Below, piece by piece: positions 1 to 64,000 of a DNA stretch of 64,000 nucleotides; positions within the stretch are counted from its first letter, which is position 1, and every line of letters starts with the position of its first letter. Position numbers and translations under genes: made by a program. The stretch spans positions 49,335-113,334 of the forward strand of contig SHZT01000009.1 in NCBI GenBank assembly GCA_009692185.1. The letters are read 5' to 3'. This stretch comes from Gemmatimonadota bacterium. Lineage in GTDB: Bacteria; Gemmatimonadota; Gemmatimonadetes; Gemmatimonadales; GWC2-71-9. The notes under the pieces were generated by a model. It searched no databases, was not told the origin of the DNA, and worked only from the letters and a program-made list of their open reading frames with translations.

Positions 1-623
1 CCGCACGACGGGCGCTGACACCACCGCCCCGGTCGGTCCTCGACGTGGGCTGCGGTTCCGGTGTTGTCGCCGTGGTGCTGGCCAGGAACCTGCCGGCCGG
101 CACAACCGTGTGCGCATCGGACTTGAGTGAGGCGGCAGCCCGGCTGGCAGGGCGGAACGCGGCACGAAACGGCGTGACGATTGATTGCCGTTCAGGAAGC
201 CTGTTCGCGCCGTGGGCCGGAAGGCAGTTCGACCTGATTGTTGACGACGTCGCCGGGGTCTCGGAGCCCCTCGCCCGGGCCTCCGGATGGTATCCCTCCC
301 AGGTCCCGAGCGAGGCGGGCCGTGACGGCACGCGCTGGATCCTGAACGTGATCGACCAGGCGCCGGATTATCTCGCTCCGGGCGGGCGGCTGTGCTTTCC
401 GGTGCTGACCCTGTCCCGGGAAAACCTCGTCATCGAGCGGGCGCGGGCTCGATTTGCCACCGTGACCCAGGTCGAAGAGCAATGGTACCCACTGGGCGAG
501 GATCTGCTCGCTCAGTGGACCCTGGTCGAGGAACTCGTCGCTGACGGGAGCATCACCATCGAGAAACACGGGAGCCGGTGGTGCTGGGCGACGAGGGTTT
601 TCCTCGCCGAGCGCGCGTCCTAA
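1..623 (+). CDS. class I SAM-dependent methyltransferase, 5' end outside window
   Basis: The frame of ORF 45..623 stays open back to base 3. It carries LDVGCGSG (SAM motif I) and DLIVDDVAG. The subfamily is not recognisable. Confidence 0.7.
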   Translation, partial: ARRALTPPPRSVLDVGCGSGVVAVVLARNLPAGTTVCASDLSEAAARLAGRNAARNGVTIDCRSGSLFAPWAGRQFDLIVDDVAGVSEPLARASGWYPSQVPSEAGRDGTRWILNVIDQAPDYLAPGGRLCFPVLTLSRENLVIERARARFATVTQVEEQWYPLGEDLLAQWTLVEELVADGSITIEKHGSRWCWATRVFLAERAS

Positions 624-781
624 CCGCCCCGGCGGCCCTTCCCCTTCGAAATCTTTCCCCGCTTCAGCGGGCGCTTCGCCATATCGCGCACCTTCGCCTG
701 TTCGGAAATACGTTCCCGCTCGGCCTTGATCGCCTCGGTCGGGTACTTCTGTCCGTTCGGATACTCCGGCTTGTTCCCCAT
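620..781 (-). CDS. small basic hypothetical protein (53 aa)
   Basis: This is the tail of the 620..1699 minus ORF, starting at the ATG at 781: MGNKPEYPNGQKYPTEAIKAERERISEQAKVRDMAKRPLKRGKISKGKGRRGG. It fills an otherwise empty 250-nt gap. No family recognised. Confidence 0.3.
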   Translation of the reverse strand: MGNKPEYPNGQKYPTEAIKAERERISEQAKVRDMAKRPLKRGKISKGKGRRGG

Positions 782-874
782 GCTGTCCTGCCTTTCAGGG
801 TTAGCTGAAAGGTACCCTTCTGCACCCATCGACCGAGTTTTCATCTGAGCGTTAAGGGTAAGGATCTGCATCGT

Positions 875-3002
875 TTGACCACAGTCATGCTGAGGCACAA
901 GTTCCTGATCATGCGCTGCCCTGCCTGCCAGCAATCCAATCCCAACGAAGCCCAGTTTTGTCTTCACTGTGGGGCCGCAATCGAGACCGCCGCGCCGGCG
1001 ACCGCCGGGCGGGACCCGCAGCGTGCGGCCCTGGAGCGCGCACTGGGTGCCCAGTTCGAAATCGTACGGCTGCTCGGCCGCGGGAGGATGGGGGCCGTCT
1101 ATCTCGCCCGCGAGCGAGCCCTCGAGCGCGCCGTGGCTATCAAGGTCATGCCCTCCGAAATGGCGACCGATGCGGAGAGCCGGGAACGCTTCCGCCGCGA
1201 GGCGCGCACCGCGGCCAAGCTGACTCACCCAAACATCGTGCCGCTTCACACCTTCGGCGACGTAGAGGGGATGCTGTACTTCGTGATGGGCTATGTGCGC
1301 GGCGAATCGTTGGGCCAGCGGATGCATCGAGAGGGAAAGCTTCCGCCGGACGATGTGCGCCGCATCATCGGGGAGCTGGCGGGATCGCTGGACTACGCCC
1401 ACCGGCAGGGCGTCATCCACCGGGACATCAAGCCCGACAACGTGTTGCTGGATGACGAGTCCGGCCGGCCCATGCTCACGGATTTCGGGGTTGCGAAGGC
1501 GCGGGCTTCGGGCACCACGCTCACCGAGGCCGGCGCAGTCGTGGGCACTCCGCATTACATGTCTCCCGAACAGGCTGGCGGCGCCCGGGACCTGGATGGT
1601 CGAAGCGACCTCTACTCCCTCGGCATCATGGCTTACGCGATGCTCGCCGGACGGCTTCCGTTTGAGGGTGACAGCTTCCGAGACGTAATCGTGCAGCACG
1701 TGACCAAGGCGCCGCCCTCACTCAAGGCCTTGGTGCCGGACGTGCCCGCCGAACTTGAAGCGGCGGTGTCGCGTGCACTCGTGAAGGAGCCGGCGGCCCG
1801 GTGGCCTGATGGGCGCACGATGGCGTTGGCGCTCAGTGAGACTGACAGCGACGACGAGGATTCCGCCGTCCGAAAGCTCTCGCTCAGGGGGAATGGCCTG
1901 TTCGTCGGCGGGATGGTGGCCGCGTCGGCCGTGATCGCGCTGCTGAGCAGGATCCTGTTGTTCATGCAGACGCCGGGCCGCTCCGGCCAGCCCGCACCCT
2001 GGCTGGGCATTTGTCTCGTTCTGGGCGGAGTACCAGCGGTCGCAGCGGGGGCCATCGCCCTTCTCGAGCGGGCGCGCGGCGAACCCTGGAAGGACATCAT
2101 CGCGCAGTTCATGCTGCCGCCCCGCTGGTGGAACCTGTGGTGGCCCAAGCTGTGGCGACGCCGCGGCGACGTTTGGCATCGCCTCCCCACGCCGGTGCGG
2201 CGGGCACGCTGGTGGTACGGGGCGTCGATTCTCATTTTCGGCGCGACAGCGATTGTCATAGTGATCGTGTTCGACCGATGGGTTCATGAGATCGTGCCGC
2301 CGCGGTGGCTCACGACCGCTTTGCTCGCTGGCTCTTTCGCATACATGGGCTGCTTCTTCGCCACGGTGATCCAGCTGCGGGCCTGGGGTCGTGCCGCGGG
2401 GCTCGTCGGTGCCGGACCGGTCAAGATCGGGCTCGCACCGACCGGGCAGCTCGACATCTGGAGAAAGCCGAAGTATGCAGCCGTCCTCCTGCCCCCGGCC
2501 GGCGTGGCGGCGTCTGCCGGCCTCGAACCCAAAGCCCCCGAGGACTACATCCGCGCGATCCTGGAACGAACAAGGGACCTCACCGGGCGGGCTCGCGACC
2601 TGGGCAGCGAGGCGGTCGCATCGGCGCGGCACCTGCTTGCCGCGCTCGCGACGCTTGACGCCGAGATCGCGCTGCTCGCCCGCGATGCCAGCCCGGTTGA
2701 GATCGCCGCGCTGGAGCGCAGGCTCGTCGCGCCGCGAGTTGCGACAGGTGCTCACCACCCAGCGCGACCTGCTCACGCGCCTTGCCGACCAACTCGGCGG
2801 GGCGACGAGACGGAGGGATCGCCTCGTGGAGCTCCTGCGCACGCTGTGGCTCCAGGTGGCCAATCTCCGAGCCGAAATTGCGCGTGACACACTGGCAAAC
2901 GACGAGGTCACGGGACGCATTCGGGCACTTTGCCAGGACATCGCCCGCCAAGTGGACGCCGCCGCGACCGTCCGCATGATTGCGCCCGGCTCCCAAGCAT
3001 GA
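875..3002 (+). CDS. Ser/Thr protein kinase with N-terminal zinc-ribbon, TM segments and C-terminal coiled coil; apparent frameshift near 2725
   Basis: Motifs are CPACQQ..CLHCG, GRGRMGAVYLA, HRDIKPDNVLL and DFGVAKA. The ORF as called ends at 2887, but a coiled-coil-like continuation runs in the +1 frame to 3002. The true start may be the ATG at 911 (MRCPAC). Confidence 0.85.
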
Positions 3003-3035
3003 ATCTTCCCCTCATTCCCCCACGCCGAGATACCA

Positions 3036-4676
3036 ATGACCACGAATGATTCGTCCGCGCTGAGCCGCCGCGATTTCATCGAACTGGGATCGTTCGCCGC
3101 CGCCGCGGCCGCATTGCCAAAGGTATCCCACGAGAAAGCCGAGCGCCTGGCCGTCCCGGCGGAGCAGCAGGCCTTCGCGCTCGAGGAAGTGACGATCGCC
3201 CAGCTCCAGGACGACATGAAGTCCGGGAAGCGCACATCGCGCGCCATTGCCCAGGCTTACCTGGGCCGGATTGCCGCGATGGACCGGCAGGGCCCGACGC
3301 TGCGCGCGGTACTCGAGACCAATCCCGACGCGCTCACGATTGCCGACCAGCTGGACGCCGAACGGAAGGCGGGCAAGGTGCGGGGGCCGCTCCACGGCAT
3401 CCCGGTGATCGTGAAGGACAACTGCGACACCCACGACCGCATGCAGACCACGGCCGGCTCGCTGGCGCTCGAAGGCAACATTGCCGAGCAGGACTCGGGC
3501 GTCGTGGCACGGCTCCGCGCCGCGGGAGCCGTGATTCTCGCCAAGGCGAACCTGTCCGAATGGGCCAACTACCGGTCCACTCGCTCCTCGTCCGGATGGT
3601 CGGGCCGCGGGCGGCAGTGCAAGAACCCCTTCGTGCTGGACCGGAACCCGAGCGGCTCGAGTTCCGGGACGGGGTCGGCAGTCAGCGCCAACTTCGCGGC
3701 GGCGGGTGTCGGCACGGAGACGGATGGGTCGGTCATCAGCCCGTCGAACGCGTGCGGGCTCGTGGGCATCAAGCCAACGGTGGGCCTGGTAAGCCGCGCG
3801 GGCATCATTCCGATCGCGCACTCGCAAGACACGGCCGGCCCCATGTGCCGCTCGGTATCCGACGCGGCCATCATGCTGACGGCCATGGCCGGGGTGGACC
3901 CGCGAGACTCGGCCACCGCGGAGGCCGCCGGCCACATCTCGGACTACACCACGGTGCTGGACGCGAATGGGCTCCGCGGCGCGCGTATCGGCATCCCATA
4001 CGTACGTGCCGGTACCAACCCGACGGTGGACCGGATCGTCGAGGACGCCATCCGGGTGCTCAAGTCCCTCGGGGCCGAGGTCATTGACCCTGCGCCGATC
4101 GAAACGGCAGGCCAGTTGGGGAACAACGAGCGGGACGTGCTGCAGTACGAGTTCAAGACAGACCTGAACGCCTACCTCGCCACGATGCCGCCCCACGTGA
4201 AGAACCGCACCCTCGCGGACCTGATCGCGTTCAACGATGCGAACAAGGACCGCGAAATGCCCTACTTCGGCCAGGAGACATTCATCGCGTCGCAGGCCCG
4301 CGGGCCGCTTACCGAGCAGGCGTACATTGACGCGCGAGCCAAGTGCATCGAGCTCACACGGACCAAGGGCATTGATGCGACAATGACCAGGTTCGGTCTC
4401 GACGCCATCATGGGGCCGTCTGGTGGGCCGGCAGGGCTGGTGGATCTCGTCGGCGCGGGCGGTGGCGGAGGCGCTGGCAGCTCCCAGTTCCCCGCGGTAT
4501 CGGGGTACCCCCACATCACCGTGCCAGCCGGTTTCCACTTCGGGCTGCCGATCGGCATCTCGTTCTACGGCAGGGCGTGGAGTGAGGCCGTGCTGGTCAA
4601 GTTCGCGTTTGCATTCGAGCAGGCGACCAAGGTCCGGAAAGCGGCCGGGTTCATTCCGACGCTGGCGTTGAGCTGA
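3036..4676 (+). CDS. amidase (amidase-signature family), Tat-exported
   Basis: It has the Gly/Ser-rich signature GSSSGTGSAVSANFAAAGVGTETDGS and a twin-arginine leader SRRDFIELGSFAAAAAAL. Confidence 0.9.
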   Translation: MTTNDSSALSRRDFIELGSFAAAAAALPKVSHEKAERLAVPAEQQAFALEEVTIAQLQDDMKSGKRTSRAIAQAYLGRIAAMDRQGPTLRAVLETNPDALTIADQLDAERKAGKVRGPLHGIPVIVKDNCDTHDRMQTTAGSLALEGNIAEQDSGVVARLRAAGAVILAKANLSEWANYRSTRSSSGWSGRGRQCKNPFVLDRNPSGSSSGTGSAVSANFAAAGVGTETDGSVISPSNACGLVGIKPTVGLVSRAGIIPIAHSQDTAGPMCRSVSDAAIMLTAMAGVDPRDSATAEAAGHISDYTTVLDANGLRGARIGIPYVRAGTNPTVDRIVEDAIRVLKSLGAEVIDPAPIETAGQLGNNERDVLQYEFKTDLNAYLATMPPHVKNRTLADLIAFNDANKDREMPYFGQETFIASQARGPLTEQAYIDARAKCIELTRTKGIDATMTRFGLDAIMGPSGGPAGLVDLVGAGGGGGAGSSQFPAVSGYPHITVPAGFHFGLPIGISFYGRAWSEAVLVKFAFAFEQATKVRKAAGFIPTLALS

Positions 4677-4683
4677 CCAGCCG

Positions 4684-5499
4684 TTGAAAATCTTTGCCGA
4701 CCAGGCGCTGTCCCGGCGCCTCGAACGAACAGAAGCGACGGCCAACGCGCGGTTCGTCGAGGCACGGGCTTCCCTTTTCCCGAAAAGCGGTGCCACCTGG
4801 ATCGAAGTCGCCGGCGCCTACGCCATGTTCGACGGCGTGGACTCGCCGTGCACCCAGACGTTCGGGCTGGGCGTGTTTCAGGCGCCCACGGTGAGTGACT
4901 TCGAAACCATCGAGCAGTTCTTCCGGGAACTGAAGGCGCCGATGCATCACGAGGTCAGTCCATTGGCTGACCCCGCGACACTTGCCCTGCTCACCCAGCG
5001 GGGGTATCAGCCGATGGAGCTATCCAGCGTGACGTTCTGCCCGATCGAGGAAGCCCTCGCGCTGGCCAATCCGCCGGACACCACGATCAAGACGCGGCTG
5101 ATCCGCAAAGGTGAAGGCCAACTCTGGGCGGAGACGGCGGCGAACGGATGGGCTGACTCGGCGCCGAACGGCGTCCTGACGGACCTGATGCGCGTCACTG
5201 CCGAGCGACCGGAAGCGCTTCCGTTCCTGGCGGAACTGAACGGCGCACCTGTCGCGGCCGGCTCGTTGGCCATTACCGCTGGCGTCGCCTTCCTGGCCGG
5301 GGCGAGCACGATCCCGAGTGCGCGAAGACAAGGCGCCCAGCTGGCGCTATTGAGCGGCCGATTGCGCTACGCGGCGGAACAGGGGTGTGATATCGCGATG
5401 ATGTGCGCGGCCCCCGGGAGTGGTTCCCAGCGCAATGCCGAGCGGAATGGGTTCCGGATCGCCTACACGCGGCTCAAGTGGCAGCTGGCTCCTTGCTAG
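4684..5499 (+). CDS. GNAT family N-acetyltransferase
   Basis: The C-terminal acetyl-CoA motif is ARRQGAQLALLSGRLRYAAEQGCD...RNAERNGFR. Confidence 0.75.
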   Translation: MKIFADQALSRRLERTEATANARFVEARASLFPKSGATWIEVAGAYAMFDGVDSPCTQTFGLGVFQAPTVSDFETIEQFFRELKAPMHHEVSPLADPATLALLTQRGYQPMELSSVTFCPIEEALALANPPDTTIKTRLIRKGEGQLWAETAANGWADSAPNGVLTDLMRVTAERPEALPFLAELNGAPVAAGSLAITAGVAFLAGASTIPSARRQGAQLALLSGRLRYAAEQGCDIAMMCAAPGSGSQRNAERNGFRIAYTRLKWQLAPC

Positions 5500-6670
5500 A
5501 GGGCCCCAGCAACAAGGCCAACGCCAGCACGCCGCCAGCCAGGCCGCTCACGATGAGCGCCGCGGGCCCACCCATCCGCGCATACACCATCCCGAACGTG
5601 ATGCCTCCCAGAAGCCCGGCGATGCCCACGCTTGCGTGGTAGATGCCGAACGTCTTCCCCACGCCCCTGTCTCTCGCCGCGGCGGCCACGAGCGCCCGTT
5701 CCGGTGATTCCGTGAGCGCGGCCACCAGCCCGAACACGAGGAACCAGCCCACGCCGCTCCACGGACTCGTGATCGTGGCCATCGCCATGCACACGAGCCA
5801 GTACGCGAACCACCCGCCGAGCATCACGGACTTCGGGCCCAGGGAATCGGACAGCCGGCCGCCGGGATAACTCAGCGTCGTCCGAATGACATGCAACGCG
5901 GCCCATACGAGAGGGGTGAGGGCCACCGGCAGCCCCAGATCCTTCAGGCGCAGCAGGAACAGCATCTCGGGGAACCGGGCGAAGGCGAACAGGACGATGA
6001 GATAGAGGAGAGAGTTGGGCTGGCGTTTCGCGTTGTTCGGGAAGGGGGAAGCGGGAAGCGGGAAGGGGTTGTCCGCTTCCCCCTTCCCGCTTCCCGCTTC
6101 CCCTCTCACCGCCCAAAACACAGCCAACACCGCAATCAGTCCCGGCACCACGCTCCACACGATCACACGGTCCGGGGAAAGTCCCACCTGGCTCAGCAGG
6201 AGCCACGCCACCAGCGGTCCGACGACCGCGCCCGCGTGGTCCATGGCCCGGTGAAACCCGAACGCACGGCCGCGCATGTCGGGCGTCACGGCATCCGCGA
6301 TCACGGCGTCGCGCGGCGGCGTGCGTAAGCCCTTCCCGACGCGATCTGTCGCGCGGAGCGCGATCACCTGCCACGCGGCCGTGGTCGCGCCGATTACGGG
6401 CCGGGTCACCGCGGCGATGCCGTAGCCGGCGAGGATCAGCGGCCGGCGGAGCCGCGGGCGGTCCGCCAGGAATCCGGACCAGAGCTTGGCGGCGGCGGAC
6501 AGCGCCTCGGAGATCCCGTCGAACAGGCCAAGCGAGAGGGCGCCGCCACCCAGCGACGCCACGAGCGCCGGGATGAGCGGGTAGATCATCTCGCTGGCGA
6601 GATCGTTGAAAAAGGAGACGAGGCCCAGGGATTTGACGACGGGCGGGAGGCCCCGCTCCGATTCACTCAC
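5474..6670 (-). CDS. MFS transporter
   Basis: It has about 12 hydrophobic segments and MFS loop motifs (DRPRLRRPLIL, DRVGKGLRTPPRDA). The central loop carries the repeat-derived insert GEAGSGKGEADNPFPLPASPFP. Confidence 0.85.
   Translation of the reverse strand: MSESERGLPPVVKSLGLVSFFNDLASEMIYPLIPALVASLGGGALSLGLFDGISEALSAAAKLWSGFLADRPRLRRPLILAGYGIAAVTRPVIGATTAAWQVIALRATDRVGKGLRTPPRDAVIADAVTPDMRGRAFGFHRAMDHAGAVVGPLVAWLLLSQVGLSPDRVIVWSVVPGLIAVLAVFWAVRGEAGSGKGEADNPFPLPASPFPNNAKRQPNSLLYLIVLFAFARFPEMLFLLRLKDLGLPVALTPLVWAALHVIRTTLSYPGGRLSDSLGPKSVMLGGWFAYWLVCMAMATITSPWSGVGWFLVFGLVAALTESPERALVAAAARDRGVGKTFGIYHASVGIAGLLGGITFGMVYARMGGPAALIVSGLAGGVLALALLLGPSSKEPAAT
6045..6103. repeat. perfect 24-bp inverted repeat with 11-nt loop, built of GGGAAGC heptamers, inside the MFS CDS
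   Basis: GGGGAAGCGGGAAGCGGGAAGGGG (6045-6068) pairs with CCCCTTCCCGCTTCCCGCTTCCCC (6080-6103). The arms are exact reverse complements (hand-checked). Confidence 0.9.
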
Positions 6671-8285
6671 CGAGTCCCATGCCCCACTTGATCAAACTCA
6701 CCGGCAAGCCACCGTACGCGAGGGCCGCATCGTGGAACCCCCGCAGGGAATAGGCCGAGCCCCGGGCCGCCTTGTACGCCTCGCGGAGCGCCCGGAATTC
6801 CCTCCGCCCCACAGCATAACAGAGCTGGTAGCCTGGAGTCCCGCAGTATCGCCGGACTTCTGCCTCGGCATTGTGGCGGTCGAAGTGCACGCGGTCCACC
6901 AGCATCTGGACCGCCTCGTGAAACGTCATGCCCCGCGTGTGGAGCCCGACGTCCAGCACGATGCGCACCGCCCGCCACATCAGGTGGACCCGCTGGAAGA
7001 AGCGCTCCTCGCGCCCGTAGAACCCTTCCTCGCCCATCATCTCTTCGCAGTACAGCGCCCAGCCTTCGATCGTCAGCGGAGTCCCCACGACGCGCCGAAC
7101 GAGGCGCGGTTGCGCCAGGGCCGTGAGAAACTGGAGGTGGTGACCGGGATACCCCTCGTGGAGCGCGGTGGAGGCCAGCTCGTGCACGCAGTGATCCCGC
7201 AGGATGCGCTCGCTCACCGCCGGGTCGGTGTCCCGGTCCGGAGGAGTCACGAAGAACCTCCCGGTGCGATCCGCGGAAAAAGCCCCCGGCGGCTGATAGG
7301 CCGCGAAGGGCATGAGCGGCTTGAGGAACGCCGGTGTCTCGATGACATCGAGCGGCCCACGCGGAATGGCCACGAGTTTCTCGGCCTCGACGAACTTGCG
7401 GGCCCGGGCCATTTGCCGGCCGTACGCACCGACCAGCTCATTCGCTCCGGGGTGCTCGGCCCGCAACCGGTCCACCAGCTGGGGCCATTTGACGCTGGGG
7501 TCAATCTCCTTCCCCAGGCGCACGAGATCCTGCTCCACCTCTTCGACGAGGTTGGTGCCATACCGCCACAACTCGGGCGCGGTGTCCCGCAAGGCGTGCT
7601 CGTAGTGCAGGCGAAAGTTGAATGCGTCCTCACCGATGGCGAACTCGCCGTTCGCAGACCGCCGGAGGTCATCACCGAGGTAGCGGCCGAACGATGCGAG
7701 TGACGCCTTCGCCTGCGCGACCGTGTCCTGAAAGCCGGGCTCGCTCTTCGGGGCCAGTTGCTCGCTCACCTGGTCCAGCAAGAGTTGCCCACCCCCAACC
7801 ACCGACAGGGCGGTGTCCACGAATACCTGCGGGCAGTCCGCCAGCGTCGCCTTGGCCAACTCGAAGAACTGGGGGACCGCTTCCAGCCGCGCCCGCGCGG
7901 AGCGCGCTCGATGCTCGTGCGGCCGGTCGGTCAGGGCGAGCAGGTGATACAGACCTTCCAGGACGTGGTTGAGCCAGAAACCGGGGTCGGTGACGTGCGG
8001 CTGTTCGATGGTGAACCGCTGGACGGTGACTCGCACGTCGTTGAGCAACGCCGTCCGGTCAATCTCGTCGTCTATGGAGTCGGGTTCCAGCGCCTCGAGC
8101 GAACCGGCGAGCGACTTGAGCGCCACCATGTGCAGCCGGACGCTTTCCTCCGAGTAGTCACCCAGCCGTCCGTCGTGCTCGGTGAGCCCCTGCGCCGTGG
8201 CGAACACCGGGTCCAGGTGCCACCGCAGGTCGAGGTACGAGGGGAAAATCCCCGCGAGACTAGTGTCGTCCGCCAACGCCGGCAC
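6663..8285 (-). CDS. DUF885 family protein (metallopeptidase-like)
   Basis: LHEGYPGHHLQ and GYQLCY motifs, and a size of about 540 aa, are typical of DUF885. Confidence 0.75.
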   Translation of the reverse strand: MPALADDTSLAGIFPSYLDLRWHLDPVFATAQGLTEHDGRLGDYSEESVRLHMVALKSLAGSLEALEPDSIDDEIDRTALLNDVRVTVQRFTIEQPHVTDPGFWLNHVLEGLYHLLALTDRPHEHRARSARARLEAVPQFFELAKATLADCPQVFVDTALSVVGGGQLLLDQVSEQLAPKSEPGFQDTVAQAKASLASFGRYLGDDLRRSANGEFAIGEDAFNFRLHYEHALRDTAPELWRYGTNLVEEVEQDLVRLGKEIDPSVKWPQLVDRLRAEHPGANELVGAYGRQMARARKFVEAEKLVAIPRGPLDVIETPAFLKPLMPFAAYQPPGAFSADRTGRFFVTPPDRDTDPAVSERILRDHCVHELASTALHEGYPGHHLQFLTALAQPRLVRRVVGTPLTIEGWALYCEEMMGEEGFYGREERFFQRVHLMWRAVRIVLDVGLHTRGMTFHEAVQMLVDRVHFDRHNAEAEVRRYCGTPGYQLCYAVGRREFRALREAYKAARGSAYSLRGFHDAALAYGGLPVSLIKWGMGLGE

Positions 8286-9522
8286 CCGTCTCCAACGTGG
8301 CTTCGTTCACGATCCGGTGACACTCGGCCTCCGCCAGCGTGCGATCGGCCGCCTTGGCTGCCGCGAACAGGCGATCGCACACGACCGCGTCGCCAGCATC
8401 GTAGCCATGCTCTTCCAGCCAGCACTTCACGTTCGAGAGTCCCGAGACCGGGGATATCTTGATGCGCTGCTTCAACCCGAACGCCGTGGCCGGGACGGCC
8501 GAGTAGATCCGGTCCGCCAGCCACGCGTCGCCCTTTTTTCGCGCCTTGATGATCGCCGCGGCGTGGACACCGGTGCCCGTGCGGAACGCGTCGGAGCCGA
8601 GCACCGGGTAGTTGGCCGGTAGCGGCACTCCGATCGTGGCCGCGGCCAGCTCGCAGTACTCGCGGAGGCGCGATACGTCGTGCTGATGAGCACCCAGCAG
8701 GTACAGGTTGACGATGAGCAGGTCCATCTCCGCGTTGCCGACCCGCTCGCCCACGCCCAGGGCCGTGCCGTGGATCCGGTTGGCACCGGCGCGAATCGCC
8801 GCGAGGCAGTTGATGAGCCCCAGGCCGCGGTCACGATGCCCGTGCCAGTCAACCTTTACGTCTTCGCCTGAGGGTTTCACGATCTCCTCGATCACGAACC
8901 GCACCAGGCGGTGCGTGCCTTCCGGCGTCGCGTGGCCGACGGTGTCCGCGAGGCAAAGGCGCCGGGCGCCCCAGCGAATGGCGTTGCCGTAGAGCGCCGT
9001 GAGCGTCTCCGGCCGGGCGCGGGTCGAGTCCTCGGCCACGAACATCACCGGGAGGCCTTCGCGCACCGCGAACGTCACGGCCTCTTCGCTGACCCTGAGC
9101 ATCCGCTCCAGCGTCCAGTCCTCGGTGTACTGGCGAATGGGCGATGAGCCGATGAACGTCGCCGCCTCGATGGGGATGCCGACATCGTGGGAAATCTGCG
9201 CGATCGGCTCGACGTCGCTGAGCACCGTGCGCGCGGCGCAGTTCGGCGAAATGGGGATCTTCTCCCGAACGATCTCCTTGGCCAGCGCGCGGACCGAATC
9301 CACCACACGGGGGCCGGCACCCGGCAGGCCGATATCCGCCGAGGCGATCCCCAGGTCGGCCATCAGGTGCAGGAGTTTGAGCTTGACGTCGAGCGGGGGG
9401 TCGATCGCGGAAGGAGACTGGAGGCCGTCGCGCAGGGTCTCGTCATTCAAGTCAATGCGGACGGACTTCCAGTCGAAGCCGGCGTCCGAATTCCAGTCGT
9501 AGATCAGCTGGGATTCGTCCAT
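8260..9522 (-). CDS. isopropylmalate/homocitrate/citramalate synthase family protein (HMGL-like, short form)
   Basis: Motifs are LNDETLRDGLQSP and HGHRDRGLGLINCLAAIRAGANRIHGTALGVGERVGNAEMD. The start is chosen at MDESQLIY (9522) rather than the ORF start 9693. The canonical leuA lies elsewhere (46893..48554). Confidence 0.7.
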   Translation of the reverse strand: MDESQLIYDWNSDAGFDWKSVRIDLNDETLRDGLQSPSAIDPPLDVKLKLLHLMADLGIASADIGLPGAGPRVVDSVRALAKEIVREKIPISPNCAARTVLSDVEPIAQISHDVGIPIEAATFIGSSPIRQYTEDWTLERMLRVSEEAVTFAVREGLPVMFVAEDSTRARPETLTALYGNAIRWGARRLCLADTVGHATPEGTHRLVRFVIEEIVKPSGEDVKVDWHGHRDRGLGLINCLAAIRAGANRIHGTALGVGERVGNAEMDLLIVNLYLLGAHQHDVSRLREYCELAAATIGVPLPANYPVLGSDAFRTGTGVHAAAIIKARKKGDAWLADRIYSAVPATAFGLKQRIKISPVSGLSNVKCWLEEHGYDAGDAVVCDRLFAAAKAADRTLAEAECHRIVNEATLETGAGVGGRH

Positions 9523-9597
9523 TGGCGAAGTCTGCGGCCCGCCCACGGGGGCGTCAAGCTTGCCGGGTGCGCCCGTCGCCCGCCAATTTCCTTCCCC

Positions 9598-10791
9598 ATG
9601 ACCGACACCATTTCCGCTTTGTCCCGCCACCCGGCGCTCACCCGCGGTCACGAACGCCTGATTCGCACAGACGCCCGCACCGTCGCGTGGCAAACGGCGA
9701 TCTGCGAGACGCCCGCGCCAACTGGCCGGGAACAGGCCCGGGGCGCCAAGGTCTCCGGGTTACTGCGCGAGATCGGCTTGACGTCGGTGTCCACTGACGA
9801 CGTCGGCAACGTGATCGCGTGGTGGGGTCCCGCGGACCGGGCCCCGGTGGTCATCGCCGCGCACCTCGACACCGTATTCGGCCCCGGGGTAGATGTGTCA
9901 GTTCGAAAGGACGGCGACCGGCTTATCGGGCCCGGCATTACAGACAATGCGCGCGGCCTGGCCGGCATGCTCGCCCTGGCCGATGTCGTGGCGTCGGGCC
10001 AATGGGCGACCGCGAAGCCCATCGCTTTCGTCGCCACGGTCGGCGAGGAAGGCGCGGGCGACCTGCGTGGCGTGCGGCATCTCTTTGGCGAACGGAAGCT
10101 CGCGGCGGATTCGGTCATCGTGCTGGACGGCGCCGGCGACGACCGCGTGGTCCATGGCGGCCTGGGGTGCCGCCGCTATCGGTTCATGTTCCGTGGCCCC
10201 GGCGGCCACTCGTGGTCCGCATTCGGCGCGCCGAACCCGGCCCACGCGGCGAGTACGCTCACGCAGGCCGTGGCCGAACTGCCCGGCAGGGAAACGCCGC
10301 GTACGACCTGCTCCGTCGTGGGAATCGGCGGCGGAACCAGCCTCAACTCAATACCCGATGAGGCATGGGTCGAAATTGACCTTCGGAGCGAGGGCACCGC
10401 GCCGCTTGAGGAGATCGAACGCGTGCTCCACGCCGCGGCCCGGCTCGGAATGGATCGTGAAAATGCCCGAAAAACGCTGGGGAGCCGAGCGCTCGACCTG
10501 ACCGTGGCGGTCATCGGAGATCGGCCCTCCGGCGTGACACCGGCCGACCACCCGCTGGTGCAGGCTGGTCTGGATGCCACGCGCGCAGTCGGCCGGCGGC
10601 CGGCGCTCGCGACTGCCTCCACGGACGCCAACATTCCGATTTCCCTGGGAATTCCGGCGATCGCGTTGGGGGCCGGCGGCAAAGCCGGAGACACGCACAG
10701 CGCAACGGAGTGGTTTGAGAATGCCGATGGACCGGCGGGAATATTTCGGGCGTTGCTGGTGCTGGCCGCGGCTGCCGGGCTCAACAAATGA
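9598..10791 (+). CDS. M20/M25/M40 family metallopeptidase
   Basis: The sequence shows ..VVIAAHLDTVF..., GITDNARG and GEEGAGDLRG metal-ligand context. The start is chosen at MTDTISAL (9598). Confidence 0.8.
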   Translation: MTDTISALSRHPALTRGHERLIRTDARTVAWQTAICETPAPTGREQARGAKVSGLLREIGLTSVSTDDVGNVIAWWGPADRAPVVIAAHLDTVFGPGVDVSVRKDGDRLIGPGITDNARGLAGMLALADVVASGQWATAKPIAFVATVGEEGAGDLRGVRHLFGERKLAADSVIVLDGAGDDRVVHGGLGCRRYRFMFRGPGGHSWSAFGAPNPAHAASTLTQAVAELPGRETPRTTCSVVGIGGGTSLNSIPDEAWVEIDLRSEGTAPLEEIERVLHAAARLGMDRENARKTLGSRALDLTVAVIGDRPSGVTPADHPLVQAGLDATRAVGRRPALATASTDANIPISLGIPAIALGAGGKAGDTHSATEWFENADGPAGIFRALLVLAAAAGLNK

Positions 10792-10814
10792 GAAGTAAGA
10801 AGTGAGAAGTAAGA
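10789..10814. repeat. left 26-bp terminal inverted repeat of the four-helix-bundle cassette
   Basis: TGAGAAGTAAGAAGTGAGAAGTAAGA. Its first three bases are the stop codon of the M20 peptidase gene. Confidence 0.9.
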
Positions 10815-10819
10815 CGGAG

Positions 10820-11176
10820 TTACTCGCGTCGAACCTTCTTCAGCAAACCCATCACCAACGCCTGACTCTCCCGTGCCGTGGCAACGGCCTTCGCCACCAC
10901 GTCACCCGGCACGAGTTGGGACTCCTCGAGGAGCTCCAAGAGGTCAGATGTTTCCACCGCGGAACCGTAGGCAATCACGAGATGGTTTCTGAAGCGACGC
11001 GATGAGCGTACGGCGTAGCCTTCGGCAATGTTCAATTGCACGGACAGGGCGGCACGCTGAAGCTGGTTGAACACCGCCGACGCCGACGGCTGCCAATGCT
11101 TGCGGCAGAGTTCCAGCACCTGCAGAACCACCGCGTGCGCCCGCTGCCACGCCAAGAGCGTCTTGTGGGTCTGCAT
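10820..11176 (-). CDS. four-helix-bundle protein (23S rRNA intervening-sequence protein / Avd-like family)
   Basis: The translation is MQTHKTLLAWQRAHAVVLQVLELCRK...QLQRAALSVQLNIAEGYAVRSSRRFRNHLVIAYGSAVETSDLLELL. The NIAEGY..R and A.GS..E signatures are typical of this family. Confidence 0.85.
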   Translation of the reverse strand: MQTHKTLLAWQRAHAVVLQVLELCRKHWQPSASAVFNQLQRAALSVQLNIAEGYAVRSSRRFRNHLVIAYGSAVETSDLLELLEESQLVPGDVVAKAVATARESQALVMGLLKKVRRE

Positions 11177-11250
11177 TTCACGAGAGTAATCACCGAGCCG
11201 TGGCAGGAGAGGAGCGAACAAACGCGGGGTGGAGCGAAAAAGCGCGACTT

Positions 11251-11276
11251 TCTTACCTCTCACTTCTTACTTCTTA
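11251..11276. repeat. right 26-bp terminal inverted repeat of the four-helix-bundle cassette
   Basis: TCTTACCTCTCACTTCTTACTTCTTA. Its reverse complement matches the left repeat at 24 of 26 positions. Its last three bases are the stop codon (TAA on the minus strand) of the nucleotidyltransferase gene. Confidence 0.9.
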
Positions 11277-12257
11277 GGGCGCCTTCGCTACCTCGCCCCT
11301 GGTCACGATCATCCGCTTGAGTTTCTGACCAATCACCTCCGAACCTGGTCCCACCAGGCACTCCTCCAGCGTGGAGCCGACGATCTTCGCACCTTCGCCT
11401 ATGATCGTGTCCCGGAGCACGCTGGTCATGACGACCGACCCCGGCTCGATGGACACGTTGGGCCCCAATGTGCAATCCTCCAGTTCGACGCCATCCGCCA
11501 CAAACACAGGGTCGAGTATGCGAACCTGCGCGCGGGGGCTCGGACGCTTCGCACTACCATGGCTCAACAGGTGCAGGTTGGTCTCCAGCACGGTCTCGAT
11601 CTTGCCGCAGTCATACCAGCCGGCGACCGGCGCCGCGAGGATCTTCCGACCGTGATCCACCATGTGCTGGAAGGCCTCGGTGAGGTAGAACTCGCCCTTC
11701 ATGGGCGGCTGTGACCTGGTCCAGGCAATCCCGTCGAACAGCGCCTTCCAATCCTTCATGTAGTAGAGGCCGATGTTGGCGAGCTTGGAAATGGGCTCTT
11801 TCGGCTTCTCGACAATCTTCGTCATGTACCCGTGCGCGTCCGTCACCACCACGCCGAAGCGCTGGTAGTCCTCCACTTCCTTGGCCCAGATGATGCCGTC
11901 GGCCTCGGTGCGCTGGATGAGGGAAAGATCGGCGTCGAAGAGGGTGTCTACGAAAATGATGAGGACGGGCCCGCTGACGTACGAGCGGGCGAGGTCAATC
12001 GCGCTCGCGGTGCCGTCCTGCACCCTCTGCTCGATGAACCGTGCCGGCTGGCGGTAATGCGTCCGGACGTACGCCTCGACCTGCTCCTTCAAGTGCCCGG
12101 TAATAAAAATCAGCTCTTCGACGTCGAGCTGATTCACCTGATCCATGACGTAGTCCATCACCGGGCGCCCGGCGACGCGAATCAGCGGCTTGGGAATCTC
12201 TTTGGTGAGCGGGAGCAGGCGGGTGCCTTTCCCCGCCAGCGGAATAATGACCTTCAC
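11274..12257 (-). CDS. sugar-phosphate nucleotidyltransferase (NTP-transferase domain plus hexapeptide-like C-terminus)
   Basis: N-terminus is MKVIIPLAGKGTRLLPLTKEIPKPLIRVAGRPVMDY. Confidence 0.8.
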   Translation of the reverse strand: MKVIIPLAGKGTRLLPLTKEIPKPLIRVAGRPVMDYVMDQVNQLDVEELIFITGHLKEQVEAYVRTHYRQPARFIEQRVQDGTASAIDLARSYVSGPVLIIFVDTLFDADLSLIQRTEADGIIWAKEVEDYQRFGVVVTDAHGYMTKIVEKPKEPISKLANIGLYYMKDWKALFDGIAWTRSQPPMKGEFYLTEAFQHMVDHGRKILAAPVAGWYDCGKIETVLETNLHLLSHGSAKRPSPRAQVRILDPVFVADGVELEDCTLGPNVSIEPGSVVMTSVLRDTIIGEGAKIVGSTLEECLVGPGSEVIGQKLKRMIVTRGEVAKAP

Positions 12258-12655
12258 TTGCGACCGTAGCGGTCCTTGATGCGGACGACATCTTCGACCT
12301 CGGGCGTGGACACTTCGAGCAAATCCGCCGCGGTGACCGCTTCCATCTGATGGACGGTGGGCGGCGCGATGTGATAGCTCTCGCCCGGGCGCATGCGGCG
12401 CTCGGTCAGTTCCTCACCCACCTTAACCCGGAAGATGATCTCGCCCTTCAGGACGTGAATCGTCTCGTCCTTCTTGTTGTGGTATTGGAGACTCAGGACC
12501 TGTCCCGGCTCGATATGAAGAATCTTGCCGACGTAGCGGTCCGTGCGGGCCCACACCAACTCATAGCCCCAGGGTTTCTCCACGCGGTAGGGCGGCTTGG
12601 CGTCTTCGGCAGAAGGGTGTTCCGCCATGTCAGGCAGGCTGTGTGACTGAGCCAC
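12254..12655 (-). CDS. cupin domain protein (mannose-6-phosphate-isomerase-type cupin)
   Basis: Contains PWGYELVWARTDRYVGKILHIEPGQVLSLQYHNKKDETIHVLKGE. An alternative start at 12628 (MAEHPSA) would remove the overlap with the kinase. Confidence 0.75.
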   Translation of the reverse strand: MAQSHSLPDMAEHPSAEDAKPPYRVEKPWGYELVWARTDRYVGKILHIEPGQVLSLQYHNKKDETIHVLKGEIIFRVKVGEELTERRMRPGESYHIAPPTVHQMEAVTAADLLEVSTPEVEDVVRIKDRYGRK

Positions 12656-14844
12656 TCACGCGCTGGCTGCCCGTCGCCTCGACCCGGACGCCTTCCAGCG
12701 CCTCGTGGAACGCGGCAGCGGTCTGCCAGCGATCTTCCCGCTCCTTGTTCAGCGCCTTGAGAATGATCTCTGCCAGGCGGGCCGGCACACCCGGCTGGAT
12801 CTCGCGCGGATCCACCGGCTTCTCTTCCAGGTGCTTGACCATCAGCGCGGTCACGGTCGGCGCAATGAACACAGGGCGGCCGGTGACGCACTCGAACAGC
12901 ACCGCGCCAGCGGCGTAGAGGTCCGCCCGCACGTCAATCTCCTCGCCCATCAACTGCTCGGGGGCCATGTACTCGGGCGTGCCGATCGCGACGCCCGCCG
13001 CCGTGAGGCCCTTGGCCTCCTGCTGTTTCGATTCCGTCAGCCGCGCGATCCCGAAGTCCATGACCTTGAGGAAGCCGGCCGCATCCACGACCATGTTCTG
13101 CGGCTTGATGTCCCTATGAATCACGCCCTGCTCGTGGGCCACTTCGAGGGCGCGGAGGAGCTGCTTGCCCACGGTGAGAGCCACGGCGGTCGGCAGGTGG
13201 CCCCGCTTCCGGATGAGATCCTTGAGGCTCGTGCCTTCGACGAACTCCATGGTGATGTAGTACATCCCCTGGACCTCGCCCATGTCGTGCGTGCGCACCA
13301 CGTTCCGGTGGGTAATGCGCCGCGCGAGGCGAATTTCCTGCTTGAAACGCTCGAGGGAGGATCCGTCGGCCTGGATCGCGTCGGGCTTGAGCGTCTTGAT
13401 GGCCACGACCTCGTCCAGCTCGCGGTCCACCGCCCGGTACACCACGCCCATACCGCCCACGCCCAGGACCCTCTTGATCTCGTAGCGGTCATCGAGGACG
13501 AACCCGGCCTCGAGCATCTGCCCGCCCGATACGGCCACGGCCCGCGTCGCCATGCCCGGCCCCACCTTCTGCGTGACGTCAGACAGCTGCTGCTGAGTGA
13601 GCGCCTGCGTCGCCGCGGCGCTCGAGGTGCTCATGTACTCGATGAGCGCCTGCTTCTCCTTCAGCTCCTGGAGCATTCTCTGGAACGAGGCCGCCAGCAC
13701 GCCGATCTCGTCGCGCGTCCTGACCTCGATGTTTCCGCTGTACTGCCCTTCGCCGACCTGCCGGGTGACCTCGACCAGCTGCTTGACCGGCCGCGTGATT
13801 TGTCGCGCGAGCACCACGGACGAGAGGATCGCGAGAATGAGCCCGCCGATGAACGCGTAGAGCACCGTCTGCTGCAGCTCGGTGAACACCGCCAGCTCAC
13901 GGCTCCGGGACCGGAACCCGACGTACCCGCCCACCGGCGTGCCAGATGCCGTCACCAGCGGACCGACCACGCCGACCAGCGTCTCGCCGCCGACATCCCA
14001 GCGAACGTGACCACCCGGCTGAAGGCCGGCGAGCGACGTGTCCATGCCGGGCCCGCCGGCCATGGCGTTCGTGACGGCGGCCCGTTCGAGCGTGGACACA
14101 GCGACCTGCGGGACGTTCATCGTGTCGAGCGCGACGATCACGACATCCGAGTTGGTATTCCGCTTCACGTCGGCCACGAACGCGCTGTCAATCGGAACGG
14201 CGGCGACGAGTACGCCGTACAACGCGCGTTGTCCCGCCGTGCCCGGGCTGTAGATCGGCACACCCACGGCCTGGTAGAGAATGAAGCCACCGTCCTCGGT
14301 GGACTCGATCCACGTTCCCTGCGTCGCCTCGCCCTCCAGCGCCTTGCCAACCAGCGCACCTTCGGAAAGGTCAACATCGAACTCATCGCGGCGGTCGGTG
14401 CGGGCCTTGAGCACACCGACGTTGTTGGTGACCGCGGCCCACGACGCGCCGATCTGGCGCTGGAACTCATCCGCCTGGTCCAGGAGATCCGCCCGGTTTC
14501 CCGGCGGCCGCAGTGCCTGTCCGATGCGGGCGAGGTACTGGGGGGACGCGCACGAGCGACCCGGCAACCTGGGACAGGGCATGGGTCCGGCTCTGGAGCG
14601 CGTTCTCGATAGCGGCCCGCGTGGCGGTGAGCGCGCGGTCAATGGACTGGTCGGCCGCGCGGTCCGCGCGCTGCTTGGTGAGGAACAGCGCCCCGCCCAG
14701 CACGACCACGACGACCAGCGCGGTGGCCAGGAAGATCTTGGCGCTGAGGCCGAAGCGGACGCGGGCGCTAATAGCGCGCTCCGCCCCGGGAGTAGGGCTG
14801 TCCGAACTTGTTGAGGTGCTCGACGAACTTGAAACCGCGTGCAT
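12630..14844 (-). CDS. sensor Ser/Thr kinase (TM, periplasmic Cache-like region, TM, HAMP, kinase); apparent frameshift at a G6/C6 run
   Basis: The HAMP segment is ARQITRPVKQLVEVTRQVGEGQYS. The kinase motifs are GVGGMGVVYRA, HRDIKPQNMVV, DFGIARL and GTPEYMAPE. The N-terminal TM and sensor start are read in the frame of ORF 14467..14844, and the rest in the frame of 12630..14924. The exact start is uncertain. Confidence 0.8.
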
Positions 14845-15472
14845 CCAGCTGGAGGTCGAGCCCCGTGAGGCCCTGGGCAGTCACGTCCACGTCCTGCTTC
14901 ATGCCGGCCGCGCGTTCGTGCCACGCGTTGAGGACGTACTTGCCGACCGGAACGCCGGGAATGGAAAACGCCCCGTCACCTCCGGGCTGTCCGTAGTAGG
15001 CACTGCCCATGACGACGATGAATGCGGCCATGTTGGCGTGCACGTTGCAATACACCCGGACGAGCCCGGGCTTGGTGAACTTGGTGCTCTTGGCTTCGCC
15101 GCGCCCGAAAAGTCCCAGGTCAAATGCTCCCTCATCGGAAAGCGAGAAGACATTGTGATTGAAGGGATCGTTGTTGGGGAACCGCACGGTGGACCCGACG
15201 GGCACGATGGTCACGCGCGGGCGGAAATCCTTGCCCTCGGTGATCACGTCGAAGGACTTGGGCGCCGGCGTGCGCACGCCGGGAGCGTCGAGCCACAGGA
15301 CCGCCTGGCCGACGTCCGTCGCCGTCTTGTTGTTCCGTTCCATGACCGTGAGCCGCCCGGCGACGACGGCCACGGGCGCCGAGACCGGCTTGGGGCCGGA
15401 AACCCCCGAAAACAGGGTTGCGACGCAGATCACAGCGTGGCTGGGACGTATCACCGGCATTAATCTACCCAT
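14768..15472 (-). CDS. exported cupredoxin-like (type-1 Cu) protein with carboxypeptidase-regulatory-like C-terminal domain
   Basis: FPNNDPFNHNVFS and VYCNVHANM provide a His...Cys-x2-His-x2-Met ligand pattern. It has an N-terminal hydrophobic leader. Confidence 0.6.
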   Translation of the reverse strand: MGRLMPVIRPSHAVICVATLFSGVSGPKPVSAPVAVVAGRLTVMERNNKTATDVGQAVLWLDAPGVRTPAPKSFDVITEGKDFRPRVTIVPVGSTVRFPNNDPFNHNVFSLSDEGAFDLGLFGRGEAKSTKFTKPGLVRVYCNVHANMAAFIVVMGSAYYGQPGGDGAFSIPGVPVGKYVLNAWHERAAGMKQDVDVTAQGLTGLDLQLDARGFKFVEHLNKFGQPYSRGGARY

Positions 15473-15565
15473 CGTCGCTCATCGGATGTTGTGAAGCGGC
15501 GGAAGCTTACGCGCCGGTTGAACATGCGTCAACCGAACCGGCGTTCGTTCTCAAGGGAGCAAACG

Positions 15566-16821
15566 ATGCGTGTTCCACACTGGTTTCTCCTCGCCGCCCT
15601 CGCCGCGGCCCCGGGCTCATCTGTTTCGGCCCAGCAGGGCGCTCTCACGGACACCTCGATCGCGGCCCGGCTGGAAAAAGCCGAACGCATGATCGAACTG
15701 CTGCGCCAGCAGGTAGCCGAACAGGCGAAGGGACGGGTTGAACCCCGGTCGGGCAACAAGGTCGAGCTGTCGGGAGTGGTCCTGATCAACGGGTTCTTCA
15801 ACAACGCCAAGGTGAACAGCGCCGACAACCCGACGTTCGTACAGGCGCCGGACCCGCCGGGATTCCTGCCGAACTCGAACCTGGGAGGCACCGCCCGCCA
15901 ATCAGAGTTCGGGCTCACGGCCATCGCTCCCAAGGTGATCGGGGCGACATTCACTGGAGAGCTGGACATGGACTTCTACGGCGGCCAGCAGAACTTTGGC
16001 CGCCTGTTTCCCCTGCTCCACCTGAAACGCACCCGTGGGGAGCTCCGCTGGCCGCATGCCTGGCTCGCCTTTGGCGAGGATGCGCCGCCGATCTCGGAGG
16101 TCAACCCGTCTTCCTTCTCGGCTCGCAGCATTCCAGGGTTTACCAACGCGGGGAACCTGTGGTTCTGGATTCCCCAAGTCCGTCTGGGCGCGGACGTGGG
16201 AACCACCGTCAGCGTCGGGCTCGAGGCGACGGCGATGGCGCCGATCTCCACCGAGACGCCGGCCACTTTCAACCCCGCGCCGAGCGCAGCCGCCGGCCGT
16301 CGGCCGAGGGCCGGCTGCTGGTCAAGTGGGACCAGCCCCAGTCCACCGGCGAGATTTCCGTGGGCGGGCACTACGGCTGGATCGCGACGACCGCGCTCGA
16401 CACGTTCATCGTGTCCCGGGCGGTCGCGGCGAGCATCCGCTTCAGCGTCACCGGATTGTTCGAGGTCCGTGGCGAAGCGTTCGCCGGCCAGGCCCTGGCC
16501 GGCCTTGGCGGCGGCGGGATCGGGCAGAACCTCAACGCCGCGGACGCGCCCGTGCGCACCCGGGGCGGCTGGGCCCAACTCAACATCAAGCCAACGCCCG
16601 AATTCGAATTCGGCGGGGGCTACGGATTCGACGATCCGACCGACAGCGACCTGGACCTGGCTACCGGGCGGCTCAGGAACGTGACGATGGAGGGGCACCT
16701 CCACTATACGCCCGGTCCGGTCGTGTTCGCGGTGGAGTTCCGCCGGGTCGAAACGACGTATTCGACGCTCGGGACACTCTTCGTCCATCACTTCAATGTG
16801 GGGATGGGGTTTCGGTTCTAG
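15566..16821 (+). CDS. outer-membrane porin-like beta-barrel with N-terminal coiled coil; apparent frameshift near 16295
   Basis: It has the signal peptide MRVPHWFLLAALAAAPGSSVSAQQ and the coiled coil IAARLEKAERMIELLRQQVAEQ. Alternating beta-strand sequence follows and ends in the terminal ...FNVGMGFRF. The first part is in the frame of 15491..16684 and the second in the frame of 16159..16821. Confidence 0.65.
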
Positions 16822-16823
16822 GG

Positions 16824-16899
16824 TAAGAAGTGAGAGGTGAGAAGTAAGAAGGAGAGCCGCCACCTTCTTGCTTCTCACTTCTTACGTCTTACTTCTCAC
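16824..16899. repeat. cargo-less hairpin of the same GAGAAGT/AAGAAGT repeat family (about 28-bp stem, 11-nt loop)
   Basis: TAAGAAGTGAGAGGTGAGAAGTAAGAAGG-AGAGCCGCCAC-CTTCTTGCTTCTCACTTCTTACGTCTTACTTCTCAC. Hand pairing gives 24 Watson-Crick pairs, 3 G-U pairs and 1 mismatch. It lies between the porin stop and the TPM gene start. Confidence 0.85.
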
Positions 16900-16915
16900 T
16901 ATCTTTCCCGGCGCG

Positions 16916-17716
16916 ATGATCTTCCCCGTACTCGCTCTCGCCATCCAAATCCAGCTCACAGCGCCGTCGGGCTACGTCAACGACTTCGCCGGCGTGCTCG
17001 AAGGCACGTCGCGCGCCGCGATAGTCGCGCTGATCGACGAGGTGCGGCAGAAGTCGGGCGGTGAAATCGTCGTGGTGACCCTCCGGGACCTGGGTGGCCG
17101 CGCTTCGATTGACGTCGCGCGGGACATCGGCCGGCAGTGGAAGGTCGGGGCGATGGGCGGCCCCGGAGACCGCGCCCGGAACGCCGGCGTCGTCCTCCTG
17201 TTCAAGCCCGGCGGGCGACCGGGAGACGGGCAGGCGGACATTGCCATCGCTACCGGCACCGGCACCGAAGGGTTCGTCACCGACGCGCTGGCCGGGCGAA
17301 TACGCGATGCCATCGGCCGGCAATCGGTCGAAGCAGGCAGCTACGCCGAGGGGTTGCCCGTGGGCGTCGCCATGCTCGCCCGGGCCTATGCCACCGAGTT
17401 CGGGTTCGAGTTGACCGGCGCGGCGGCCGAGCAGATTCCGGAAGGTGGTGGAAGAATCACCATCCCCGGTCCGTTCGCCGTTCTGATCGCGCTTTTCGTG
17501 TTCATCATGTTCGTGTCGATTGTCCGGCAACTCGCGCACCAGCGGGGCGGCTCGTTCCTCGGCACGCTTTTCTGGATCGCCATGAGTCAGCAGGGGCGTC
17601 GCGGCGGCTGGGGTGGCGGGCGTGGCTGGGGTGGCGGCGGAGGCGGGGGTGGAGGCTTCGGTGGTTTCGGTGGCGGCGGCGGCTTCGGTGGCGGCGGCGC
17701 ATCGGGGAGGTTCTGA
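16916..17716 (+). CDS. TPM (TLP18.3/Psb32/MOLO-1, YgcG-like) domain protein with Gly-rich tail
   Basis: Contains SGYVNDFAGVLEGTSRAAIVALIDEVRQKSGGEIVVVTL, then a TM segment, then GGWGGGRGWGGGGGGGGGFGGFGGGGGFGGGG. The start at 16916 lies just beyond the hairpin repeat. Confidence 0.8.
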   Translation: MIFPVLALAIQIQLTAPSGYVNDFAGVLEGTSRAAIVALIDEVRQKSGGEIVVVTLRDLGGRASIDVARDIGRQWKVGAMGGPGDRARNAGVVLLFKPGGRPGDGQADIAIATGTGTEGFVTDALAGRIRDAIGRQSVEAGSYAEGLPVGVAMLARAYATEFGFELTGAAAEQIPEGGGRITIPGPFAVLIALFVFIMFVSIVRQLAHQRGGSFLGTLFWIAMSQQGRRGGWGGGRGWGGGGGGGGGFGGFGGGGGFGGGGASGRF

Positions 17717-18429
17717 TGGCTAGCGTGGAAAAAAGGGTCGAGGAGTTCTCGACCCAACTCGAGGCCGCCCTGGGGGGCAGCCTGGTGTCCGTGACCCTCT
17801 ACGGGTCGGCGGCCCGGGACCAGCACCGGAAGGGGAAGTCCGACATCAACCTGCTCATCCTGTTGAAGGACGCCGGGAGCGGGACGATCGCACGGGCTGC
17901 GGAGGCGATGGCCAAATGGGTCAAGTCGGGCGAGCCCGCGCCACTCCTCTTCTCGGAGGCCGAGTGGAAAGCCTCGACCGACGTGTTCCCGCTGGAAATC
18001 GAGGACATGCGGGAGGCGCACAAGGTGATCCGCGGCAGCAGCCCCTTCACCGGGATCACGACCCAGCGCGGCGACCTGCGCCGCCAGCTGGAGCACGAGG
18101 TTCGCGGCAAGCTCCTGCATCTGCGGACGGAGTACGCGGCGCTCGCGACCGATGGCAAGGCGCTCGGCGCCCTGCTGGAAAACTCGCTGGGCACATTCCT
18201 TGTACTATTTCGGGCGACGCTCCGCCTGGCGCGGGACGCGGCGCCGCCGGAACCGGAGGCGGTGATTCGTGCCACGTCCGTGGCGGCCGGCCTCGACGCC
18301 TCCGCGTTCGACTGGCCCCTGGCACGCCGCACGGGAAAGAAAGTGCCAGAGTTGCACTCGTTCGACCCGACGGCGTCGCGCTACGTGGACCAGATCGAGA
18401 AGCTCGCGCTGTTCGTAAACCAGTTGTGA
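17716..18429 (+). CDS. nucleotidyltransferase-domain protein (MNT/KNTase-like)
   Basis: Contains LYGSAARDQHRKGKSDINLLILL (a GS...D.D-type NTase motif). The ATG overlaps the stop of the TPM gene (TGATG). Confidence 0.7.
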   Translation: MASVEKRVEEFSTQLEAALGGSLVSVTLYGSAARDQHRKGKSDINLLILLKDAGSGTIARAAEAMAKWVKSGEPAPLLFSEAEWKASTDVFPLEIEDMREAHKVIRGSSPFTGITTQRGDLRRQLEHEVRGKLLHLRTEYAALATDGKALGALLENSLGTFLVLFRATLRLARDAAPPEPEAVIRATSVAAGLDASAFDWPLARRTGKKVPELHSFDPTASRYVDQIEKLALFVNQL

Positions 18430-18458
18430 CGTCCATCCATTCACGAAGGAGTACGGCA

Positions 18459-19010
18459 ATGCGGTCGCTGACATTCTGGCTCCTGGCGCTCTCCCTGACC
18501 GGCTGCGGCTACAATCGCATCCAGACGCTCGACGAGCAGGTGAACGGGTACAAGGGGCAAATCGAGGTCCAGCTCCAGCGCCGGGGCGACCTGGTACCGA
18601 ACCTGGTCGAAACGGTGAAGGGCTACGCCAAGCACGAGGATTCCGTGTTCACCAAGGTGGCGGAGGCGCGCGCCAAGCTGGGCGGGGCGGTGCAAAGCGG
18701 ATCCCTGTCGCAGATGGCCGAGGCCAACCAGGGACTGACCGGGGCGCTGGGCCGGCTCATCGCGATATCGGAGGCGTATCCCCAGCTTCGGGCCAACGAG
18801 AACTTCAAGTCCCTGCAGGACCAGCTCGAGGGCACCGAGAACCGGATCGCGACGGCGCGGTCGGACTACAACGGCGCGGTCGAGACGTACAACAGCTACA
18901 TCCGACAGTTTCCGCAGGTGCTGACCGCGAAGGCTATCGGCAAACAGCCGCGCGAATACTTCGAGGTCACCGGCGCGGACAAGCGTGAGGCGCCCGCGGT
19001 GAAGTTCTGA
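18459..19010 (+). CDS. lemA: LemA family protein
   Basis: N-terminus is MRSLTFWLLALSLTGCGYNRIQTLDEQV...QLQRRGDLVPNLVETVKGYAKHE, and further in ...AISEAYPQLRANENF. Confidence 0.85.
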   Translation: MRSLTFWLLALSLTGCGYNRIQTLDEQVNGYKGQIEVQLQRRGDLVPNLVETVKGYAKHEDSVFTKVAEARAKLGGAVQSGSLSQMAEANQGLTGALGRLIAISEAYPQLRANENFKSLQDQLEGTENRIATARSDYNGAVETYNSYIRQFPQVLTAKAIGKQPREYFEVTGADKREAPAVKF

Positions 19011-20551
19011 CCAATTACGCCTGGGTCATTGATCAGACCACGTGCATCGGCTGTCACGCGTGCACCACCGCGTGCAAGTCCGAGAACGACGTGCCCCTGG
19101 GCGTATTCCGCACCTGGGTCAAGAACGTCGAGGTCGGCCGGTTCCCTGACGCGCGGCGGCATTTCGCGGTCATGCGGTGCAACCACTGCGCCGAGCCGCC
19201 GTGTGTGGATATCTGCCCCACCAACGCGATGCACCAGCGCCCTGACGGCATCGTGGACATCGCCCAGGACCTCTGCATCGGATGCAAGGCTTGCATGCAG
19301 GCCTGCCCATACGACGCGGTATACATGGATCCGGAAGAGGACACCGCGGCCAAGTGCCACTTCTGCGCGCACCGCGTAGACCAGGGCCTGTTGCCCGCGT
19401 GCGTGGTCGTCTGCCCCACCGAGTCACTCGTCTTCGGCGACATGGACGACCCGGAGTCCCGAGTCTCCCGTGTCCTCGGTACGACCCCGGTCTCCGTCCG
19501 GCGGCCGGACCAGGGCACGCGCCCCAAGGCGTTTTACGTCGGCGCTCATGAAGCCACGCTGAACCCGCTCGCGGCCCGGCATGACAACCGGTACATGTGG
19601 GCCGAACGGCCCGAAGGCACCGCAACCGACAACGCCACCCAGGCAGAGACGTTCGTCCCCGATCCACGACCCGCGGCGCCCGACGCACGGTCCCTCGACG
19701 CACGAGTGGCGTATGACGTGTCCCATCCTATTACGTGGCGCAGCAAGGTTTCAGGTTACCTGTGGACCAAGTCCCTCGCCGCCGGGATCGCGTTCATCGC
19801 GGCCCTGCCCGGCGCGCTCGGCGCACCGACCGGCCCGCTGTTCAACCGGATCGCCCCGATTCTCTCCCTCACGTTCCTGGCGCTGACCGGCATCCTGCTG
19901 ATTTCAGACCTGAAGCGCCCCGAGCGGTTCTGGTTCATCCTGCTCAAGCCGCACTGGAAGTCGTGGCTCACCAAGGGGGCGTACGTTATCACCCTCTTCG
20001 GCTTCCTGCTCACGCTATGGGCGGGTGCCGGCATCCTCGGCCAGGTTCCCAAGGCCGCGTTTGCCGCGGTCATCGCCGTCGCGGCGCTCGCGACGGCCGT
20101 CTACACGGCGTTCCTCTTCGCGCAGTGCGAAGCCCGGGACCTCTGGCAGAGCCCGATCCTCGGACTCCAGCTGGTATTCCAGATGGGCATCGCGGGAGCG
20201 GCGGGACTCCTCCTCGCCGGCGCGCTCATTCCCCACCGCGTGGCTGAGGCGGGCTACCTGACGAGTGCACTCATGTGGGCCCTTATTGGCCAGCTCGCCG
20301 CCACCTGGCTCGGCGAGCTCATGACCCGCCAAGGCTCACCCAACGCCCGCGCCGCCTCCCGGGTCATGACCCACGGCCGGTACGCGGCATGGTACTGGTT
20401 CGGCGTCCTGGGCGGTTGCGTCATTCCGCTCACCATCGTCCTGACCGGTAATCCGCACGGCGAGGCTATCGCGGCGGTATTCGCGCTCTCCGGCCTTTTT
20501 GCCACCGAGCACGCGTTCGTGATGGCAGGACAGGCGGTACCGATCTCATGA
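19007..20551 (+). CDS. fused 4Fe-4S ferredoxin subunit (DmsB/PsrB-like) and NrfD/PsrC-like membrane anchor
   Basis: There are four Cys clusters (CIGCHACTTAC, CNHCAEPPC, CIGCKACMQAC, CHFCAHR...C). About 8 TM helices follow, with the NrfD hallmark DLKRPERFWFILLKPHWKSWLTKGAY. The first cluster lies upstream of the called GTG at 19091. No ATG, GTG or TTG exists between the LemA stop and that cluster, so the start (CTG 19007 or ATT 19028) is uncertain. Confidence 0.75.
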   Translation: MTNYAWVIDQTTCIGCHACTTACKSENDVPLGVFRTWVKNVEVGRFPDARRHFAVMRCNHCAEPPCVDICPTNAMHQRPDGIVDIAQDLCIGCKACMQACPYDAVYMDPEEDTAAKCHFCAHRVDQGLLPACVVVCPTESLVFGDMDDPESRVSRVLGTTPVSVRRPDQGTRPKAFYVGAHEATLNPLAARHDNRYMWAERPEGTATDNATQAETFVPDPRPAAPDARSLDARVAYDVSHPITWRSKVSGYLWTKSLAAGIAFIAALPGALGAPTGPLFNRIAPILSLTFLALTGILLISDLKRPERFWFILLKPHWKSWLTKGAYVITLFGFLLTLWAGAGILGQVPKAAFAAVIAVAALATAVYTAFLFAQCEARDLWQSPILGLQLVFQMGIAGAAGLLLAGALIPHRVAEAGYLTSALMWALIGQLAATWLGELMTRQGSPNARAASRVMTHGRYAAWYWFGVLGGCVIPLTIVLTGNPHGEAIAAVFALSGLFATEHAFVMAGQAVPIS

Positions 20552-23391
20552 CCGAGCATCCCCCGATGCAGCCCGGTTTGTCTGCCTACCCGCCGTTCGC
20601 CCGCTGGGACAACTGGACCGAGCTCGAGTCCAAGGCCTGGCCGCGGCGCGAGGAACACCGCTACGCTCTGGTACCCACGACCTGCTTCAACTGCGAGTCG
20701 GCCTGCGGATTACTGGCGTACGTGGACCGGGATACCGAGGAAATCCGGAAGTTCGAGGGCAACCCACTTCATCCGGCGAGCCGCGGCCGCAACTGCGCCA
20801 AGGGCCCGGCAACGCTCAATCAAACACAGGACCCCGAGCGGATCCTGTACCCACTCAAGCGAAGTGGTGAGCGGGGCAAGGGCAAATGGGAGCGCGTAAC
20901 CTGGGACTCGGCGCTCGACGACATCGCGGGCCGCATCCGCACGGCGATCATCGAGGACCGGAAAAACGAAGTGATGTACCATGTGGGCCGGCCCGGTGAG
21001 GATGGATTCACCGAGCGTGTTCTCGCGGCATGGGGCATAGACGGGCACAACTCGCATACGAATATCTGCTCGTCATCGGCGCGCGCCGGGTATGCCTTCT
21101 GGATGGGCATAGACCGGCCGAGCCCGGACTACGCCAACGCGCGGGTGATCCTGCTCATTTCGGCGCACTTGGAGAGCGGGCATTACTTCAACCCGCACGC
21201 CCAGCGCATCATCGAAGGCAAGAAATCTGGCGCCAAGGTCATCGTGATGGACCCGCGGCTTTCCAACACCGCGACCCATGCCGACCACTGGCTGCCCACG
21301 CGCCCGGGAAGCGAGCCCGCAGTCCTGCTCGCGATCGCGAACCAGCTCATTCAGAACGGCACCTACAACCGTGACTTCCTGAAGAAATGGGTGAACTGGG
21401 AGCAGTTCCTCTCGGTCCGCCACCCGGGCCGGGAGCCACAGTTCGAGGATTTCGAGGCCGCGCTCAAGACCATGTACGCCGAGTACACGCCGGAGTTTGC
21501 GGCGCGAGAAGCCGGTGTGAGGGCGGAATCCATTGTCGAGGTGGCAAGGATCGTTGCGGGAGCGGGCACGGCGCTCGCGGCGCACAACTGGCGGGCGGCG
21601 GCGGCCGGGAACCTCCATGGATGGATGACCACCCGCTGCCTCTTTTTCCTCAACGTGCTCACCGGCAGCGTAGGCACGAAGGGCGGCACGAATCCCAACC
21701 GCACGAACAAGTTCGTGCCGAAGCACCACACCGCCCCCGCGCACCCGGACATGTGGAACGAGCTCACGTGGCCCCGTGAATACCCGCTGGCCTTTTTCGA
21801 GATGTCATTCCTCCTGCCCCACTTCTTGAAGGAAGGGCGCGGGACGCTGGCCATGTACTTCACGCGGGTCTACAACCCGGTCTGGACCAATCCCGACGGG
21901 TTCTCGTGGATCGACATGCTCACCGACCAATCCAAGGTCGAGTGCCACGCAGCCCTGACGCCCGTCTGGAGCGAGACGGCCTGGTTCGCCGACTACGTGT
22001 TGCCGATGGGGTTGGGCGGTGAGCGGCACGACCTCCATTCGTATGAAACCCACGCGGCCCAGTGGCTGGGATTCCGACAGCCGGTTCTCCGCGCCTACCG
22101 CGAGCGCACCGGGCGGCCAGTAAGCGACACGCGCGAAGTGAACCCGGGCGAGGTGTGGGAAGAGAACGAGTTCTGGATCGAGTTGTCCTGGCGGATCGAC
22201 CCCGACGGCGCGCTCGGCATACGCAAGCACTTCGAGTCGCCGTACCGGCCGGGGCAGAAGATCTCGGTGGACGAGTACTACCGCTGGATCTTCGAGAACG
22301 CGGTGCCCGGACTGCCCGAGGCGGCGGCGAAGGAAGGCCTGGAACCGCTGGACTACATGCGGCGGAAAGGATCGTTCGAGGTCGCGCGCGAGACGTACCT
22401 GACGCACGAAGACCTGGTCCCCGAGGCCGAATTGCAGGACGTCGCCGTGGACGCGCTCAACGGTACGGTCTTCACCCGGACGCCGGCGCCCCCTGATCCC
22501 AATGTGGCGCCCCGCCCCGCCCCGCCAGCCGACTCTTCAGGCCGGCGTCACGCCGGGGTCATGGTGGACGGCGTCGTGCGGCGCGGCTTTCCCACGCCCT
22601 CCGGGAAGCTCGAGTTCTACTCGCCGACACTAGCCGACTGGGGCTGGCCCGACCTCGCGGTGCCGTCGTACCCATCGAGCCACGTGGCCCACGCCAAGAT
22701 GGACCTCACGCGCGGCGAGTACTGCCTGGTTCCCACGTTTCGCTTGCCGGTGCTGATTCATACCCGGAGCGGAAACGCGAAATGGCTCAACGAAATCGCG
22801 CACTCGAATCCGCTCTGGCTCCACCCGGAAGATGCCGCCCGGATCGGCGTGACACTGGGGGAGCTGGTGCGAGTATCGACCGAGATCGGGCACTTTGTCG
22901 TCCCGGCGTGGGTCACCGAGGGGATTCAGTCCGGCGTCGTAGCGTGCTCGCACCACATGGGCCGCTGGCGCACGTCCGAAGATGAAGGAACGGATCGATG
23001 GTCATCGGCCCGGGTAAGTCTCGAGCGAAACGGGAGCGGCTGGATGATGCGGCGCGAGCACGGGGTCGAACCGTGGGACTCGACCGACCCCGATTCGGCA
23101 CGGGTCTGGTGGCACGACGCAGGCGTGCACCAGAACCTGACGTTCCCGGTGCACCCGGACCCGGTGTCGGGTCAACACGCATGGCACCAGAAGGTGCGGG
23201 TCGAGGCCGCCCACCCGGACGACCGCGAGGGCGACGTGTTCGCCGACACGGCCCGGGCTCACGCCGTATATAAGGAATGGCTGGCGATGGCCAAGCCGGC
23301 GCCTGGCCCCGGCGGCATGCGCCGGCCGCACTGGCTGCTCCGGCCGCTGAGGCCCACACTCAAGGCCTACACTATTGGGGAGACACCATGA
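20548..23391 (+). CDS. molybdopterin (bis-MGD) oxidoreductase catalytic subunit, no Tat signal
   Basis: The N-terminal FeS motif is CFNCESACGLL...GRNCAKG. The size is 947 aa, and the C-terminal section has a beta-barrel-like MGD cap (WLHPEDAARIGVTLGELVRV). The start forms an ATGA overlap with the upstream gene. Confidence 0.85.
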   Translation: MTEHPPMQPGLSAYPPFARWDNWTELESKAWPRREEHRYALVPTTCFNCESACGLLAYVDRDTEEIRKFEGNPLHPASRGRNCAKGPATLNQTQDPERILYPLKRSGERGKGKWERVTWDSALDDIAGRIRTAIIEDRKNEVMYHVGRPGEDGFTERVLAAWGIDGHNSHTNICSSSARAGYAFWMGIDRPSPDYANARVILLISAHLESGHYFNPHAQRIIEGKKSGAKVIVMDPRLSNTATHADHWLPTRPGSEPAVLLAIANQLIQNGTYNRDFLKKWVNWEQFLSVRHPGREPQFEDFEAALKTMYAEYTPEFAAREAGVRAESIVEVARIVAGAGTALAAHNWRAAAAGNLHGWMTTRCLFFLNVLTGSVGTKGGTNPNRTNKFVPKHHTAPAHPDMWNELTWPREYPLAFFEMSFLLPHFLKEGRGTLAMYFTRVYNPVWTNPDGFSWIDMLTDQSKVECHAALTPVWSETAWFADYVLPMGLGGERHDLHSYETHAAQWLGFRQPVLRAYRERTGRPVSDTREVNPGEVWEENEFWIELSWRIDPDGALGIRKHFESPYRPGQKISVDEYYRWIFENAVPGLPEAAAKEGLEPLDYMRRKGSFEVARETYLTHEDLVPEAELQDVAVDALNGTVFTRTPAPPDPNVAPRPAPPADSSGRRHAGVMVDGVVRRGFPTPSGKLEFYSPTLADWGWPDLAVPSYPSSHVAHAKMDLTRGEYCLVPTFRLPVLIHTRSGNAKWLNEIAHSNPLWLHPEDAARIGVTLGELVRVSTEIGHFVVPAWVTEGIQSGVVACSHHMGRWRTSEDEGTDRWSSARVSLERNGSGWMMRREHGVEPWDSTDPDSARVWWHDAGVHQNLTFPVHPDPVSGQHAWHQKVRVEAAHPDDREGDVFADTARAHAVYKEWLAMAKPAPGPGGMRRPHWLLRPLRPTLKAYTIGETP

Positions 23392-23855
23392 CCAGATCTC
23401 GTCTTGCGGCGTTGTCAGGACTGGCGATTCTCTTCCTCGCGCTCGCCGCGCTCGCCGCGCTCGCGCGCCCGGCGGGGCGCCCGCAGGGGCTCGCGGTCGT
23501 CGTCTACAAGTCGCCCACCTGCGGCTGCTGCGCGAAGTGGGTGGACTACATGAAGGCCCAGGGATACCAGGTGACCGTCCACGACATGGACGACGTCGAT
23601 CCGATCAAGGATCAGCAGCACGTCCCCGGCGACCTCCGCAGCTGCCACACCGCGCTCGTGGGCGGATACGTGATCGAGGGCCACGTCCCGGCCGACCTGA
23701 TCCAGAAGCTCATTAAGGAAAAGTCCACGCTTGCCGGGCTGGCGGTCCCCGGGATGGTCGCCGGCTCGCCGGGAATGGACGGCGGTGCCAAGGAAGCGTA
23801 CGACGTCGTTTCGTTCGACAAGAGCGGAAAGACGGGCGTCTATGCGAAGCGCTGA
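23388..23855 (+). CDS. DUF411 (CopG-like metal-binding) protein, exported
   Basis: Contains KSPTCGCCAKWVDYM and CHTALVGGYVIEGHVP, with a signal-like N-terminus. The start forms an ATGA overlap with the oxidoreductase stop. Confidence 0.8.
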   Translation: MTRSRLAALSGLAILFLALAALAALARPAGRPQGLAVVVYKSPTCGCCAKWVDYMKAQGYQVTVHDMDDVDPIKDQQHVPGDLRSCHTALVGGYVIEGHVPADLIQKLIKEKSTLAGLAVPGMVAGSPGMDGGAKEAYDVVSFDKSGKTGVYAKR

Positions 23856-24576
23856 CGCGCGCCTTGCGCTGGCCATCCTCGCCGCGGCGTCTCCGGTGAT
23901 GGCCCAGACCACGGCGCCTTCTGCTCCTCCGGCCGCGCCCCTGGGGCATCTCGACCCGCGTCGCATCGGCGAGGTCAAGCAGACATACAAGGTCGTTCTC
24001 GTTAACTAGGGCGTAGAGAAGGAAATCGGGCATGTGGTCAACGCCGTGGCGTTCGCGACCGTGGCCGGGTCCCCGTCGGTGGTCTGGGTCCAGTCGGTCA
24101 CCGACCAGAGCGGCGGCACCATGCTGGACTCCAGCATCGCCGACCGGGCGACCCTGCTTCCACGCACCCATCACACCACGAGCGCCGCACGCACCATGCA
24201 GCTCGAGTTTTCTCCAGGAAACGTGGTCGGGCAGTTCGTGGCGCGGGGCGAGGCGCCAGCCGAGATCAAGGAGAAGGTGAGCGAGGGTGTCTTCGACTCC
24301 AGCATGCTGGACGTGCTTGTGGCCGCGTTGCCGCTGGATGCAGGGTACAAGGCCCGACTGCCGGTGTTCCTGTGGGAAGCCGGCGGTGAGATCGACGCGG
24401 AGGTAGTGGTGACCGGCTCGGAAATGGTGGGGACGGACGACACGTGGACGGTCATCGTCACGCTCAAGGGCCGCCCGGCGCGCTACAACGTGACCAAGCG
24501 CCAGCCCAGGGTCGTGCAGATCATATCATCGCCGGCGCTGAACGTGGAAATCAAGTTCGTCCGGACCGGGCCCTGA
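23842..24576 (+). CDS. hypothetical exported protein interrupted by an in-frame TAG (24007..24009)
   Basis: ORF 23731..24009 (signal peptide MRSADARLALAILAAASPVMAQ from 23842) and ORF 24034..24576 are in the same frame. Only one TAG separates them, and the sequence is readable across the gap. Confidence 0.5.
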
Positions 24577-24592
24577 CCCACCGTACAACGCC

Positions 24593-25663
24593 ATGTGGAT
24601 CGCCGTCCGCCTCATCGCCGCGCTGGTCGCGTTTGTGGCGCGCTACGTTCGGAGGTTTTCTCCGCCCAGGGCCGCTGGAGACATCGACGGCACTCCCTAC
24701 TTCCAGGACGTCCACAAGTACAAGGGCCAGATAAGGGGTTTTCGGATCGGCGTCGGCCACAGGATGCCGGTGATTTTCCGGCTCCAGCCCGAAGGCTCCG
24801 GCGACCGGTTCTTCAAGGCCGTAGGACTGTCGAACGAGTTCCAGACCGGTGACGCCGAGTTCGATCGCCACGTCTACATCGCCTGTGACCACGTCGCGCT
24901 CTTCCATCACCTCCGGGCAAACAACGAAGCCCGGGCGAGGATTCGGGAGGTCCTGGCCGCCGGGTTCCGGCGCATCAGCGGCGATGGTGAGGTTATCTGG
25001 ATCGAGAGTACCGCGAAACGCCAGCCGACGATGGAGGAAGTGGAACTGGCGCTCCGGTTGCGGGACGCGATCGCCGCGATCGGCAAGCGATTCCACTACT
25101 ACTCGGACCCGTTTCTCGGGCGAGCGCTCGCGGTCGAGGCGCTCACGTGGTCGATACTCGGCTACGGCGCGGCTGGGGTCGGTGAGTACCTGTCACGACC
25201 GGAGAGCACATACCTGCACGCCAGGCAACTCCTGTGGCCCTCCCTCGCCGCCGCGGCCCTCATGTTCGGGGTCGTCTTCGGCGCGATCGTCCTCTTCCTG
25301 CGCGGCTCGTCCAGGGGCCACCGGCTCCTGATCGAGGGCGCCATCCTCTTGGCGCTTGGCCTGCCGATGACCGGCGCCCAGGTGGTCTCCGACCTGAACC
25401 GCGCGATGGACGTTTCCGGGGAGACGAAGGTCAGTTCACGAATTACGTGGACCGAGCGAATCAGGCACCGGAGCCGCCGGGGCGGCGTGCATTATACGTA
25501 CCACCTGCATCTCTGGTCACCGCCAAACCCGTTCGGCATGCCCGACCGGATCAGCGTGGGTCGAAGCATGTTCGCGGCGGCGTCTGAGGGCCAATTCGTG
25601 GACGTGTACGTGGGAAAGGGGTGGTTGGGCATACCCTGGTTCCGCCGGTTTGCACTGCGGTAG
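24593..25663 (+). CDS. hypothetical membrane protein
   Basis: This is a 356-aa ORF with an N-terminal TM and three to four central TM segments. No family recognised. Confidence 0.55.
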   Translation: MWIAVRLIAALVAFVARYVRRFSPPRAAGDIDGTPYFQDVHKYKGQIRGFRIGVGHRMPVIFRLQPEGSGDRFFKAVGLSNEFQTGDAEFDRHVYIACDHVALFHHLRANNEARARIREVLAAGFRRISGDGEVIWIESTAKRQPTMEEVELALRLRDAIAAIGKRFHYYSDPFLGRALAVEALTWSILGYGAAGVGEYLSRPESTYLHARQLLWPSLAAAALMFGVVFGAIVLFLRGSSRGHRLLIEGAILLALGLPMTGAQVVSDLNRAMDVSGETKVSSRITWTERIRHRSRRGGVHYTYHLHLWSPPNPFGMPDRISVGRSMFAAASEGQFVDVYVGKGWLGIPWFRRFALR

Positions 25664-25720
25664 CACCTACGGGCTGCCCAGCGTATACTCAACCCGTTCC
25701 CACCAAACGGAGTCACGAGA

Positions 25721-26299
25721 ATGAAGAGTGCCGTGGTTCTCCTTGCCGCCGCTTCGCTGGTCGGGTCGGGCACGCTGTCGGCCCAGCAACCGGCCGCCGC
25801 CCCGCCGGCGCCGCCACCGCTCGAGATCGGCGCCGTGGCGCCGGACTTCGCCATGCCGGGCGCCACCCGCTACGGCGTTCTGCGGGACCCGATCAAGCTC
25901 AGCGACTTCAAAGGGAAGACGGTCGTGCTGGCCTTCTTCTTCCGCGCCCGAACGCGTGGCTGAACCATCCAAATGCACGCGTACCGTGATCAGTACGCGC
26001 AGATCTTCAGAGGCGGACAGAACGTCGTCCTCATCGGCATCAGCGTAGACAGTGCCGGGGCGCTGGCTTCATGGGCCAGGGATGACCAGTTCCAGTTCCT
26101 GATGGGATCCGACACCGACCAGGCGGTCGGCAAGGCTTACGGCGCTATTCGCGGTGGCTCCGACAACCGGAACCTCTTCGTGGTGGGACCGGACGGGAAA
26201 ATTGCCTGGCGGGCGACGCCGTTCCGCGAGATAGACCCGCTGGCGTACACCGAGCTGGCAGCGGCGCTCGACAAGATCTCACCGCCCGAGCAGAACTAG
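25721..26299 (+). CDS. exported peroxiredoxin (AhpC/TSA-Bcp/AhpE-like) with TGA at the peroxidatic Cys position (candidate selenocysteine)
   Basis: ORFs 25721..25963 and 25973..26299 share one frame. Joined, they read ...FKGKTVVLAFFFRARTRG[TGA]TIQMHAYRDQYAQIF...VVLIGISVDS...DNRNLFVVGPDGKI. The signal peptide is MKSAVVLLAAASLVGSGTLSAQ. Confidence 0.7.
25978..25999 (+). promoter_or_regulatory. candidate bacterial SECIS-like hairpin
   Basis: CGCGTAC (25978-25984) pairs perfectly with GTACGCG (25993-25999). The loop is CGTGATCA. The stem starts 15 nt after the TGA at 25961-25963. Confidence 0.45.
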
Positions 26300-26394
26300 A
26301 CGGATAGGCGGATAGACAGGTAGAAAAAGGGCGGAGACCGATCTTGGTCCCCGCCCTTTCGTTATCTGTCCATCCGTCTATCCGCCTATCCGTC
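26299..26394. repeat. long inverted repeat built of GGATAGG/CGGATAG units, between convergent genes
   Basis: GACGGATAGGCGGATAGAC at 26299-26317 is the exact reverse complement of 26376-26394. The inner parts pair imperfectly. The right arm encodes the last residues and the stop of TlpA. Confidence 0.9.
26324..26359. terminator. bidirectional intrinsic terminator
   Basis: AAAAAGGGCGGAGACC-GATCTT-GGTCCCCGCCCTTT forms an 11-bp stem with one mismatch. It is flanked by an A-run and a T-run and sits between convergent genes. Confidence 0.7.
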
Positions 26395-26956
26395 CCCCCG
26401 CCTTCTGGACCGCCAGCTCCACGGTCTGTTTGTCCCCCAACCCGGTGTACCTCACCTTGCCCTTGGCGTCCAGCGCGGCGATGTAGGAGGTCGAAGGCGC
26501 CTGGAACGCGCGCGTCGCCGCTCCGGACACGTCAAAGAACACCCGCCCGGGCATCGCATGCTCCGTTGCGTGACGCTTGACCGAGTTGCGGCTCTGCCCC
26601 ACGCCTACCGCGACGATCAGGATCTCAACGTTGTCTCCGTACTTGGCCTTCGCGGCCTCGAACTGGGGCATGAGGGCCTTGCACAGCGCGCACCACGTGG
26701 CCCAGAACTCCACGAGCACGGGTTTCTTTCCAATGAAGGTCGCGAGGTCCACCGCGTTGCCGTCCAGATCCTGCACCGCGATGGGCGACGTCGTGACGAT
26801 CGACGAGCCGACCGCTATGCCGATTGTCTCCTGCGCCAGCGCGGGTGACGCGATGGTGGATAGGGCGATGGTGGATAGGGCGATGGTGAATGAGGCGACG
26901 GTGGGGAAAAGCGATGGCCTCAACACCCGTCCCTCGTCTCGCGTCACTCGTCTCAT
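26378..26956 (-). CDS. TlpA/ResA-type periplasmic thiol:disulfide oxidoreductase
   Basis: The thioredoxin fold has VLVEFWATWCALCKALMP. The start is chosen at MRRVTRDE (26956). The signal region contains the repeat FTIALSTIALSTIA. Confidence 0.8.
   Translation of the reverse strand: MRRVTRDEGRVLRPSLFPTVASFTIALSTIALSTIASPALAQETIGIAVGSSIVTTSPIAVQDLDGNAVDLATFIGKKPVLVEFWATWCALCKALMPQFEAAKAKYGDNVEILIVAVGVGQSRNSVKRHATEHAMPGRVFFDVSGAATRAFQAPSTSYIAALDAKGKVRYTGLGDKQTVELAVQKAGGRIGG
26850..26906. repeat. 15-bp tandem repeat (GCGATGGTGGATAGG x2 plus two degenerate copies) inside the TlpA signal-peptide region
   Basis: 26850-26864 equals 26865-26879. Positions 26880-26894 and 26895-26906 are diverged copies. 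The repeat encodes a STIAL pentapeptide periodicity. Confidence 0.85.
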
Positions 26957-27648
26957 AGAACCTGCCCCATTTGAACGAAGTAGTACTCCGCCATGGCCAG
27001 CATCACCACGCCTGCCGCCCGCTTGATCCACACCATCCAGGGCCCGGACCGGGGCAATGCGGCCAGCGTACCGGATGATACCCCAACCGCGACCAGAATG
27101 GCGGTCATGCCAAGCGAGAACACGAACAGGTAGATGAACCCCATGACCGCGCTGTGCGTCGTCGCGACCCACGTGAGCACCACCCCGAACGCGGGCGCAC
27201 CGCAGGGCGCCGCCACAATGCCCGATGTCGCGCCGAGCACGAAGACCGCCGGGTAGGATCCCCCGCCCAGGCCCCCGGCCCACTGCACCAGCCGTTGCGG
27301 AAGCGTCACCGGAAACACATCCAGCATCGCAAGCCCGAACACCAGCAAGAGATTCCCGACGGCGAACCGCACCCACGGGTTGGCCCCGACCGCGCCAAAC
27401 AGCTCCCCCGTGAGTCCCGCGAGCAGGCCGAGCAGGGCATAGAACAGCGCCAGCCCCAGCACGTAGGCGAGCGTGAGACCAATCGTGCGCTTCCGGGTGG
27501 GCGCCTGCCCGGCCGTGCCGGCGAGAATGCTCGCCGTGATGGGAATCATGGGATAGATGCAGGGCGTGAGGCTGGTGAGCACGCCCGCCCCGAACAGCGT
27601 CAGGAGCGCCAGGAACGGATTATGCGAGAGCGAATCGGTGAGCGACAC
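26953..27648 (-). CDS. ccdA: cytochrome c biogenesis/thiol-reductant transporter CcdA (DsbD transmembrane domain)
   Basis: LTSLTPCIYPMIP and GIVAAPCGAPAF are the two conserved TM cysteines. The GTG start overlaps the upstream stop (TAGTG). Confidence 0.8.
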   Translation of the reverse strand: MSLTDSLSHNPFLALLTLFGAGVLTSLTPCIYPMIPITASILAGTAGQAPTRKRTIGLTLAYVLGLALFYALLGLLAGLTGELFGAVGANPWVRFAVGNLLLVFGLAMLDVFPVTLPQRLVQWAGGLGGGSYPAVFVLGATSGIVAAPCGAPAFGVVLTWVATTHSAVMGFIYLFVFSLGMTAILVAVGVSSGTLAALPRSGPWMVWIKRAAGVVMLAMAEYYFVQMGQVL

Positions 27649-28532
27649 TACTTGATCTCCACTCCCGCCTGCCGCTCGATCTCCTTGATCGCCTCGACGT
27701 GATCCGCCTCTTCGCCCAGCGCCATCCGCGCCCTGGCCATGCAGCGCTTCGCCGCCGCCGTGATGTCGGACGGCACGCCGTTCTGATTGAGCACGTCCAG
27801 CGCGATGCCGACATCCTTGTCCAGCAACGCCAGCCGGAACGTCCTCGGCCACGTCCGGTTCACCACGCGCTGCGGAATCAGGTTCTCCGTGACGTTCGAC
27901 CGGCCACTCGACGCGTTGATCACGTCCAGCGCGGCCTTGGCCGACACACCCAGCTTGACCAAGGCGGCCAGCCCCTCGCCAGCCGCCTGGATATTCACGG
28001 CCAGCAGCATGTTGTTCACCGCCTTGAGCGCGTCCCCCGCCCCAACCGGCCCAACGTGCACCACCTTGCCGGCAAACGCCGCTACAATCTCCTTGGCGGG
28101 CGTCACCCACCGCTCTTCACCACCCAACATGACCGTCAGCGTGCCCGCCTCGGCGCCGGCCGTGCCGCCCGACACGGGCGCGTCCACAAACCCAACCCCT
28201 TTTGCCGCGAGCCACGTCGCAAGCGCACGGGAGTTGGCCGGGTCGCCGGACGTCGCGTCCACCAGGAGCTGGCCGGCGCGCCAGCCGAGGCCTCCCTTCT
28301 CGACCACCGCCCGAACATCCGGCGACGTCGGCAGGCACGTGATCACCACGTCGGCCCAGCCCACCACCTCGGCCACCGTCTTCGCCGACCAGCAGCCCGT
28401 CTCCTTGGCGAACTTCTCGGCGCGCGCCGGGGTCCGGTTCCAGACGGTGGTCTCGAACTTCTTCGTCACGTGCCGCGCCATGGGCCAGCCGATGGCGCCA
28501 AGACCAATGAAGCCGACTTTCGTTGCTGCCAT
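27648..28532 (-). CDS. NAD(P)-dependent oxidoreductase, 3-hydroxyisobutyrate/6-phosphogluconate dehydrogenase family
   Basis: Contains VGFIGLGAIGWPMARH (Rossmann) and DAPVSGGTAGAEAGTLTVMLGG. Confidence 0.8.
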   Translation of the reverse strand: MAATKVGFIGLGAIGWPMARHVTKKFETTVWNRTPARAEKFAKETGCWSAKTVAEVVGWADVVITCLPTSPDVRAVVEKGGLGWRAGQLLVDATSGDPANSRALATWLAAKGVGFVDAPVSGGTAGAEAGTLTVMLGGEERWVTPAKEIVAAFAGKVVHVGPVGAGDALKAVNNMLLAVNIQAAGEGLAALVKLGVSAKAALDVINASSGRSNVTENLIPQRVVNRTWPRTFRLALLDKDVGIALDVLNQNGVPSDITAAAKRCMARARMALGEEADHVEAIKEIERQAGVEIK

Positions 28533-28575
28533 CTCACCCCTCCGTCCTGATGCGAAAAACCGCTGGCTCCCGGCG

Positions 28576-28601
28576 AAAAAACCCCGGGCTTACGCCCGGG
28601 G
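28576..28601 (-). terminator. intrinsic terminator after atpH (CCCCGGGC-GTAA-GCCCGGGG plus T6 on the minus strand)
   Basis: An 8-bp GC stem spans 28582-28601. A run of six A on the plus strand (28576-28581) gives U6 on the transcript. Confidence 0.75.
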
Positions 28602-28616
28602 TTGGTGGTTACTGAC

Positions 28617-28636
28617 CCCCGCGCGTTAGCGCGGGG
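28617..28636 (-). terminator. second GC-clamp tetraloop hairpin (CCCCGCGC-NNNN-GCGCGGGG)
   Basis: This is a perfect 8-bp stem lying between the atpH stop and the terminator above. Confidence 0.5.
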
Positions 28637-28649
28637 AACCACAACACCC

Positions 28650-29189
28650 TCAGCCGCCCAGCATCTGTCTCCGCAGCGAGACCAGCTTCCGACGCAGTGA
28701 ACCGTCCATCACGCGGTCTCCTACCCGCACGATGAGACCGCCCAGGATCGCTCGATCGGTGCGGAAATGCGCCAGCACAGTGGTGCCCAGCACCTCCGAA
28801 AGCCGCTTGCTGATTTCCTGCTTGAGTTTTTCATCGGGCTCGCGGGCGATGGTAACCCCAGCGTGGACCCGGTCCAGCTTGATATCCACCAGGGCGAGGT
28901 ACTCCCGGCTGATGGCGCCGATCATGCCCTGCCGCCCCCGGCGGATCACCGCCCCCAGGAACCGGATAAACGGCTCCGGCGCCCGGCCCTCGAGCGCCTT
29001 GCTCAGAATCGCCTGCTTCTGCGGCTTCGATACCTGCGGCGTTGCCAGCACGGCCTGGACCTTCAAGTCCGACGCAATCGCGCCCGCCACCGCTTCCAGC
29101 AAGAACCCGTATTGCTCGGCCGCGCCGGACTTTTCCCCCGAGGCAAACAGCGCCTCGGCGTAGTTCCGCGCGATCGTGGGCTCCCTCAA
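28650..29189 (-). CDS. atpH: F0F1 ATP synthase subunit delta (OSCP)
   Basis: Starts IARNYAEALF and shows OSCP-like sequence to the C-terminal ...GGLIVRVGDRVMDGSLRRKL. Confidence 0.9.
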   Translation of the reverse strand: MREPTIARNYAEALFASGEKSGAAEQYGFLLEAVAGAIASDLKVQAVLATPQVSKPQKQAILSKALEGRAPEPFIRFLGAVIRRGRQGMIGAISREYLALVDIKLDRVHAGVTIAREPDEKLKQEISKRLSEVLGTTVLAHFRTDRAILGGLIVRVGDRVMDGSLRRKLVSLRRQMLGG

Positions 29190-29758
29190 TGCTTCATCTC
29201 CGGAACGTTTGCGAGATAGTCAGTGACCAGCTTCCGGTTGGCTTCCGTGTCCACTTCTTCTTCCAACAGCTTGGACGCAGCCGCCAGCGACAGGTCCACG
29301 GCCTCCCGACGCAACGACACAATGGCGCGCTCTTTTTCCGACTGGATCTCCTTGCGGGCGCGATCCAGCAGGTGGTCCTGCTCCTCGCGGGTCTTCTTGA
29401 CAGCCAACTCCCGTTCGTCGTGCGCGGCCTGCTTGGCCTCGTTCAGCAACGCGGAAGCCTGCTCGTGCGCGGCGGCCAGCTGGCGCCGGAGTTCCTCGGC
29501 CGACGCCTTGGCTTCGGCATTCAGCCGCTCGGCCTCTTCCAGCTGGAGTTTGATCTTCCGCTCGCGCTCCTCGGTGGCCTTGAGAATCGGCGGCCACGCG
29601 AACTTCCAGAGCACGAGGACCAGGCCGCCAAAAACCAGCCAGGTCCAGAAGAACAGCCCGAAGTTGACCTCGAATGGCGAGGCGGGAGCGCCGGCCGCAT
29701 GCTGCGCGGCCTCCGCCCCCTCCTGCACCATCAACAAGAAAGAATGCATCGCCCGCAA
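29186..29758 (-). CDS. atpF: F0F1 ATP synthase subunit b
   Basis: A single N-terminal TM (FWTWLVFGGLVLVLWKFAWPP) is followed by a long charged helix. Its position between atpE and atpH fits. Confidence 0.85.
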   Translation of the reverse strand: MRAMHSFLLMVQEGAEAAQHAAGAPASPFEVNFGLFFWTWLVFGGLVLVLWKFAWPPILKATEERERKIKLQLEEAERLNAEAKASAEELRRQLAAAHEQASALLNEAKQAAHDERELAVKKTREEQDHLLDRARKEIQSEKERAIVSLRREAVDLSLAAASKLLEEEVDTEANRKLVTDYLANVPEMKH

Positions 29759-29759
29759 C

Positions 29760-30056
29760 TCAGGCGACCAGCTTGAACAGCAACGCGAACACGAGCGCGA
29801 TGATCGTGGCGCCTTCGAGCAGCACCGCGATCAGCAGGGCCGCGCCACGAATTTCCGCGCCGGCTTCCGGCTGCCGGGCAATCGCCTCGGCCGCCTGGCC
29901 ACCGATCCGGCCCAGTCCAAGACCGGCGCCGATGATGGCTAGACCAATACCCACGCCAGCGCCGAGCAGCGCGTTGGTGTTCTTCGCCACGGCGATCTGG
30001 GTCGCGGCATCCGCCGCCTGCTGTACCACTGCCAGTACGTCAATCATGTTCCGCAC
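29760..30056 (-). CDS. atpE: F0F1 ATP synthase subunit c
   Basis: Contains GAGLGLGRIGGQAAEAIARQPEA...LLEGATIIALVFALL, with the proton-binding Glu. The start may be 30047 (MIDV). Confidence 0.9.
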   Translation of the reverse strand: MRNMIDVLAVVQQAADAATQIAVAKNTNALLGAGVGIGLAIIGAGLGLGRIGGQAAEAIARQPEAGAEIRGAALLIAVLLEGATIIALVFALLFKLVA

Positions 30057-30248
30057 CTTTCACGGTGTGAGGAGATGGACTGTGTTGTTGCGCGCTCCCG
30101 AAGGATCAGCCGTCTCTCCCGAACGGCGTCCCCTCGTGGCCCGTCAATGACCCTGTTGGTCAACGGGCTTCCCTGGTCATTCGACCAGGTACGATTCGAA
30201 GCAGCGTGAGCGCTCCGGCCACTCCGATGTAACCAACCGTCCAACCGC

Positions 30249-31103
30249 CTAATGCTCGTGCTGCATCAACCCGATGAACACCGACGTCAGCAGCGCGAAC
30301 ACGTACGCCTGCAGGAACGCCACGAACAGCTCCAGCAGCATGATGCCAAGCACGAGCGCCGCCGTGGTGATCCCGATTGCCCAGTTCCAGATTGCGAGTT
30401 CGCCAAACAGGAAGATGATCCCGAAGAGGGACAAAATCACGAAGTGTCCCGCCGTCATGTTACCGAAGAGTCGCACCGCCAGCGCGAAGGGCTTCACGAA
30501 CTTGCCCAGCACTTCGATCGGCGCCATGGCCACGGACATGACCAGCGCACCCGTGCCGCCCATGCCCGGCACCTTGGGGAAGATCGTGTGCAGGTAGCCC
30601 ACAGGGCCAAGCTTGAAAAACCCGCTGATCTCGATGGTGAGAAACGCCGCGATCGCAAGCGCACCGGTCACCGCCAGGTTGCCGGTGGGCGACGAGCCCC
30701 AGGGCAGCATGCCGAGCAGGTTGCAATAGAGAATGAAGAAGAACAGCGTCATCACGAACGGGGCGAACTTCTCGCCCCCATGCCCGATGTTCGCCGCGAC
30801 AATGTCATTGCGCACGAAGAGGACCAGCGACTCGATGAGGCCGGCGAACCCCTTGGGCGCCTTCTCGTGCGCCCGCTGGCGCTGGAGGCTCCGGCCCGCG
30901 AGCCACATGGTCAGGAACACCAGCACCGCCGCGAGAAGCATGAACACGACGTGCTTGGTGGGGCTCAGGTTGACCGGGTACCCGAACATGTGCACCGGCT
31001 CCCACCGGGGCAGGTGTATCTGGCCCAAGGGGTAGAAGTCGATCGTCCAGGCGTCCGCCGTGTGATGGAGGACGACTTCGCCGATGTCAGGAGCCTGCAT
31101 CAT
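30249..31103 (-). CDS. atpB: F0F1 ATP synthase subunit a
   Basis: Contains LAVRLFGNMTAGH (the essential Arg motif) within a multi-TM protein. Confidence 0.9.
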   Translation of the reverse strand: MMQAPDIGEVVLHHTADAWTIDFYPLGQIHLPRWEPVHMFGYPVNLSPTKHVVFMLLAAVLVFLTMWLAGRSLQRQRAHEKAPKGFAGLIESLVLFVRNDIVAANIGHGGEKFAPFVMTLFFFILYCNLLGMLPWGSSPTGNLAVTGALAIAAFLTIEISGFFKLGPVGYLHTIFPKVPGMGGTGALVMSVAMAPIEVLGKFVKPFALAVRLFGNMTAGHFVILSLFGIIFLFGELAIWNWAIGITTAALVLGIMLLELFVAFLQAYVFALLTSVFIGLMQHEH

Positions 31104-31441
31104 TTCGCGAGCTTCGTCTCCGCAAACAGGAGTGGAACGACCACGCCGAGGTAGCCAAACGCCGCCGGCAGCGGCGGGAACAGTGCCCGGTCAACCAGGA
31201 CCGCGACCACGAACAGGACAACTCCGCCCATTCGCAAACCCAGCCCGACCGCCCAGCGTTTCATCAGCTCCGCGTACGGAGCGTTGAGTCCCTTTTTCAG
31301 CGACCAGACAGCCACCACCTGTATGCCGGTCGCCAGGAGCCCGAAACTCACGGCAGGCACCACCGCTGGCGGGCCCCAGGCCAGGTACTCGATCGTCGAA
31401 ACGACCGCGGTCAGGGCCAACCCAAGGCCCAGGACCTTCAC
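31100..31441 (-). CDS. atpI: ATP synthase protein I-like membrane protein
   Basis: This is a 113-aa four-TM-like protein directly upstream of atpB. The GTG start overlaps the upstream stop (GTGA). Confidence 0.55.
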   Translation of the reverse strand: MKVLGLGLALTAVVSTIEYLAWGPPAVVPAVSFGLLATGIQVVAVWSLKKGLNAPYAELMKRWAVGLGLRMGGVVLFVVAVLVDRALFPPLPAAFGYLGVVVPLLFAETKLAK

Positions 31442-31686
31442 TTTGCGTCCTTCTCCCGCCGCCGCGCATCTTCCTCGGCGTTGAGGCGGAAGTAGACGCT
31501 CAGGAACGAGAGCACCGCACCCGCCAGCGTGCCCGTGATGGTGAAGACGGGCGTGAGCTTGAGCCAGCGGTCCAGGAACCACCCGGCGGCCATGAACATG
31601 ATGATGCCACCGGCGAACTGAAGCCCCAGCGCGACGTACTTGTATCCTTCGCCTAACTCTCGGTGGGAACCGGGGTCTTGGGCCAT
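31438..31686 (-). CDS. AtpZ/AtpR-type small membrane protein of ATP synthase operons
   Basis: YVALGLQFAGGIIMFMAAGWFLDRWLKLTPVFTITGTLAGAVLSFLSVY matches the ATPase_gene1-type pattern. The start is chosen at MAQDPG (31686). Confidence 0.65.
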   Translation of the reverse strand: MAQDPGSHRELGEGYKYVALGLQFAGGIIMFMAAGWFLDRWLKLTPVFTITGTLAGAVLSFLSVYFRLNAEEDARRREKDAK

Positions 31687-31826
31687 CGAACCGGGGAAAA
31701 TGTACCCCCTTGTGAAAAAGTGCACAAGCAAAAAGCTTGTTGTCTGAACGTGTTCGGCGCGAGTAACATTCCAGCTTGTTGCCGTGACCGTCTGCCCGTC
31801 ATCACACGGACCCAGGAACCGCCCGG

Positions 31827-32858
31827 ATGGCCTCATTGAGCGCAGAACCGCTGCGAATCGCGAACGACGACGTAGACCTGTTGGAGCATCTCGCCAAGAG
31901 CCGGAAGGCGCTGATGGACCAGGTCTCACGACGCATTATCGGTCAGCACGACGTGCTGGACGGCATCCTGACCGCCATTCTCTCCGGCGGCCATGCCTTG
32001 CTGGTCGGCGTCCCCGGGCTCGCCAAGACGCTCATGGTCTCAACCATGGCCGAAGCGCTGGCGCTCAAGTTTTCGCGGGTGCAGTTCACGCCCGACCTCA
32101 TGCCGAGCGATATCACCGGCACCGAGATCATCGAGGAAGACCTCACGACCGGCAAGCGGGCGTTCCATTTCGTGCACGGCCCGATCTTCGCGAACATCGT
32201 GCTGGCCGATGAGATCAACCGGACGCCGCCCAAGACCCAGGCGGCCCTCCTCCAGGCCATGCAGGAGCACAACGTGACAGCGGCGGGAACGACGTATCCC
32301 CTGCCCTCGCCGTTCTTCGTCCTTGCCACGCAGAACCCCATCGAGCAGGAAGGCACGTACCCCCTGCCCGAGGCCCAGCTGGACCGGTTCATGCTGGAGC
32401 TCGAGGTGCCTTACCCCAGCAAGGCCGAAGAAGAAGAGATCGTCGAGGAGACCACGGGCGACGACGAGCACACCGTCCGGACCGTGATCAACGCCGAGGA
32501 GTTGCTCCAGATGCAGCACCTGGTGCGACGCATTCCCGCCCCCAAGCCGCTGGTGCGGGCGGCGGTGAAGCTGGCCCGGCAGACGCGGCCCAAGGACGCC
32601 GACGCGCCCGATTTCGTGCGCGAGTATGTGAGCTGGGGGGCAGGACCCCGCGCGTCCCAGTACCTGGTGCTGGGCGCCAAGGCGCGCGCGGCGCTGGACG
32701 GCCGCCCCATGGCCGACATGGACGACGTGAAGAGTGTTGCGCACTCGGTGCTCCGGCACCGCGTGGTGGTCAATTTCGCGGCCGAAGCGGCCGGCCGGTC
32801 CGCACAGGACATCGTGCGCCAGCTGATTGACCAAACCGATTGGGCCGGCGGCGCTTAG
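31827..32858 (+). CDS. MoxR family AAA+ ATPase
   Basis: Contains GHALLVGVPGLAKT (Walker A), IVLADEINRTPPKTQAALLQAMQE (Walker B and sensor) and ATQNPIEQEGTYPLPEAQLDRF. Confidence 0.9.
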   Translation: MASLSAEPLRIANDDVDLLEHLAKSRKALMDQVSRRIIGQHDVLDGILTAILSGGHALLVGVPGLAKTLMVSTMAEALALKFSRVQFTPDLMPSDITGTEIIEEDLTTGKRAFHFVHGPIFANIVLADEINRTPPKTQAALLQAMQEHNVTAAGTTYPLPSPFFVLATQNPIEQEGTYPLPEAQLDRFMLELEVPYPSKAEEEEIVEETTGDDEHTVRTVINAEELLQMQHLVRRIPAPKPLVRAAVKLARQTRPKDADAPDFVREYVSWGAGPRASQYLVLGAKARAALDGRPMADMDDVKSVAHSVLRHRVVVNFAAEAAGRSAQDIVRQLIDQTDWAGGA

Positions 32859-32967
32859 GCACCGAAACTCTCCCCGCACCCCTTCGTATGGCCCCCCGAC
32901 AGTCAGTCACCACGGCGACGTCCGCCGTGTCTTATCTTCTTTCGCAGTCCCCGAGGAGCAGGTCATC

Positions 32968-33735
32968 ATGAAGAAGCGCACCTGGTGGGTGCTGGGCACC
33001 CTGGTGGCCGTCGCCGGCGTGGGGACGTTCGTTGCCGTTCAGAAGTCGCAGGCCGACGGCGCCAAGAACACCGACGGAACGGTCCTGGTATCCAAGAGCA
33101 ACATCGTGGACAAGGCGCTGGCGGTCGGCAAGATCGAGCCCGATGTCGAGGTGAGCGTCAAGTCGCAGGTGTCCGGGGTAGTCCAGAAGCTCTACGCCGA
33201 CGCCGGTGATTTCGTGAAGGCCGGCGACCCCCTCATCGAGATCAAGCCCAACCCCACGCCACTCGAGCTGGTGGAAGGCAAGCGCGCGGTCGAGCTGCGC
33301 GAGATCGAGCTGGACAATCTCAAGCGCGACATCGACCGGAAGAAAACGCTCCAGGCGCAGGGCCTCGTGTCCACCCAGGAATACGAAATGGCCCAGCAGC
33401 GCCTCGCCGAATCCCAGCTCCAGCTCCAGACGTCGAGGGAGCGCCTGTCGCTCCTCGAGCAGGGCCGCGTCACCATCGCCAACGACAAGATCGAAACGGT
33501 CATCAAGTCGCCGATCACGGGCTACGTGCTGGAGAAGTCCGTCCAGATCGGTGACCCGGTGGTGCCGCTCACGTCCTACCAGGAAGGCACCGCGGTCATG
33601 CGGATGTCGGAAATGAAGCGGTCTGGAGACGATCCTGAAGTTCACTCATCCGGGGCCCAATCTACGGACGGTCAGGGTACTCAGACAGGTCAAGCGTTCG
33701 TCTCACCCCTCGTCCGGCCCCTGCATCGGGGCTAG
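32968..33735 (+). pseudogene. efflux periplasmic adaptor (HlyD/MacA-type), C-terminally truncated fragment
   Basis: It has a signal anchor, a lipoyl-like stretch (SQVSGVVQKLYADAGDFVKAGDPLIEI), a coiled-coil hairpin and SPITGYVLEKSVQIGDPV. Family-like sequence is then lost after ...VMRMSEMK. No pump gene follows, and the next gene converges. Confidence 0.6.
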
Positions 33736-34643
33736 GCCGCCCTCTGCATTCGCTTCGACCTCCACAGCGACAGCGCCACCGACAACGCCAGCACCCCCGC
33801 CACCACCCCTAGCGAGACGCCGATCGGAATCCGGACCCAATGTGCCGCGATCATCTTGACCCCGGTGAACACCAGGATCACCGACAACCCGTAGTGGAGA
33901 TACACGAACATCGGCATAATACCGGCCAGCGCGAAGTAGAGTGAGCGGAGGCCGAGGATGGCGAAGATGTTCGACGTGAACACCACGAACGGATCCAGCG
34001 TAATCGAGAGCGCGGCCGGCACCGAGTCAATCGCGAACGCGACATCGGTGGTTTCCACCACCAGCAGGACTACGAACAGCGGGGTCGCAAGGGTCCGCGC
34101 GGCCCGGCGCACGAAAAAACGGTCGCCATCGTAATCGTCGGTGACGGGGAACATCCGCCGGAACAGCCGCAGGACCGGGTTCCGCTCGGGATGGATATCC
34201 TGCTCCTTGTGCACCGCCATGCGGATGCCGGTCACGATCAGCAGGCCGCCCAGCACATAGATCAGCCACGCGAACCGTTCGATGACCGCGACCCCGACCA
34301 CGATGAACACCGCGCGCATGACCACGGCGCCCACGATGCCCCAGAACAGGACCTTGTGATGGAGGTGCTTCGGAACGTTGAAGTAGGAGAAGATGACCAG
34401 GAAGACGAAGAGATTGTCGACCGAGAGCGATTCTTCGATCAGGTAGCAGGTGAGGAACTCCAGTGCCACCCGTTGCCCGCGCCACACGTACACCAGAACC
34501 ATGAACCCGAACGCCAGCCCGATCCACACGGCGCTCCAGGTGAGCGCCTCCCGCAGCTTGACCTCGTGCGGGTTGCGATGCAGGACGCCCAGGTCGAGCG
34601 CCAGCATCGCCAGGACGACGATGGCGAAAACCGTCCAGAGCAT
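33732..34643 (-). CDS. TerC family integral membrane protein
   Basis: Contains FLTCYLIEESLSVDNLFVFLVIF and a second half with FAIDSVPA. The ATG overlaps the stop of the upstream symporter (TGATG). Confidence 0.85.
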   Translation of the reverse strand: MLWTVFAIVVLAMLALDLGVLHRNPHEVKLREALTWSAVWIGLAFGFMVLVYVWRGQRVALEFLTCYLIEESLSVDNLFVFLVIFSYFNVPKHLHHKVLFWGIVGAVVMRAVFIVVGVAVIERFAWLIYVLGGLLIVTGIRMAVHKEQDIHPERNPVLRLFRRMFPVTDDYDGDRFFVRRAARTLATPLFVVLLVVETTDVAFAIDSVPAALSITLDPFVVFTSNIFAILGLRSLYFALAGIMPMFVYLHYGLSVILVFTGVKMIAAHWVRIPIGVSLGVVAGVLALSVALSLWRSKRMQRAA

Positions 34644-35968
34644 CAGGCCCTCGCCGGCGTGCCTCCCGATTCCGCCATTTCGGGCTTCCAACCGCCTTCC
34701 GACCGCGCCACGTACACCGCGGCCGACATGTCCCCGGCCACATTCACCGTCGTCCGCGCCATGTCGAGAATACGGTCGACGCCCAGGATGATCGCGATGC
34801 CCTCAGCCGGCACGCCTACTGTGGCCAAGACCACCATGATGAGCGGCAAGGATCCGCCGGGGACGCCCGCGGCGCCGATCGCCGTGATCACCGAGAGCAC
34901 GACGACGATGACCTGCGTGCCAAGGGAGAGATGCACGCCGAAGACCTGCGCCAGGAACAGCACCGTCACGCCCTCGTACAGCGCCGTGCCATTCATGCAC
35001 ATGGTCGAGCCAATCGGGAGGACGAATCCCGCGATGCGCGCCGGGATCTTCAGCTCCTGCTCCGCCACCGCGAGGTTGGTCGGGAGCGTGGCGTTGCTCG
35101 AGCTGGTGGAAAACGCAGTGACCAGGCTGGCCCGGATCTTCTTCCAGAACACGAGCGGATTCAGTCCTCCCAGCACCCGGACCATGGCGGAGATTCCAAC
35201 AACGGCGTGGATCAGCAGGCCCGCCAGCACGACGACCATGTAGAGACCCAGCGACTCCAGAAGTTCCCAGCCGAACCGCGACGTGGTGAAGAAGATGAGC
35301 CCGAACACGCCGTAGGGGGCCAGCTTCATCGCGAACCCGATGATGATGATCACGATCTCGCCCAGCGCGTCGAGGAACTGCGTAAAGGGCTTGGACTTCG
35401 ATTCCGGCATGAGGGTAAGCGCGGCACCGAACATGACCGAGACGAAGATGATCGCCAGCATGTCCAGGTTCGCAGCCGCCTGCACCGGGTTCCGTGGCAC
35501 GATATTGACGAAAGTGTTGATGCCGAAGCCGGTCGCCATGTTCGACTGGATCCCCTGCGCCTGCGACCGGTACGTGTTGAGCAGCTCCTGCTGCATGGCG
35601 GGGTCGAGCCCCGCCCCCGGCTGGAACAGGTTTACCAGCACCAGGCCGATGGTTGCCGACAGGGTCGTTGACAGGATGAAGTACGCGACGGACTTGCCGC
35701 CGACCTTCCCGATTCTCCGGATGTCGCCCAGCCCGGCCACGCCGAGTGTCAGCGATGCGAAGACCAGGGGAATCACGGTCATGATCAGCATCCGGAGGAA
35801 GACCTGCCCCACCGGATTCATGACGTTGTTGTTGACCCACCCAAGCCAGGCCGCGCCTTCCGCGAAGCGGTTGGCCGTGATGCCGGCGGCCGCGCCGAGG
35901 ACGAGGCCGATGATGATCTTGTTATGGAGTTTCAACGGGCCCCCTTGAGACGGACGGGCGTCTACCAA
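34643..35968 (-). CDS. dicarboxylate/amino acid:cation symporter (DAACS/GltP family)
   Basis: Contains SSSNATLP, GTALYEGVTVLFLAQ, GAAGVPGGSL and DRILDMARTTVNVAGD. Confidence 0.9.
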   Translation of the reverse strand: MVDARPSQGGPLKLHNKIIIGLVLGAAAGITANRFAEGAAWLGWVNNNVMNPVGQVFLRMLIMTVIPLVFASLTLGVAGLGDIRRIGKVGGKSVAYFILSTTLSATIGLVLVNLFQPGAGLDPAMQQELLNTYRSQAQGIQSNMATGFGINTFVNIVPRNPVQAAANLDMLAIIFVSVMFGAALTLMPESKSKPFTQFLDALGEIVIIIIGFAMKLAPYGVFGLIFFTTSRFGWELLESLGLYMVVVLAGLLIHAVVGISAMVRVLGGLNPLVFWKKIRASLVTAFSTSSSNATLPTNLAVAEQELKIPARIAGFVLPIGSTMCMNGTALYEGVTVLFLAQVFGVHLSLGTQVIVVVLSVITAIGAAGVPGGSLPLIMVVLATVGVPAEGIAIILGVDRILDMARTTVNVAGDMSAAVYVARSEGGWKPEMAESGGTPARA

Positions 35969-35977
35969 CGGACAGTG

Positions 35978-38428
35978 TCAATCCACTCGGCGATGTGCCC
36001 CGCCGATTCGCATCCCGTAGAACGAACGGTAGACGAAGACGACCGACACAGCAAAAAACAGCGCGGCCAGCGAATGGGTGACGCCGGTACCCATCTCGGT
36101 GCTGAGCCGCACCGCCAGCGACACCGCCAGCAACCCGAACAGCGTCGTGAACTTGATCACCGGATTGAGCGCCACCGAGGACGTGTCCTTGTACGGGTCG
36201 CCGACCGTGTCGCCGACGACCGTCGCCGCATGCAGCGGCGTGTTTTTCATCTTGAGCTCGGTCTCCACGATCTTCTTCGCATTGTCCCAGGCGCCGCCGG
36301 CGTTGGCCATGAACACGGCCTGGTACAGCCCGAACAGCGCGATCGAGATGAGGTACCCGATGAAGAAGAAGGGCTCGGCAAAGGCAAATGACAGCGTGGA
36401 GAAGAACACGACCAGGAAGATGTTGAACATGCCCTTCTGCGCGTACTGCGTGCAGATCTCGACGACCTTCTTGCTGTCCTCCACCGACGCCTTCACCGCG
36501 CCTTCGAGCTTGATGTTGGCCTTGATGAACTCGACCGCGCGATAGGCACCGGTCGTCACCGCCTGGATCGACGCGCCGGTGAACCAGTAGATGATCGCCC
36601 CGCCGGTCACCAGGCCGAGGAGAAACGGCGCGTGCAGCATGGAGAGCTTGTCGAGGTTCACGGTGAGCTTCTCCGTCAGCTCCACGATAATCGAAAAGAT
36701 CATCGTCGTCGCGCCGACCACCGCCGTGCCGATCAGCACCGGCTTGGCCGTGGCCTTGAACGTGTTGCCCGCCCCGTCGTTCTCCTCCAGCAGGTCCTTC
36801 GCCTTGCCGAACTGGGCGTCCAGGCCAAAGTCCTTCTTCAGCTCCTGCTGGATACCCGGGACCGTCTCGATCAGGGAGAGCTCGTATACCGACTGCGCAT
36901 TGTCGGTGACCGGGCCGTACGAGTCCACGGCGATCGTCACCGGACCCATGCCGAGGAAGCCGAACGCGACGAGCCCGAACGCGAACACCGCGGGCGCCAG
37001 CATTTCGCTCGACATCGCCGTGCTCGACGCGCTCACGAAATAGGCGATGGCCATCAGGGCCATGATGCTCAGGCCGATCCAGTACCCGCTGAAGTTGCCG
37101 GCCACGAGTCCCGAGAGGATGTTGAGCGACGCCCCGCCCTCCCTCGACGAGGCGACGACTTCCCTGACGTGGCTCGATTCCACCGACGTGAAGACCTTCA
37201 CCAGCTCGGGGATGATGGCGCCAGCCAGCGTGCCGCAGGTGATGATGGTCGAGAGCTTCCACCAGAGCGTCCCGTCGCCCATTTCGGCAATGAGCGCATA
37301 GGACACGATGTAGGTCAGGACCACCGAGACGATCGACGTCAGCCAGACCAGCGAGGTCAGCGGCGCCTCGAAGTTCATCTTCGCGGCGTTCCCGTACCGG
37401 GCCTTGGCAATCGCTTCGTTGAGCAGGTACGAACCCGCGCTGGCGATGATCATCATGACGCGCATGACGAAGATCCAGACCAGCAACTGGACCTGCGTCG
37501 CCGCCTCCGGCACCGCCAGCATGATGAACGTGATCAGCGCCACGCCGGTGACACCGTAGGTCTCGAAACCGTCCGCGCTGGGCCCGACGGAGTCCCCGGC
37601 ATTGTCGCCGACGCAGTCCGCGATCACGCCCGGGTTCCGCGCGTCGTCCTCCTTGATGTTGAAGACGATCTTCATCAGGTCGGCGCCGATGTCGGCAATC
37701 TTGGTGAAGATGCCGCCCGCGATGCGGAGCGCCGCGGCGCCGAGCGACTCCCCGATGGCGAACCCGATGAAGCACGGGCCCGCGTAATCACCGGGGATGA
37801 AGAGCAGGATGAACAGCATGATCAGCAGCTCGACGCTGATGAGCAGCATGCCGATGCTCATGCCGGCGCGCAGCGGAATGGAGTACACCGGGTACGGCTT
37901 CCCTTCCAGGCTCGCAAACGCCGTGCGCGAGTTGGCATAGGTGTTCACCCGTATGCCGAACCACGCCACGCTGTAGCTGCCGAGAATGCCGACGACGCTG
38001 AACAGGAGAATGATGCCGACCCGCGCCGCCTCGAGCCCGGAGAGCACTCCGAAGTACAGCACGATGACAACGGCGATGAAGATCTCGAGAATCGCGATGA
38101 AGCGGCCCTGGGTGACCAGGTAGGTCTTGCAGGTCTCGTAGATCAGCTCGGAGACCTCGCGCATCGAACGATGCACGGGCAGGTTCTTCAGCTGATTCAG
38201 GATGATGAGGCCGAACATGATGCCAAGGACGGACACCCCGAGGCCGATGAACAGCAGCATGCGGCTGTTGAACCCGCCGACGTCCACGAGACTCAGGTCC
38301 GGCAGCACGAGGTTGGCTTCCCCGCCTTGCCCCTGGGCGGCGGCTTGTGCGAAGACGTTCCCCGGGAGGGCCATCAAGAGGGCCGCGACACGTGCAAGGT
38401 TTTTCATCGACTCGGACATCAGAGGCAT
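35978..38428 (-). CDS. hppA: membrane-bound proton/sodium-translocating pyrophosphatase
   Basis: This is an 816-aa polytopic protein with GDNAGDSVGPSADGFETY, DNAKK and GDTVGDPYKDTSSVALNPVIKF. Confidence 0.95.
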   Translation of the reverse strand: MPLMSESMKNLARVAALLMALPGNVFAQAAAQGQGGEANLVLPDLSLVDVGGFNSRMLLFIGLGVSVLGIMFGLIILNQLKNLPVHRSMREVSELIYETCKTYLVTQGRFIAILEIFIAVVIVLYFGVLSGLEAARVGIILLFSVVGILGSYSVAWFGIRVNTYANSRTAFASLEGKPYPVYSIPLRAGMSIGMLLISVELLIMLFILLFIPGDYAGPCFIGFAIGESLGAAALRIAGGIFTKIADIGADLMKIVFNIKEDDARNPGVIADCVGDNAGDSVGPSADGFETYGVTGVALITFIMLAVPEAATQVQLLVWIFVMRVMMIIASAGSYLLNEAIAKARYGNAAKMNFEAPLTSLVWLTSIVSVVLTYIVSYALIAEMGDGTLWWKLSTIITCGTLAGAIIPELVKVFTSVESSHVREVVASSREGGASLNILSGLVAGNFSGYWIGLSIMALMAIAYFVSASSTAMSSEMLAPAVFAFGLVAFGFLGMGPVTIAVDSYGPVTDNAQSVYELSLIETVPGIQQELKKDFGLDAQFGKAKDLLEENDGAGNTFKATAKPVLIGTAVVGATTMIFSIIVELTEKLTVNLDKLSMLHAPFLLGLVTGGAIIYWFTGASIQAVTTGAYRAVEFIKANIKLEGAVKASVEDSKKVVEICTQYAQKGMFNIFLVVFFSTLSFAFAEPFFFIGYLISIALFGLYQAVFMANAGGAWDNAKKIVETELKMKNTPLHAATVVGDTVGDPYKDTSSVALNPVIKFTTLFGLLAVSLAVRLSTEMGTGVTHSLAALFFAVSVVFVYRSFYGMRIGGAHRRVD

Positions 38429-38532
38429 GACTCCAGGATCTATAGGGGGATTTCTGGCCTGATTCGGCGCCAGAATATAACAAGGAAGGGCATGCGTTTG
38501 ACACCACTCGCCCCGCCCGTAGCTTCGCTCGG

Positions 38533-40080
38533 ATGACTAATCGCCTGTTTGCCCGGAAACCCGTCTCCACACTCCTCGCTGAGGCGGCCGACACCGAGCA
38601 CGGCCTCAAACGCGCCCTCGGTCCGCTCAACCTCGTCACCCTCGGCATCGGCGCGATCATCGGGGCGGGCATCTTCGTCCTGACCGGAACCGCCGCCTCA
38701 CAATACGCTGGTCCCGCGGTCGTCCTGTCGTTCATCCTGGCGGGCATCGGGTGCGCCTTCGCAGGGCTCTGCTACGCCGAGATGGTGGCGATGATCCCGG
38801 TCGCCGGGAGCGCCTACACCTACGCCTACGCTACGCTCGGCGAATTGGTCGCCTGGATCATCGGGTGGGACCTGATCCTCGAGTACTCGGTGGGAACAGT
38901 CGCGGTGTCCGTCGGCTGGTCGGGGTTCTTCGTGGGTCTCCTGCACGACTTGGGGCTCAATTTCCCCGCCGCGCTCTCCGCCGCTCGTGGGACGCAACTG
39001 ATCGAGGTGCCTGGCCAGGGCTGGCAACAGTTGTCGGACCAGATCTCGATGACACTCCTGGCCAGCGGCGTGGACCCGGCGAGCCTGCCACACGCCACCG
39101 CCCTGCTCAACATCCCGGCCATGCTCGTGGTCGCTGCGGTCACCGCGCTCCTCGTCATCGGGGTCCGCGAGTCCGCCAACGTCAACTCGGTCATCGTCAT
39201 TCTCAAGGTGGGCGCGCTGCTCGCATTCATCGTCGCAGGCATCGCGTTCCTGCTCCGCCATCCGGATGTGCTGAAAGCCAACTGGAGCGATTTCATTCCG
39301 GCGAACAAGGGAACGTTCGGGGCGTTCGGCTGGAGCGGGATACTGCGGGGCGCCGGGGTGATCTTCTTCGCCTATATCGGATTCGACGCTATCTCGACCG
39401 AGGCCCAGGAAGCGAAGAACCCCCAGCGCGACATGCCGATCGGCATCCTGGGCAGCCTGGTCATCTGTACGATCATCTATATCCTGGTGGGCGCGGTGCT
39501 CACCGGCCTGGTGCACTATGACCGGCTCAACGTCCCCAACCCGGTCGGCGTCGGCCTCGACGTCATCGGCACCCGCTGGCTCTCCGTGGCAGTCGGGATC
39601 GCGGCGATTGGCGCCCTGTCCTCGGCCATGCTGGTCATGCTCATGAGCCAGCCGCGGGTCTTCTGGGCCATGGCGAAGGACGGCCTTCTGCCCCCGATGT
39701 TCGCGAAGATCCACCCGCGGTTCCGCACCCCGTACGTCACCACCATCGTAACCGGGCTCATCATCGCGCTGTTCGCAGGGATCACGACCATCGCCGACGC
39801 GGGACAACTTGTGAGTATCGGGACGCTGCTGGCGTTCGTCCTGGTGTGCCTCGGCGTCCTGGTTTTGCGCCGCACGCACCCCGATACGCCGCGCCCGTTC
39901 CGCGCGCCGCTCGGCTGGTTCACCCCGGTCATGGGTATTGTCATCTGCCTCGCCCAAATGGTCGGACTGCCTGGACGGACGTGGTTGAGACTCGTCGGAT
40001 GGCTGGCGGTGGGGCTGGTGATCTACTTCCTCTACGGGATGAAGCGGAGCAAGCTGGCAGGGGTTCGTAAGGCGGGTTGA
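38533..40080 (+). CDS. APC-superfamily amino acid permease (cationic amino acid transporter-like)
   Basis: Contains LGIGAIIGAGIFVLTG and FFAYIGFDAISTEAQEAKNPQRDMP, with about 13 TM segments. Confidence 0.9.
   Translation: MTNRLFARKPVSTLLAEAADTEHGLKRALGPLNLVTLGIGAIIGAGIFVLTGTAASQYAGPAVVLSFILAGIGCAFAGLCYAEMVAMIPVAGSAYTYAYATLGELVAWIIGWDLILEYSVGTVAVSVGWSGFFVGLLHDLGLNFPAALSAARGTQLIEVPGQGWQQLSDQISMTLLASGVDPASLPHATALLNIPAMLVVAAVTALLVIGVRESANVNSVIVILKVGALLAFIVAGIAFLLRHPDVLKANWSDFIPANKGTFGAFGWSGILRGAGVIFFAYIGFDAISTEAQEAKNPQRDMPIGILGSLVICTIIYILVGAVLTGLVHYDRLNVPNPVGVGLDVIGTRWLSVAVGIAAIGALSSAMLVMLMSQPRVFWAMAKDGLLPPMFAKIHPRFRTPYVTTIVTGLIIALFAGITTIADAGQLVSIGTLLAFVLVCLGVLVLRRTHPDTPRPFRAPLGWFTPVMGIVICLAQMVGLPGRTWLRLVGWLAVGLVIYFLYGMKRSKLAGVRKAG
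40018..40063 (+). repeat. direct repeat copy A (functional 3' end of the permease)
   Basis: GTGATCTACTTCCTCTACGGGATGAAGCGGAGCAAGCTGGCAGGGG is about 80% identical by hand alignment to 40611-40656. Confidence 0.75.
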
Positions 40081-40102
40081 AGCGTGAGGGGCGGGGAGCC
40101 CC

Positions 40103-40273
40103 TTATGGTGTGGACAGTTCCTGCTTCCGCGCCTGAGCGGCCCTCGCTTCGGCATCCGCCCGTGCCTTATCTTGATCGCGGCGCACCATAGGGACCAACA
40201 TCATCCCGATAGTGAACGCGACGCCCCCGATGATGGCTAATCCCAGGAAAGCAAGCTGCAGGCTAGTTCTCAT
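40103..40273 (-). CDS. small single-TM hypothetical protein
   Basis: MRTSLQLAFLGLAIIGGVAFTIGMMLVPMV is followed by a charged tail. The start is uncertain (40273, 40291 or 40312). Confidence 0.35.
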   Translation of the reverse strand: MRTSLQLAFLGLAIIGGVAFTIGMMLVPMVRRDQDKARADAEARAAQARKQELSTP

Positions 40274-40502
40274 CACCGTCCCCCATGCCATAGACGCCGA
40301 CGAACCATTCAATTATCACGGAACCGGTCCAGAACAGCAAGCCAAGCCCGAAGGCTGCGCCCAATGCGATCACGGCTTCTACTTGTTCACTTATCAGGAC
40401 AGCATCGAGGGGCGCAAAGGCCATCAGAAGAGCACCCACCTCACGCATCAGTTCAACGAACCTGCGTAGTAATACCCGTCGTAGTCGCTCTGGTTGCCGC
40501 AT
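40263..40502 (-). CDS. small two-TM hypothetical protein
   Basis: MRQPERLRRVLLRRFVELMREVGALLMAFAPLDAVL...ALGAAFGLGLLFWTGSVIIEWFVGV. No family recognised. Confidence 0.35.
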   Translation of the reverse strand: MRQPERLRRVLLRRFVELMREVGALLMAFAPLDAVLISEQVEAVIALGAAFGLGLLFWTGSVIIEWFVGVYGMGDGDEN

Positions 40503-40515
40503 GACGACCGCAGTA

Positions 40516-41103
40516 TCACGCGCCGAAAAGGAAAACCCGCATCGTTTCGACGCGGGCTGTGGCGGATCGTTGCGGGACTCCCAAGGCTGCTGCTTTACCT
40601 CCACCGTCCCGTGTTCTACTTCCTGCATGGAATGAGGCGGAGTAAACTGGCGGGGGCAGCTCGGGGTACTCCGCCCGCACCTTCTCAACGACCACGGGAC
40701 ACGTGGACCGGATCATCGTGCCCCAGTCCGGGTCGGTCAGCAGGCGCTGGTACTCGGCCGCGACCAGTTCGTCCCCCATCACGCCGCGATGCACCGTGCG
40801 AAACCCCGCCCGATAGCTCGCGTTCACCACCTGCTCCGGCAACAACGGGTGGAAATGCACACCCGCTTCGACGGACAGGATCAGCGCCGCGTCACCCTGG
40901 GATACCAGCGCAAGCGCGCGCTCCAGGTCACCAGTCGCATCAATCGCATCATGCGGACAGGCGGGCACGCAGATCCCGCACCTGATACAGGACTCGTCAA
41001 CAATCTTTACGGATGTGCCGTCAACCGAAACGGCCTCGGCAGGGCACACCCGGGCACACGCAAGACAGGACATGCACTTCTCTGGGTTGATCGAGAAGAG
41101 CAC
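40516..41103 (-). pseudogene. N-terminal fragment of a 4Fe-4S / [FeFe]-hydrogenase-large-subunit-like protein
   Basis: It has two ferredoxin clusters (CMSCLACARVCP, CIRCGICVPACP) followed by ...IRSTCPVVVEKVRAEYPEL. Family-like sequence ends where the permease remnant begins (about 40660), and full-length relatives are much longer. Confidence 0.55.
40611..40656 (+). repeat. direct repeat copy B (decayed permease 3' end remnant)
   Basis: GTGTTCTACTTCCTGCATGGAATGAGGCGGAGTAAACTGGCGGGGG would encode VFYFLHGMRRSKLAG, against VIYFLYGMKRSKLAG in the live gene. Confidence 0.75.
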
Positions 41104-41253
41104 CTGTACACCGCCTGCCGGCCCGGGCGCATTAAGGCCGTTGTTTGAGACGCCACAACAATGTGACCTGGCTCACATCGTGTCAAGCAACCGGACAAGT
41201 CTCAACACATGCGGATCTAATCACTTAGGGCCCCGCCGCGTTAAATTTGGACC

Positions 41254-42087
41254 ATGAACTCAAACGCTCTCAAAACCGCCGCCCTACTCGGCCTCCTGTC
41301 CGGTCTCCTGCTGGTGATCGGCGGCGCGCTCGGCGGGCAACAGGGCCTGGTCCTTGCCTTTGGCTTCGCCGCCCTGATGAACTTCGTGTCCTACTGGTTC
41401 TCCGACCGCATCGTGCTCGCCATGTACGGCGCCAAGCAGGTCGGGCAGAACCACGTGCTGTACCAAACCGTCGAACGCCTCGCTGCCCGGGCGGAACTGC
41501 CGATGCCAAAGGTCTACATCATCGCATCGGAGTCTCCGAACGCCTTCGCCACCGGGCGGAACCCCCAGCACGCATCCGTTGCCGCCACCGAGGGAATCCT
41601 CAAGATCCTCGATCAGAAGGAACTCGACGGCGTCATGGCCCACGAGCTGGCCCACGTGAAGCACCGCGACATCCTGATCAGCTCCATCGCCGCCACGATC
41701 GCGGCGGCGATCATGATGCTCGCCCGGCTGGCGTTCTTCTTCGGGGGCTCGCGGGACAATGACCGCGGCGGCAGCAACCCGATCGTCATGCTCCTGACGC
41801 TGATCCTGGCGCCCATCGCCTCCATGCTCATCCAGGCCGCTATCTCGCGGTCCCGGGAGTTCGAGGCGGATGCCGGCGGGGCGGAGATTGCGGGAAGCCC
41901 GAAAGGACTCGCCACCGCGCTCCGGAAACTCGAGGCGGCGGGCAAGCGGGTGCCGCTCCCGGCCAATGCTGCAACCGCACACATGTTCATCGTGAAGCCG
42001 TTCAGTGGCCGCGGCGTAATTGGGCTGTTCAGTACCCATCCACCCACCGAGCAGCGAATCGAAAAGCTCCTCACGGCGCGAATCTGA
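41254..42087 (+). CDS. htpX: zinc metalloprotease HtpX
   Basis: Contains HELAHVKHRD, a downstream REFEAD, TM segments and a C-terminal FSTHPPTEQRI. Confidence 0.9.
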   Translation: MNSNALKTAALLGLLSGLLLVIGGALGGQQGLVLAFGFAALMNFVSYWFSDRIVLAMYGAKQVGQNHVLYQTVERLAARAELPMPKVYIIASESPNAFATGRNPQHASVAATEGILKILDQKELDGVMAHELAHVKHRDILISSIAATIAAAIMMLARLAFFFGGSRDNDRGGSNPIVMLLTLILAPIASMLIQAAISRSREFEADAGGAEIAGSPKGLATALRKLEAAGKRVPLPANAATAHMFIVKPFSGRGVIGLFSTHPPTEQRIEKLLTARI

Positions 42088-42148
42088 CCCCGGTGAGGCG
42101 CTTGCGCACCGGGCATTTCAGGTGCAATGTTTCAGGCAGAACCCACTC

Positions 42149-42655
42149 ATGAACCGCGCCCTCGCGTTCACGTTCATCGCCGTGCTGATCGCGGCGCCGC
42201 TCGCGGCGGATCAGGAAACACCCTCGCTGCTCGAGCCCGGCGCGCGCGTGCGCCTGACGAGCTGCCTCGGCCCTGTCCTCTGGAACTGCCGCTGGTCCGG
42301 CACAGTCTCATCCTGGAATCGTGACTCCGTGCTTGTCCGCCCCGAAGGCCGCGACGCAACCGTCCGCCTGCCCGCCGCGTCCCTCACGCGGATCGAGTTG
42401 AGCCGGGGCCGAGTCGGCCACGCGGGCCACGGTGCGTTGATCGGGTTCATCCCGGGGCTCCTGCTCATGGCCTCATCTGCCGTATCGTGGCCCGAGGATT
42501 TTGAACCGCCGTTGACCACGGACCTCTGCGCCAAGGCGTGCGACGTCACCACCAGCTTCGGCTTCGCCGTCTTTGGCGGCGCCCTCGGAGCGCTTATCGG
42601 CTCAGCCGTCAAGACCGAGCAGTGGGAGTCCCTCCCGCTTCCGCTACCCCGATAG
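42149..42655 (+). CDS. hypothetical exported/membrane protein
   Basis: The signal is MNRALAFTFIAVLIAAPLAA, with hydrophobic segments towards the C-terminus. No family recognised. Confidence 0.45.
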   Translation: MNRALAFTFIAVLIAAPLAADQETPSLLEPGARVRLTSCLGPVLWNCRWSGTVSSWNRDSVLVRPEGRDATVRLPAASLTRIELSRGRVGHAGHGALIGFIPGLLLMASSAVSWPEDFEPPLTTDLCAKACDVTTSFGFAVFGGALGALIGSAVKTEQWESLPLPLPR

Positions 42656-43514
42656 TCCGGTCGTAGCTCCCTAGCACCCGCAGCATCCGGCACCGCTTGC
42701 GCGCGTCCTCCAGCGCGACATGCGCATTCGGCGTTGCCGCATCGACATCGATCTCCAGGAAAAACCGGTAGGTCCACGGCTCACCCGTCGGGCGAGATTC
42801 GAGCTTGGACAGGTTGATGCCCCGTTCCGCAAACGCGAGCAGGGTCTTCACCAGCGCGCCCGGCTCGTTCGCGGTCTCCAGCACCACCGCGCTTTTCCGC
42901 CCGCCCGAACCAGCCATTCTCGGCGGGCGCGGCGCGCCCCGGCGCGCCACGACCAGGAACCGCGTCTGGTTATCCGGCCGGTCCTCCACGTCGGCGGCGA
43001 GAATGTCGAGCCCGTAGCGCTCGGCGGCGCCCCGGCTGGCAATGGCTGCGGTGTCGGATTTGCCCAGCGTGCGCACCTCGAGGGCGGCACCCGCCGTGTC
43101 GTACGTGGCGACCGGCCGGATCTGCACATGCCCGGCGAAAAACCGTTCGCACTGCGCGAGCGCCACGGGGTGGGAGAGGACGCTCTGGATGGACTCAAGC
43201 GTGGAGCCCGGGACACCGAGCACGCAGAGGTGAATCGGAACGACCACCTCGCCCATGACCTCGAGATCCGCGTCCGACAGTACGTCCAGGCTGGGCCCCA
43301 CGCCGCCTGCCAGCGTGTTCTCAATTGGCAGCGTGCCATAGTCCACCGCCTTGGACTTGACCGCTGCGCCCACGTCCCGGAATTCGCGGCTGGGCACCGG
43401 CTCGGCGCCCGGGCCGAAGAACAGCCGCACCGCCTCCTCGCTGTACGCGCCCAACTCTCCCTGGAACGCCACCCGTAGACCCCGACGAGCCTCGACCATG
43501 CCAGCCTCCTCCAA
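42609..43514 (-). CDS. pheA: prephenate dehydratase
   Basis: Contains RVAFQGELGAYSEEA and TRFLVV, plus a C-terminal ACT domain (ESRPTGEPWTYRFFLE). Confidence 0.9.
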   Translation of the reverse strand: MEEAGMVEARRGLRVAFQGELGAYSEEAVRLFFGPGAEPVPSREFRDVGAAVKSKAVDYGTLPIENTLAGGVGPSLDVLSDADLEVMGEVVVPIHLCVLGVPGSTLESIQSVLSHPVALAQCERFFAGHVQIRPVATYDTAGAALEVRTLGKSDTAAIASRGAAERYGLDILAADVEDRPDNQTRFLVVARRGAPRPPRMAGSGGRKSAVVLETANEPGALVKTLLAFAERGINLSKLESRPTGEPWTYRFFLEIDVDAATPNAHVALEDARKRCRMLRVLGSYDRTIGVAEAGGTPTARS

Positions 43515-43552
43515 GCTCCCTCCCTCGCGGGAGAGGTTCCCTCACCCCCTGT

Positions 43553-43607
43553 CCCCCTCTCCCATACGAGAGAGGGGGAACGCAAAACGGCTCCCGGGGC
43601 GGGGAGC
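43553..43607 (-). terminator. two tandem GC-rich hairpins downstream of leuB
   Basis: CCCCCTCTC (43553-43561) pairs with GAGAGGGGG (43570-43578). GGCTCCC (43589-43595) pairs with GGGAGCC (43601-43607). There is no clear U-tract. Confidence 0.45.
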
Positions 43608-43709
43608 CGTCGAAGAATCAATCCGCGTTACCTACTTACTGCGCGCGCTGACCCTCCCGGCCCCCGTTGGGGAAGCCGAAGAAAAAGAAGGCAAACGTAA
43701 ATGCGCGCG

Positions 43710-44840
43710 TCACGGGTGCAACATGGAGACAGGCGTGGGACAAGTCAACCGGTCGACTATCGAGGCAACGATCCGCCGGGTCACATCACCCGTCCGCGCC
43801 GCCGCCCCATTGGCCGCCAAGTCGGGCGTCACCACGCCCTCGGCCACGGCCGCGCGGGCGGCCCGTTCGACGACCGCCGCCTCTTCATCGAGCCCCAGCG
43901 AATACCGAAGCAACATCGCCGCACTCAAGATGGTCCCCACCGGGTTCGCCACGCCCTTCCCTGCGATGTCTGGCGCGGACCCGTGAATCGGTTCATACAG
44001 GCCGCGAACCGGCCGGATGCCGGCACCCTCCCCCAGTGACGCCGAGGGCAGGAGGCCGATCGAGCCGGCGAGCATCGCGGCCTCATCGGTGAGAATGTCA
44101 CCGAACATGTTCTCGGTCAGGATCACGTCGAACGCAGCCGGCCACCGCACGAGGTCCATGGCGCAGGTGTCCACCAGCAAGTGATCGAGCGCGACGTGAG
44201 GGAACTCCGATCTTACCACCTCAGTCACGACGCGACGCCACAGCCGTGATGTTTCCAGCACATTGGCCTTGTCCACCGACGTGAGGCGGCCCCGCCGGGC
44301 CTGCGCGAACGCGGCGGCCACGCGGGTGACCCGCGCGATCTCGTCCGTGGTATACACGCAGAGATCGGTTGCCCGCTCCGCGCCTGCCGCACCGGTGAGC
44401 GTCTTTTCGCCGAAGTAGATCCCCCCCGTGAGCTCGCGAACGACCACGAGATCAACGCCCGCCAGCCGGTCCGCCTTGATCGGCGACGACCCGGAAGACT
44501 CGGGCCACACAACGACGGGCCGGATGTTGGCGAACACGCCGAGCCCCCGGCGGAGACCCAGCAGTCCCTGCTCCGGCCGCACGGCACCCGTCCAACGAGG
44601 ACCTCCGACCGCTCCGAGCAGGACGGCGTCGGCGCTCCGGCAGAGCGCGAGGGTATCGGGCGGCAGCGGCTGGCCGGTCGCGTCAATCGCGGCCCCGCCG
44701 ATCCCCGCCTCCACGAACGTGAATTCGTGTCCGAAGGCGCGCGCCACGGCCTCGAGCGTGTCCCTGCCCGCGGCTACCACTTCGGGACCGATGCCGTCTC
44801 CCGGCAGCAAAGCAATCCTGGCGCTTCGGGGCGCGGTCAC
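43710..44840 (-). CDS. leuB: 3-isopropylmalate dehydrogenase
   Basis: Contains RIALLPGDGIGPEV, LLGAVGGPRW and NMFGDILTDEAAMLAGSIGLLPSASL. The GTG start overlaps the leuD stop (GTGA). Confidence 0.95.
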   Translation of the reverse strand: MTAPRSARIALLPGDGIGPEVVAAGRDTLEAVARAFGHEFTFVEAGIGGAAIDATGQPLPPDTLALCRSADAVLLGAVGGPRWTGAVRPEQGLLGLRRGLGVFANIRPVVVWPESSGSSPIKADRLAGVDLVVVRELTGGIYFGEKTLTGAAGAERATDLCVYTTDEIARVTRVAAAFAQARRGRLTSVDKANVLETSRLWRRVVTEVVRSEFPHVALDHLLVDTCAMDLVRWPAAFDVILTENMFGDILTDEAAMLAGSIGLLPSASLGEGAGIRPVRGLYEPIHGSAPDIAGKGVANPVGTILSAAMLLRYSLGLDEEAAVVERAARAAVAEGVVTPDLAANGAAARTGDVTRRIVASIVDRLTCPTPVSMLHP

Positions 44841-45463
44841 GCGTCGCTGCGGGAAACGGCGAGGGTCGAAATGCGGGCAGCGTGCGCGCTCTCGAATGCG
44901 GCAATGTCGGGCTCCGCGCCCGCGAGGAAATCCAGCTCGTCCACGCCCTTGAGGAGGCCGTACCGCGAGAAGGGCGGAAGGGAAAACGACGTCGTCCGGC
45001 CATCGGCCAACTCGATCGTCTCGTTCGCCAGGTCCACCGTCAGCTCGGTGCCCGGCACCGCCGACACGAGCACGCCGTGGAACCCGGGCTCCACCTGTAT
45101 CGGGAGGAGCCCGTTGGCCAGCGCGTTGGCGCGGAATATGTCGGCGAAACGAGTGCTGATAACGGCGCGAAACCCGGCATCCTGGAGCGCCCACACCGCG
45201 TGCTCGCGCGAAGAGCCGCAACCGAAATTGTGGCCCGCCAGGAGGATCTCGGCACCGGCCGCCCCGGGCTGATTGAGCGGGAATTCCACCTTCTGCGCCC
45301 CGTCGGCCTGGTAACGCCAGTCATGAAACGCATGAGGGCCGAGACCGGTTCGTTCCGTGGTCTTCAGGAACCGGGCCGGAATGATCTGATCCGTATCAAT
45401 GTCATTGCCAGGAATGAGCACCCAGTGAGATGTGAACCGTCCTATCGGCGCGCGCGGACTCAT
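44837..45463 (-). CDS. leuD: 3-isopropylmalate dehydratase small subunit
   Basis: Contains [13 protein letters not shown] and [17 protein letters not shown]. The start forms an ATGA overlap with the leuC stop. Confidence 0.95.
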
Positions 45464-46893
45464 GCGGCCACGCGCGCCAGTATGGTGCGGGGGTCGGTCA
45501 CCACTCCGGTCACCGCAGTAGCGGCGGCGGTCAGCGGGCTCGCCAGCAGCGTCCGTGCGCCAGGCCCCTGCCGCCCCTCGAAGTTCCGGTTGCTGGTCGA
45601 GACTGCCAGCCGCCCCGGTCCCACCCGGTCGTCGTTCATAGCGATGCACATCGAACAGCCCGCCTCGCGCCACTCGGCGCCGGCGTCCCGGAACACGCGA
45701 TCGAGACCCTGCAACTCCGCCGCCCGTTTCACCTGTTGAGAGCCGGGAACCACCAGCATGCGGACGCCATTTGCGACCCGGTTTCCCCGCAGGACTCGAG
45801 CGGCCGCCGCGAGATCGGACAGCCGCGAGTTCGTGCAGCTGCCGAGGAATACAATGTCCACCGGCGTGCCGGCCAGCGCCTGGCCGGGCCGGAATCCCAT
45901 GTAGGTGAGTGCGCGTGACAGGCTCTCCCGCTCCCGTTCATCCTTTGCCTCGGCCGGATCGGGAATGAGCCCGTTCACCGGAATACTCATGCCGGGATTC
46001 GTCCCCCACGTGATCATCGGCGCCAGGGCCTTGGCATCCAGGTGGACGTGCCGGTCGTACACCGTGCCGGCGTCGGTGGACAGCAGGCGCCAGTCCGTCA
46101 CGGCCCGCTCGAACGCCGCGCCCTTCGGCGCGGCAGGGCGGCTCGCCAGGTACTCGAACGTCGTATCGTCCGGGGCGACCATGCCCGCCCGTGCGCCCGC
46201 CTCGATGGACATGTTGCAGAGGGTCATCCGCTCTTCCATCGAAAGCGACCGGATGGCTTCCCCGTTGTACTCCAGCACGTGACCCGTGCCGCCGCCCACG
46301 CCGAGCCGGCCGATGATCGCGAGAATCAGGTCCTTGGCGGTGACGCCGGGGGCGAGCCGCCCGTCCACCCGGATCTCCATGGTCTTCGGACGGGTCTGCA
46401 AAAGGCACTGCGTTGCCAGGACGTGCGCCACCTGGGACGTGCCGATGCCGAACGCGAGCGCGCCGAATGCGCCGTGCGTGCTCGTGTGGCTGTCGCCGCA
46501 CACCACCACCATCCCTGGCTGTGTGAGGCCAAGCTCCGGGCCTATGACGTGCACGATTCCCTGGCGATCATCTCCCAGCGGGAAGAGCGGAATGCCGTGC
46601 TCGGAACAGTTCCGCGCGAGGTGATCGAGTTGAGACCTGGCGGCGTCATCCACCACTGTCAGGCGGCTAGCCCCCGGGGTGGTGGGCGTCGAATGGTCCA
46701 TCGTGGCGAGCGTTTGATCGGGTCGGCGAACCTTGAGACCGCGGGCCGCCAACTCGGCGAACGCCTGGGCGGACGTGACCTCGTGCACGAGGTGGAGGTC
46801 CACGTACAGCACGGCCGGCGTGTCCCTTGTCTCCGGCCGCACCAGATGGGCGTCCCACACCTTGTCGAACAGCGTTCGCGGTGCCGCGCCCAT
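45460..46893 (-). CDS. leuC: 3-isopropylmalate dehydratase large subunit
   Basis: The aconitase-family motifs are [30 protein letters not shown] and CSMCIAMN. Confidence 0.95.
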
Positions 46894-48554
46894 TACGGTG
46901 CGGCGGCCGGCGCGGGGACCCCGGGAGCCCCGGGCTCACGCCCGGGGTTAGCTGGACTCACCCCGGGGCTGGCTGACCCCGGGCGTAAGCCCGGGGCTTG
47001 CGAGGATCCCGCAGCCGCGTCCCGCGCGGCCAGCAGGTGGTTCAGCGCCGATACGTACGCCTCCGCCGACGCGGTCACAATGTCTGCCTGAACCCCGTGC
47101 CCCAGGTACACCACCCCGGTATGGAAATCGCGCACCCGCACGGTCACCCGTCCCACGGCATCGATACCCTCGGTCACCGCGTGCACCTGGAACTCGCACA
47201 GTTGTCCCAGCTCACCCAGCACGCCGTTGACCGCGCGGCACACGGCATCCACCGGCCCATCCCCCGTTCCCGAGGCCGTGGCCAGCGACCCGTCGGGGCA
47301 ACGCATGCGCACCGTTGCCGTCGGGATTGTATGTGTGCCGCACGTGACCTGGGCCTGGTCCAGTTCATAGCGGCCGGAAGACCCCTCCGGCGCGCCGCCC
47401 GCGAGCGCGCGAAGGTCGCGGTCGTCGAGCACCTTCTTCCGGTCGGCGAGCGCCTTGAACCGGTCGAACACCGCGCGAAACGGCTCGTCGTCCAATTCGA
47501 TACCAAGCTCACACAGCCGTTTCCGGAGCGCGGCGCGGCCGGAGTGCTTGCCCAGGACCAGCAGGCTCCCGTCTCCCCCCACTGATTCCGCCGTCATGAT
47601 TTCGTAGGTCGCGCGGTGCTTGATCACCCCATCCTGGTGAATCCCGGCCTCGTGGGCAAAAGCGTTGGAGCCGACCACGGCCTTGTTGGGCGGCACGTAC
47701 ACGCCCGTGCACGCCGACACGAGGCGGGACGTCCGGGCGATTTCCTGCGTCGCGATACCCGTGTCCACGCTGAAGTAGTCCGGCCGCGTGGCAATCGCCA
47801 TGACGACTTCCTCGAGTGAGGCGTTGCCGGCGCGCTCCCCGATCCCATTCACGGTACACTCCACCTGGCGGGCACCCGCCCGCACACCGGCCAGTGAATT
47901 AGCGACGGCCATGCCAAGGTCGTCGTGGCAATGGGTGGACACCACCACGCCGGGGTGCTTCGATGCCTGCGCCACCACGCGCTCGATGAGGAAACCGTAC
48001 TCGGCGGGAGTCAGGTAGCCCACCGTGTCCGGAATGTTGAGCGTCGTCGCGCCGGCCTCGATTACCGCCGCCAAGACCTCCGACACAAACCCCCAATCGC
48101 TGCGGCCGGCATCCTCCGGCGAGAACTCCACGTCATCAACGAACGTGCGAGCCAGCGTCACGGCGTCCGCCGCACGCCGGAGCACTTCTTCCCGGGTCAG
48201 GCGCAGCTTGTGCTTGAGGTGAATATCGGAAGTGGCAATGAACGTGTGGATGCGCCGCCGGCTGGCATCGCGGATGGCGGCCGCGCAGGTCGCGATGTCT
48301 CTCTCGGCCGTACGGGCGAGGCCGCACACGATGGGCCCGCGAGCGGAACCCACCCGCTGGGCGACGGCGCTGACCGCGTCCACCTCCCCGGCCGACGCCG
48401 CCGGAAACCCAGCCTCGATCACATCTACGCCCAGCCGCGCCAACTGCTCAGCCACTTTCAGCTTTTCCGGCAGGGTCATGGTGCAGCCCGGGGCTTGCTC
48501 CCCGTCCCGCAGGCTCGTGTCGAAAATCCGGACTCGGCCCCGCACTTCGCTCAT
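46893..48554 (-). CDS. leuA: 2-isopropylmalate synthase with repeat-encoded C-terminal extension
   Basis: Contains [35 protein letters not shown] and a LeuA dimerisation/regulatory domain. The last 40 or so residues (..[38 protein letters not shown]) are read through palindromic repeats. Confidence 0.9.
46919..46996. repeat. cluster of CCCCGGGC-NNNN-GCCCGGGG palindromic hairpins (REP-like)
   Basis: The hairpins are at 46928-46947 (loop TCAC) and 46977-46996 (loop GTAA), with a CCCCGGGG palindrome at 46961-46968. The 46977-46996 copy is the exact reverse complement of 28582-28601. Confidence 0.85.
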
Positions 48555-48755
48555 GGAACGCCGTCTGCCTGGGAGAGGCCCGTTTCCGAAACGGGGAACT
48601 CCGTGGGTTGGTCGTGCTGGGCCGGGCGCCCGGATGCCGGCCTCGGGCGAGGGGCATTTCGTTCCGGCGCGCGCTCGGTGCCATGCTCGGGCGGATCATC
48701 AAACGGTGAATTCGGTTTCATCGCATGCCTCATTGAGCGTGGTGACGAAACGAAG

Positions 48756-48786
48756 CGGCCCCCCTCACGATTGCCGTGGGAGGGGC
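48756..48786 (-). promoter_or_regulatory. hairpin in the leuA leader (possible attenuator/terminator)
   Basis: A 12-bp stem (one mismatch, one G-U) is followed on the minus strand by GCTTCGTTTCGTC. It lies about 200 nt upstream of the leuA ATG. Confidence 0.3.
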
Positions 48787-48955
48787 CGCAGGAAGCTCGA
48801 AGATTATCGCGCTACTCGGACCGTCCTCCCAAGCGAGGTGTTCCCAGCAGGCCCAAGGCGTTCCCCGGCAGGACGATTCGAAGGTTGTTCATATAGACCG
48901 AACTGGACGATGGCCAGGGGGCCGCCCGGTGTCAATGACCGGACCCCCTTAGGAC

Positions 48956-49927
48956 TTACGGTACGAGCAGGACCTTCCCGGTTGTCAGCCGGCCCTCCAG
49001 CGCCCGGTGCGCCTCGGCGGCCTTGCCCAGCGGGAACTCGGCGCCGATCCGGATCTTCAGTTTCCGGTCCCTCACCCAGCCCAGGACCTCGTCCGCCCGC
49101 TGGACCAGTTCCTCCCGCTCGGCGGTGTACGCATGCAACGTCGGACGGGTCAAGAACAACGAACCCTTGGTGTTGAGAATGCCCGGATCCAGCGGCGGCA
49201 CCGGGCCGCTCGACTGGCCGAAGAGGACCATCATGCCGCGGCGCCGGAGGGAACTCAGACTCTTGTCGAACGTGGTCTTGCCGACGCCGTCGTAGACGAC
49301 GTTCACGCCCTTCCCGCCGGTGATGCGCTTCACCTCGGCTTCGAAGTCCTGCTCGGTATAGCGAATCACGTGATCCGCGCCGGCTTCCCTCGCGAGCGCT
49401 TCCTTCTCGGCGGTCGAGACCGTCCCGATGACGGTTGCGCCCTTGAGCTTCGCGACCTGGCAGAGGAGCAGTCCCACACCGCCGGCGGCGGCATGAACCA
49501 GGCACGTGTCTCCAGGCTTGAGCGGATAGGTGGACACGGCGAGATAATGAGCGGTCATGCCCTGGAGCATGACGGCGGCACCGTCCCGGTATGAGAGCCC
49601 GTTCGGCAACTTCACCACGCGGTCTGCCGGCACCGCCTGCATCCCGGCATACGATCCCTGGACGCCGGTGTAGGCCACGCGGTCACCGGCGGCGAAGCCC
49701 GTCACGCCCTCGCCGACGCCAACGACGTCGCCGGCGCCTTCCTGCCCGGGAATAAACGGAAGCTCCTTGGCCTTGTAGAGCCCGGTGCGGAAATACGTGT
49801 CAATGAAATTCACGCCAATCGCGTGGAGCTTCACCACCACGTTCCCGGGGCCCACCGTGGGATCGGGAAGGTCCTCGAACCGAAGCGCCTCCGGCCCGCC
49901 GGTCTCGTGAACCCGAACTGCCTTCAT
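48956..49927 (-). CDS. qor: NADPH:quinone oxidoreductase (zinc-type ADH superfamily)
   Basis: Contains MKAVRVHETGGPEALRFEDLP and the Rossmann stretch AAGGVGLLLCQVAKLKGATVIGT. Confidence 0.85.
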   Translation of the reverse strand: MKAVRVHETGGPEALRFEDLPDPTVGPGNVVVKLHAIGVNFIDTYFRTGLYKAKELPFIPGQEGAGDVVGVGEGVTGFAAGDRVAYTGVQGSYAGMQAVPADRVVKLPNGLSYRDGAAVMLQGMTAHYLAVSTYPLKPGDTCLVHAAAGGVGLLLCQVAKLKGATVIGTVSTAEKEALAREAGADHVIRYTEQDFEAEVKRITGGKGVNVVYDGVGKTTFDKSLSSLRRRGMMVLFGQSSGPVPPLDPGILNTKGSLFLTRPTLHAYTAEREELVQRADEVLGWVRDRKLKIRIGAEFPLGKAAEAHRALEGRLTTGKVLLVP

Positions 49928-50131
49928 CTATTGGAGCGTGTCGAGTCGCGCATTGCGCGCCGCAGCCGAGTCCTGCACCCGAAGCGCGCCCTTCACGCCC
50001 GGGGCCCCCGGCAGCCGCGTTTCGCCGATCGCGCTGTCGCGCTGCCGCTGGGTCATCACCTTCTTCGGGTCCGCCTTCCCTGCATCGGAGCAGGCGGTGA
50101 CCAACGCCAGGACTGCCAGAATGCGTCTCAT
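49928..50131 (-). CDS. small lipoprotein, hypothetical
   Basis: MRRILAVLALVTAC carries a lipobox. The protein is 67 aa and abuts the qor start. Confidence 0.45.
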   Translation of the reverse strand: MRRILAVLALVTACSDAGKADPKKVMTQRQRDSAIGETRLPGAPGVKGALRVQDSAAARNARLDTLQ

Positions 50132-50147
50132 AGTCCTCCTTGCATGG

Positions 50148-51707
50148 TCAGTCTAAGCCAAATTCCTTCAGCTTGCGATACAACGTTCTCTCGCCAATCT
50201 CGAGCTTCTGCGCCGCCCGCCGCCGGTTCCCCCGGGACTCCCGGAGCGCCGCCTCGATCGCCGCCCGTTCCACCTCGCTCATCTTCATCCCGGGCCGATA
50301 CACCACCTCGCCGCTTGCGGCCGCGAGAGCCCCGTCCGTCCTGCCCGTCCCGTCCGTCTGGTCGGACTCATCCACCCTGACTCCCACCTCGTACGCCGGC
50401 ACCCGCCCCATGTCGATCACTTCGACGCGTTGGGGCGATTCGTCGATTCGGTGACGCAACTGCTCGATCTGGAGCTTGAGCTCAACCAGCGACCGGAATA
50501 TGAACTCCAGTTCGTGACCCTGGAGCCCCGCGCCCCCACCCGCGCCCGGCCCAGGCACGCGCATCGGAAGGAGGCGTGTCCCGCCTTCCTTCACATCCCG
50601 CGGAATGTCGTTCGCCGTGACCTCGCGCCCGTGCGCCAGCACGACCATGGACTCGATGAGATTCCTGAGCTCGCGTACATTGCCCGGCCAGTGCGCGTTC
50701 ACCAGGATCTGCATCGCTTCGGCCGTGAGCCCCACGAACTGACGCCCATGCTGTGCGGAAAGCTCACGCACGAATTTGCGGATCAGGAGCGGGATGTCGC
50801 CCTTCCGCTCGCGAAGCGGCGGCAGGTAGATGGACAGGACGTTCAGCCGGTAGAACAGGTCGTCGCGGAACTGCCCGATCGACACCTGCTCCTTGAGCGA
50901 CCGGTTGGTTGCCGCGACCACCCGTACATCTACCCGGATCGCCTCGGCGCCGCCCACCCGGAAGAACGACTGGCTCTCGAGGACGCGGAGCAGCTTGACC
51001 TGCGTCGAGAGCGGCATCTCACCGACCTCGTCGAGGAACAGCGTCCCGCCGTTGGCCAACTCGAAACGCCCCAGCCGCCGCTCGGCCGCGCCGGTGAACG
51101 AGCCCTTTTCGTGGCCGAAGAGCTCGGACTCTAGAAGTGTCTCAGGCAGGGCCGCGCAATTGACCGCGACGAACGGCTTGGCGCGCCGGGGCGAGAGCGC
51201 GTGGATACCCTGCGCCACCAGTTCCTTGCCCGTGCCGGACTCCCCCTCGACCAGCACCGTCGAGGACACGGGCGCCATCTGCTCGATCTTGACCAGCACT
51301 TCCTGGATCGCCGGGCCTTCGCCGATGATGCCGGTCCGCTCCTGGAGCCGGCGGCGTTCGATGAGCCGCCGCGCCCGGGCGACGACATCGGCGGGGTCCA
51401 CCGGTTTCACCGCCCAAGCGGTGAGGCCGAGCCGCTGGGCGACCCGTGGCGGGTCTGCCTCGGTCGGCTCGAACAGGCCCAGCGTGGACACCGAACGGTC
51501 CCGTGCCATGGCGATGAGATCGGCAGCCGGCCGCTCATGGACCGCGCCACTCAGGATGACTACGTCGGGATCGGCGCCCGTGAGCACCGCGCGCACGTCG
51601 TCCATGGACGAAACCATCGTGGTGGCAAGACCGTCCTTCTCGAACGCCGCGTTGGCCCGCACGGCGGTCTCGAGGTCGTCCATGGTCAGCAGGACGCGGT
51701 CCGTCAT
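50148..51707 (-). CDS. sigma-54-dependent response regulator (receiver, AAA+, Fis-type HTH)
   Basis: Contains [11 protein letters not shown] (Walker A), the GSFTGA loop (GAFTGA type), FLDEVGEM and a C-terminal HTH ([20 protein letters not shown]). Confidence 0.9.
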
Positions 51708-52240
51708 TTGTGGTCCGTGGGAGCGCCGGCCAGCAACTGAACGGCGTGCTCGATGAGCGGCTCGAGGACGGTCAGCCCTTCCTTCACGCCTGACGGACTT
51801 CCGGGGAGGTTGACGATGAGCGCCTGGGCCCGCGTTCCCGCCAGCCCGCGGGACAACGCGCTGCGCGGCGTGTTCGCCTGCCCCGCCGCCCGAATGGCCT
51901 CGGCAATGCCGGGGGCCTCGCGCTCGATCACCGCCCGGGTGGCTTCGGGCGTGACGTCCCTGGGAGACAATCCGGTACCGCCAGTGGTCAGGATCACCTG
52001 CGCCACGTCGTCATCCGCCCAGCGGGAAATAACGGAGGCGATGCGGTCGGTTTCATCCGGCACGACTTCGCGGGCGGATACCTCGTAGCCGCGGGCGGCC
52101 ACCCAGTCGGCGATGGCCTTGCCGGACGTGTCCTCTCGCTTCCCCTGGAAGCCGAGGTCGGAAATGGTGAGCACAGCTACTCGAACCGGAGGGCGTCGCA
52201 CGGCCGCCGTACTTTTCCCTTTTCCCTTTTCCCTTTTCAC
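51704..52240 (-). CDS. mog: molybdopterin adenylyltransferase / MoaB-Mog family
   Basis: Contains [27 protein letters not shown] and NLPGSPSGV. The called GTG start (52240) reads [10 protein letters not shown] from the heptamer repeat. The real start may be an internal GTG (..AVRRPP). Confidence 0.8.
52212..52239. repeat. (CTTTTCC)n heptamer tract, which reads (GGGAAAA)n on the coding strand, at the gcvT/mog junction
   Basis: There are three exact heptamers and one partial copy. Confidence 0.9.
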
Positions 52241-53352
52241 GCCTTTGAAGCTTTCGCTTTCCTCGCACTTCCCTGCCGGTAGAACGGCATCCGTACCACC
52301 TCGGCTTCGATCCGCTTCCCGCGCGAGTCCACCTGGAAGCGCGTGCCTGGCTCAACCGAATGCGTGGGAAGGAACGTGGTGCCGATGCCTTCCTTGAGCG
52401 AGGGGCTGAATCCGCCGCTCCGGACGACGTCGATCTTGGTATCCCGCAGGTACACGTCGTACCCGTGGCGCGGAATCGCGCCCCGGTCGATCATCCGGAA
52501 CCCCACGAGCTTCCGCGTGACGCCCTTTTCCTTGATCGCGCGCAGGGCCTCCTGGCCCACGAACGGCTCGGCCTTGTTGAGCTTCACGATCCAGCCGAGC
52601 CCGGCCTCGTACGGGTTGATCGTGTCGTCGATGTCATTGCCGTAGAGCGCGTACCCCATTTCCAGCCGCAACGAATCCCGGGCACCCAGGCCGATCGGTG
52701 TCGCCCCGCCGGCTTCCACCAACGCCTTCCACATCACCCCCGCGTCGCGGTTCCGGAAATACAGTTCGAATCCGTCTTCCCCGGTGTAGCCCGTGCGGGA
52801 GACGAAGCACTGCACGCCGGCGATATCGCCGACCTTGAAGTGGTAGTACCCGATGTCATGCAGCGGGACCTGGGTGAGCGAACGCAGCAGCGTCTCCGCC
52901 TTGGGGCCCTGCACGGCGAGGAGTGACACCTCGTCCGAAATATTCCGGAGGCGTACGTCTCCCGACCGCCGTGAAGAGATGTGGGCCCAGTCCTTCTCGA
53001 TATTCGACGCGTTGACGACCATCATCAGCTTGTCGCCGAACTGGTAGACGATGCAGTCGTCCACCACGGTTCCCTGGTCGTTCAGAATGGCCGAGTACTG
53101 CGCCTGCCCGATATCGAGTGTCGAAACGTCGTTCGAGGTCATCCGGTTTACGAAGTCATTCCGCTCGCGGCCGGTCACTTCGAACTCGCCCATGTGGGAC
53201 ACGTCGAACACGCCGACCCCCGTGCGCACGGCCTCGTGCTCCTTTGTAATGCCGGTTGGGTACTGTACCGGCATCTCGTACCCGGCGAACGGGACGATCT
53301 TGCCCCCGGCCGCCACATGGAAGTCGTAGAAGGGCGTGCGTTTGAGTGTCAT
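52237..53352 (-). CDS. gcvT: glycine cleavage system aminomethyltransferase T
   Basis: Contains MTLKRTPFYDFHVAAGGKIVPFAGYEMPVQY and FDVSHMGEF. The start is chosen at 53352 (ATGA overlap with the argF stop). Confidence 0.95.
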   Translation of the reverse strand: MTLKRTPFYDFHVAAGGKIVPFAGYEMPVQYPTGITKEHEAVRTGVGVFDVSHMGEFEVTGRERNDFVNRMTSNDVSTLDIGQAQYSAILNDQGTVVDDCIVYQFGDKLMMVVNASNIEKDWAHISSRRSGDVRLRNISDEVSLLAVQGPKAETLLRSLTQVPLHDIGYYHFKVGDIAGVQCFVSRTGYTGEDGFELYFRNRDAGVMWKALVEAGGATPIGLGARDSLRLEMGYALYGNDIDDTINPYEAGLGWIVKLNKAEPFVGQEALRAIKEKGVTRKLVGFRMIDRGAIPRHGYDVYLRDTKIDVVRSGGFSPSLKEGIGTTFLPTHSVEPGTRFQVDSRGKRIEAEVVRMPFYRQGSARKAKASKA

Positions 53353-54299
53353 CGTGTTTTGCTTTTCCCTTTTCCCTTTTCCCTTTTCCCGCTTCTCGAT
53401 CCGCCCATCAACGTCGCCATCAACGCTTTCTGCACGTGAAGCCTGTTCTCCGCCTGGTCCCACACCCGGGAATGCGAACCTTCCATTACCTCGTCGGTGA
53501 CTTCCTCCCCACGGTGTGCGGGCAGGCAGTGAAGAAAAATGGCGTTCTTTGCGGCGAGCCCCATGAGATTGTCGTCCACCATGTATCCGTGAAACGCCAG
53601 CCGCCGTGCTTCGGCTTCCGCTTCCTGGCCCATCGAAGCCCAGACATCCGTGTTGATCACGTGCGCTCCCCTGGCTGCCTCTTCGGGCTCCTCGGTCACG
53701 GATACGTCGGCTCGAGACTTGGCCCACTCGAAAATCTCCCGGTTGGGCTCATAGCCCTCCGGGCAGGCGATGCGCAGGGTAAACCCCAGCTGGCCGGCCG
53801 CCTGCAACCACGTGTTGGCCATGTTGTTCCCGTCGCCGATCCACGCCACGACCTTGCCCTTCCAGCCGCCCAGGCATTCGCGCACCGTCAGGAGATCCGC
53901 GAGCACCTGGCAGGGGTGCAAGAGGTCCGTGAGTCCGTTGATGACCGGTACGGCCGCGTGACGGGCTAGGTCCTCGACCTCGTCGTGCGCATACGTCCGG
54001 ATGACGATCCCGTTCAGGTAGCGTGAGAGCACCCGCGCGGTGTCACGGATCGGCTCTCCCCGGCCCAGCTGGAGGTCACGAGACGAGAGGAACATGGGGT
54101 GCCCGCCGAGCTGATAGGTGCCCACCTCGAACGACACCCGGGTCCGCGTGCTGCTCTTGGCGAACAGCATCCCCACGGCCTTGCCGGCCAGTGGCCTGGC
54201 CAGGTACTTCCCCGCCTTCATCGCGGCCGCCATGTCCAGCACGGCCCCGATTTCCTTCGGGGAAAAGTCCGTCAGTGCGAGAAAGTCCCGTTTAGGCAT
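53349..54299 (-). CDS. argF: ornithine carbamoyltransferase
   Basis: Contains STRTRVSFE, HPCQVLAD, DVWASMGQE and HCLPAHRGEEV. The start is chosen at MPKRDF (54299). Confidence 0.9.
   Translation of the reverse strand: MPKRDFLALTDFSPKEIGAVLDMAAAMKAGKYLARPLAGKAVGMLFAKSSTRTRVSFEVGTYQLGGHPMFLSSRDLQLGRGEPIRDTARVLSRYLNGIVIRTYAHDEVEDLARHAAVPVINGLTDLLHPCQVLADLLTVRECLGGWKGKVVAWIGDGNNMANTWLQAAGQLGFTLRIACPEGYEPNREIFEWAKSRADVSVTEEPEEAARGAHVINTDVWASMGQEAEAEARRLAFHGYMVDDNLMGLAAKNAIFLHCLPAHRGEEVTDEVMEGSHSRVWDQAENRLHVQKALMATLMGGSRSGKREKGKGKSKTR
53354..53397. repeat. (CTTTTCC)4 heptamer tract, which reads (GGGAAAA)4 on the coding strand, at the argF/gcvT junction
   Basis: Four exact heptamers span 53362-53389, flanked by degenerate copies. 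They are translated as the argF tail [14 protein letters not shown]. Confidence 0.9.
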
Positions 54300-54437
54300 G
54301 ATTGAGCGTCCAAGTACGTCAAAATGACAGGGAAACATAACCACGAAGTGGGGGGGTGGCACCAAGTAGCGAGATTGGGCGACCCTGCTGGCTCCCACGG
54401 CATCTCTATGGCAACGTACGACCCCACAGGAGCACCC

Positions 54438-54945
54438 ATGCTACGGCAGACAGCAGTCGCACTCATCGGGGTTGGCCCTTTACGGAAACAGGGCCTACTC
54501 CCAGGAACATGCGCACACCGCCGGAATGGCCCACCCCGCCGAGGATTCCACCTTCACGGCGCTCAAGGAGCGCGGCGGCAAGGCCATGCGGGTTGACCAG
54601 GACGCGTCTGCCCACGTGTTCGATGCGTTGCCGGACGGCGGACGGATAGAGCTGCAGGCAACCGATGACGACCGTGCGGCCATCGACGGAATCCGCGAGC
54701 ATTTCAAGGAGATCGAGACGGCGTTCCGGAAAGGGGACTTCGCGATACCGATGTTCGTCCACGACGGGGAGGTTCCGGGAACCGCGGTCATGGCTGCGGG
54801 GAGGAACAAGATCGTGTATGTCCGGCGAGACCTGCCACGGGGCGCCGAGCTACTCCTTCAAACGAGCGATTCGGAAGTCGTCAACGCGATCAGGGGATTC
54901 ATGAACTTTCAGCGCTCGGAGCATCGCGCCGGAGGACAGCCGTAA
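54438..54945 (+). CDS. hypothetical exported protein; apparent frameshift at 54468-54472
   Basis: AGGAG sits 6 nt before the ATG at 54438. MLRQTAVALIGVG is then out of frame with the long ORF 54472..54945, and a 1-nt change in a GGGG run would join them. Confidence 0.45.
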
Positions 54946-55005
54946 TCCCGCCATGGCGCCCGGAACCCCCACCTGTAAGTTCTGGTGTCCGCTTGCAGGG
55001 GTCCC

Positions 55006-55458
55006 ATGGGGGAACTGGCTGATCGACTGCGCGCCGCATTAGGCGACGCCTATCGTCTCGACCGCGAATTAGGCGGCGGGGGGATGAGCCGGCTGTTCCT
55101 CGCCACCGAGGCCTCGCTCGACCGCCGGGTCGTCATCAAGCTCCTGCCACCCGAATTCACCAGCGACGTGAGCGCTGCCCGGTTCGAGCAGGAGATCCGG
55201 CTCGCGGCCCACTTGCAGCATCCGCACATACTCCCCGTCCTCACCGCCGGCGCAAAGGACGGACTGCTCTACTACGTCATGCCCTATGTGCCCGGCGAGT
55301 CCCTGCGGCATCTCGCAGCCCTGACCGGGGACACCACCGGGGCCGTCAAGGCATACTCTCACTACCTCGCGCTGCGCTACGACCCGGAGCCGTCCATCAA
55401 GCCCGAGGTGGACCGGATTCGCGCCGAGCTGGCGAGATTGGTGGCGGAAAGAAACTGA
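55006..55458 (+). pseudogene. Ser/Thr kinase remnant (N-lobe fused to a C-terminal tail, catalytic loop deleted)
   Basis: It reads LGGGGMSRLFLA...VVIKLL...ARFEQEIRLAAHLQHPHILPV...YYVMPYVPGESLRH, then jumps directly to LAALTGDTTGAVKAYSHYLALRYDPEPSIKPEVDRIRAEL. There are no HRD or DFG motifs. Confidence 0.6.
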
Positions 55459-55496
55459 ATGGCTTGCCTTTCTCCCGCCAGGGAGAGGGGTGAGGC

Positions 55497-55859
55497 TCAG
55501 GCCGCGAGGGGGATGCGTTTCGAGCGGCGGAGCCGACGATCGCGGGTCACCAGCGGTACGCCGTGCACCACACTCGTAGCGCCAATCAGCTCGTCGGCCG
55601 GGTCTCCCTTGATATCGAGCCGGCAGCTCTCCCGGCACACTTCCCAGCTCAGCGGCCACGTGTGAATGCGCGCGAGCGCCCGGGTAACGTCGGCGTCGTC
55701 CACGTCCAGGACGATTCGCCCCAGCTGGTGCAACTTGCAGATCTCCCACCGAACGATGGCGGAAATACTCCAGGTATCCCCGGACAACAGCGCCCGCTCC
55801 CGGGCGGTCAACCGGCCGCCCAGGGCATGCAACAAGATGTGGGTATCAAGATTCAGCAT
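55497..55859 (-). CDS. vapC: type II toxin, PIN-domain (VapC family)
   Basis: MLNLDTHILLHAL...ISAIVRWEI...DPADELIGATSVVHGVPLVTRD shows a PIN acidic-residue pattern. Confidence 0.8.
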   Translation of the reverse strand: MLNLDTHILLHALGGRLTARERALLSGDTWSISAIVRWEICKLHQLGRIVLDVDDADVTRALARIHTWPLSWEVCRESCRLDIKGDPADELIGATSVVHGVPLVTRDRRLRRSKRIPLAA

Positions 55860-56070
55860 TCCAGGAGGCCCCGGTAAAAACAACATCTCCGGTAATCTTC
55901 AGCTTGCCCTCGAGCGATCCCAGGAGACCGCGGGACTCGCCATGGACCGGGATGAGCTTCGCCACCGGTTTCCCATGCTTGGTGATCACAATGCCATCCG
56001 GGCCGACGGCGTCCAGCAACGCCAGGCACTGCTGCTTGAACTGGGCCGCCCCGATGATCTTTGGTGGCAT
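55846..56070 (-). CDS. type II antitoxin (Phd/YefM-like)
   Basis: This 74-aa protein reads ..GAAQFKQQCLALLDAVGPDGIVITKHGKPVAKLIP. It overlaps the vapC start by 14 nt. Confidence 0.7.
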   Translation of the reverse strand: MPPKIIGAAQFKQQCLALLDAVGPDGIVITKHGKPVAKLIPVHGESRGLLGSLEGKLKITGDVVFTGASWNAES

Positions 56071-56093
56071 GATATAGTGTCCTGATTATGTGT

Positions 56094-56114
56094 CTGGACG
56101 TAATTTACGTCCAG
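56094..56114. promoter_or_regulatory. perfect 10-bp palindrome CTGGACGTAA-T-TTACGTCCAG upstream of the antitoxin gene (putative TA operator)
   Basis: The arms are exact reverse complements (hand-checked). The palindrome lies 24-44 nt upstream of the antitoxin ATG, next to a CATAAT -10-like hexamer on the minus strand. Confidence 0.55.
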
Positions 56115-56134
56115 TATGGCCACGGCGCCAGCGC

Positions 56135-57610
56135 CTACAGGATGTATTTCCGCAGGTCTTCGTCCTCGACGATCTTCATCAGGCGATTCCGGACGCTCTC
56201 GGCGTCAAACACCGCCTTCTTTTCCGCCACGTTCGGCAAGTCGAACAGCAAGTCTTCCAACAGCGTGGTCATGATCGTGTGCAGCCGGCGGGCGCCGATG
56301 TTCTCCAGCCGCTCGTTGACCAGCGTCGCGATGCGGGCGATTTCGTCAATGCCATCCTTGGTGAACTCGAGCGTCGCGCCGTCCGCCGCCACCAGTGCCT
56401 GGTACTGCTTGGTGAGCGCGTTCTCCGGCTCGGTCATGATGCGGACAAAGTCTTCCCGGGTCAGCGGCAGCAGTTCCACGCGAATCGGGAAGCGTCCCTG
56501 GAGTTCGGGAATCAGGTCGGACGGCTTTGCCACCGAAAACGCGCCGGCCGCGATGAACAGCACGTGGTCCGTGCGCACGTAGCCATAGCGGGTCTGGACA
56601 GTTGACCCTTCCACGATGGGGAGCAGGTCCCGCTGTACGCCCTCGCGGGACACATCGGGCCCTACCGTCCCCCGCTCACCGGCGATCTTGTCCAGCTCGT
56701 CAATGAAAATCACGCCGTGGTTCTCGACCCGGTCGAGGGCCTCGTTCACCACGTCGTCCATGTCCACCAGCTTCTTGAGTTCTTCGTCCACCAAAATGCG
56801 CCGGGCCTCGGTCACGCGCACCGTACGGCGCTTCTTCCGCCGGGGCAGCATGTCCTGCATCCACTCGGTGAAAGTGAAATCGGGGCCCTCGGAACCCTGG
56901 GGCGGCTGCATCATCTCGAACATGGGCGGCATGTTCTGCTGGGTGACCTCGATCTCGATTTCTTTTTCCTCCAGCTTGCCGTCCTTGAGCAACGCCCGGA
57001 GTTTTTCGCGCGTCCGGCCCCGGCGCTCACCCTGCTGCTTGTCCTCCTGGTCGTCTACCACCAGCTCGGGCTTGGCCTTGTCCCTTGGTTCGTCCTTCGG
57101 CTTGTCACCGGCCGCGATCTCCACCGGCGGCAGGAGGAGATCCAGCAGGCGCTCCTCGGCGCGCTGTTCGGCCGTGGGGTACACGTCATCTTCCCGCTCG
57201 CCGCGGACCATGTTGATGGACGCGTCCACCAGGTCGCGCACCATGGACTCCACGTCCCGGCCCACGTAGCCCACCTCGGTGAACTTGGACGCTTCCACCT
57301 TGATAAACGGGGCGCCGGCGAGGCGCGCCAGCCGCCGGGCGATCTCCGTTTTCCCGACGCCGGTCGGGCCGATCATGATAATGTTGTTGGGCAGGATCTC
57401 GTCCCGGATCGCCTCGGGCGCCTGCGCGCGCCGCCACCGGTTTCGCACTGCGATGGCAACCGCCTTCTTCGCCGCCTGCTGGCCCACGATATAGCGGTCC
57501 AGCTCCGCCACGATCTGCCGGGGCGGAAGTTCCTCCAGCCATGGCAGCGCCGGCGGCGCTACCGGTGTGGCAGCGTCAGTGTCTGCCTGCTTCGCAACCG
57601 GTTCGGTCAT
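56135..57610 (-). CDS. hslU: ATP-dependent protease ATPase subunit HslU
   Basis: Contains [37 protein letters not shown] and IFIDELDKI, with the C-terminus ...EDLRKYIL. The start forms an ATGA overlap with hslV. Confidence 0.95.
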
Positions 57611-58149
57611 GTCAGCTCGACGATCGTCACGTTCTCGTTGGTAAAAACGCAAATGTCCGCGGCGATCTTGAGGCTCCGCTCCACGACTTCGCGCACGGTG
57701 AGTGTCGAATTGGCCACGAGGGCCCGCGCCGCGGCCAGGGCGAAGTTGCCGCCGCTGCCGATCGCGAGCATCCCGTCGTCGGGCTCGATCAGCTCGCCGG
57801 ACCCGGAGATGACGAACCCGTTTTCCTTGTTGGCCACCACCAGGAGCGCCTCGAGCCGCCGCAACACGCGGTCACTCCGCCAGTCCTTGGCCAGCTCGAC
57901 CGCCGCGCGGGGCAGGTTGCCGGGAAAGCGCTGGAGCTTTTCCTCGAACTTCTCGAACAGCGTGAACGCGTCAGCCGCGGCGCCGGCGAACCCCGCCAGC
58001 ACGGTTCCACCCGCGAGCAGGCGGACCTTGTTGGCGTGGGACTTCATCACGGTCTCACCCACCGTGACCTGCCCATCGCCGCCCATGGCGACTTTGCCGT
58101 CGCGGCGGACGGCGAGGATCGTCGTGGCTCGAATGCGTTCGCGTGTCAT
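57607..58149 (-). CDS. hslV: ATP-dependent protease subunit HslV
   Basis: Contains [21 protein letters not shown] (N-terminal Thr nucleophile) and [14 protein letters not shown]. Confidence 0.95.
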
Positions 58150-58171
58150 CTCTCTCCCGTAAGCATAACCG

Positions 58172-59119
58172 CTATGCCCGTGGGTGCGCCTGATGATAGA
58201 CCTTTTTCAGGCGCTCCACGCTCGTGTGTGTATAGATCTGGGTCGTCGAAAGCGATGCGTGTCCGAGAAGCTCCTGCACGGCACGCAGGTCGGCCCCGGC
58301 ATCGAGCATGTGGGTCGCGAAACTATGCCGCAGGCTGTGCACCCGGAGCCCCGCGCTGTCCGCGAGCCCCTCCAGCATGTGGCGCACGATCGCCTGCACG
58401 CCCCGGACAGAGAGGCGCCTGCCTCTTTGCGAAAGAAACAGCGCCCGTGGGTCGGCTTTCCCCTGCTCCACATCATGCGCGAGCACTTGTCGTTCCCCGT
58501 GGTACGCCCGGAGGGCCTGCACTGCCCTGCTCCCAAGAGGCAGGATGCGTTCTTTCCGGCCCTTGCCACGCACCTTCACCTGGTCCGACACCAGGTCAAG
58601 ATCGGCGAGGCTGATCCCCGCCAGCTCGGACAGTCGCATGCCGGTTCCATAGAACAGCTCGAGCATGGCCAGGTCCCGGGTGCCCCGGAATCCGCCGCCC
58701 ATGGCCCTGGTTTCCGCCGAGTGGAATAACGCATCGACCTGGTTCCGGTCCATGAGCACGGGCAGGCGCCGTTCGAGCTTGGGTGTCCGAACCGCCAGGG
58801 CCGGGTTCACGCTCACACCATGCCGCACGGCCAGGAACCGGTAAAACGTCCGCAGGGCCGACAACGCCCGCGCAACCGATCGCTTGGCCAAGCCCTGGCG
58901 CTGGAGCTCACCCATGAAGCTCCGCACCGCCAAGCGGTCCACGGTGGGCCACTGCCACGCGGGCCCGCCGAAGTAGCCGTCACAAAACGCCTGGAAGTGT
59001 CCCAGGTCTCTACCGTAAGCAGCGACCGTGTTCGGCGAGTCGTTCCGCTCCTTCGCGAGAAACGCTATGAACTCGAGGATCTCTCCCCGGGGCTCCGCCG
59101 CCGTCGCCCCCGGGCTCAT
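58172..59119 (-). CDS. xerC: tyrosine recombinase XerC/XerD
   Basis: Contains [35 protein letters not shown]. Its position in a conserved topA-trmFO-xerC-hslVU context fits. Confidence 0.9.
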
Positions 59120-60504
59120 GCGGGTACCGCCCCGGCCTGTTCGACGAACGAGCGCATCGCGGCGAGCGCCCGGTCTGCGAAACGCTCCCGTTTCTTGTCC
59201 TTGTCCTTCACGCGCTCGGGCAGGTCGGGCAGCAGGCCGAAGTTTGCATTCATCGGCTGAAAATGCGCCGGATCCGCCTCGTGTACGTACCGGAGTAGTG
59301 CGCCCAGCATCGTCTCGGGCGGCGGGACCACGGCCGGGACGCCCGAGAGCATTCGCGAGAGATTGATCCCCGCGAGCAGCCCCGTACCCAGCGACTCGGT
59401 GTACCCCTCTACCCCCACCAACTGGCCGGCGAACAGCACCCGGTCGTCATCGCGCGTGGAGAGGTGGGCCGTCAGCGCGGCTGGCGAATTCACGTACGTG
59501 TTCCGGTGAATGCTGCCGTACCGCAGAAACTCGGCATTGGCCAATCCTGGAACCATGGCCAACACGCGCCTCTGCTCGGGAATCTTCAGCCGCGTCTGGA
59601 ACCCAACGAGGTTCCACATCTGCCCCGCCCGGTCATCCTGACGGAGCTGCACGACCGCATAGGGCTCCCGTCCCGTGCGCGGGTCGGGCAGGCCCACCGG
59701 CTTCATCGGCCCGAACCGGAGCGTTTCCCTGCCTCGCCGCGCCATTTCTTCGACCGGAAGGCATCCTTCGAAGTAGGGGATAGCGGGAGAGGCAGCGGTG
59801 GCAGGTGGGGCAGAAGATGCCTGCCCCTGCTGCCTCACCTGCCCCTCCTGCGGCAGTTCGTCGAAATCGTGTCCTTCGAATTGGTCAGCCGCAATCAACG
59901 CGTTAACGAACGCCTCGTACTCATCCTTCGAAAAGGGCGCGTTGATGTAGTCGTCTCCGCCGCCTTTGCCGTAGCGCGACAGGCGGTACACCCGGTCCAG
60001 GTCGAGCGATTCGTGGGAGACAATCGGGGCGATCGCGTCGTAAAACGCGAGGGCGTCCAGGCCGAGGCGCGCGCGAATCACCTGCGCCAGCCGATCTGAC
60101 GTAAGCGGCCCCGTCGCGATGACCGCGGGAGACGGAAGTTCGGCTATTTCCCCCCGGACAATCTCGATGTTAGGGTGACCCGAGATCCGCTTCGTCACGT
60201 CGAGACTGAACACGTCGCGGTCCACCGCCAGGGCCGACCCCCCGGGCACTCGCGCGCGGTCCGCCGCGTCGAGGAGGAAACTCCCGAGCAGGCGCAACTC
60301 GGCCTTGAGCAGGCCGTGCGCGTTGGTCAGCTCGACGGACTTGAACGTGTTGCTGCAGACGATCTCGGCGAGATGGTCAGTCTGGTGCGCGGGCGTCCGG
60401 ACAAGCGGACGCATTTCGTGCAGCGTAACCCTGTGCCCCCTGGTGGCCAGGGCCCAGGCGGCCTCGCAGCCCGCCAGCCCCCCACCCACGACGGCCACCC
60501 TCAC
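59116..60504 (-). CDS. trmFO: methylenetetrahydrofolate--tRNA-(uracil-5-)-methyltransferase TrmFO
   Basis: Contains VAVVGGGLAGCEAAWALA and FAGQLVGVEGYTESLGTGLLAG. It holds a low-complexity insert, PQEGQVRQQGQASSAPPATAASPAIP. Confidence 0.9.
   Translation of the reverse strand: MRVAVVGGGLAGCEAAWALATRGHRVTLHEMRPLVRTPAHQTDHLAEIVCSNTFKSVELTNAHGLLKAELRLLGSFLLDAADRARVPGGSALAVDRDVFSLDVTKRISGHPNIEIVRGEIAELPSPAVIATGPLTSDRLAQVIRARLGLDALAFYDAIAPIVSHESLDLDRVYRLSRYGKGGGDDYINAPFSKDEYEAFVNALIAADQFEGHDFDELPQEGQVRQQGQASSAPPATAASPAIPYFEGCLPVEEMARRGRETLRFGPMKPVGLPDPRTGREPYAVVQLRQDDRAGQMWNLVGFQTRLKIPEQRRVLAMVPGLANAEFLRYGSIHRNTYVNSPAALTAHLSTRDDDRVLFAGQLVGVEGYTESLGTGLLAGINLSRMLSGVPAVVPPPETMLGALLRYVHEADPAHFQPMNANFGLLPDLPERVKDKDKKRERFADRALAAMRSFVEQAGAVPA
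59789..59855. repeat. imperfect inverted/direct repeats of GGGGCAG/CTGCCCC units inside trmFO
   Basis: The sequence is AGGCAGCGGTGGCAGGTGGGGCAG ... CTGCCCCTGCTGCCTCACCTGCCCCTCCTGCGGCAG. CAGGTGGGGCAG against CTGCCCCTCCTG pairs at 11 of 12 positions. Confidence 0.7.
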
Positions 60505-62933
60505 GTCGTTACCGTGGCCTCCGCACCTTCAGGGGCGCCCCATTCGGTCTGGCACTTGAGGCACCGACGATACTCACCGCGACCCTTGGTGTAGCGCTTC
60601 TCCGCACCAAGGTAACTGCACTCGGGGCAGGTGTCGGGCACGGGCCGGTACCAGGTTGAGAAATCGCACGCCGGGTAGTTCCCGCATCCGAAGAAAGACC
60701 GCCCGCGCTTCGTGCGCCGCTCCGCGAGCTCGCCGTCGCCGCACTTGGGGCACTTCACGCCCAGCGGAATCGGCCGCGTGTGCTTGCATTCCGGGTACTT
60801 CGTGCACGCCAGGAACTCGCCGTAACGCCCCGTCTTGATGACCATGGGCGCGCTACAGACCTTGCAGATCTGGTCCGTGGGACGATCCGGCGGTTTGTCC
60901 CGCTTGAGCGGCTTGGTGTACTTGCAGGTGGGGTAGTTCACGCAGGCGATGAACGGCCCGAACCGGCCGCTTCGCACCCGCAGTTGGCCACCGTCCTCGG
61001 GGCACTTCTCGAGGTCCAGCGAATCAAGACCGTGGGCTTCCTTGATCAGCTCGTCGGTATCCACCGCGGCGAGGGCCTTCTCGAACGGCGTGTAGAAATC
61101 AGACAGCACCGTGCGCCACTTGAGCTCACCTTCCTCGACCTTGTCCAGCTCGTCTTCCATGGCCGACGTGAACGCCACGTTGAAGATGTCGGGGAAGCGG
61201 CTCACCATGACCTTGGTGACCGTCTCGCCGAGATCCGTTGGGTGAAAACGCCGGTCCTTGGCGTCCACGTACTCCCGGGCCCGCAGCGTGCCGATGATGG
61301 AACTGTAGGTCGATGGCCGCCCGATCCCCAGGCGCTCCAGCTCCTTCACCAGGCTCGCTTCCGAAAAGCGTGGCGGCGGCTCGGTGAAATGCTGGCTGGG
61401 CTTCACTTCGTGCACGGCGGCGGAATTGCCCTTCTCCAGCGGCGGGACCGGAGCCAGGTCGTCCAGCGTCTTGCCATCTTCCGCCTCGCGCCCTTCGCGG
61501 TAGACCGCGTGATAGCCGTCGAAAATGACGACGGAACCGGTAGCCCGGAACAGGTATTTTCCGACCTCGAAGTCGATCGTCGTGGTGTCGTAGACCGTGG
61601 CCGCCATTTGCGAAGCGACAAACCGGCGCCAGATGAGCTCGTACAGCCTGAACTGCTCGGGCGACAGGTACTGCTTCACCGATTCGGGCCGGCGGTTCAC
61701 ATCACTGGGGCGAATGGCCTCGTGGGCGTCCTGCACCCGCGACGATTTCTTGGCCGCAAACGTGTTGGGCTTCTCGGGGAGATACCGGGGATCCTCAAAG
61801 TACGCCTTGATGTACGCCCGCACCGCGTCGATCGCCACCGGCGCGACGCGGGTCGAGTCCGTTCGCATATACGTGATGAGACCGACGGCCCCCTCGCTGC
61901 CAATTTCAATACCTTCGTAAAGATCCTGCGCCAGGCGCATGGTGCGGCGGGACGAATACCCCAACTGCTTCGCCGATTCCTGCTGGAGCGTGCTGGTGGT
62001 AAACGGCGGAACGGGGTGCTTCCGTCGCTCCTTCCGCTGGACCTCCGAAACGACGAACGGTTTCCCGGTAACATCGGTGATGACGCCGGTTGCCGCGTCC
62101 GCGTTGGGCAGCTCGGGCTTCTTGCCGTCGATCTTGGCAAGCTTGGCCGTGAACTTCTTACCCTGCGCCTCGAGCAGGGCCTCGATCGTCCAGTATTCCT
62201 GCGGCTTGAACGCGCGAATCTCGTTCTCACGCTCCACGATGAGGCGCAACGCCACGGTCTGCACCCGCCCCGCCGACAAGCCGGTCTTCACCGACTTCCA
62301 GAGGAGCGGACTCGCCTTGTAGCCCACCAGGCGGTCCAGGATACGGCGGGCCTGCTGCGCCTCGACCTTGTGGTCGTCTATGACTCCCGCCGACGCGATC
62401 GCCTCGGCGACCGCATCCTTGGTGATCTCGCGCAGCAGCACGCGGTGGAACCGGGGGCCGGGCGCTACCGGTGCCTCAACTTCGGGTTCCGCTTCCTTTG
62501 CGCCCTTCTTGGATCTCTTCGCGCCCTTCCTGGCCTTCGGCTTCTTCTTTTCGGCCTTGGCCGACAATGCCGCCGCGGCTTCCCGCAACCGGTCCGCACC
62601 CTGGCTCGGCTCGGACGCGTTGTCTCCCGTGAGATGCTGGGTCACGTGCCATGCGATGGCCTCTCCCTCACGATCTGGATCGGTCGCGAGGTAGATGTCG
62701 GACGCCGCTTTCGCCGCCTTCCGGAGCTCGGCGAGCGTCTTTCCCTTGCCCCGGATGGTGATGTACTTGGGAATGAACCCGCCCTCGACATCTACGCCCA
62801 ACTCGCGCTGGGGCAAATCCCGGACGTGCCCCACGGTGGCCTTCACCGTGAAACCCTTGCCGAGATACTTCTCGATGGTCTTCGCCTTGGTCGGCGATTC
62901 CACGACCACCAGAAAGCCTTTGACTTTGGCCAT
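60501..62933 (-). CDS. topA: type I DNA topoisomerase
   Basis: Contains LVVVESPTKAKTIEKYLG (Toprim) and the active-site region YMRTDSTRV, plus C-terminal zinc ribbons (CPEDGG.., CKVCSAPM.., CPKCGDG.., CPECS). The start is chosen at 62933. Confidence 0.95.
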   Translation of the reverse strand: MAKVKGFLVVVESPTKAKTIEKYLGKGFTVKATVGHVRDLPQRELGVDVEGGFIPKYITIRGKGKTLAELRKAAKAASDIYLATDPDREGEAIAWHVTQHLTGDNASEPSQGADRLREAAAALSAKAEKKKPKARKGAKRSKKGAKEAEPEVEAPVAPGPRFHRVLLREITKDAVAEAIASAGVIDDHKVEAQQARRILDRLVGYKASPLLWKSVKTGLSAGRVQTVALRLIVERENEIRAFKPQEYWTIEALLEAQGKKFTAKLAKIDGKKPELPNADAATGVITDVTGKPFVVSEVQRKERRKHPVPPFTTSTLQQESAKQLGYSSRRTMRLAQDLYEGIEIGSEGAVGLITYMRTDSTRVAPVAIDAVRAYIKAYFEDPRYLPEKPNTFAAKKSSRVQDAHEAIRPSDVNRRPESVKQYLSPEQFRLYELIWRRFVASQMAATVYDTTTIDFEVGKYLFRATGSVVIFDGYHAVYREGREAEDGKTLDDLAPVPPLEKGNSAAVHEVKPSQHFTEPPPRFSEASLVKELERLGIGRPSTYSSIIGTLRAREYVDAKDRRFHPTDLGETVTKVMVSRFPDIFNVAFTSAMEDELDKVEEGELKWRTVLSDFYTPFEKALAAVDTDELIKEAHGLDSLDLEKCPEDGGQLRVRSGRFGPFIACVNYPTCKYTKPLKRDKPPDRPTDQICKVCSAPMVIKTGRYGEFLACTKYPECKHTRPIPLGVKCPKCGDGELAERRTKRGRSFFGCGNYPACDFSTWYRPVPDTCPECSYLGAEKRYTKGRGEYRRCLKCQTEWGAPEGAEATVTT

Positions 62934-63099
62934 CCAACTCCCGTGTCTTTCGTATTCCTTCTTATTACTGCCGCTTTTTCTTCGACTACCCTGGGTCAAA
63001 TCGCCGCGGGCAAGGTCCCACGCCGGCGTCAACCCGGCGTCAACAGCTACTCACTTAACACGCCAGGGTTCCCGAGGGTCTCCCTTCGGGGGGGCATTA

Positions 63100-63630
63100 T
63101 TACCACCCGCCTGCGGACCGCGCAAGCGCAACCACTTCCATGGCAACCGCTTCCGGCGTCCTCTCGTCCGTCTTGACGACGCCGTCCGCCCGTTCGTAGA
63201 ACGCCCGTCTTGCCGCAAACAAGGCGCGCATCGTCTCGTAGGGGTCGCCGCCAACAAGCAGGGGCCGGTGGCCCTGGGACGCCGTGCGCTGGCCTGCCGT
63301 CTCGGGCGCTGTGTCGAGATACACCGTCAGGACCAGGCCCTGCACCTGTTCCAACGCGCCCGCCTGGGCCGCCCAGCCCCCACCCGGCGCGATCACTCCG
63401 GGCGCCGCTTCCATGAGTCGCTCCACCTGCGCCCGCTCCAGCAGCCGGAATGCCGTTTCGCCGCGTTCCGCGAAGAGTTTCGAAACCGTTCGGTGCTCGT
63501 CCCGCTCGATCAGCTCGTCAACGTCCGAGAACGCCGCGCCCAACGACCGGGCCACCAACGCTCCCACCGTCGTCTTTCCCGCTCCGGGAAGCCCCACAAG
63601 CATTACGTGTCGCCGTGGTGTCTTCTGCAC
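63100..63630 (-). CDS. aroK: shikimate kinase
   Basis: Contains VMLVGLPGAGKTTVG (Walker A), DVDELIE and GGG. GTG 63630 or ATG 63603 is the start. Confidence 0.85.
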   Translation of the reverse strand: MQKTPRRHVMLVGLPGAGKTTVGALVARSLGAAFSDVDELIERDEHRTVSKLFAERGETAFRLLERAQVERLMEAAPGVIAPGGGWAAQAGALEQVQGLVLTVYLDTAPETAGQRTASQGHRPLLVGGDPYETMRALFAARRAFYERADGVVKTDERTPEAVAMEVVALARSAGGW

Positions 63631-63664
63631 TTGTTCCCTGTCCCTCGTCCCTTGTCCCCTCTTG
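63631..63664. repeat. heptamer tract, GGGACAA/GGGACGA/GGGACAG/GGAACAA on the coding strand, filling the aroC-aroK spacer
   Basis: The plus strand reads TTGTTCC CTGTCCC TCGTCCC TTGTCCC CTCTTG. It lies exactly between the aroC stop (63665-63667) and the aroK GTG (63630). Confidence 0.85.
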
Positions 63665-64000
63665 CTACTTCCCACCGCCGCCCTCTCCGAGGGAGTCCCA
63701 GCGCCGGTTGAGCTGCTGTACATACTGATCGTAGTTGGTGCGCATTTCTCCCAGCGAATCTCCACCGAACTTTTCGGCCATCGCATCCGCCAGCACCAGG
63801 CCCGTCATCGCCTCAGCGATGACGCCCATGGCCGGCACCGCCGTTACGTCGGATCGCTCCGATTGTGCCCGCGCCTCGCCGCCGGTTCGCAAGTCCACCG
63901 TGCCGAGCGGCTTCATGAGCGTCGAGATCGGCTTCATGGCAACGTGCAGGACCAGCGGCTCGCCAGTGGTCATGCCGCCTTCGAGGCCGCCGGCTCGATT
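63665..64000 (-). CDS. aroC: chorismate synthase, 5' end outside window
   Basis: The frame is open to the window edge. It reads ..[33 protein letters not shown]...[26 protein letters not shown]. Confidence 0.85.

Follow-up and report, generated by a model that had tools for sequence, protein, structure and literature searches.

Inverted arrays of tandem heptamers around a four-helix-bundle gene in a Gemmatimonadota genome and their likeness to 23S rRNA intervening sequences

Described relatives and a gene-carrying cassette

Short palindromes at the 3' ends of genes and between convergent genes are familiar as REP/BIME/REPIN and as Rickettsia palindromic elements, and some copies of the latter lie in frame in protein genes and are translated. 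The closest known relative of the element considered here is the 23S rRNA intervening sequence (IVS) of Coxiella, which is 428-444 nt long, has a 28-bp terminal stem and carries an S23p ORF in its loop; two to three (plus one) tandem GACAGAT heptamers of strain-variable copy number precede the ATG, the first being the RNase III cut site (PMC4990558). Heptanucleotide repeats have already been described in cyanobacteria (STRR, with consensus units from Calothrix and Nostoc), in Xanthomonas (GGGAATC; Rehm 2015, PMC4692102), where 70-75 convergent inverted heptamer pairs were noted, in Geobacter metallireducens (GGACCGG in four copies; PMC2700814) and in Beggiatoaceae (TAACTGA; PMC4679880), and we found no report connecting them to the PF05635 gene. 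The heptamer-SSR papers class the arrays as SSRs, G4 motifs or regulator sites, and none ties them to IVS-type hairpins or to a four-helix-bundle gene, even though an array in Xanthomonas lies against XCC0516, the GGGAATC array of X. campestris overlapping its annotated start (supplement of PMC4692102).

A 64,000-nt stretch of DNA from a Gemmatimonadota bacterium (the window; positions are counted from its first letter) contains a cassette with the following parts.

10789-11276: whole cassette, 488 bp, arms plus four-helix-bundle gene in the loop
10789..10814, plus strand: cassette arm, reads TGAGAAG TAAGAAG TGAGAAG TAAGA
11251..11276, minus strand: cassette arm, reads TAAGAAG TAAGAAG TGAGAGG TAAGAA
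10820..11176, minus strand: four-helix-bundle gene, 118 aa, ATG 11176-11174, stop 10822-10820

The M20 peptidase gene (9187-10791, plus strand) takes its stop codon from the first TGA of arm 10789-10814, which is the 3' pyrimidine-rich arm on the minus strand, that of the cassette gene, and the NTP-transferase gene (11274-12257, minus strand) takes its own from the TAA at 11276-11274 in arm 11251-11276. Across 436 nt, 24 nt of the two (10791-10814 and 11251-11274) are 96% complementary. The first-pass annotation, made from the sequence alone, was right to record both tracts but listed them separately, whereas they are the two arms of one palindromic cassette. For the 488-nt RNA, the predicted MFE and centroid structures are both closed by the terminal stem of 24 bp (z = -3.3).

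The product of the loop gene matches PF05635 (23S_rRNA_IVP, E 1e-19) and TIGR02436 (E 3e-21), is 100% identical to an NCBI 'four helix bundle protein' of a Gemmatimonadetes MAG and is related to PDB 2GSC (XCC0516) and 2RLD. Judging by its upstream sequence the gene apparently has its own promoter, with a -10-like box lying 6 nt ahead of the start codon (TANNNT from -12 or -11 in 27 of 71 loci). In that case the 5' arm would be missing from the gene's own mRNA, leaving only read-through RNA, or DNA, to fold into the stem.

This build resembles the ORF-carrying 23S rRNA IVSs of Coxiella burnetii and Leptospira (Warrier et al. 2016, PMC4990558) in size (488 bp against 428-444 nt), in terminal inverted repeats with a stem of about 24-28 bp, in a loop ORF of the same protein family (S23p, PF05635), in tandem heptamers of variable copy number in the 5' part, and in a sporadic presence consistent with insertion. 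In contrast to those elements, the cassette lies between protein genes and has shorter forms inside coding sequences, and both its arms are entirely heptamer arrays that give the neighbours their stop codons. The gene is under purifying selection here (dN/dS 0.05-0.14), whereas it is decaying in Coxiella, and RNase III excision has been shown for the rRNA elements only (PMC4990558). Neither rRNA nor any Rfam family was found in the window, and the cassette, flanked by the peptidase and NTP-transferase genes, does not lie in helix 25 or 45 of a 23S rRNA gene.

The protein is also like the Avd accessory proteins of diversity-generating retroelements, which share the four-helix-bundle superfamily, are pentameric and bind nucleic acid (PMC10053308). 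Such a retroelement was rejected for the cassette on account of its flanking genes and of the lack of an adjoining reverse transcriptase or template/variable repeat pair. PADLOC returned no match.

Other tracts in the window and their stop codons

All nine places where the first-pass annotation saw tracts of a short repeated unit bear them on inspection. A strict scan, requiring at least 17 of 21 self-matches at a given lag, returned six period-7 tracts in the window against 0.0 expected from 20 dinucleotide shuffles, and the tracts are thus commoner than composition predicts. The same scan gave no tracts for periods 4-6, 10, 11 and 13, two each for periods 9 and 12, one for period 8 (the 26.3-kb element) and four for period 14, a harmonic of 7. 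Across 440 kb of related loci, period-7 tracts numbered 182, whereas periods 4-6 and 9-13 gave no more than 10.

Four tracts without the gene fold as hairpins, in agreement with the initial description of long hairpins.

6039..6107, no strand: gene-less hairpin, GGGAAGC/GGGAAGG units, 69 nt
16823..16900, no strand: gene-less hairpin, GTRAGAR units, the unit family of the cassette arms
26297..26394, no strand: hairpin of 8-nt units, TAGACGGA, TAGGCGGA, TAGACAGG
59782..59853, no strand: hairpin, GGCAGNN-type units, -49 to -51 kcal/mol

The first is in frame in an MFS transporter gene (5474-6670, minus strand), in the central cytoplasmic loop at about residues 188-211, and has a stem of 24-30 bp (-64 to -68 kcal/mol). 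The second (-47 kcal/mol) starts 2 nt past the TAG stop of gene 16159-16821 (plus strand) and ends 17 nt ahead of the ATG (16918) of a TPM-domain gene. The hairpin of 8-nt units (-65 to -76 kcal/mol) encloses an inner terminator-like GC hairpin and separates a convergent AhpC-like gene (TAG 26297-26299) from a redoxin gene (TAG 26380-26378), both of whose stop codons fall within its arms; its 8-mer family is also found at another junction in the related loci L081 and L101. The fourth, best delimited at 59782-59853 rather than at the 59789-59855 first given for it, adds 24 codons (72 nt) in frame to trmFO (59116-60504, minus strand) by comparison with Thermus TrmFO, residues 218-241 having no counterpart in 3G5Q. 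The loops of the gene-less hairpins have nothing in common with cassette interiors and hold no gene remnants. Several of these loops contain GC palindromes.

The remaining tracts comprise single arrays and a member of a dispersed family.

43536..43585, minus strand: dispersed-family member, short hairpin CCCCCTCTC / GAGAGGGGG, then GGGAGAG, GGGGACA, GGGGGTG
52212..52238, minus strand: single array, about four GGGAAAA-type heptamers on the sense strand
53362..53390, minus strand: single array, about four GGGAAAA heptamers on the sense strand
63631..63664, minus strand: single array, GGGACAA GGGACGA GGGACAG GGAACAA on the sense strand

The heptamers reported at 43.5 kb are present, and the extent of the tract had to be revised to a short hairpin plus heptamer tail; it stands in the spacer upstream of pheA (42609-43514, minus strand) and has copies at non-homologous sites, two in L082 and one in L002. 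The other three are not hairpins. The array at 52212-52238 begins at the gcvT TGA stop, upstream of a MoCF-biosynthesis gene; that at 53362-53390 ends about 10 nt upstream of the gcvT ATG (53352) and also encodes the C-terminal tail of an ornithine/aspartate carbamoyltransferase gene; and that at 63631-63664 lies in the aroC-aroK spacer (aroC stop 63667-63665, aroK ATG at 63602). Single arrays may be a functionally separate phenomenon. The gene map of the window bears out the placement originally described, at stop codons, gene junctions and tolerant protein loops. The 15-mer repeat at 26850-26906, which had been counted with these tracts, falls outside the class and encodes the redoxin signal-peptide core TIALS-TIALS-TIAS.

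The units fit G-[T/G]-[G/A]-A-N-N-R, the commonest being GTGAGAG, GTGAACG, GTGAGCG and GTRAGAA. A T at unit position 2 produces TGA or TAA, which a period of 7 places in all three frames, while a G there leaves the purine strand free of T, so that no stop is encoded on either strand. The division into stop-rich and stop-free tracts, both of which a frame count recovered in the window, is real and has a simple cause, the base at unit position 2. Stops occur in all three plus frames of 10789-10814 and all three minus frames of 11251-11276, as had been stated, and in six of six frames of 16823-16900; 26297-26394 is stop-rich as well, with stops in five of six frames rather than all. Among the tracts described as stop-free, 6039-6107, 53354-53397 and 63631-63664 have no stop in any frame, while 52212-52239 and 59782-59853 each have one, either at the edge of the tract or in a frame that is not coding, as does 43536-43563, and the claim of no stop in six frames goes a little too far. 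Inside a coding sequence only the stop-free form can survive, and the units seen there are those with G in place of T. Since on either strand the purine-rich arm is read first, and most of its units contain TGA/TAA, a gene arriving from either side is terminated within the first one or two units: 45 of 48 gene-like ORFs running into an element stop within the arm, compared with 66 of 919 in the control.

In architecture the tracts are like long SSRs/STRR, a descriptive class and not a homology family: tandem 7-nt units, typically in about four or more copies, commoner than chance, intergenic and sometimes intragenic, and often beside start or stop codons. The units here (GTRAGAA, GGGAAGC, GGGAAAA and others) are unlike those of the heptamer-SSR papers and vary within one genome. 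As in REP/BIME/REPIN and Rickettsia palindromic elements, short palindromes occur at 3' ends and between convergent genes, and, as in the latter, some copies are in frame in protein-coding genes; in contrast to both, the stems consist of tandem heptamers, there is no genome-wide conserved sequence and the larger form carries a conserved non-transposase gene. Inverted arms are present, and a MITE would also require a target-site duplication (see the junction comparison below). REP/REPIN was rejected, as the 64 kb hold at least six different units instead of one dispersed palindrome and no RAYT was found among the scanned window ORFs, and so was CRISPR, the units being contiguous and head-to-tail without spacers. 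The initial view that this is not a described class therefore stands with regard to REP and CRISPR and fails with regard to the heptanucleotide long SSRs/STRR and the Coxiella IVS heptamers.

The element and its unit in other genomes

In Gemmatimonadales, about 65 of 74 loci of the homologous gene have a heptamer array as their best flanking inverted repeat, and on cyanobacterial plasmids 12-13 of 16 homologues are bracketed by the same build. Across genomes, tandem heptamers in inverted orientation make up the arms, with 8-mers in their place now and then, as in the element of Gemmatirosa. Stricter calls gave 71 purine-first pairs and 6 pyrimidine-first, in five of which (arms 332-846 nt apart) an element's pyrimidine arm seems to have been matched with a neighbour's purine arm; the sixth, the L042 pair with arms 55 nt apart, is an outlier without such an explanation. 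Loops fall into two size classes, one of 0-120 nt and one of about 400-530 nt, and about 50-65 of 70-90 hairpin elements, detected in loci chosen for the gene, contain it.

Comparison of orthologous junctions, a check proposed with the initial annotation, revealed both presence and absence: the NTP-transferase/M20-peptidase junction, which holds the 488-bp element in the window, is empty in three related genomes (L081, with a 4-nt overlap, L101 and L102). These junctions show that the element arrives as an insertion at gene ends. No transposase was seen and no target-site duplication was visible between filled and empty sites (empty-site relatives 64-74%), and we thus infer mobility from presence and absence only.

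In 46 of 47 cassettes the unit of the left arm differs from that of the right by no more than one mismatch, and unit distance grows with protein divergence (0, 1.64, 1.90 and 2.43 of 7 positions). Three pairs at dS 0.6-1.7 have identical units, which are conserved beyond synonymous sites. Other tracts of a locus resemble the unit of its own cassette (2.07 versus 2.72; 0 of 2000 permutations as low). The units, first taken to be locus-specific, are not strictly so, as unit families are common to a genome neighbourhood and inherited along with the gene. One junction was found in different states, with GTRAGAA (window), GGTGCTC (L082), GGTGCGT (L081, L101) or nothing, and a close relative may carry a different unit at the same junction. 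Array copy number differs between arms and between strains. On the gene sense strand, G-U and A-C arm mismatches numbered 57 and 38 (p = 0.06, not significant), so that selection at the RNA level is not demonstrated.

Proposed explanation and alternatives

In agreement with the earlier reading of one family of 7-8-nt periodic elements, we consider it rather probable that one family of palindromic inserted elements, with stems of tandem heptamers, sometimes 8-mers, accounts for the tracts as its arms or half-arms. The complete form (10789-11276) consists, 5' to 3' on either strand, of a purine-rich array, a loop with the 118-aa gene and a complementary pyrimidine-rich array, and the gene-less hairpins (6039, 16823, 26297, 59782) and single arrays (52212, 53362, 63631, 43536) would be its shorter forms, the gene-less hairpins conceivably derived from cassettes. 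The units display the pattern of concerted evolution, in which slippage and copying between arms would keep these complementary while they diverge jointly with the enclosed gene. Read-through transcripts would fold into a 24-30 bp stem, and its cutting by RNase III, a role extrapolated by analogy from one distant homologue (Coxiella), would separate the flanking messages and release the loop RNA. Cutting of a long stem in the MFS or trmFO mRNA would cost expression, which is awkward with persistence there. As a guess, new copies might arise via recombination between arrays of like unit, resident hairpins serving as landing pads.

The cassette links long-unexplained bacterial heptamer repeats to the rRNA intervening-sequence gene family. 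A bolder and rather unlikely extension is that the arrays are cognate nucleic-acid sites of the pentameric four-helix-bundle protein, both jointly forming a self-propagating element without transposase, with gene-less hairpins and single arrays as non-autonomous offspring. Such a relation would fit the joint divergence of protein and unit, the conservation of the unit beyond synonymous sites, the genome-specific unit families and the cross-phylum conservation of the architecture. If true, it would explain the heptanucleotide excess in bacterial genomes (STRR, Xanthomonas, Geobacter, Beggiatoa) and the puzzling 'cas-associated' and rRNA-embedded PF05635 copies.

It is possible, if doubtful, that the tracts are host-selected cis-regulatory hairpins of the REP/BIME kind, which block 3' exonucleases, insulate convergent transcription or terminate, the gene being an occasional passenger; sense-strand purine arrays upstream of start codons would then tune translation initiation. 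This would suit the positions at 3' ends and operon junctions, the 26.3-kb hairpin that wraps a terminator-like one, the GC palindromes in gene-less loops and the constraint on the unit beyond synonymous sites, and all four single arrays of the window have a purine-rich sense strand upstream of a start codon, a layout shared by the Beggiatoaceae TAACTGA arrays (PMC4679880). However, orthologous junctions lack the elements, two copies lie inside coding sequences, and the frequency of the gene among elements of gene-chosen loci, together with its cross-phylum association, makes it more than a passenger. Regulation of this sort is compatible with a family of palindromic inserted elements, and the two are not exclusive.

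A polymerase preference for 7-nt slippage, which PMC4692102 and PMC4679880 cite as proposed by Mrazek and colleagues, would let arrays grow in place, with inverted copies made by template switching and neither mobility nor function. Variation of copy number between arms and strains (also in Coxiella) and the known heptamer excess in many genomes agree with it. We nevertheless regard plain slippage as improbable and, for the cassette, as largely refuted, given that growth in place cannot produce a 488-bp element that carries a conserved gene, and that empty sites exist; the fixed purine-first polarity (71 to 6), identical complex unit orders at non-homologous sites, unit conservation beyond synonymous sites and unit families shared by loci of one genome also speak against it.

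G-quadruplex-forming repeats, as proposed for Xanthomonas GGGAATC and Nostoc GGGGAYT, are a very unlikely account: the GGGAAGC, GGGAAAA and GGGACAA arrays do have four G-runs at period 7 (PMC4692102), but GTGAGAG, GTGAACG, GTGAGCG and GTRAGAA, the commonest units, lack them, and each array is paired with a perfect complement, favouring a duplex hairpin. Although the window belongs to a MAG, where mis-assembly of hairpins and short repeats can happen, an assembly artefact is scarcely credible, since the same architecture recurs in dozens of independent MAGs, both short-read and long-read, as well as in one complete chromosome (OZ252244) and in finished plasmids from cultures of Nostoc, Calothrix, Anabaena and Gemmatirosa.

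Period-7 tracts of the window

The first-pass annotation had described short tracts built from a repeated 7-nt unit (8-nt in one case), several of them forming hairpins, and each of these tracts is present in the window sequence as described; Tandem Repeats Finder also called its period-7 arrays. In a strict self-match scan the window (66% G+C) contained six period-7 tracts, against none in dinucleotide shuffles, while non-harmonic other periods gave 0-2 tracts and period 8 was represented by the 26.3-kb element alone. Across 440 kb of Gemmatimonadales loci, 182 period-7 tracts were counted versus 10 or fewer at periods 4-6 and 9-13. The hairpin proposal holds for four tracts that fold strongly (-47 to -76 kcal/mol), and three tracts of the window are single arrays without a partner. 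An Rfam search of the window gave no match. Plain slippage, G-quadruplexes and assembly artefact were each rejected as a general explanation, and a REP-like host function of the elements is compatible with the evidence. The observation is confirmed and its interpretation borne out in part. The elements are as follows.

6039-6107: gene-less 69-nt hairpin, in frame within an MFS transporter (central loop)
10789-11276: 488-bp palindromic cassette, four-helix-bundle gene (minus strand) in its loop
16823-16900: gene-less hairpin flanked by a conserved stop (..GGTTCTAGGG) and a leader that is likewise conserved (TATCTTTCCC..ATG)
26297-26394: gene-less hairpin of 8-mer units (TAGACGGN)
43536-43585: single array upstream of pheA
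52212-52238: single (GGGAAAA)4 array, beginning at the gcvT stop
53362-53390: single (GGGAAAA)4 array whose end lies about 10 nt ahead of the gcvT ATG and which doubles as the coding tail of the upstream carbamoyltransferase
59782-59853: gene-less hairpin that inserts 24 codons in TrmFO, as compared with the Thermus enzyme
63631-63664: single array between aroC and aroK

The 15-mer repeat at 26850-26906 (minus strand), which had been placed in the same class, was excluded from it. This repeat is part of a coding sequence: TIALS-TIALS-TIAS, which it encodes, forms the hydrophobic signal-peptide core of a redoxin gene (ATG at 26956).

The tracts at 10789-10814 and 11251-11276 are real, and the initial reading had missed both their pairing as one element and the gene that they enclose. 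They are 96% complementary across 436 nt, and in the fold of the 488-nt RNA a 24-bp terminal stem closes the unit in the minimum-energy and centroid structures (z = -3.3). The minus-strand ORF between both arms matches PF05635, "23S rRNA-intervening sequence protein" (IVP; E 1e-19). Further matches are to NCBIfam TIGR02436 ("four helix bundle protein") and to two solved structures, 2GSC (Xanthomonas XCC0516) and 2RLD. Complementary arms, enclosed ORF and closing stem together make the pair a single palindromic cassette whose loop holds a gene. The protein, encoded at 10823-11176, shows complete identity with an NCBI "four helix bundle protein" from a Gemmatimonadetes metagenome-assembled genome, and a PADLOC search with it gave no match. 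The family is very widespread and structures have been solved, and to our knowledge no function has been assigned to it.

Architecture and insertion in Gemmatimonadales

Eighty loci encoding relatives of the cassette protein were collected from Gemmatimonadales genomes, 74 of them with enough flank. The best inverted repeat around the gene is a tandem-heptamer array in about 65 of the 74, the unit varying by locus (GTGAGAG, GTGAACG, GTGAGCG, GGAGTGA, GGGAACT, GGGAGAC, GCGAACG and others). The gene between heptamer arms is no coincidence. Stricter calls gave 77 inverted pairs, and in 71 of these the purine-rich array comes first and the pyrimidine-rich array second, a polarity that is identical on both strands of a palindrome. 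In five of the six exceptions the arms are 332-846 nt apart, and a pyrimidine arm from one element seems to have been paired with the purine arm of its neighbour; the sixth, in locus L042, has arms 55 nt apart and is not accounted for by such pairing. Loop sizes are bimodal, 0-120 nt in gene-less hairpins versus about 400-530 nt in gene-carrying cassettes, and the elements constitute one structural family. Two loci show additional layers of repetition: at 4288-4696 of L012, GGAGTGA arms surround about 170 nt of nested CGGCTAT/CGGCTGT arrays, and at 2659-2836 of L060 a heptamer block of about 62 nt is itself tandemly repeated as a higher-order array.

Syntenic regions, located by means of the adjacent protein kinase gene, were retrieved from seven relatives. 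The convergent NTP-transferase and M20-peptidase genes overlap by 4 nt in L081 and are separated by spacers of 12 and 24 nt in L101 and L102, three relatives in which the cassette is absent, whereas in the window the 488-bp cassette lies precisely at this junction. The complete form is an insertion. Its outermost units give the peptidase its TGA and the transferase its TAA, the peptidase tail being altered just from AAAAGQP* to AAAAGLNK*. Over all elements, 45 of 48 gene-like ORFs entering an arm terminate there, usually in its first 0-7 nt, as against 66 of 919 at random positions, which shows that the arms supply stop codons. The versions within coding sequences had been described as stop-free, and the hairpins at 6039-6107 and 59782-59853 are indeed both of a T-free unit type from which no stop can be encoded on either strand. 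Where the former is found, orthologues of the MFS transporter hold decayed versions, a purine-rich stretch followed by a proline-rich one. In annotating these genomes, stops, C-terminal tails and in-frame loop insertions should often be regarded as element-derived.

The two (GGGAAAA)4 arrays form direct repeats of about 27 nt that bracket gcvT. All four single arrays of the window (52212, 53362, 63631 and 43536) are purine-rich on the sense strand, as are the TAACTGA arrays of Beggiatoaceae (PMC4679880). Among the 80 loci the orientation of single arrays was 3 versus 1 between genes and 7 versus 2 inside genes, counts that depend on crude GC3-based gene calls and few informative cases.

Evolution of the units and expression of the loop gene

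The arms evolve in concert with each other and with the selected gene. Consensus units of the left and right arms differ by at most one mismatch in 46 of 47 cassettes, and the distance between the units of different cassettes rises as protein identity falls, from 0 of 7 positions at 80% identity or more to 1.64 at 65-80%, 1.90 at 55-65% and 2.43 below 55%. The loop gene is under purifying selection (dN/dS 0.05-0.14). Three cassette pairs retain identical units despite dS values of 0.6-1.7, so that the unit sequence itself appears, from these comparisons, to be constrained beyond what pairing alone would demand. Other tracts of a locus are also nearer to the unit of their own cassette than to those of other loci (2.07 vs 2.72; none of 2000 permutations as low). 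Telomere-like addition of repeats at the two 3' ends of a break would yield the purine-first polarity; it was not retained as the leading idea, since a unit is inherited along with its gene.

Gene-less hairpins turn over at fixed sites. The hairpin at 16823-16900 has the same unit as the window cassette, 5.5 kb off; at the same site, identical boundaries enclose a hairpin of GGTGCTC-type units in L082 (89% kinase identity), GGTGCGT-type elements are present in L081 and L101, and three other relatives have no element. The 8-mer family of 26297-26394 is found at another junction in L081 and L101, and a composite element, in which GGGAGAG GGGACAG GGGTGAG comes after a short CCCCTCTCC hairpin, occupies non-homologous sites in the window, L082 (twice) and locus L002. 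A tblastn search of the window and L081-L083, with 24 family members as queries, found no remnants of the four-helix-bundle gene in the gene-less hairpins, whose loops show no similarity to the sub-terminal sequences of cassettes.

Alignment of 71 upstream regions (-45 to -1) shows a TANNNT box 6 nt ahead of the start codon, its first base at -12 or -11 in 27 loci. An RAATTGG motif lies near -42, too distant for a classical -35 box. Such spacing differs from that of classical sigma-70 promoters and may mirror the kind of promoter that the group uses; a scan of the cassette for sigma-70 and terminator consensus sequences gave no match. The motifs suggest that the loop gene has an internal promoter and a near-leaderless mRNA, in which case the stem would form in read-through RNA or in DNA and not in the gene's own message. 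Arm mismatches on the sense strand of the gene, counted as a sign of selection on the stem as RNA, comprise 57 G-U versus 38 A-C, a bias short of significance (p = 0.06) that does not discriminate between RNA and DNA. By analogy with Coxiella, RNase III would process the stem, and the putative role of the four-helix-bundle protein in our model is to bind its own repeats. Gene-less hairpins and single arrays would be reduced or non-autonomous forms, and the elements would spread via recombination between arrays of like unit. The model can be tested through RNase III processing and through binding of the protein to its own repeats.

Relatives in other phyla and further features of the window

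The architecture is conserved between Gemmatimonadota and Cyanobacteriota, that is, in at least two phyla. Among plasmids, a protein search gave almost exclusively cyanobacterial homologues, plus Gemmatirosa, where the bracketed gene has an 8-mer version, and a plasmid search with the Xanthomonas structure sequence likewise gave nearly all cyanobacterial matches. Inverted heptamer or 8-mer arrays bracket 12-13 of the 16 cyanobacterial plasmid homologues inspected, with units such as (TAGGGAG)n, (GGGTGTA)n, (AGGTGAC)n, (AGGGAAC)n, (GGGAAAA)n and (AGTCAGG)n. The upstream arm was lost to an insertion sequence in two, and one has no arrays around the gene. An exception to the hairpin rule is a Pseudanabaena galeata plasmid (L093), with long direct heptamer arrays, (AAAGCTA)n upstream and (AAAGCCA)n downstream of the gene. 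The same architecture is hinted at in Xanthomonas campestris, in which a GGGAATC array, listed without comment by Rehm et al. (supplementary table, PMC4692102), overlaps the start annotated for the crystallised family member, XCC0516.

Cassettes in Anabaena sp. 90 (L088), Pseudanabaena (L093), Picosynechococcus (L090) and Nostoc edaphicum (L086) occupy the sites cas6|cas4, cas10/cmr2|cmr3 and between both ribonucleotide-reductase subunit genes. The reported association of PF05635 with cas genes (PMC3936711, PMC10910872) may simply reflect such insertions, and gene-neighbourhood inference needs caution where cassettes occur in cas and ribonucleotide-reductase operons.

The closest characterised relative is Coxiella burnetii's intervening sequence (IVS) in 23S rRNA, of 428-444 nt, with a 28-bp terminal stem, an S23p ORF in its loop, two to three tandem GACAGAT heptamers and a degenerate one ahead of the start codon, in strain-dependent copy number, and RNase III cleavage at the first repeat (PMC4990558). 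The elements of the window are palindromic and of IVS type, but stand outside rRNA and are built of already known heptanucleotide repeats. Such tandem repeats have gone unexplained in cyanobacteria since 1990 and later in Xanthomonas (PMC4692102), Geobacter (PMC2700814) and Beggiatoa (PMC4679880). They seem to belong to a single phenomenon with the "23S rRNA intervening-sequence protein" family, the repeats being the stems of hairpin elements that carry the IVP gene, which joins two loose ends. Beyond the single Coxiella observation, no published link between them was found in the literature covered, which is incomplete and does not permit a claim of priority.

Other features of the window were also recorded. 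A second palindromic element, not of heptamers, lies at 46912-47012, in frame in the last 40 or so codons of ORF 46893-48554 (minus strand), and consists of nested CCCCGGGC-NNAC-GCCCGGGG hairpins (about -119 kcal/mol over 150 nt); a 20-nt motif of it recurs at 28582-28601, which looks like an intrinsic terminator. Tandem Repeats Finder called period 9/18 G-rich coding repeats (GGCGGGGGT) at 17601-17699, the 3' end of a TPM-domain ORF (16868-17716). Finally, the AhpC/BCP-like peroxiredoxin ORF 25721-26299 (plus strand) is interrupted by a single TGA, in frame, where the catalytic cysteine would be encoded (..FFFRARTRG*TIQMHAY..), which may be a selenocysteine codon rather than the mark of a pseudogene.

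Follow-up and report, generated by a model that had tools for sequence, protein, structure and literature searches.

Heptamer sequences known as STRR (short tandemly repeated repetitive) were reportedly described in cyanobacteria by Mazel et al. in 1990, and to our knowledge they have stood unexplained since then. PF05635 ('IVP') proteins are very common, and we know of no function for them outside diversity-generating retroelements. STRR heptamers can lie inside the RNase P RNA gene, according to the passage of PMC2858038 that cites Vioque (1997). Intervening sequences (IVS) of 23S rRNA occur with or without an IVP open reading frame, as stated where PMC3936711 cites Ralph and McClelland (1993), and rRNA insertions have also been reported in CPR bacteria (bioRxiv 10.1101/2024.02.27.582315). 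In the literature that we searched, IVP is called 'functionally uncharacterized', and its genes are placed in rRNA insertions and inside cas loci. Among short palindromic elements, Rickettsia palindromic elements (RPE) measure about 100-150 bp, have a conserved family consensus and are not tandem repeats (PMC10969869). REP sequences are imperfect palindromes of about 35 nt with a conserved head, extragenic and tied to RAYT transposases, and Correia elements have defined TIRs, TA duplications and stems that are cut by RNase III (PMC10969869).

The element described here is a hairpin built from tandem heptamers and translated within the gene of an MFS transporter, in a 64-kb stretch of Gemmatimonadota DNA (the whole stretch that was analyzed, hereafter the window). 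It is like STRR in its tandem heptanucleotide arrays, which are dispersed and mostly intergenic, and in being able to occupy a tolerant helix or loop inside a functional gene. The likeness extends to the repeat unit of a close relative, L084 (GGGGACT, the complement of STRR1 CCCCAGT), and to cyanobacterial IVP genes (Calothrix, Anabaena), which are bracketed by such arrays. STRR have been described, however, for heterocystous cyanobacteria and not for Gemmatimonadota, and the STRR literature that we searched reports no inverted-pair hairpins, no in-frame translation in proteins, no periods of 8 or 10 and no link to PF05635.

With the IVS of 23S rRNA, the elements studied here share a long stem-loop with complementary ends, a loop that holds either a PF05635 gene or no open reading frame, and a tolerated site in a transcribed gene. 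Unlike an IVS, the hairpin lies in an MFS coding sequence and not in a 23S or 16S rRNA helix, is translated in a protein-coding gene instead of being excised from rRNA, and has arms made of tandem heptamers. RPE and intragenic MITEs are likewise palindromic, sit in frame in unrelated housekeeping genes and add a peptide at permissive sites. Unlike RPE, the present elements turn over their units fast, have arms that evolve in concert and belong to another phylum; at 69 nt, with no flanking direct repeat and with a unit that differs between close relatives, the hairpin has its in-frame behavior alone in common with RPE and MITEs. REP/BIME and Correia elements are also short dispersed palindromes, often found just downstream of genes and possibly forming a stem in mRNA. 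The element differs from both in being built from tandem heptamers with no duplication seen, and from REP/BIME in being intragenic and occurring only once in the window. Our literature searches, whose results were mostly noise, returned no prior description of an inverted heptamer-array family or of its link to IVP, and no mention of heptamer arrays flanking IVP genes.

A heptamer hairpin in the central loop of an MFS transporter

The host gene and the parts of the hairpin have the following positions in the window:

5474-6670, - strand: host gene, a 398-aa MFS_1 transporter, with the hairpin element in its TM6-TM7 cytoplasmic loop
6039-6107, - strand: hairpin element of 69 nt in which GGGAAGC/GGGAAGG heptamer arrays form an inverted pair; its in-frame translation gives MFS residues 188-211
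6045-6068: left arm of the stem with 24 perfect bp, + strand GGGGAAGCGGGAAGCGGGAAGGGG, which is pyrimidine-rich and lies 3' in the mRNA
6069-6079: hairpin loop, 11 nt, + strand TTGTCCGCTTC, partly pairable in a shifted register
6080-6103: right arm of the same stem, which is purine-rich, carries the G tracts and lies 5' in the mRNA

The host open reading frame matches Pfam MFS_1 (E=9e-37), and its product has twelve hydrophobic peaks. The hairpin is translated as a hydrophilic peptide, VRGEAGSGKGEADNPFPLPASPFP, which has hydrophobic segments on either side (169-187 and 221-239), as the central loop should; residues 189-219 of this loop have a mean hydropathy of -1.32. The two arms are complementary at 24/24 nt (100%) with 11 nt between them, and a second, longer and imperfect pairing joins 6039-6068 with 6073-6102 (30 nt, 90%). 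Tandem Repeats Finder reports a period of 7 with 4.0 copies per arm (CGGGAAG at 6038-6065; CTTCCCC at 6076-6103), and the purine fraction of the purine-rich arm is 0.93. By chance, an inverted repeat of 24 bp with perfect pairing and a loop of 3-60 nt would be expected about 1e-7 times per 64 kb of the same composition. Folded as RNA in the mRNA sense, the hairpin reaches -68.4 kcal/mol, with z = -8.9 relative to dinucleotide shuffles. Five G3+ tracts lie on the + strand of the element and four on the - strand; each strand carries a putative G-quadruplex motif (four G3+ tracts, loops of 1-7 nt), and the one on the + strand is the only canonical + strand motif in the 64-kb window. The original prediction had described a perfect 24-bp hairpin with an 11-nt loop, made of GGGAAGC heptamers, read in frame in the central MFS loop and carrying four or more G3+ tracts on both strands, and all of these descriptive points hold.

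L001, from an independent Logan assembly, and two ENA contigs encode an identical protein and contain an identical perfect hairpin. An assembly artefact was ruled out, as the architecture recurs in independent assemblies and on a finished plasmid of an isolate, and so was a rho-independent terminator, as the stem is followed on the mRNA strand by GAACAACGC, with no U run. An Rfam search of the hairpin at a permissive E-value returned no family above the gathering threshold and no rRNA at the locus; its matches were sub-threshold eukaryotic miRNA-precursor models alone, which match any long hairpin and are thus generic. No target-site duplication was found at the element, whose flanks (GTTGTTC and TCTCACC) have no common direct repeat, and the window of the source genome, a Gemmatimonadota MAG, holds neither a second GGGAAGC copy nor a GGGAAGC-armed IVP gene. 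Possible effects of the hairpin on the mRNA are a pause of the ribosome, cleavage by RNase III or the folding of the 5' arm into an RNA G-quadruplex.

Orthologous loops and the evolution of the arms

The element had been predicted to be a recent insertion of about 69 nt that happened to keep the frame, and the orthologous MFS proteins contradict its recency. In the 30 closest homologues the loop is as long as in the host, with no net gain of 23 residues, and peptides such as GNGKRETGN and REAGSGKRE, which correspond to tandem GGGAAAC/GGGAAGC read through three frames, are frequent in it. A relative with 81% amino acid identity (L082) has the same hairpin element with substitutions and a bulged stem. 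At the same identity, L084, which is syntenic over 15 kb, has a different perfect palindrome of 30 bp with GGGGRYT units, shifted by a few codons. L217, at about 67% identity, carries (GGGAAGC)x3.6 at the same site, its right arm decayed or lost, and L218 retains (GGGAAAC)x4.

The comparison also covered 80 further Gemmatimonadales MFS orthologues with 42-58% identity, whose loops were located by tblastn and MAFFT mapping. A very stable hairpin (z of -5 to -11) is present in the MFS-loop DNA of about 27 of the 80, with either period-7 units (GGGAGCT, GAGTCGC, GAGGRCG) or period-10 units (GACGGTAGGA, GGGGAAGGAC, GGTGGAGGAY, CGGTCGARGG, GGGGCGGCGA); read in the coding sense, the purine-rich arm invariably precedes the other. 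When clades were ordered by protein similarity with the loop excluded, period-10 hairpins filled one large clade, with visibly decayed versions inside it; a second clade held period-7/8 hairpins, and other clades were hairpin-free. Such hairpin-bearing clades with decayed forms nested in them argue for an old inherited feature with occasional decay, not for a recent insertion. We conclude that the hairpin of the MFS loop is, on this distribution, old in its gene lineage and vertically inherited.

The two arms have changed together. Across 15 aligned period-10 loops, compensatory double changes were seen in 15 of the 25 consensus pairs. Paired cells made up 88.8% of the total, a level that 0/500 shuffles reached, compared with 76.6% for shuffled partners and 37-59% for slid partners, and double changes affected 64 cells against 21.6 expected. 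The peptide varies freely among orthologues while the arms stay complementary; since it is not conserved, protein-level selection is not the cause of the arm symmetry, which agrees with what had been proposed for the stem. The repeats of the period-10 loops also bear a coding constraint: in the unit CGG-TAG/TAA, two codon phases have the stop triplet as their most frequent form, and it is lacking solely where translation would read it as a stop. This avoidance of in-frame TAG/TAA gives the period-10 stems their regular mismatches.

Repeat units were compared in any register over 8-nt cores, taking three left-arm and three reverse-complemented right-arm units per loop. In the period-10 clade, the six units of any one species share 84% identity, whereas units at equivalent positions in different species share only 66% (0/5000 permutations). 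The units of the GGGAAGC element are themselves near-identical, and its relative L084 has a different unit that is also homogeneous. Likeness of units within a species, whatever the register, points to homogenization at the DNA level within and between arms, which selection on pairing alone does not predict. The homogenization would involve slippage among the units of an arm and intrastrand template switching or conversion between arms. Read against these comparisons, the perfect stem is a sign of continuing homogenization, not of youth.

The MFS loop is occupied in about one third of the species, against two or three possible cases among other genes in 1.17 Mb of flanking DNA, and this excess could reflect a gene-specific function. 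The stem might be a functional mRNA structure maintained by selection on RNA pairing, either as a pause that allows membrane insertion of the N-domain before the C-domain or as an RNase III/decay site that sets transporter levels. Such a role would account for the persistence of hairpins in the same loop across clades with compensatory covariation, for their presence in about 27 of 80 orthologues when very few other genes have one, and for a stability of -68 kcal/mol. We nevertheless think it unlikely. A hairpin is missing from over half of the orthologues, decayed versions occur inside hairpin clades, and close relatives have a solo array only, while the likeness of units in any register lies outside what pairing selection alone predicts. 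The same architecture, and even the same unit, recurs between genes, on the flanks of IVP genes and within proteins of other kinds (see below). Moreover, ribosomes normally keep a stem open in a translated coding sequence and would be expected to do so here.

Dispersed arrays and their association with PF05635 genes

Other repeat arrays in the window are the following:

10789-10814, + strand: left heptamer array of an IVP cassette (TGAGAAG TAAGAAG and further units); its first unit is the stop codon of a Peptidase_M28 gene
10820-11176, - strand: PF05635 gene (23S_rRNA_IVP, four-helix bundle), 118 aa, nested between the inverted arrays (E=6e-20)
11250-11276, - strand: right heptamer array of the IVP cassette, which repeats the left one in inverted orientation; an NTP_transferase gene has its stop codon, TAA (reverse complement of 11274-11276), in the first unit
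16823-16900, no strand assigned: second cargo-less hairpin, GTRAGAA x4 / CTTCTYA x4, intergenic, beginning 2 nt past a TAG stop
26299-26394, no strand assigned: inverted period-8/9 arrays, GACGGATAG, around a terminator-like GC hairpin, just past a TAG stop
52212-52238, - strand: solo (GGGAAAA)x4 array where two genes adjoin, at the 5' end of ORF 51704-52240
53362-53390, - strand: solo (GGGAAAA)x4 array at a gene junction, encoding the C-terminal tail (14 letters) of ORF 53349-54398

The arrays of the IVP cassette are inverted GAAGTAA arrays, on which two genes converge in such a way that the stop codon of each is the first array unit. At the syntenic site in L084, the cassette is missing. The arrangement recurs widely: 13 of the 15 IVP genes examined sit between inverted tandem arrays (both arms), and ordinary genes are not bracketed in this way. 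The IVP genes of the window and of two other loci (L043 and L155) all lie between inverted period-7 arrays, and arrays of this kind also enclose seven more IVP genes (L205-L211), which were selected solely for being on long contigs. On a finished plasmid of a Gemmatirosa kalamazoonensis isolate, inverted (GAGGGCAG)n arrays enclose an IVP-like open reading frame. In Calothrix, a gene annotated as 'S23 ribosomal protein' has (GGGTGTA)n arrays on both sides, and the IVP gene of Anabaena sp. 90, located between cas6 and cas4, is flanked by (ACAGGTG)n arrays; two IVP copies of Nostoc PCC 7120 have a downstream array only, beside an ISL3 transposase. A tblastn search of plasmids with the IVP protein gave no matches at 1e-8 and 10 matches at 1e-3. 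An IVP cassette and a cargo-less hairpin co-occur at three loci (the window, L043 and L155), with the same unit in each. None of the period-10 hairpins of the sister clade was seen flanking an IVP gene.

Dispersal of the repeats is seen at several scales. We counted 29 tandem-repeat hairpins in 1.17 Mb of Gemmatimonadales DNA, and, apart from the ones in the MFS loop, almost all are intergenic, often directly after stop codons. The element of the window has the features of an inverted tandem-heptamer array, with at least three period-7 units per arm and reverse-complement arms that are purine-rich 5', and in other organisms GGGAAGC is present at loci that are not homologous, among them one where it encloses a PF05635 gene. 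At least 120 metagenome contigs, ranging in GC from 39% to 75%, contain the exact 20-mer (GGGAAGC)x~3, and in none of the 80 of them that were fetched does it lie in the MFS gene (0/80). Most (GGGAAGC)n metagenome loci are 'solo' under a strict partner test (same unit, at most one mismatch per unit), which undercounts diverged partner arms. A 9.9-kb contig, L155, has five inverted GGGAAGC pairs, with one (173-766) around a PF05635 gene and two after stop codons; its photolyase contains one of the five in frame at residues ~116-141, between the two domains of the protein. Further proteins in which such a sequence is read in frame, with a Pfam domain before and after it, are NAD synthetase (exactly in the inter-domain linker), alanyl-tRNA synthetase, two SDRs and an S58 peptidase.

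Units inside coding sequences are stop-free in all six frames, and GGGAAGC arrays are among those with this property, so that an open frame at the MFS locus does not call for the chance preservation that had been suggested. Typical units at IVP flanks (GTGAGAA, GTAAGAA, GTGAGCG, GTGAACG, GTGAGAG, GTAAGGA, AGCTAAC) have a stop in every purine-strand frame within 21 nt.

No transposase, reverse transcriptase or target-site duplication was found for the element, so it is from the distribution only that we infer mobility. Arrays are also found around GIY-YIG mini-elements and around a plain terminator, and they may therefore be outgrowths around any palindrome instead of the ends of IVP cassettes. 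An origin in place, with no movement at all, is in our judgment improbable. A purine-rich seed would have been expanded by slippage and an inverted copy made by template switching, similar arrays being independent products of the same mutational bias. This would suit the very high diversity of units, which differ even between relatives at 81% identity, as well as the range of centers that arrays surround (terminator, GIY-YIG element, IVP gene), the commonness of solo arrays and the failure to find a transposition signature. It does not readily explain why a unit recurs at several loci of a contig or genome and matches that of the IVP cassette there (window, L043, L155), why IVP genes are bracketed in 13 of 15 cases and ordinary genes are not, or why the IVP cassette of the window is absent at the syntenic L084 site.

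Nature of the element and its significance

Two further explanations carry very little weight. A recent one-off insertion of about 69 nt in frame, as the original prediction had it, is very improbable: it would fit the perfect stem and the hairpin-free state of the nearest of 80 GTDB-representative species (about 60% identity), but orthologue loops are equally long, the element is also in L082, GGGAAGC is at the same site in L217, and concerted evolution explains a perfect stem without recency. We give equally little credence to an element that acts through a G-quadruplex, folded either in DNA or by the purine-rich mRNA arm on the 5' side, instead of through a hairpin, for although each strand has four to five G3+ tracts and the motif is the sole one on the + strand of the window, most family members, many MFS-loop hairpins included, are without G3 tracts (GAGTCGC, GACGGTAGGA, GTGAGAA, AGCTAAC), and a fully complementary partner arm strongly favors a duplex or hairpin.

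We propose instead, with moderate confidence, that the hairpin is a cargo-less, stop-free member of a family of inverted tandem repeats, that it sits in a permissive linker and is vertically inherited, and that its symmetry is due to concerted evolution. The family would comprise dispersed inverted tandem-repeat arrays, mostly of period 7 and in some lineages of period 8 or 10, with purine-rich 5' arms and their reverse complement as 3' arms. It appears to be common in Gemmatimonadota and present in cyanobacteria too, where its heptamers would be the STRR. In a long form, two arrays bracket a PF05635 four-helix-bundle gene; in a short form, the arms pair into a hairpin whose loop measures about 10-20 nt. 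The hairpin would persist in the MFS coding sequence because GGGAAGC and its complement are stop-free in any frame, because its length is a multiple of three, and because the linker tolerates a peptide that is first Gly/Glu/Lys-rich and then Pro/Ser/Phe-rich. For the host it would be neutral or mildly costly.

A wider reading of all the observations is possible, and we advance it only tentatively. The inverted arrays and the PF05635 gene might together form a distinct, so far undescribed class of small cassettes in Gemmatimonadota and cyanobacteria, the same entity as rRNA intervening sequences and STRR. The arms would form a long dsRNA, by which the cassette could reside in any transcript; stop-rich units would insulate it from incoming ribosomes. 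Cargo-less, stop-free derivatives would colonize protein linkers, as in the MFS loop, their symmetry being kept by active homogenization that may involve the IVP protein.

These repeats have consequences for genome analysis and for the biology of the sequences that carry them. Most IVP contigs are only 0.5-3 kb long, and arrays therefore probably break contigs during assembly; in annotation, they can yield spurious C-terminal tails or gene fusions. The association of IVP genes with arrays may deserve more attention than the hairpin itself: the finding that, in both phyla, inverted tandem arrays nearly always enclose these genes ties the IVP and STRR puzzles together in a testable framework. 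The hairpin of the MFS loop, for its part, would represent a route other than that of RPE by which selfish or structural DNA enters housekeeping proteins, under the rule that stop-free units alone survive there, and in linkers only.

The IVP cassette in the window

In the window, an IVP cassette (10789-11276; a PF05635, 23S_rRNA_IVP, gene between inverted tandem heptamer arrays) sits between convergent Peptidase_M28 and NTP_transferase genes, both of which take their stop codon from the first unit of a cassette array. The syntenic site in the relative L084 (L084:3724-3749), in contrast, has no IVP cassette, and its 20-nt spacer is a small heptamer array (ACCGTGC x2.7). Among close IVP homologues, most contigs are just 0.5-3 kb long, which suggests that the arrays flanking IVP genes break short-read assemblies.

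Tandem arrays within and between genes

Further repeats in the window are:
26299-26394, inverted GACGGATAG arrays around an inner GC hairpin
53362-53390 and 52212-52238, solo (GGGAAAA)x4 arrays
17601-17699, GC-rich period-9/18 repeat, forming the C-terminal tail of ORF 16868-17716

The inverted arrays directly follow a TAG stop. With its runs of A and of T (AAAAAGGGCGGAGACC...GGTCCCCGCCCTTT), the inner hairpin resembles a bidirectional terminator. The solo array at 53362-53390 codes for the C-terminal tail of an ORF resembling ornithine carbamoyltransferase, and the ATG of the next gene falls within this array; the one at 52212-52238 is at the 5' end of the next ORF downstream. The period-9/18 repeat, which encodes a Gly-rich tail (GGWGGGRGWGGGGGGGGGFGGFGGGGGFGGGG), is unrelated to the heptamer arrays.

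Stop-free ORFs also cross arrays of (GGGAAGC)n, the heptamer of the MFS-gene hairpin, in two other records, linking FabA-like and hexapeptide (LpxA-like) domains at L110:774-1925 and an SDR to a poly(A) polymerase-like domain at L102:2923-5049. These joined ORFs are either genuine fusions or neighboring genes bridged by the stop-free array.

GIY-YIG mini-elements and nested hairpins

A second mini-element family was observed besides the tandem-array hairpins. It consists of a GIY-YIG nuclease ORF (about 95-112 aa; PF01541 match, E=1e-13) flanked by inverted repeats YCATCCCGAGCGNAGCGAGGGAYC, a motif found 31 times in 1.17 Mb of Gemmatimonadales DNA, and includes hairpin copies that lack the ORF.

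L030:15394-15769, L078:7401-7773 and L079:15361-15729, ORF-bearing copies
L019:7761-7876, L030:19111-19180 and L044:13-98, short copies
L026:520-770, L047:4430-4635 and L030:4560-4780, nested elements, with a GIY-YIG-type palindrome inside outer tandem-repeat arms

Because the period-8 outer arms of the nested elements (GGCGGGTA or GGACGGAA) enclose GIY-YIG-type palindromes, we conclude that either other hairpin elements are drawn to tandem-array hairpins, or the latter build up around such elements.

IVP genes in cyanobacteria

On plasmids alpha and gamma of Nostoc PCC 7120, the IVP genes, identical to each other, lie immediately 3' of an ISL3 transposase and retain the downstream heptamer array alone; the IS seems to have taken the place of the upstream arm. 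On Anabaena sp. 90 pANA02 (43897-45127), heptamer arrays bracket an IVP gene between cas6 and cas4; on the upstream side, ACAGGTG/ACAGGGA units extend over more than 260 nt. IVP genes have been reported in cas loci (PMC3936711), and cassette insertion may by itself account for them.

Follow-up and report, generated by a model that had tools for sequence, protein, structure and literature searches.

Why is a gene of the rRNA intervening-sequence (IVS) family packed between two complementary arms at a junction of protein-coding genes? The family, PF05635/TIGR02436, was found in rRNA IVSs in 1993, and we know of no function established for the IVS ORF in the roughly 30 years since; free-standing copies are annotated merely as 'four helix bundle protein'. 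The copy considered here lies in a stretch of 64,000 nucleotides from a Gemmatimonadota bacterium (the window). Judging from sequence, we put at about 0.5 the probability that it belongs to an IVS-type cassette outside rRNA, the arms of which would pair in read-through RNA to form a stem, a potential substrate of RNase III.

The PF05635 gene (10820..11176, minus strand) encodes a protein of 118 aa. Downstream of it, the left arm (10789..10814, plus strand), which reads TGAGAAGTAAGAAGTGAGAAGTAAGA, consists of about 3.5 tandem GAAGTRA heptamers and is purine-rich on the plus strand. The right arm (11251..11276), upstream in the sense of the gene, carries (GAAGTRA)n on the minus strand and is separated from the start codon by a 74-nt spacer (11177..11250, minus strand). 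The two arms are reverse-complementary at 24 of 26 positions. The earlier note had called them terminal inverted repeats. They are indeed inverted, but they are tandem 7-nt arrays rather than unique termini, as seen both with a repeat finder (arms 10791-10814 and 11251-11274, 24 nt each, 96% complementary, 436 nt between them) and with TRF (period 7 in both arms, 3.4 and 3.9 copies). A gene for an M20/M28 peptidase (9598..10791, plus strand) converges on the cassette, and the left arm opens with the stop codon TGA (10789-10791) of this gene. On the other side, the stop codon TAA (11274-11276) of a co-directional gene for a sugar-1-phosphate nucleotidyltransferase (11274..12257, minus strand) is the first minus-strand triplet of the right arm. 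The cassette, 488 nt long, fills the convergent junction exactly, from stop codon to stop codon. Its coordinates, the 24/26 match of the arms, the stop-codon junctions and the four-helix-bundle ORF, all given in the earlier note, were re-derived from the sequence. Two additional independent assemblies contain the cassette without a single base difference, so it is no assembly artefact. A CRISPR array was considered and rejected, the units being head-to-tail without spacers. A fold of the region 10770-11300, flanks included, retains the closing stem proposed earlier, in the MFE as well as in the centroid structure; the folding z-scores of whole cassettes are modest (-1.9 to -2.4 for that of the window and two from other phyla).

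Profile HMMs place the protein in PF05635 (72 bits, cut-off 33.8), which is its sole Pfam match, and in TIGR02436 (75.8 bits, cut-off 24), that is, in the S23p or 23S rRNA IVS family with its Avd-like fold. An AF2 model (pLDDT 96.5) has four helices. The best PDB match in Foldseek is 2GSC (XCC0516; TM 0.85, rmsd 1.2 Å), and 2RLD (BT_0352; TM 0.85), Avd (4DWL; TM 0.78) and the Avd chains of the ribonucleoprotein of a diversity-generating retroelement (DGR; 8UB7) are matched too, at a sequence identity to Avd of 11-14%. A homopentameric toroid is taken as typical of PF05635/TIGR02436; the AF2 model made here is a monomer. Nuclease, recombinase and reverse-transcriptase domains are absent from the 118-aa protein.

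The Coxiella 23S rRNA IVS is 428-444 nt long, has a 28-bp terminal stem, carries an S23p ORF and is cleaved inside its stem by RNase III (PMC4990558). The cassette shares with the rRNA IVSs of Leptospira and Coxiella burnetii the protein family, the size class (488 nt) and complementary termini, with a stem of 24-28 bp, predicted in our case, around the whole ORF. The resemblance to ORF-bearing 23S IVSs that the earlier note had drawn is borne out in these respects. Unlike a 23S rRNA IVS, which sits in helix 25 or 45 and is transcribed along with the pre-rRNA, the cassette is flanked by the M20 peptidase and nucleotidyltransferase genes. Rfam at gathering thresholds gave no matches in the whole window, hence no rRNA. 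The protein-coding context had been described correctly. The stems of the cassettes are built of tandem heptamers, the unit of which varies between copies; the likeness to IVSs is one of size, stem length and gene family. If the predicted stem forms, free-standing copies of PF05635 keep the IVS layout, in which the ORF is shut off by a long stem.

In the IVS-type reading, the PF05635 gene would owe its transcription to read-through out of the co-directional nucleotidyltransferase operon. We infer this because a promoter of its own was not detected: a consensus scan of the 74-nt spacer found no sigma-70-like promoter. The likely source of read-through is the nucleotidyltransferase gene, the last ordinary gene of a kinase-cupin-nucleotidyltransferase run. 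A promoter in the spacers of the homologous cassettes described below was also considered, but the pattern TTGnnn-N15-19-[TG]AnnnT is present in 9 of 56 spacers versus 5.3 ± 2.2 in shuffles, and the idea was dropped. ATTG-type motifs are visible by eye in many spacers. In the read-through RNA, base pairing between the arms would produce a stem of about 24-26 bp and shut in the ORF, as happens in rRNA IVSs. If RNase III cleaved this stem, a discrete cassette RNA with paired ends would be set free and would no longer be coupled to the host message, which would explain why the host tolerates the insertion. Among the 31 scorable Gemmatimonadales cassettes, 11 have a divergent upstream neighbour; there, read-through from that neighbour cannot supply the upstream arm. 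RNase III also leaves the 7-nt repeat make-up of the stems unexplained. The arrays may lengthen and shorten through slippage.

With up to one mismatch, GAAGTRAGAAGT has 10 matches in the window against 0.15 expected, all of which sit in the arms of the cassette or in a hairpin at 16822..16901 (plus strand). The latter is made of a GAAGTRA-type arm, a loop of about 10 nt and a complementary arm, and stands immediately upstream of a TPM-domain gene. Folded alone, it reaches -47.2 kcal/mol (z = -6.6). The cargo-less hairpin of the same repeat that had been pointed out earlier is therefore present, and it may represent a cargo-less form of the cassette element. The window also holds solo heptamer or octamer hairpins of other units (6039-6102 and 26297-26392).

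A scan of Gemmatimonadales genomes with an 18-sequence alignment provided 72 homologous loci. Complementary period-7 arrays lie on both sides of the gene in 47 of them and on one side in 13, while 12 have none at the threshold used. The median distance is 76 nt from array end to start codon and 6 nt from stop codon to downstream array. Beside the gene, arrays have a density of 2.87 per kb, versus 0.25 per kb elsewhere, an 11-fold enrichment. Pairs of a purine-rich followed by a pyrimidine-rich array fall into two groups: the gap is either 1-185 nt and gene-free, or 411-508 nt and encloses PF05635. No other protein cargo was found within such pairs in the sampled DNA. The mid-sized cargoes (61-185 nt) were considered as decayed PF05635 genes, which was rejected as tblastn gave no significant match (best E about 0.001); several of them contain a nested palindromic repeat, GAGCGAAGCGAGGGATC... 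Two further traits were set aside. A TGA or TAA in each heptamer, which places stops in three frames, is found in 64 of 90 arms and is absent from GGGAGAC, GCGAAAA and GGGAACT; the trait is common but does not define the arrays. The purine-arm polarity was considered as a strand-specific link to the gene, but it is uninformative on gene orientation because an inverted pair reads purine-then-pyrimidine on both strands. Neighbours that read inward are faced by the purine-rich strand of each arm, and they stop at or inside the array.

These counts bear on a passive association, in which heptamer hairpins would arise between genes throughout these genomes by polymerase slippage and be retained at gene ends, where they would terminate transcription, stabilise 3' ends or serve for processing. 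The PF05635 gene would simply tend to sit or survive in such hairpins, and the arms would serve the neighbours, not the cassette. The solo hairpins of other units in the window, the 0.25 arrays per kb in related genomes and the heptamer hairpins around tRNA-Ala and tRNA-Gln in one locus (L002) are what would be expected, as is the preference of the Gemmatimonadales cassettes for 3' ends of transcription units, their downstream neighbour being convergent in 27 cases versus 7. Xanthomonas offers a parallel with its 186 GGGAATC sites, 70 of which form convergent pairs (PMC4692102). However, the 11-fold enrichment of arrays beside the gene and the status of PF05635 as sole protein-coding cargo between array pairs in the sampled DNA speak against it, and the coupling recurs with unrelated units across phyla. 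Moreover, no U-tract terminator was found, and some cassettes lie inside tight operons that need no terminator (accB-accC and tig-clpP; see below). We regard a passive association as unlikely.

The arm units differ among copies, even inside one genome. Of 49 loci, 25 have upstream and downstream units that are reverse-complementary over all 7 positions, and in another 16 the match is 6 of 7. Cognate arms pair with an energy of -46.0 kcal/mol, versus -26.9 for non-cognate arms, and the cognate partner ranks first out of 45 in 20 cases. Two orthologous cassettes whose neighbours are more than 90% identical carry the units GAGGTGA (L015) and GCGGTAA (L033), and the orthologous cassettes between accB and accC have GGGAATC/GATTCCC in Xanthomonas and GGGATTC/GAATCCC in Rhodanobacter. 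The unit changes from locus to locus, in both arms together, and it is the pairing that is conserved. In the IVS-type reading, complementarity would be upheld by selection for pairing, by gene conversion between the arms, or by both. Compensatory change is equally expected from a hairpin in single-stranded or cruciform DNA, or from homogenisation of the arms by gene conversion.

The arrays could also be binding sites. The targets of the pentameric ring would be the heptamers in its own mRNA or DNA, perhaps together with the solo hairpins, and binding would control the expression of the PF05635 gene itself or of its neighbours. Gene and arrays are strictly linked across phyla, repeated units would suit a multimeric binder, and in the DGR ribonucleoprotein (8UB7) it is proteins of the Avd family that bind nucleic acid. 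Yet related proteins are found beside different units, which a sequence-specific binder would not easily tolerate: besides L015 and L033, the unit is GAAGTRA in the window and GGAGTRA in L002, where the proteins are 63% identical. In addition, the complementarity of the arms is conserved, and this is not required of a simple operator. Such a control function appears very improbable.

The anatomy is not peculiar to Gemmatimonadales. It is shared with a Thermodesulfovibrionales bacterium, two low-GC metagenome lineages and Xanthomonadales, so that the IVS-like package, which the earlier note had seen at one locus, is general for the gene family across phyla. In the low-GC bacteria, a PF05635 hairpin cassette splits tig-clpP and exbB-exbD. 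In Xanthomonadales, a cassette splits accB-accC; its gene is the crystallised XCC0516, the PF05635 protein of PDB 2GSC. The positions inside the core operons tig|clpP, exbB|exbD and accB|accC force both arms into one transcript, and for three phyla, folding in context predicts a long-range closing stem. A gene-in-a-hairpin package thus recurs in at least three bacterial phyla and has apparently not been described previously; we found no paper that links the PF05635 family to heptamer arrays.

Two relatives, L095 and L096, have the empty site: the nucleotidyltransferase|M20 junction is kept without the cassette, with a gap of 0-17 nt and the same EVAKAP* C-terminus. A small palindrome, TGTGAGC-TGCGC-GCTCACA, is present in L096 and may have existed before any insertion. 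In the nearest nucleotidyltransferase relative (L094, 85% identity), the available sequence ends within the gene, before the junction. Given the empty junctions, comparison of these sequences shows that the cassette has been gained or lost here; its mode of spread we infer. One orthologous junction has the gene inside the hairpin in L068 and the hairpin without the gene in L076. A hairpin that persists while its content differs would also suit a passive association. Several cassettes and solo hairpins with a shared unit occur in one genome; L066 and L076, for instance, both belong to SMAG_U15827 and both have the unit GGGAGAC.

These differences raise the question of a mobile element acting at the DNA level. 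The arrays would fold into a hairpin or cruciform in single-stranded or supercoiled DNA, where a structure-specific factor of the host or of the element would act on them, with the PF05635 protein as an accessory factor belonging to the element and the cargo-less hairpins as non-autonomous or decayed copies. REP hairpins and their RAYT transposase would be one model for it, attC sites and the integron integrase another. The presence or absence of cassettes at orthologous junctions (L095/L096; L068 versus L076) and the same-unit cassettes and solo hairpins in one genome fit this proposal. As in a REPtron, the gene lies between inverted copies of a hairpin repeat that is also dispersed, without cargo, at gene ends; as in attC sites, the arms conserve structure, not sequence. 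The structurally related Avd acts as part of a retroelement ribonucleoprotein. Mobility has been considered before: Ralph and McClelland, as cited in PMC4990558, proposed that the IVS ORF might serve it.

Unlike RAYT, the cassette protein is a 118-aa helical bundle without an HUH/Y1 (IS200/IS605-like) transposase domain, and there are many paralogous cassettes per genome, each with its own unit, whereas in REPtrons each REP family comes with a single RAYT. The protein shares its fold with Avd, according to the model and Foldseek, but the locus differs from Avd loci in having no template/variable repeat pair within 10 kb, and an RVT domain is found neither within 10 kb on either side nor among the genes tabulated for six related loci. 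MITEs and small IS-derived elements are likewise short, intergenic, bounded by inverted repeats and variably present; the arms of the cassette, however, are variable arrays without a family-wide terminal sequence for a transposase. More generally, no nuclease or recombinase is encoded within 10 kb, nor is a transposase, integrase or reverse transcriptase on either side of the cassette over that distance, no direct repeat flanks the arms as a target-site duplication, and neither PADLOC nor PHROGs gave a match for the protein. The accB-accC cassette is retained at a single site across Xanthomonadales and the window copy is invariant in three samples; movement is therefore rare at best. The suggestion of a mobile or processed IVS-like element in the earlier note is thus supported by presence and absence at junctions and weakened by the lack of a target-site duplication or of a transposase within 10 kb. 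On balance, a DNA-level mobile element seems improbable.

The arms have known counterparts in the heptameric repeats GGGAATC of Xanthomonas, STRR of cyanobacteria and TAACTGA of Beggiatoaceae (PMC4679880), which are tandem 7-nt intergenic repeats as well, often form convergent pairs capable of a stem-loop, and vary in length between relatives. The GGGAATC and TAACTGA papers view them as G-quadruplex or regulatory simple repeats (PMC4692102, PMC4679880), and, in the text and supplements that we searched, do not connect them to PF05635 genes. In our case, by contrast, the repeats form precisely the two arms that flank a PF05635 gene. A supplementary table of Rehm et al. 2015 lists (GGGAATC)4 between bccP (XCC0517) and XCC0516 (PMC4692102). 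The present results tie the family to heptameric tandem repeats, an over-represented and unexplained feature of bacterial genomes. It is even conceivable, although we find it doubtful, that PF05635 proteins act in trans as dedicated partners of heptamer hairpins, the cassettes being the 'autonomous' form of a repeat system. The proposed pentameric ring would then bind the repeats or help to copy or maintain them, in the manner of RAYT and REP or of Avd and reverse transcriptase. If so, the STRR, GGGAATC, TAACTGA and Gemmatimonadales arrays would be footprints of PF05635, and a family without a function since the discovery of rRNA IVSs in 1993 would have one. XCC0516 of Xanthomonas campestris, with its crystal structure, genetics and published RNA-seq, is a tractable test system.

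Heptamer arrays have practical consequences too. They break metagenome assemblies, as seen from short PF05635 contigs; many contigs with the gene are only about 0.5-1.5 kb long. Confusion with CRISPR arrays is also possible, and a '23S rRNA IVP' has been listed among CRISPR-associated genes (PMC10910872). As a last observation, the hairpins of L002 stand on both sides of tRNA-Ala and between tRNA-Ala and tRNA-Gln.

The only PF05635-family gene in the window is the 118-aa ORF at 10820-11176 (minus strand), whose product matches PF05635 and TIGR02436 well over both cut-offs and is recorded as an identical protein in a Gemmatimonadetes MAG. Its AlphaFold model is a four-helix bundle (pLDDT 96.5). 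The closest solved structures are XCC0516 of Xanthomonas campestris (2GSC, TM 0.85) and BT_0352 (2RLD), followed by the DGR accessory protein Avd (4DWL, TM 0.78). PADLOC and PHROG searches with this protein gave no match.

An earlier note, made from the sequence alone, had described the gene as a possibly mobile or processed IVS-like element, bracketed by 26-bp terminal inverted repeats that run from stop codon to stop codon, with a cargo-less hairpin of the same repeat nearby. The anatomy is as described in nearly every respect. The right arm (11251-11276) is the reverse complement of the left arm, TGAGAAGTAAGAAGTGAGAAGTAAGA (10789-10814), at 24 of 26 positions; a repeat finder delimits arms of 24 nt, 96% complementary and 436 nt apart. 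The repeats are indeed inverted, but they are built of tandem heptamers, TRF reporting period 7 in both arms and in both halves of the solo hairpin. The outermost triplets of the repeats are the stop codons of the M20 peptidase ORF (TGA, 10789-10791) and of the minus-strand nucleotidyltransferase ORF (TAA, 11274-11276), so that the element spans exactly stop to stop. The solo hairpin lies at 16822-16901 (-47.2 kcal/mol, z = -6.6). With at most one mismatch, GAAGTRAGAAGT occurs 10 times in the 64 kb against 0.15 expected, and all 10 matches are confined to the two cassette arms and this hairpin. The long-range stem is predicted in its flanking context, being present in both the MFE and centroid structures of 10770-11300 folded in the gene sense. 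An identical cassette is present in two more assemblies built from other sequencing runs.

Heptamer-array flanks are a general architecture of PF05635 loci. In all three randomly fetched homologues the gene is flanked by a purine-rich heptamer array and its complement, and three further homologues repeat this layout with units that all differ (GCGGTRA, GAGGTRA, GTGAACG). A scan of species-representative genomes yielded 79 loci, nearly all from Gemmatimonadales. Among the 72 with complete flanks that were scored, period-7 arrays occur on both sides in 47 and on one side in 13; 12 have none at the threshold used. In 25 of 49 loci the downstream unit, reverse-complemented, matches the upstream unit at 7/7 positions; in 16 the match is 6/7. 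In the scored loci, a median of 76 nt separates the upstream array from the start codon and a median of 6 nt the stop codon from the downstream array. Array density is 2.87/kb beside the gene versus 0.25/kb in the outer flanks, an 11-fold difference (345 kb). Complementary purine-then-pyrimidine pairs form two classes: gaps of 1-185 nt are gene-free (n=21), while gaps of 411-508 nt enclose PF05635, and no other protein cargo was seen in such pairs. Part of these data would also fit a gene passively resident in generic intergenic heptamer hairpins.

Close homologues are mostly found on metagenome contigs of only 0.5-1.5 kb, as would be expected if arrays break assemblies. In a large CRISPR survey, a figure legend names '23S rRNA IVP' as one of the genes associated with CRISPR arrays (PMC10910872), possibly because heptamer arrays were called as CRISPR repeats. 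In a related genome (L002, 2857-3752), the PF05635 gene stands between two complete (GGAGTRA) hairpins; another such hairpin, between tRNA-Ala (3497-3570) and tRNA-Gln (3679-3752), suggests that array hairpins belong to precursor RNAs. A nested palindromic repeat of ~100 nt, with core GAGCGAAGCGAGGGATC and its complement, occupies the loops of several heptamer hairpins at related loci (L076 3540-3665; L086 6040-6160; L034 2040-2130; L068 1700-1760), so hairpin loops may serve small elements as landing sites.

What the arms conserve is their pairing rather than their sequence. At least 20 distinct units were found, including GTGAGAA, GTRAGCG, GTRAGAG, GTGAACG, GGGAGAC, GCGAAAA, GGGAACT and GGGAGAT, and they vary even between paralogous cassettes of one genome. 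Mean duplex energy is -46.0 kcal/mol for cognate arms versus -26.9 for arms of different loci; among 45 ranked partners, the cognate one comes first in 20 cases and within the top three in 67%. Compensatory evolution is seen in the orthologous cassettes L015 and L033 (neighbours >90% identical): both arms are built of GAGGTGA in the former and of GCGGTAA in the latter. Some of the observations would also be compatible with binding of the encoded protein to the arrays. The L033 ORF (3001-3120) has a premature stop after ~40 codons while both arms are kept, a decaying copy with intact arms.

Distant family members (~32% identical) in low-GC genomes show this layout too. Cassettes separate tig from clpP (GAGTAGN-type arms), exbB from exbD in a Thermodesulfovibrionales bacterium (CACCAGR/CTGGTGR), and a wzz-like gene from an AAA gene (8-nt unit). 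At low-GC loci the upstream spacer is just 20-45 nt and contains a Shine-Dalgarno-like sequence. The exbB-exbD locus (L089, 1930-2520) has its gene outside the loop, splitting the 5' arm of a long hairpin in the order (CACCAGR)2-3, gene, (CACCAGA)~9, loop, (CTGGTGR)~10; the motif CACCAGTAAAA occurs ahead of the gene as well as at the loop. In Xanthomonadales, accB and accC flank the XCC0516 orthologue. The upstream array is (GGGAATC)4 in Xanthomonas arboricola, where a degenerate GATTCCC array ends at the accC ATG; Rhodanobacter soli has (GGGATTC)4 and (GAATCCC)4, the arms of these orthologous cassettes having changed in a compensatory way. Folded in context, the Rhodanobacter and tig-clpP cassettes are likewise predicted to form the long-range stem. 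In X. campestris, Rehm et al. counted 186 GGGAATC sites, 70 in convergent pairs, with one between bccP (XCC0517) and XCC0516 in their supplementary table, and did not connect the repeats with the PF05635 family (PMC4692102).

The cassette is gained or lost at otherwise conserved junctions. A metagenome scan with the nucleotidyltransferase from the window recovered the empty sites that the earlier note had proposed to look for: two relatives (70% and 69% identical) retain the convergent M20 peptidase and lack cassette and arrays. The two genes overlap by ~14 nt in one (L095) and are 17 nt apart in the other (L096), which shares the nucleotidyltransferase C-terminus EVAKAP* with the window. At the L096 empty site (3984-4006), the spacer holds the small palindrome TGTGAGC-TGCGC-GCTCACA; its arm is one unit of the common GTGAGCG heptamer and could be a seed for array-hairpin expansion, or a coincidence. 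At a junction with the same unique flanks in two genomes, PF05635 sits between a purine and a pyrimidine array in L068, and the arrays of L076 enclose a non-coding stretch of 185 nt; the neighbouring junction shows the reverse pattern.

The purine strand is the one read on entering the cassette from either side. It has stops in all three frames in 64 of 90 arms, and the outward strand is stop-free in 83 of 90. All 52 inward-reading neighbour ORFs stop at -24 to +67 nt of the array start, 32 of them inside the array, so the stop-codon abutment remarked on in the window is a family trait. Gemmatimonadales cassettes mostly have a convergent downstream neighbour (27 vs 7) and a co-directional upstream one (20 vs 11); the window gene is co-directional with a kinase-cupin-nucleotidyltransferase run. 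Neither a sigma-70-like promoter nor a U-tract terminator could be detected. Reverse transcriptase, transposase and integrase genes are absent within 10 kb either side. Part of the data would likewise fit a hairpin element at the DNA level, like REP/RAYT or attC, in which the protein is an accessory factor.

The element is read here as an IVS-type cassette outside rRNA. The Coxiella IVS measures 428-444 nt with a 28-bp stem, and in ORF-bearing rRNA IVSs RNase III cleaves within the terminal stem (PMC4990558). The present element resembles these in dimensions (~490 nt, closing stem of 24-26 bp), gene family and operon positions; it differs in lying outside rRNA and in having heptamer arrays as stems. 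By this analogy, the cassette would be transcribed by read-through, its arms would pair in the transcript, and the stem would probably be processed, presumably by RNase III, insulating the cassette from the host message. The IVS-type model leaves the 7-nt periodicity without explanation; slippage-prone arrays would still pair whatever the register, and may persist for that reason. Free-standing 'four helix bundle protein' genes, rRNA IVSs and heptameric inverted repeats are already known. No paper linking the three was found in the open-access literature, and on that basis a cassette of IVS type that lies outside rRNA and has stems of heptamer arrays appears to be new.

The window contains other repeat arrays. 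A (GGGAAGS)4 hairpin, whose unit differs from that of the cassette, lies at 6039-6102, in frame within a called 398-aa MFS_1 transporter ORF (5474-6670, minus), at ~residues 190-210, the central loop joining the six-helix halves. A third kind of repeat-array hairpin lies at the end of a gene (26297-26392), with inverted octamer arrays, TAGACGGA/TAGGCGGA, on either side of an inner GC-rich stem-loop. Two perfect direct arrays, (CTTTTCC)4 at 52212-52238 and 53362-53390, (GGAAAAG)4 on the minus strand, lie ~10-20 nt 5' of the minus-strand start codons of a MoCF_biosynth gene (51704-52192) and gcvT (52237-53352), and may be translation-initiation or intercistronic elements.
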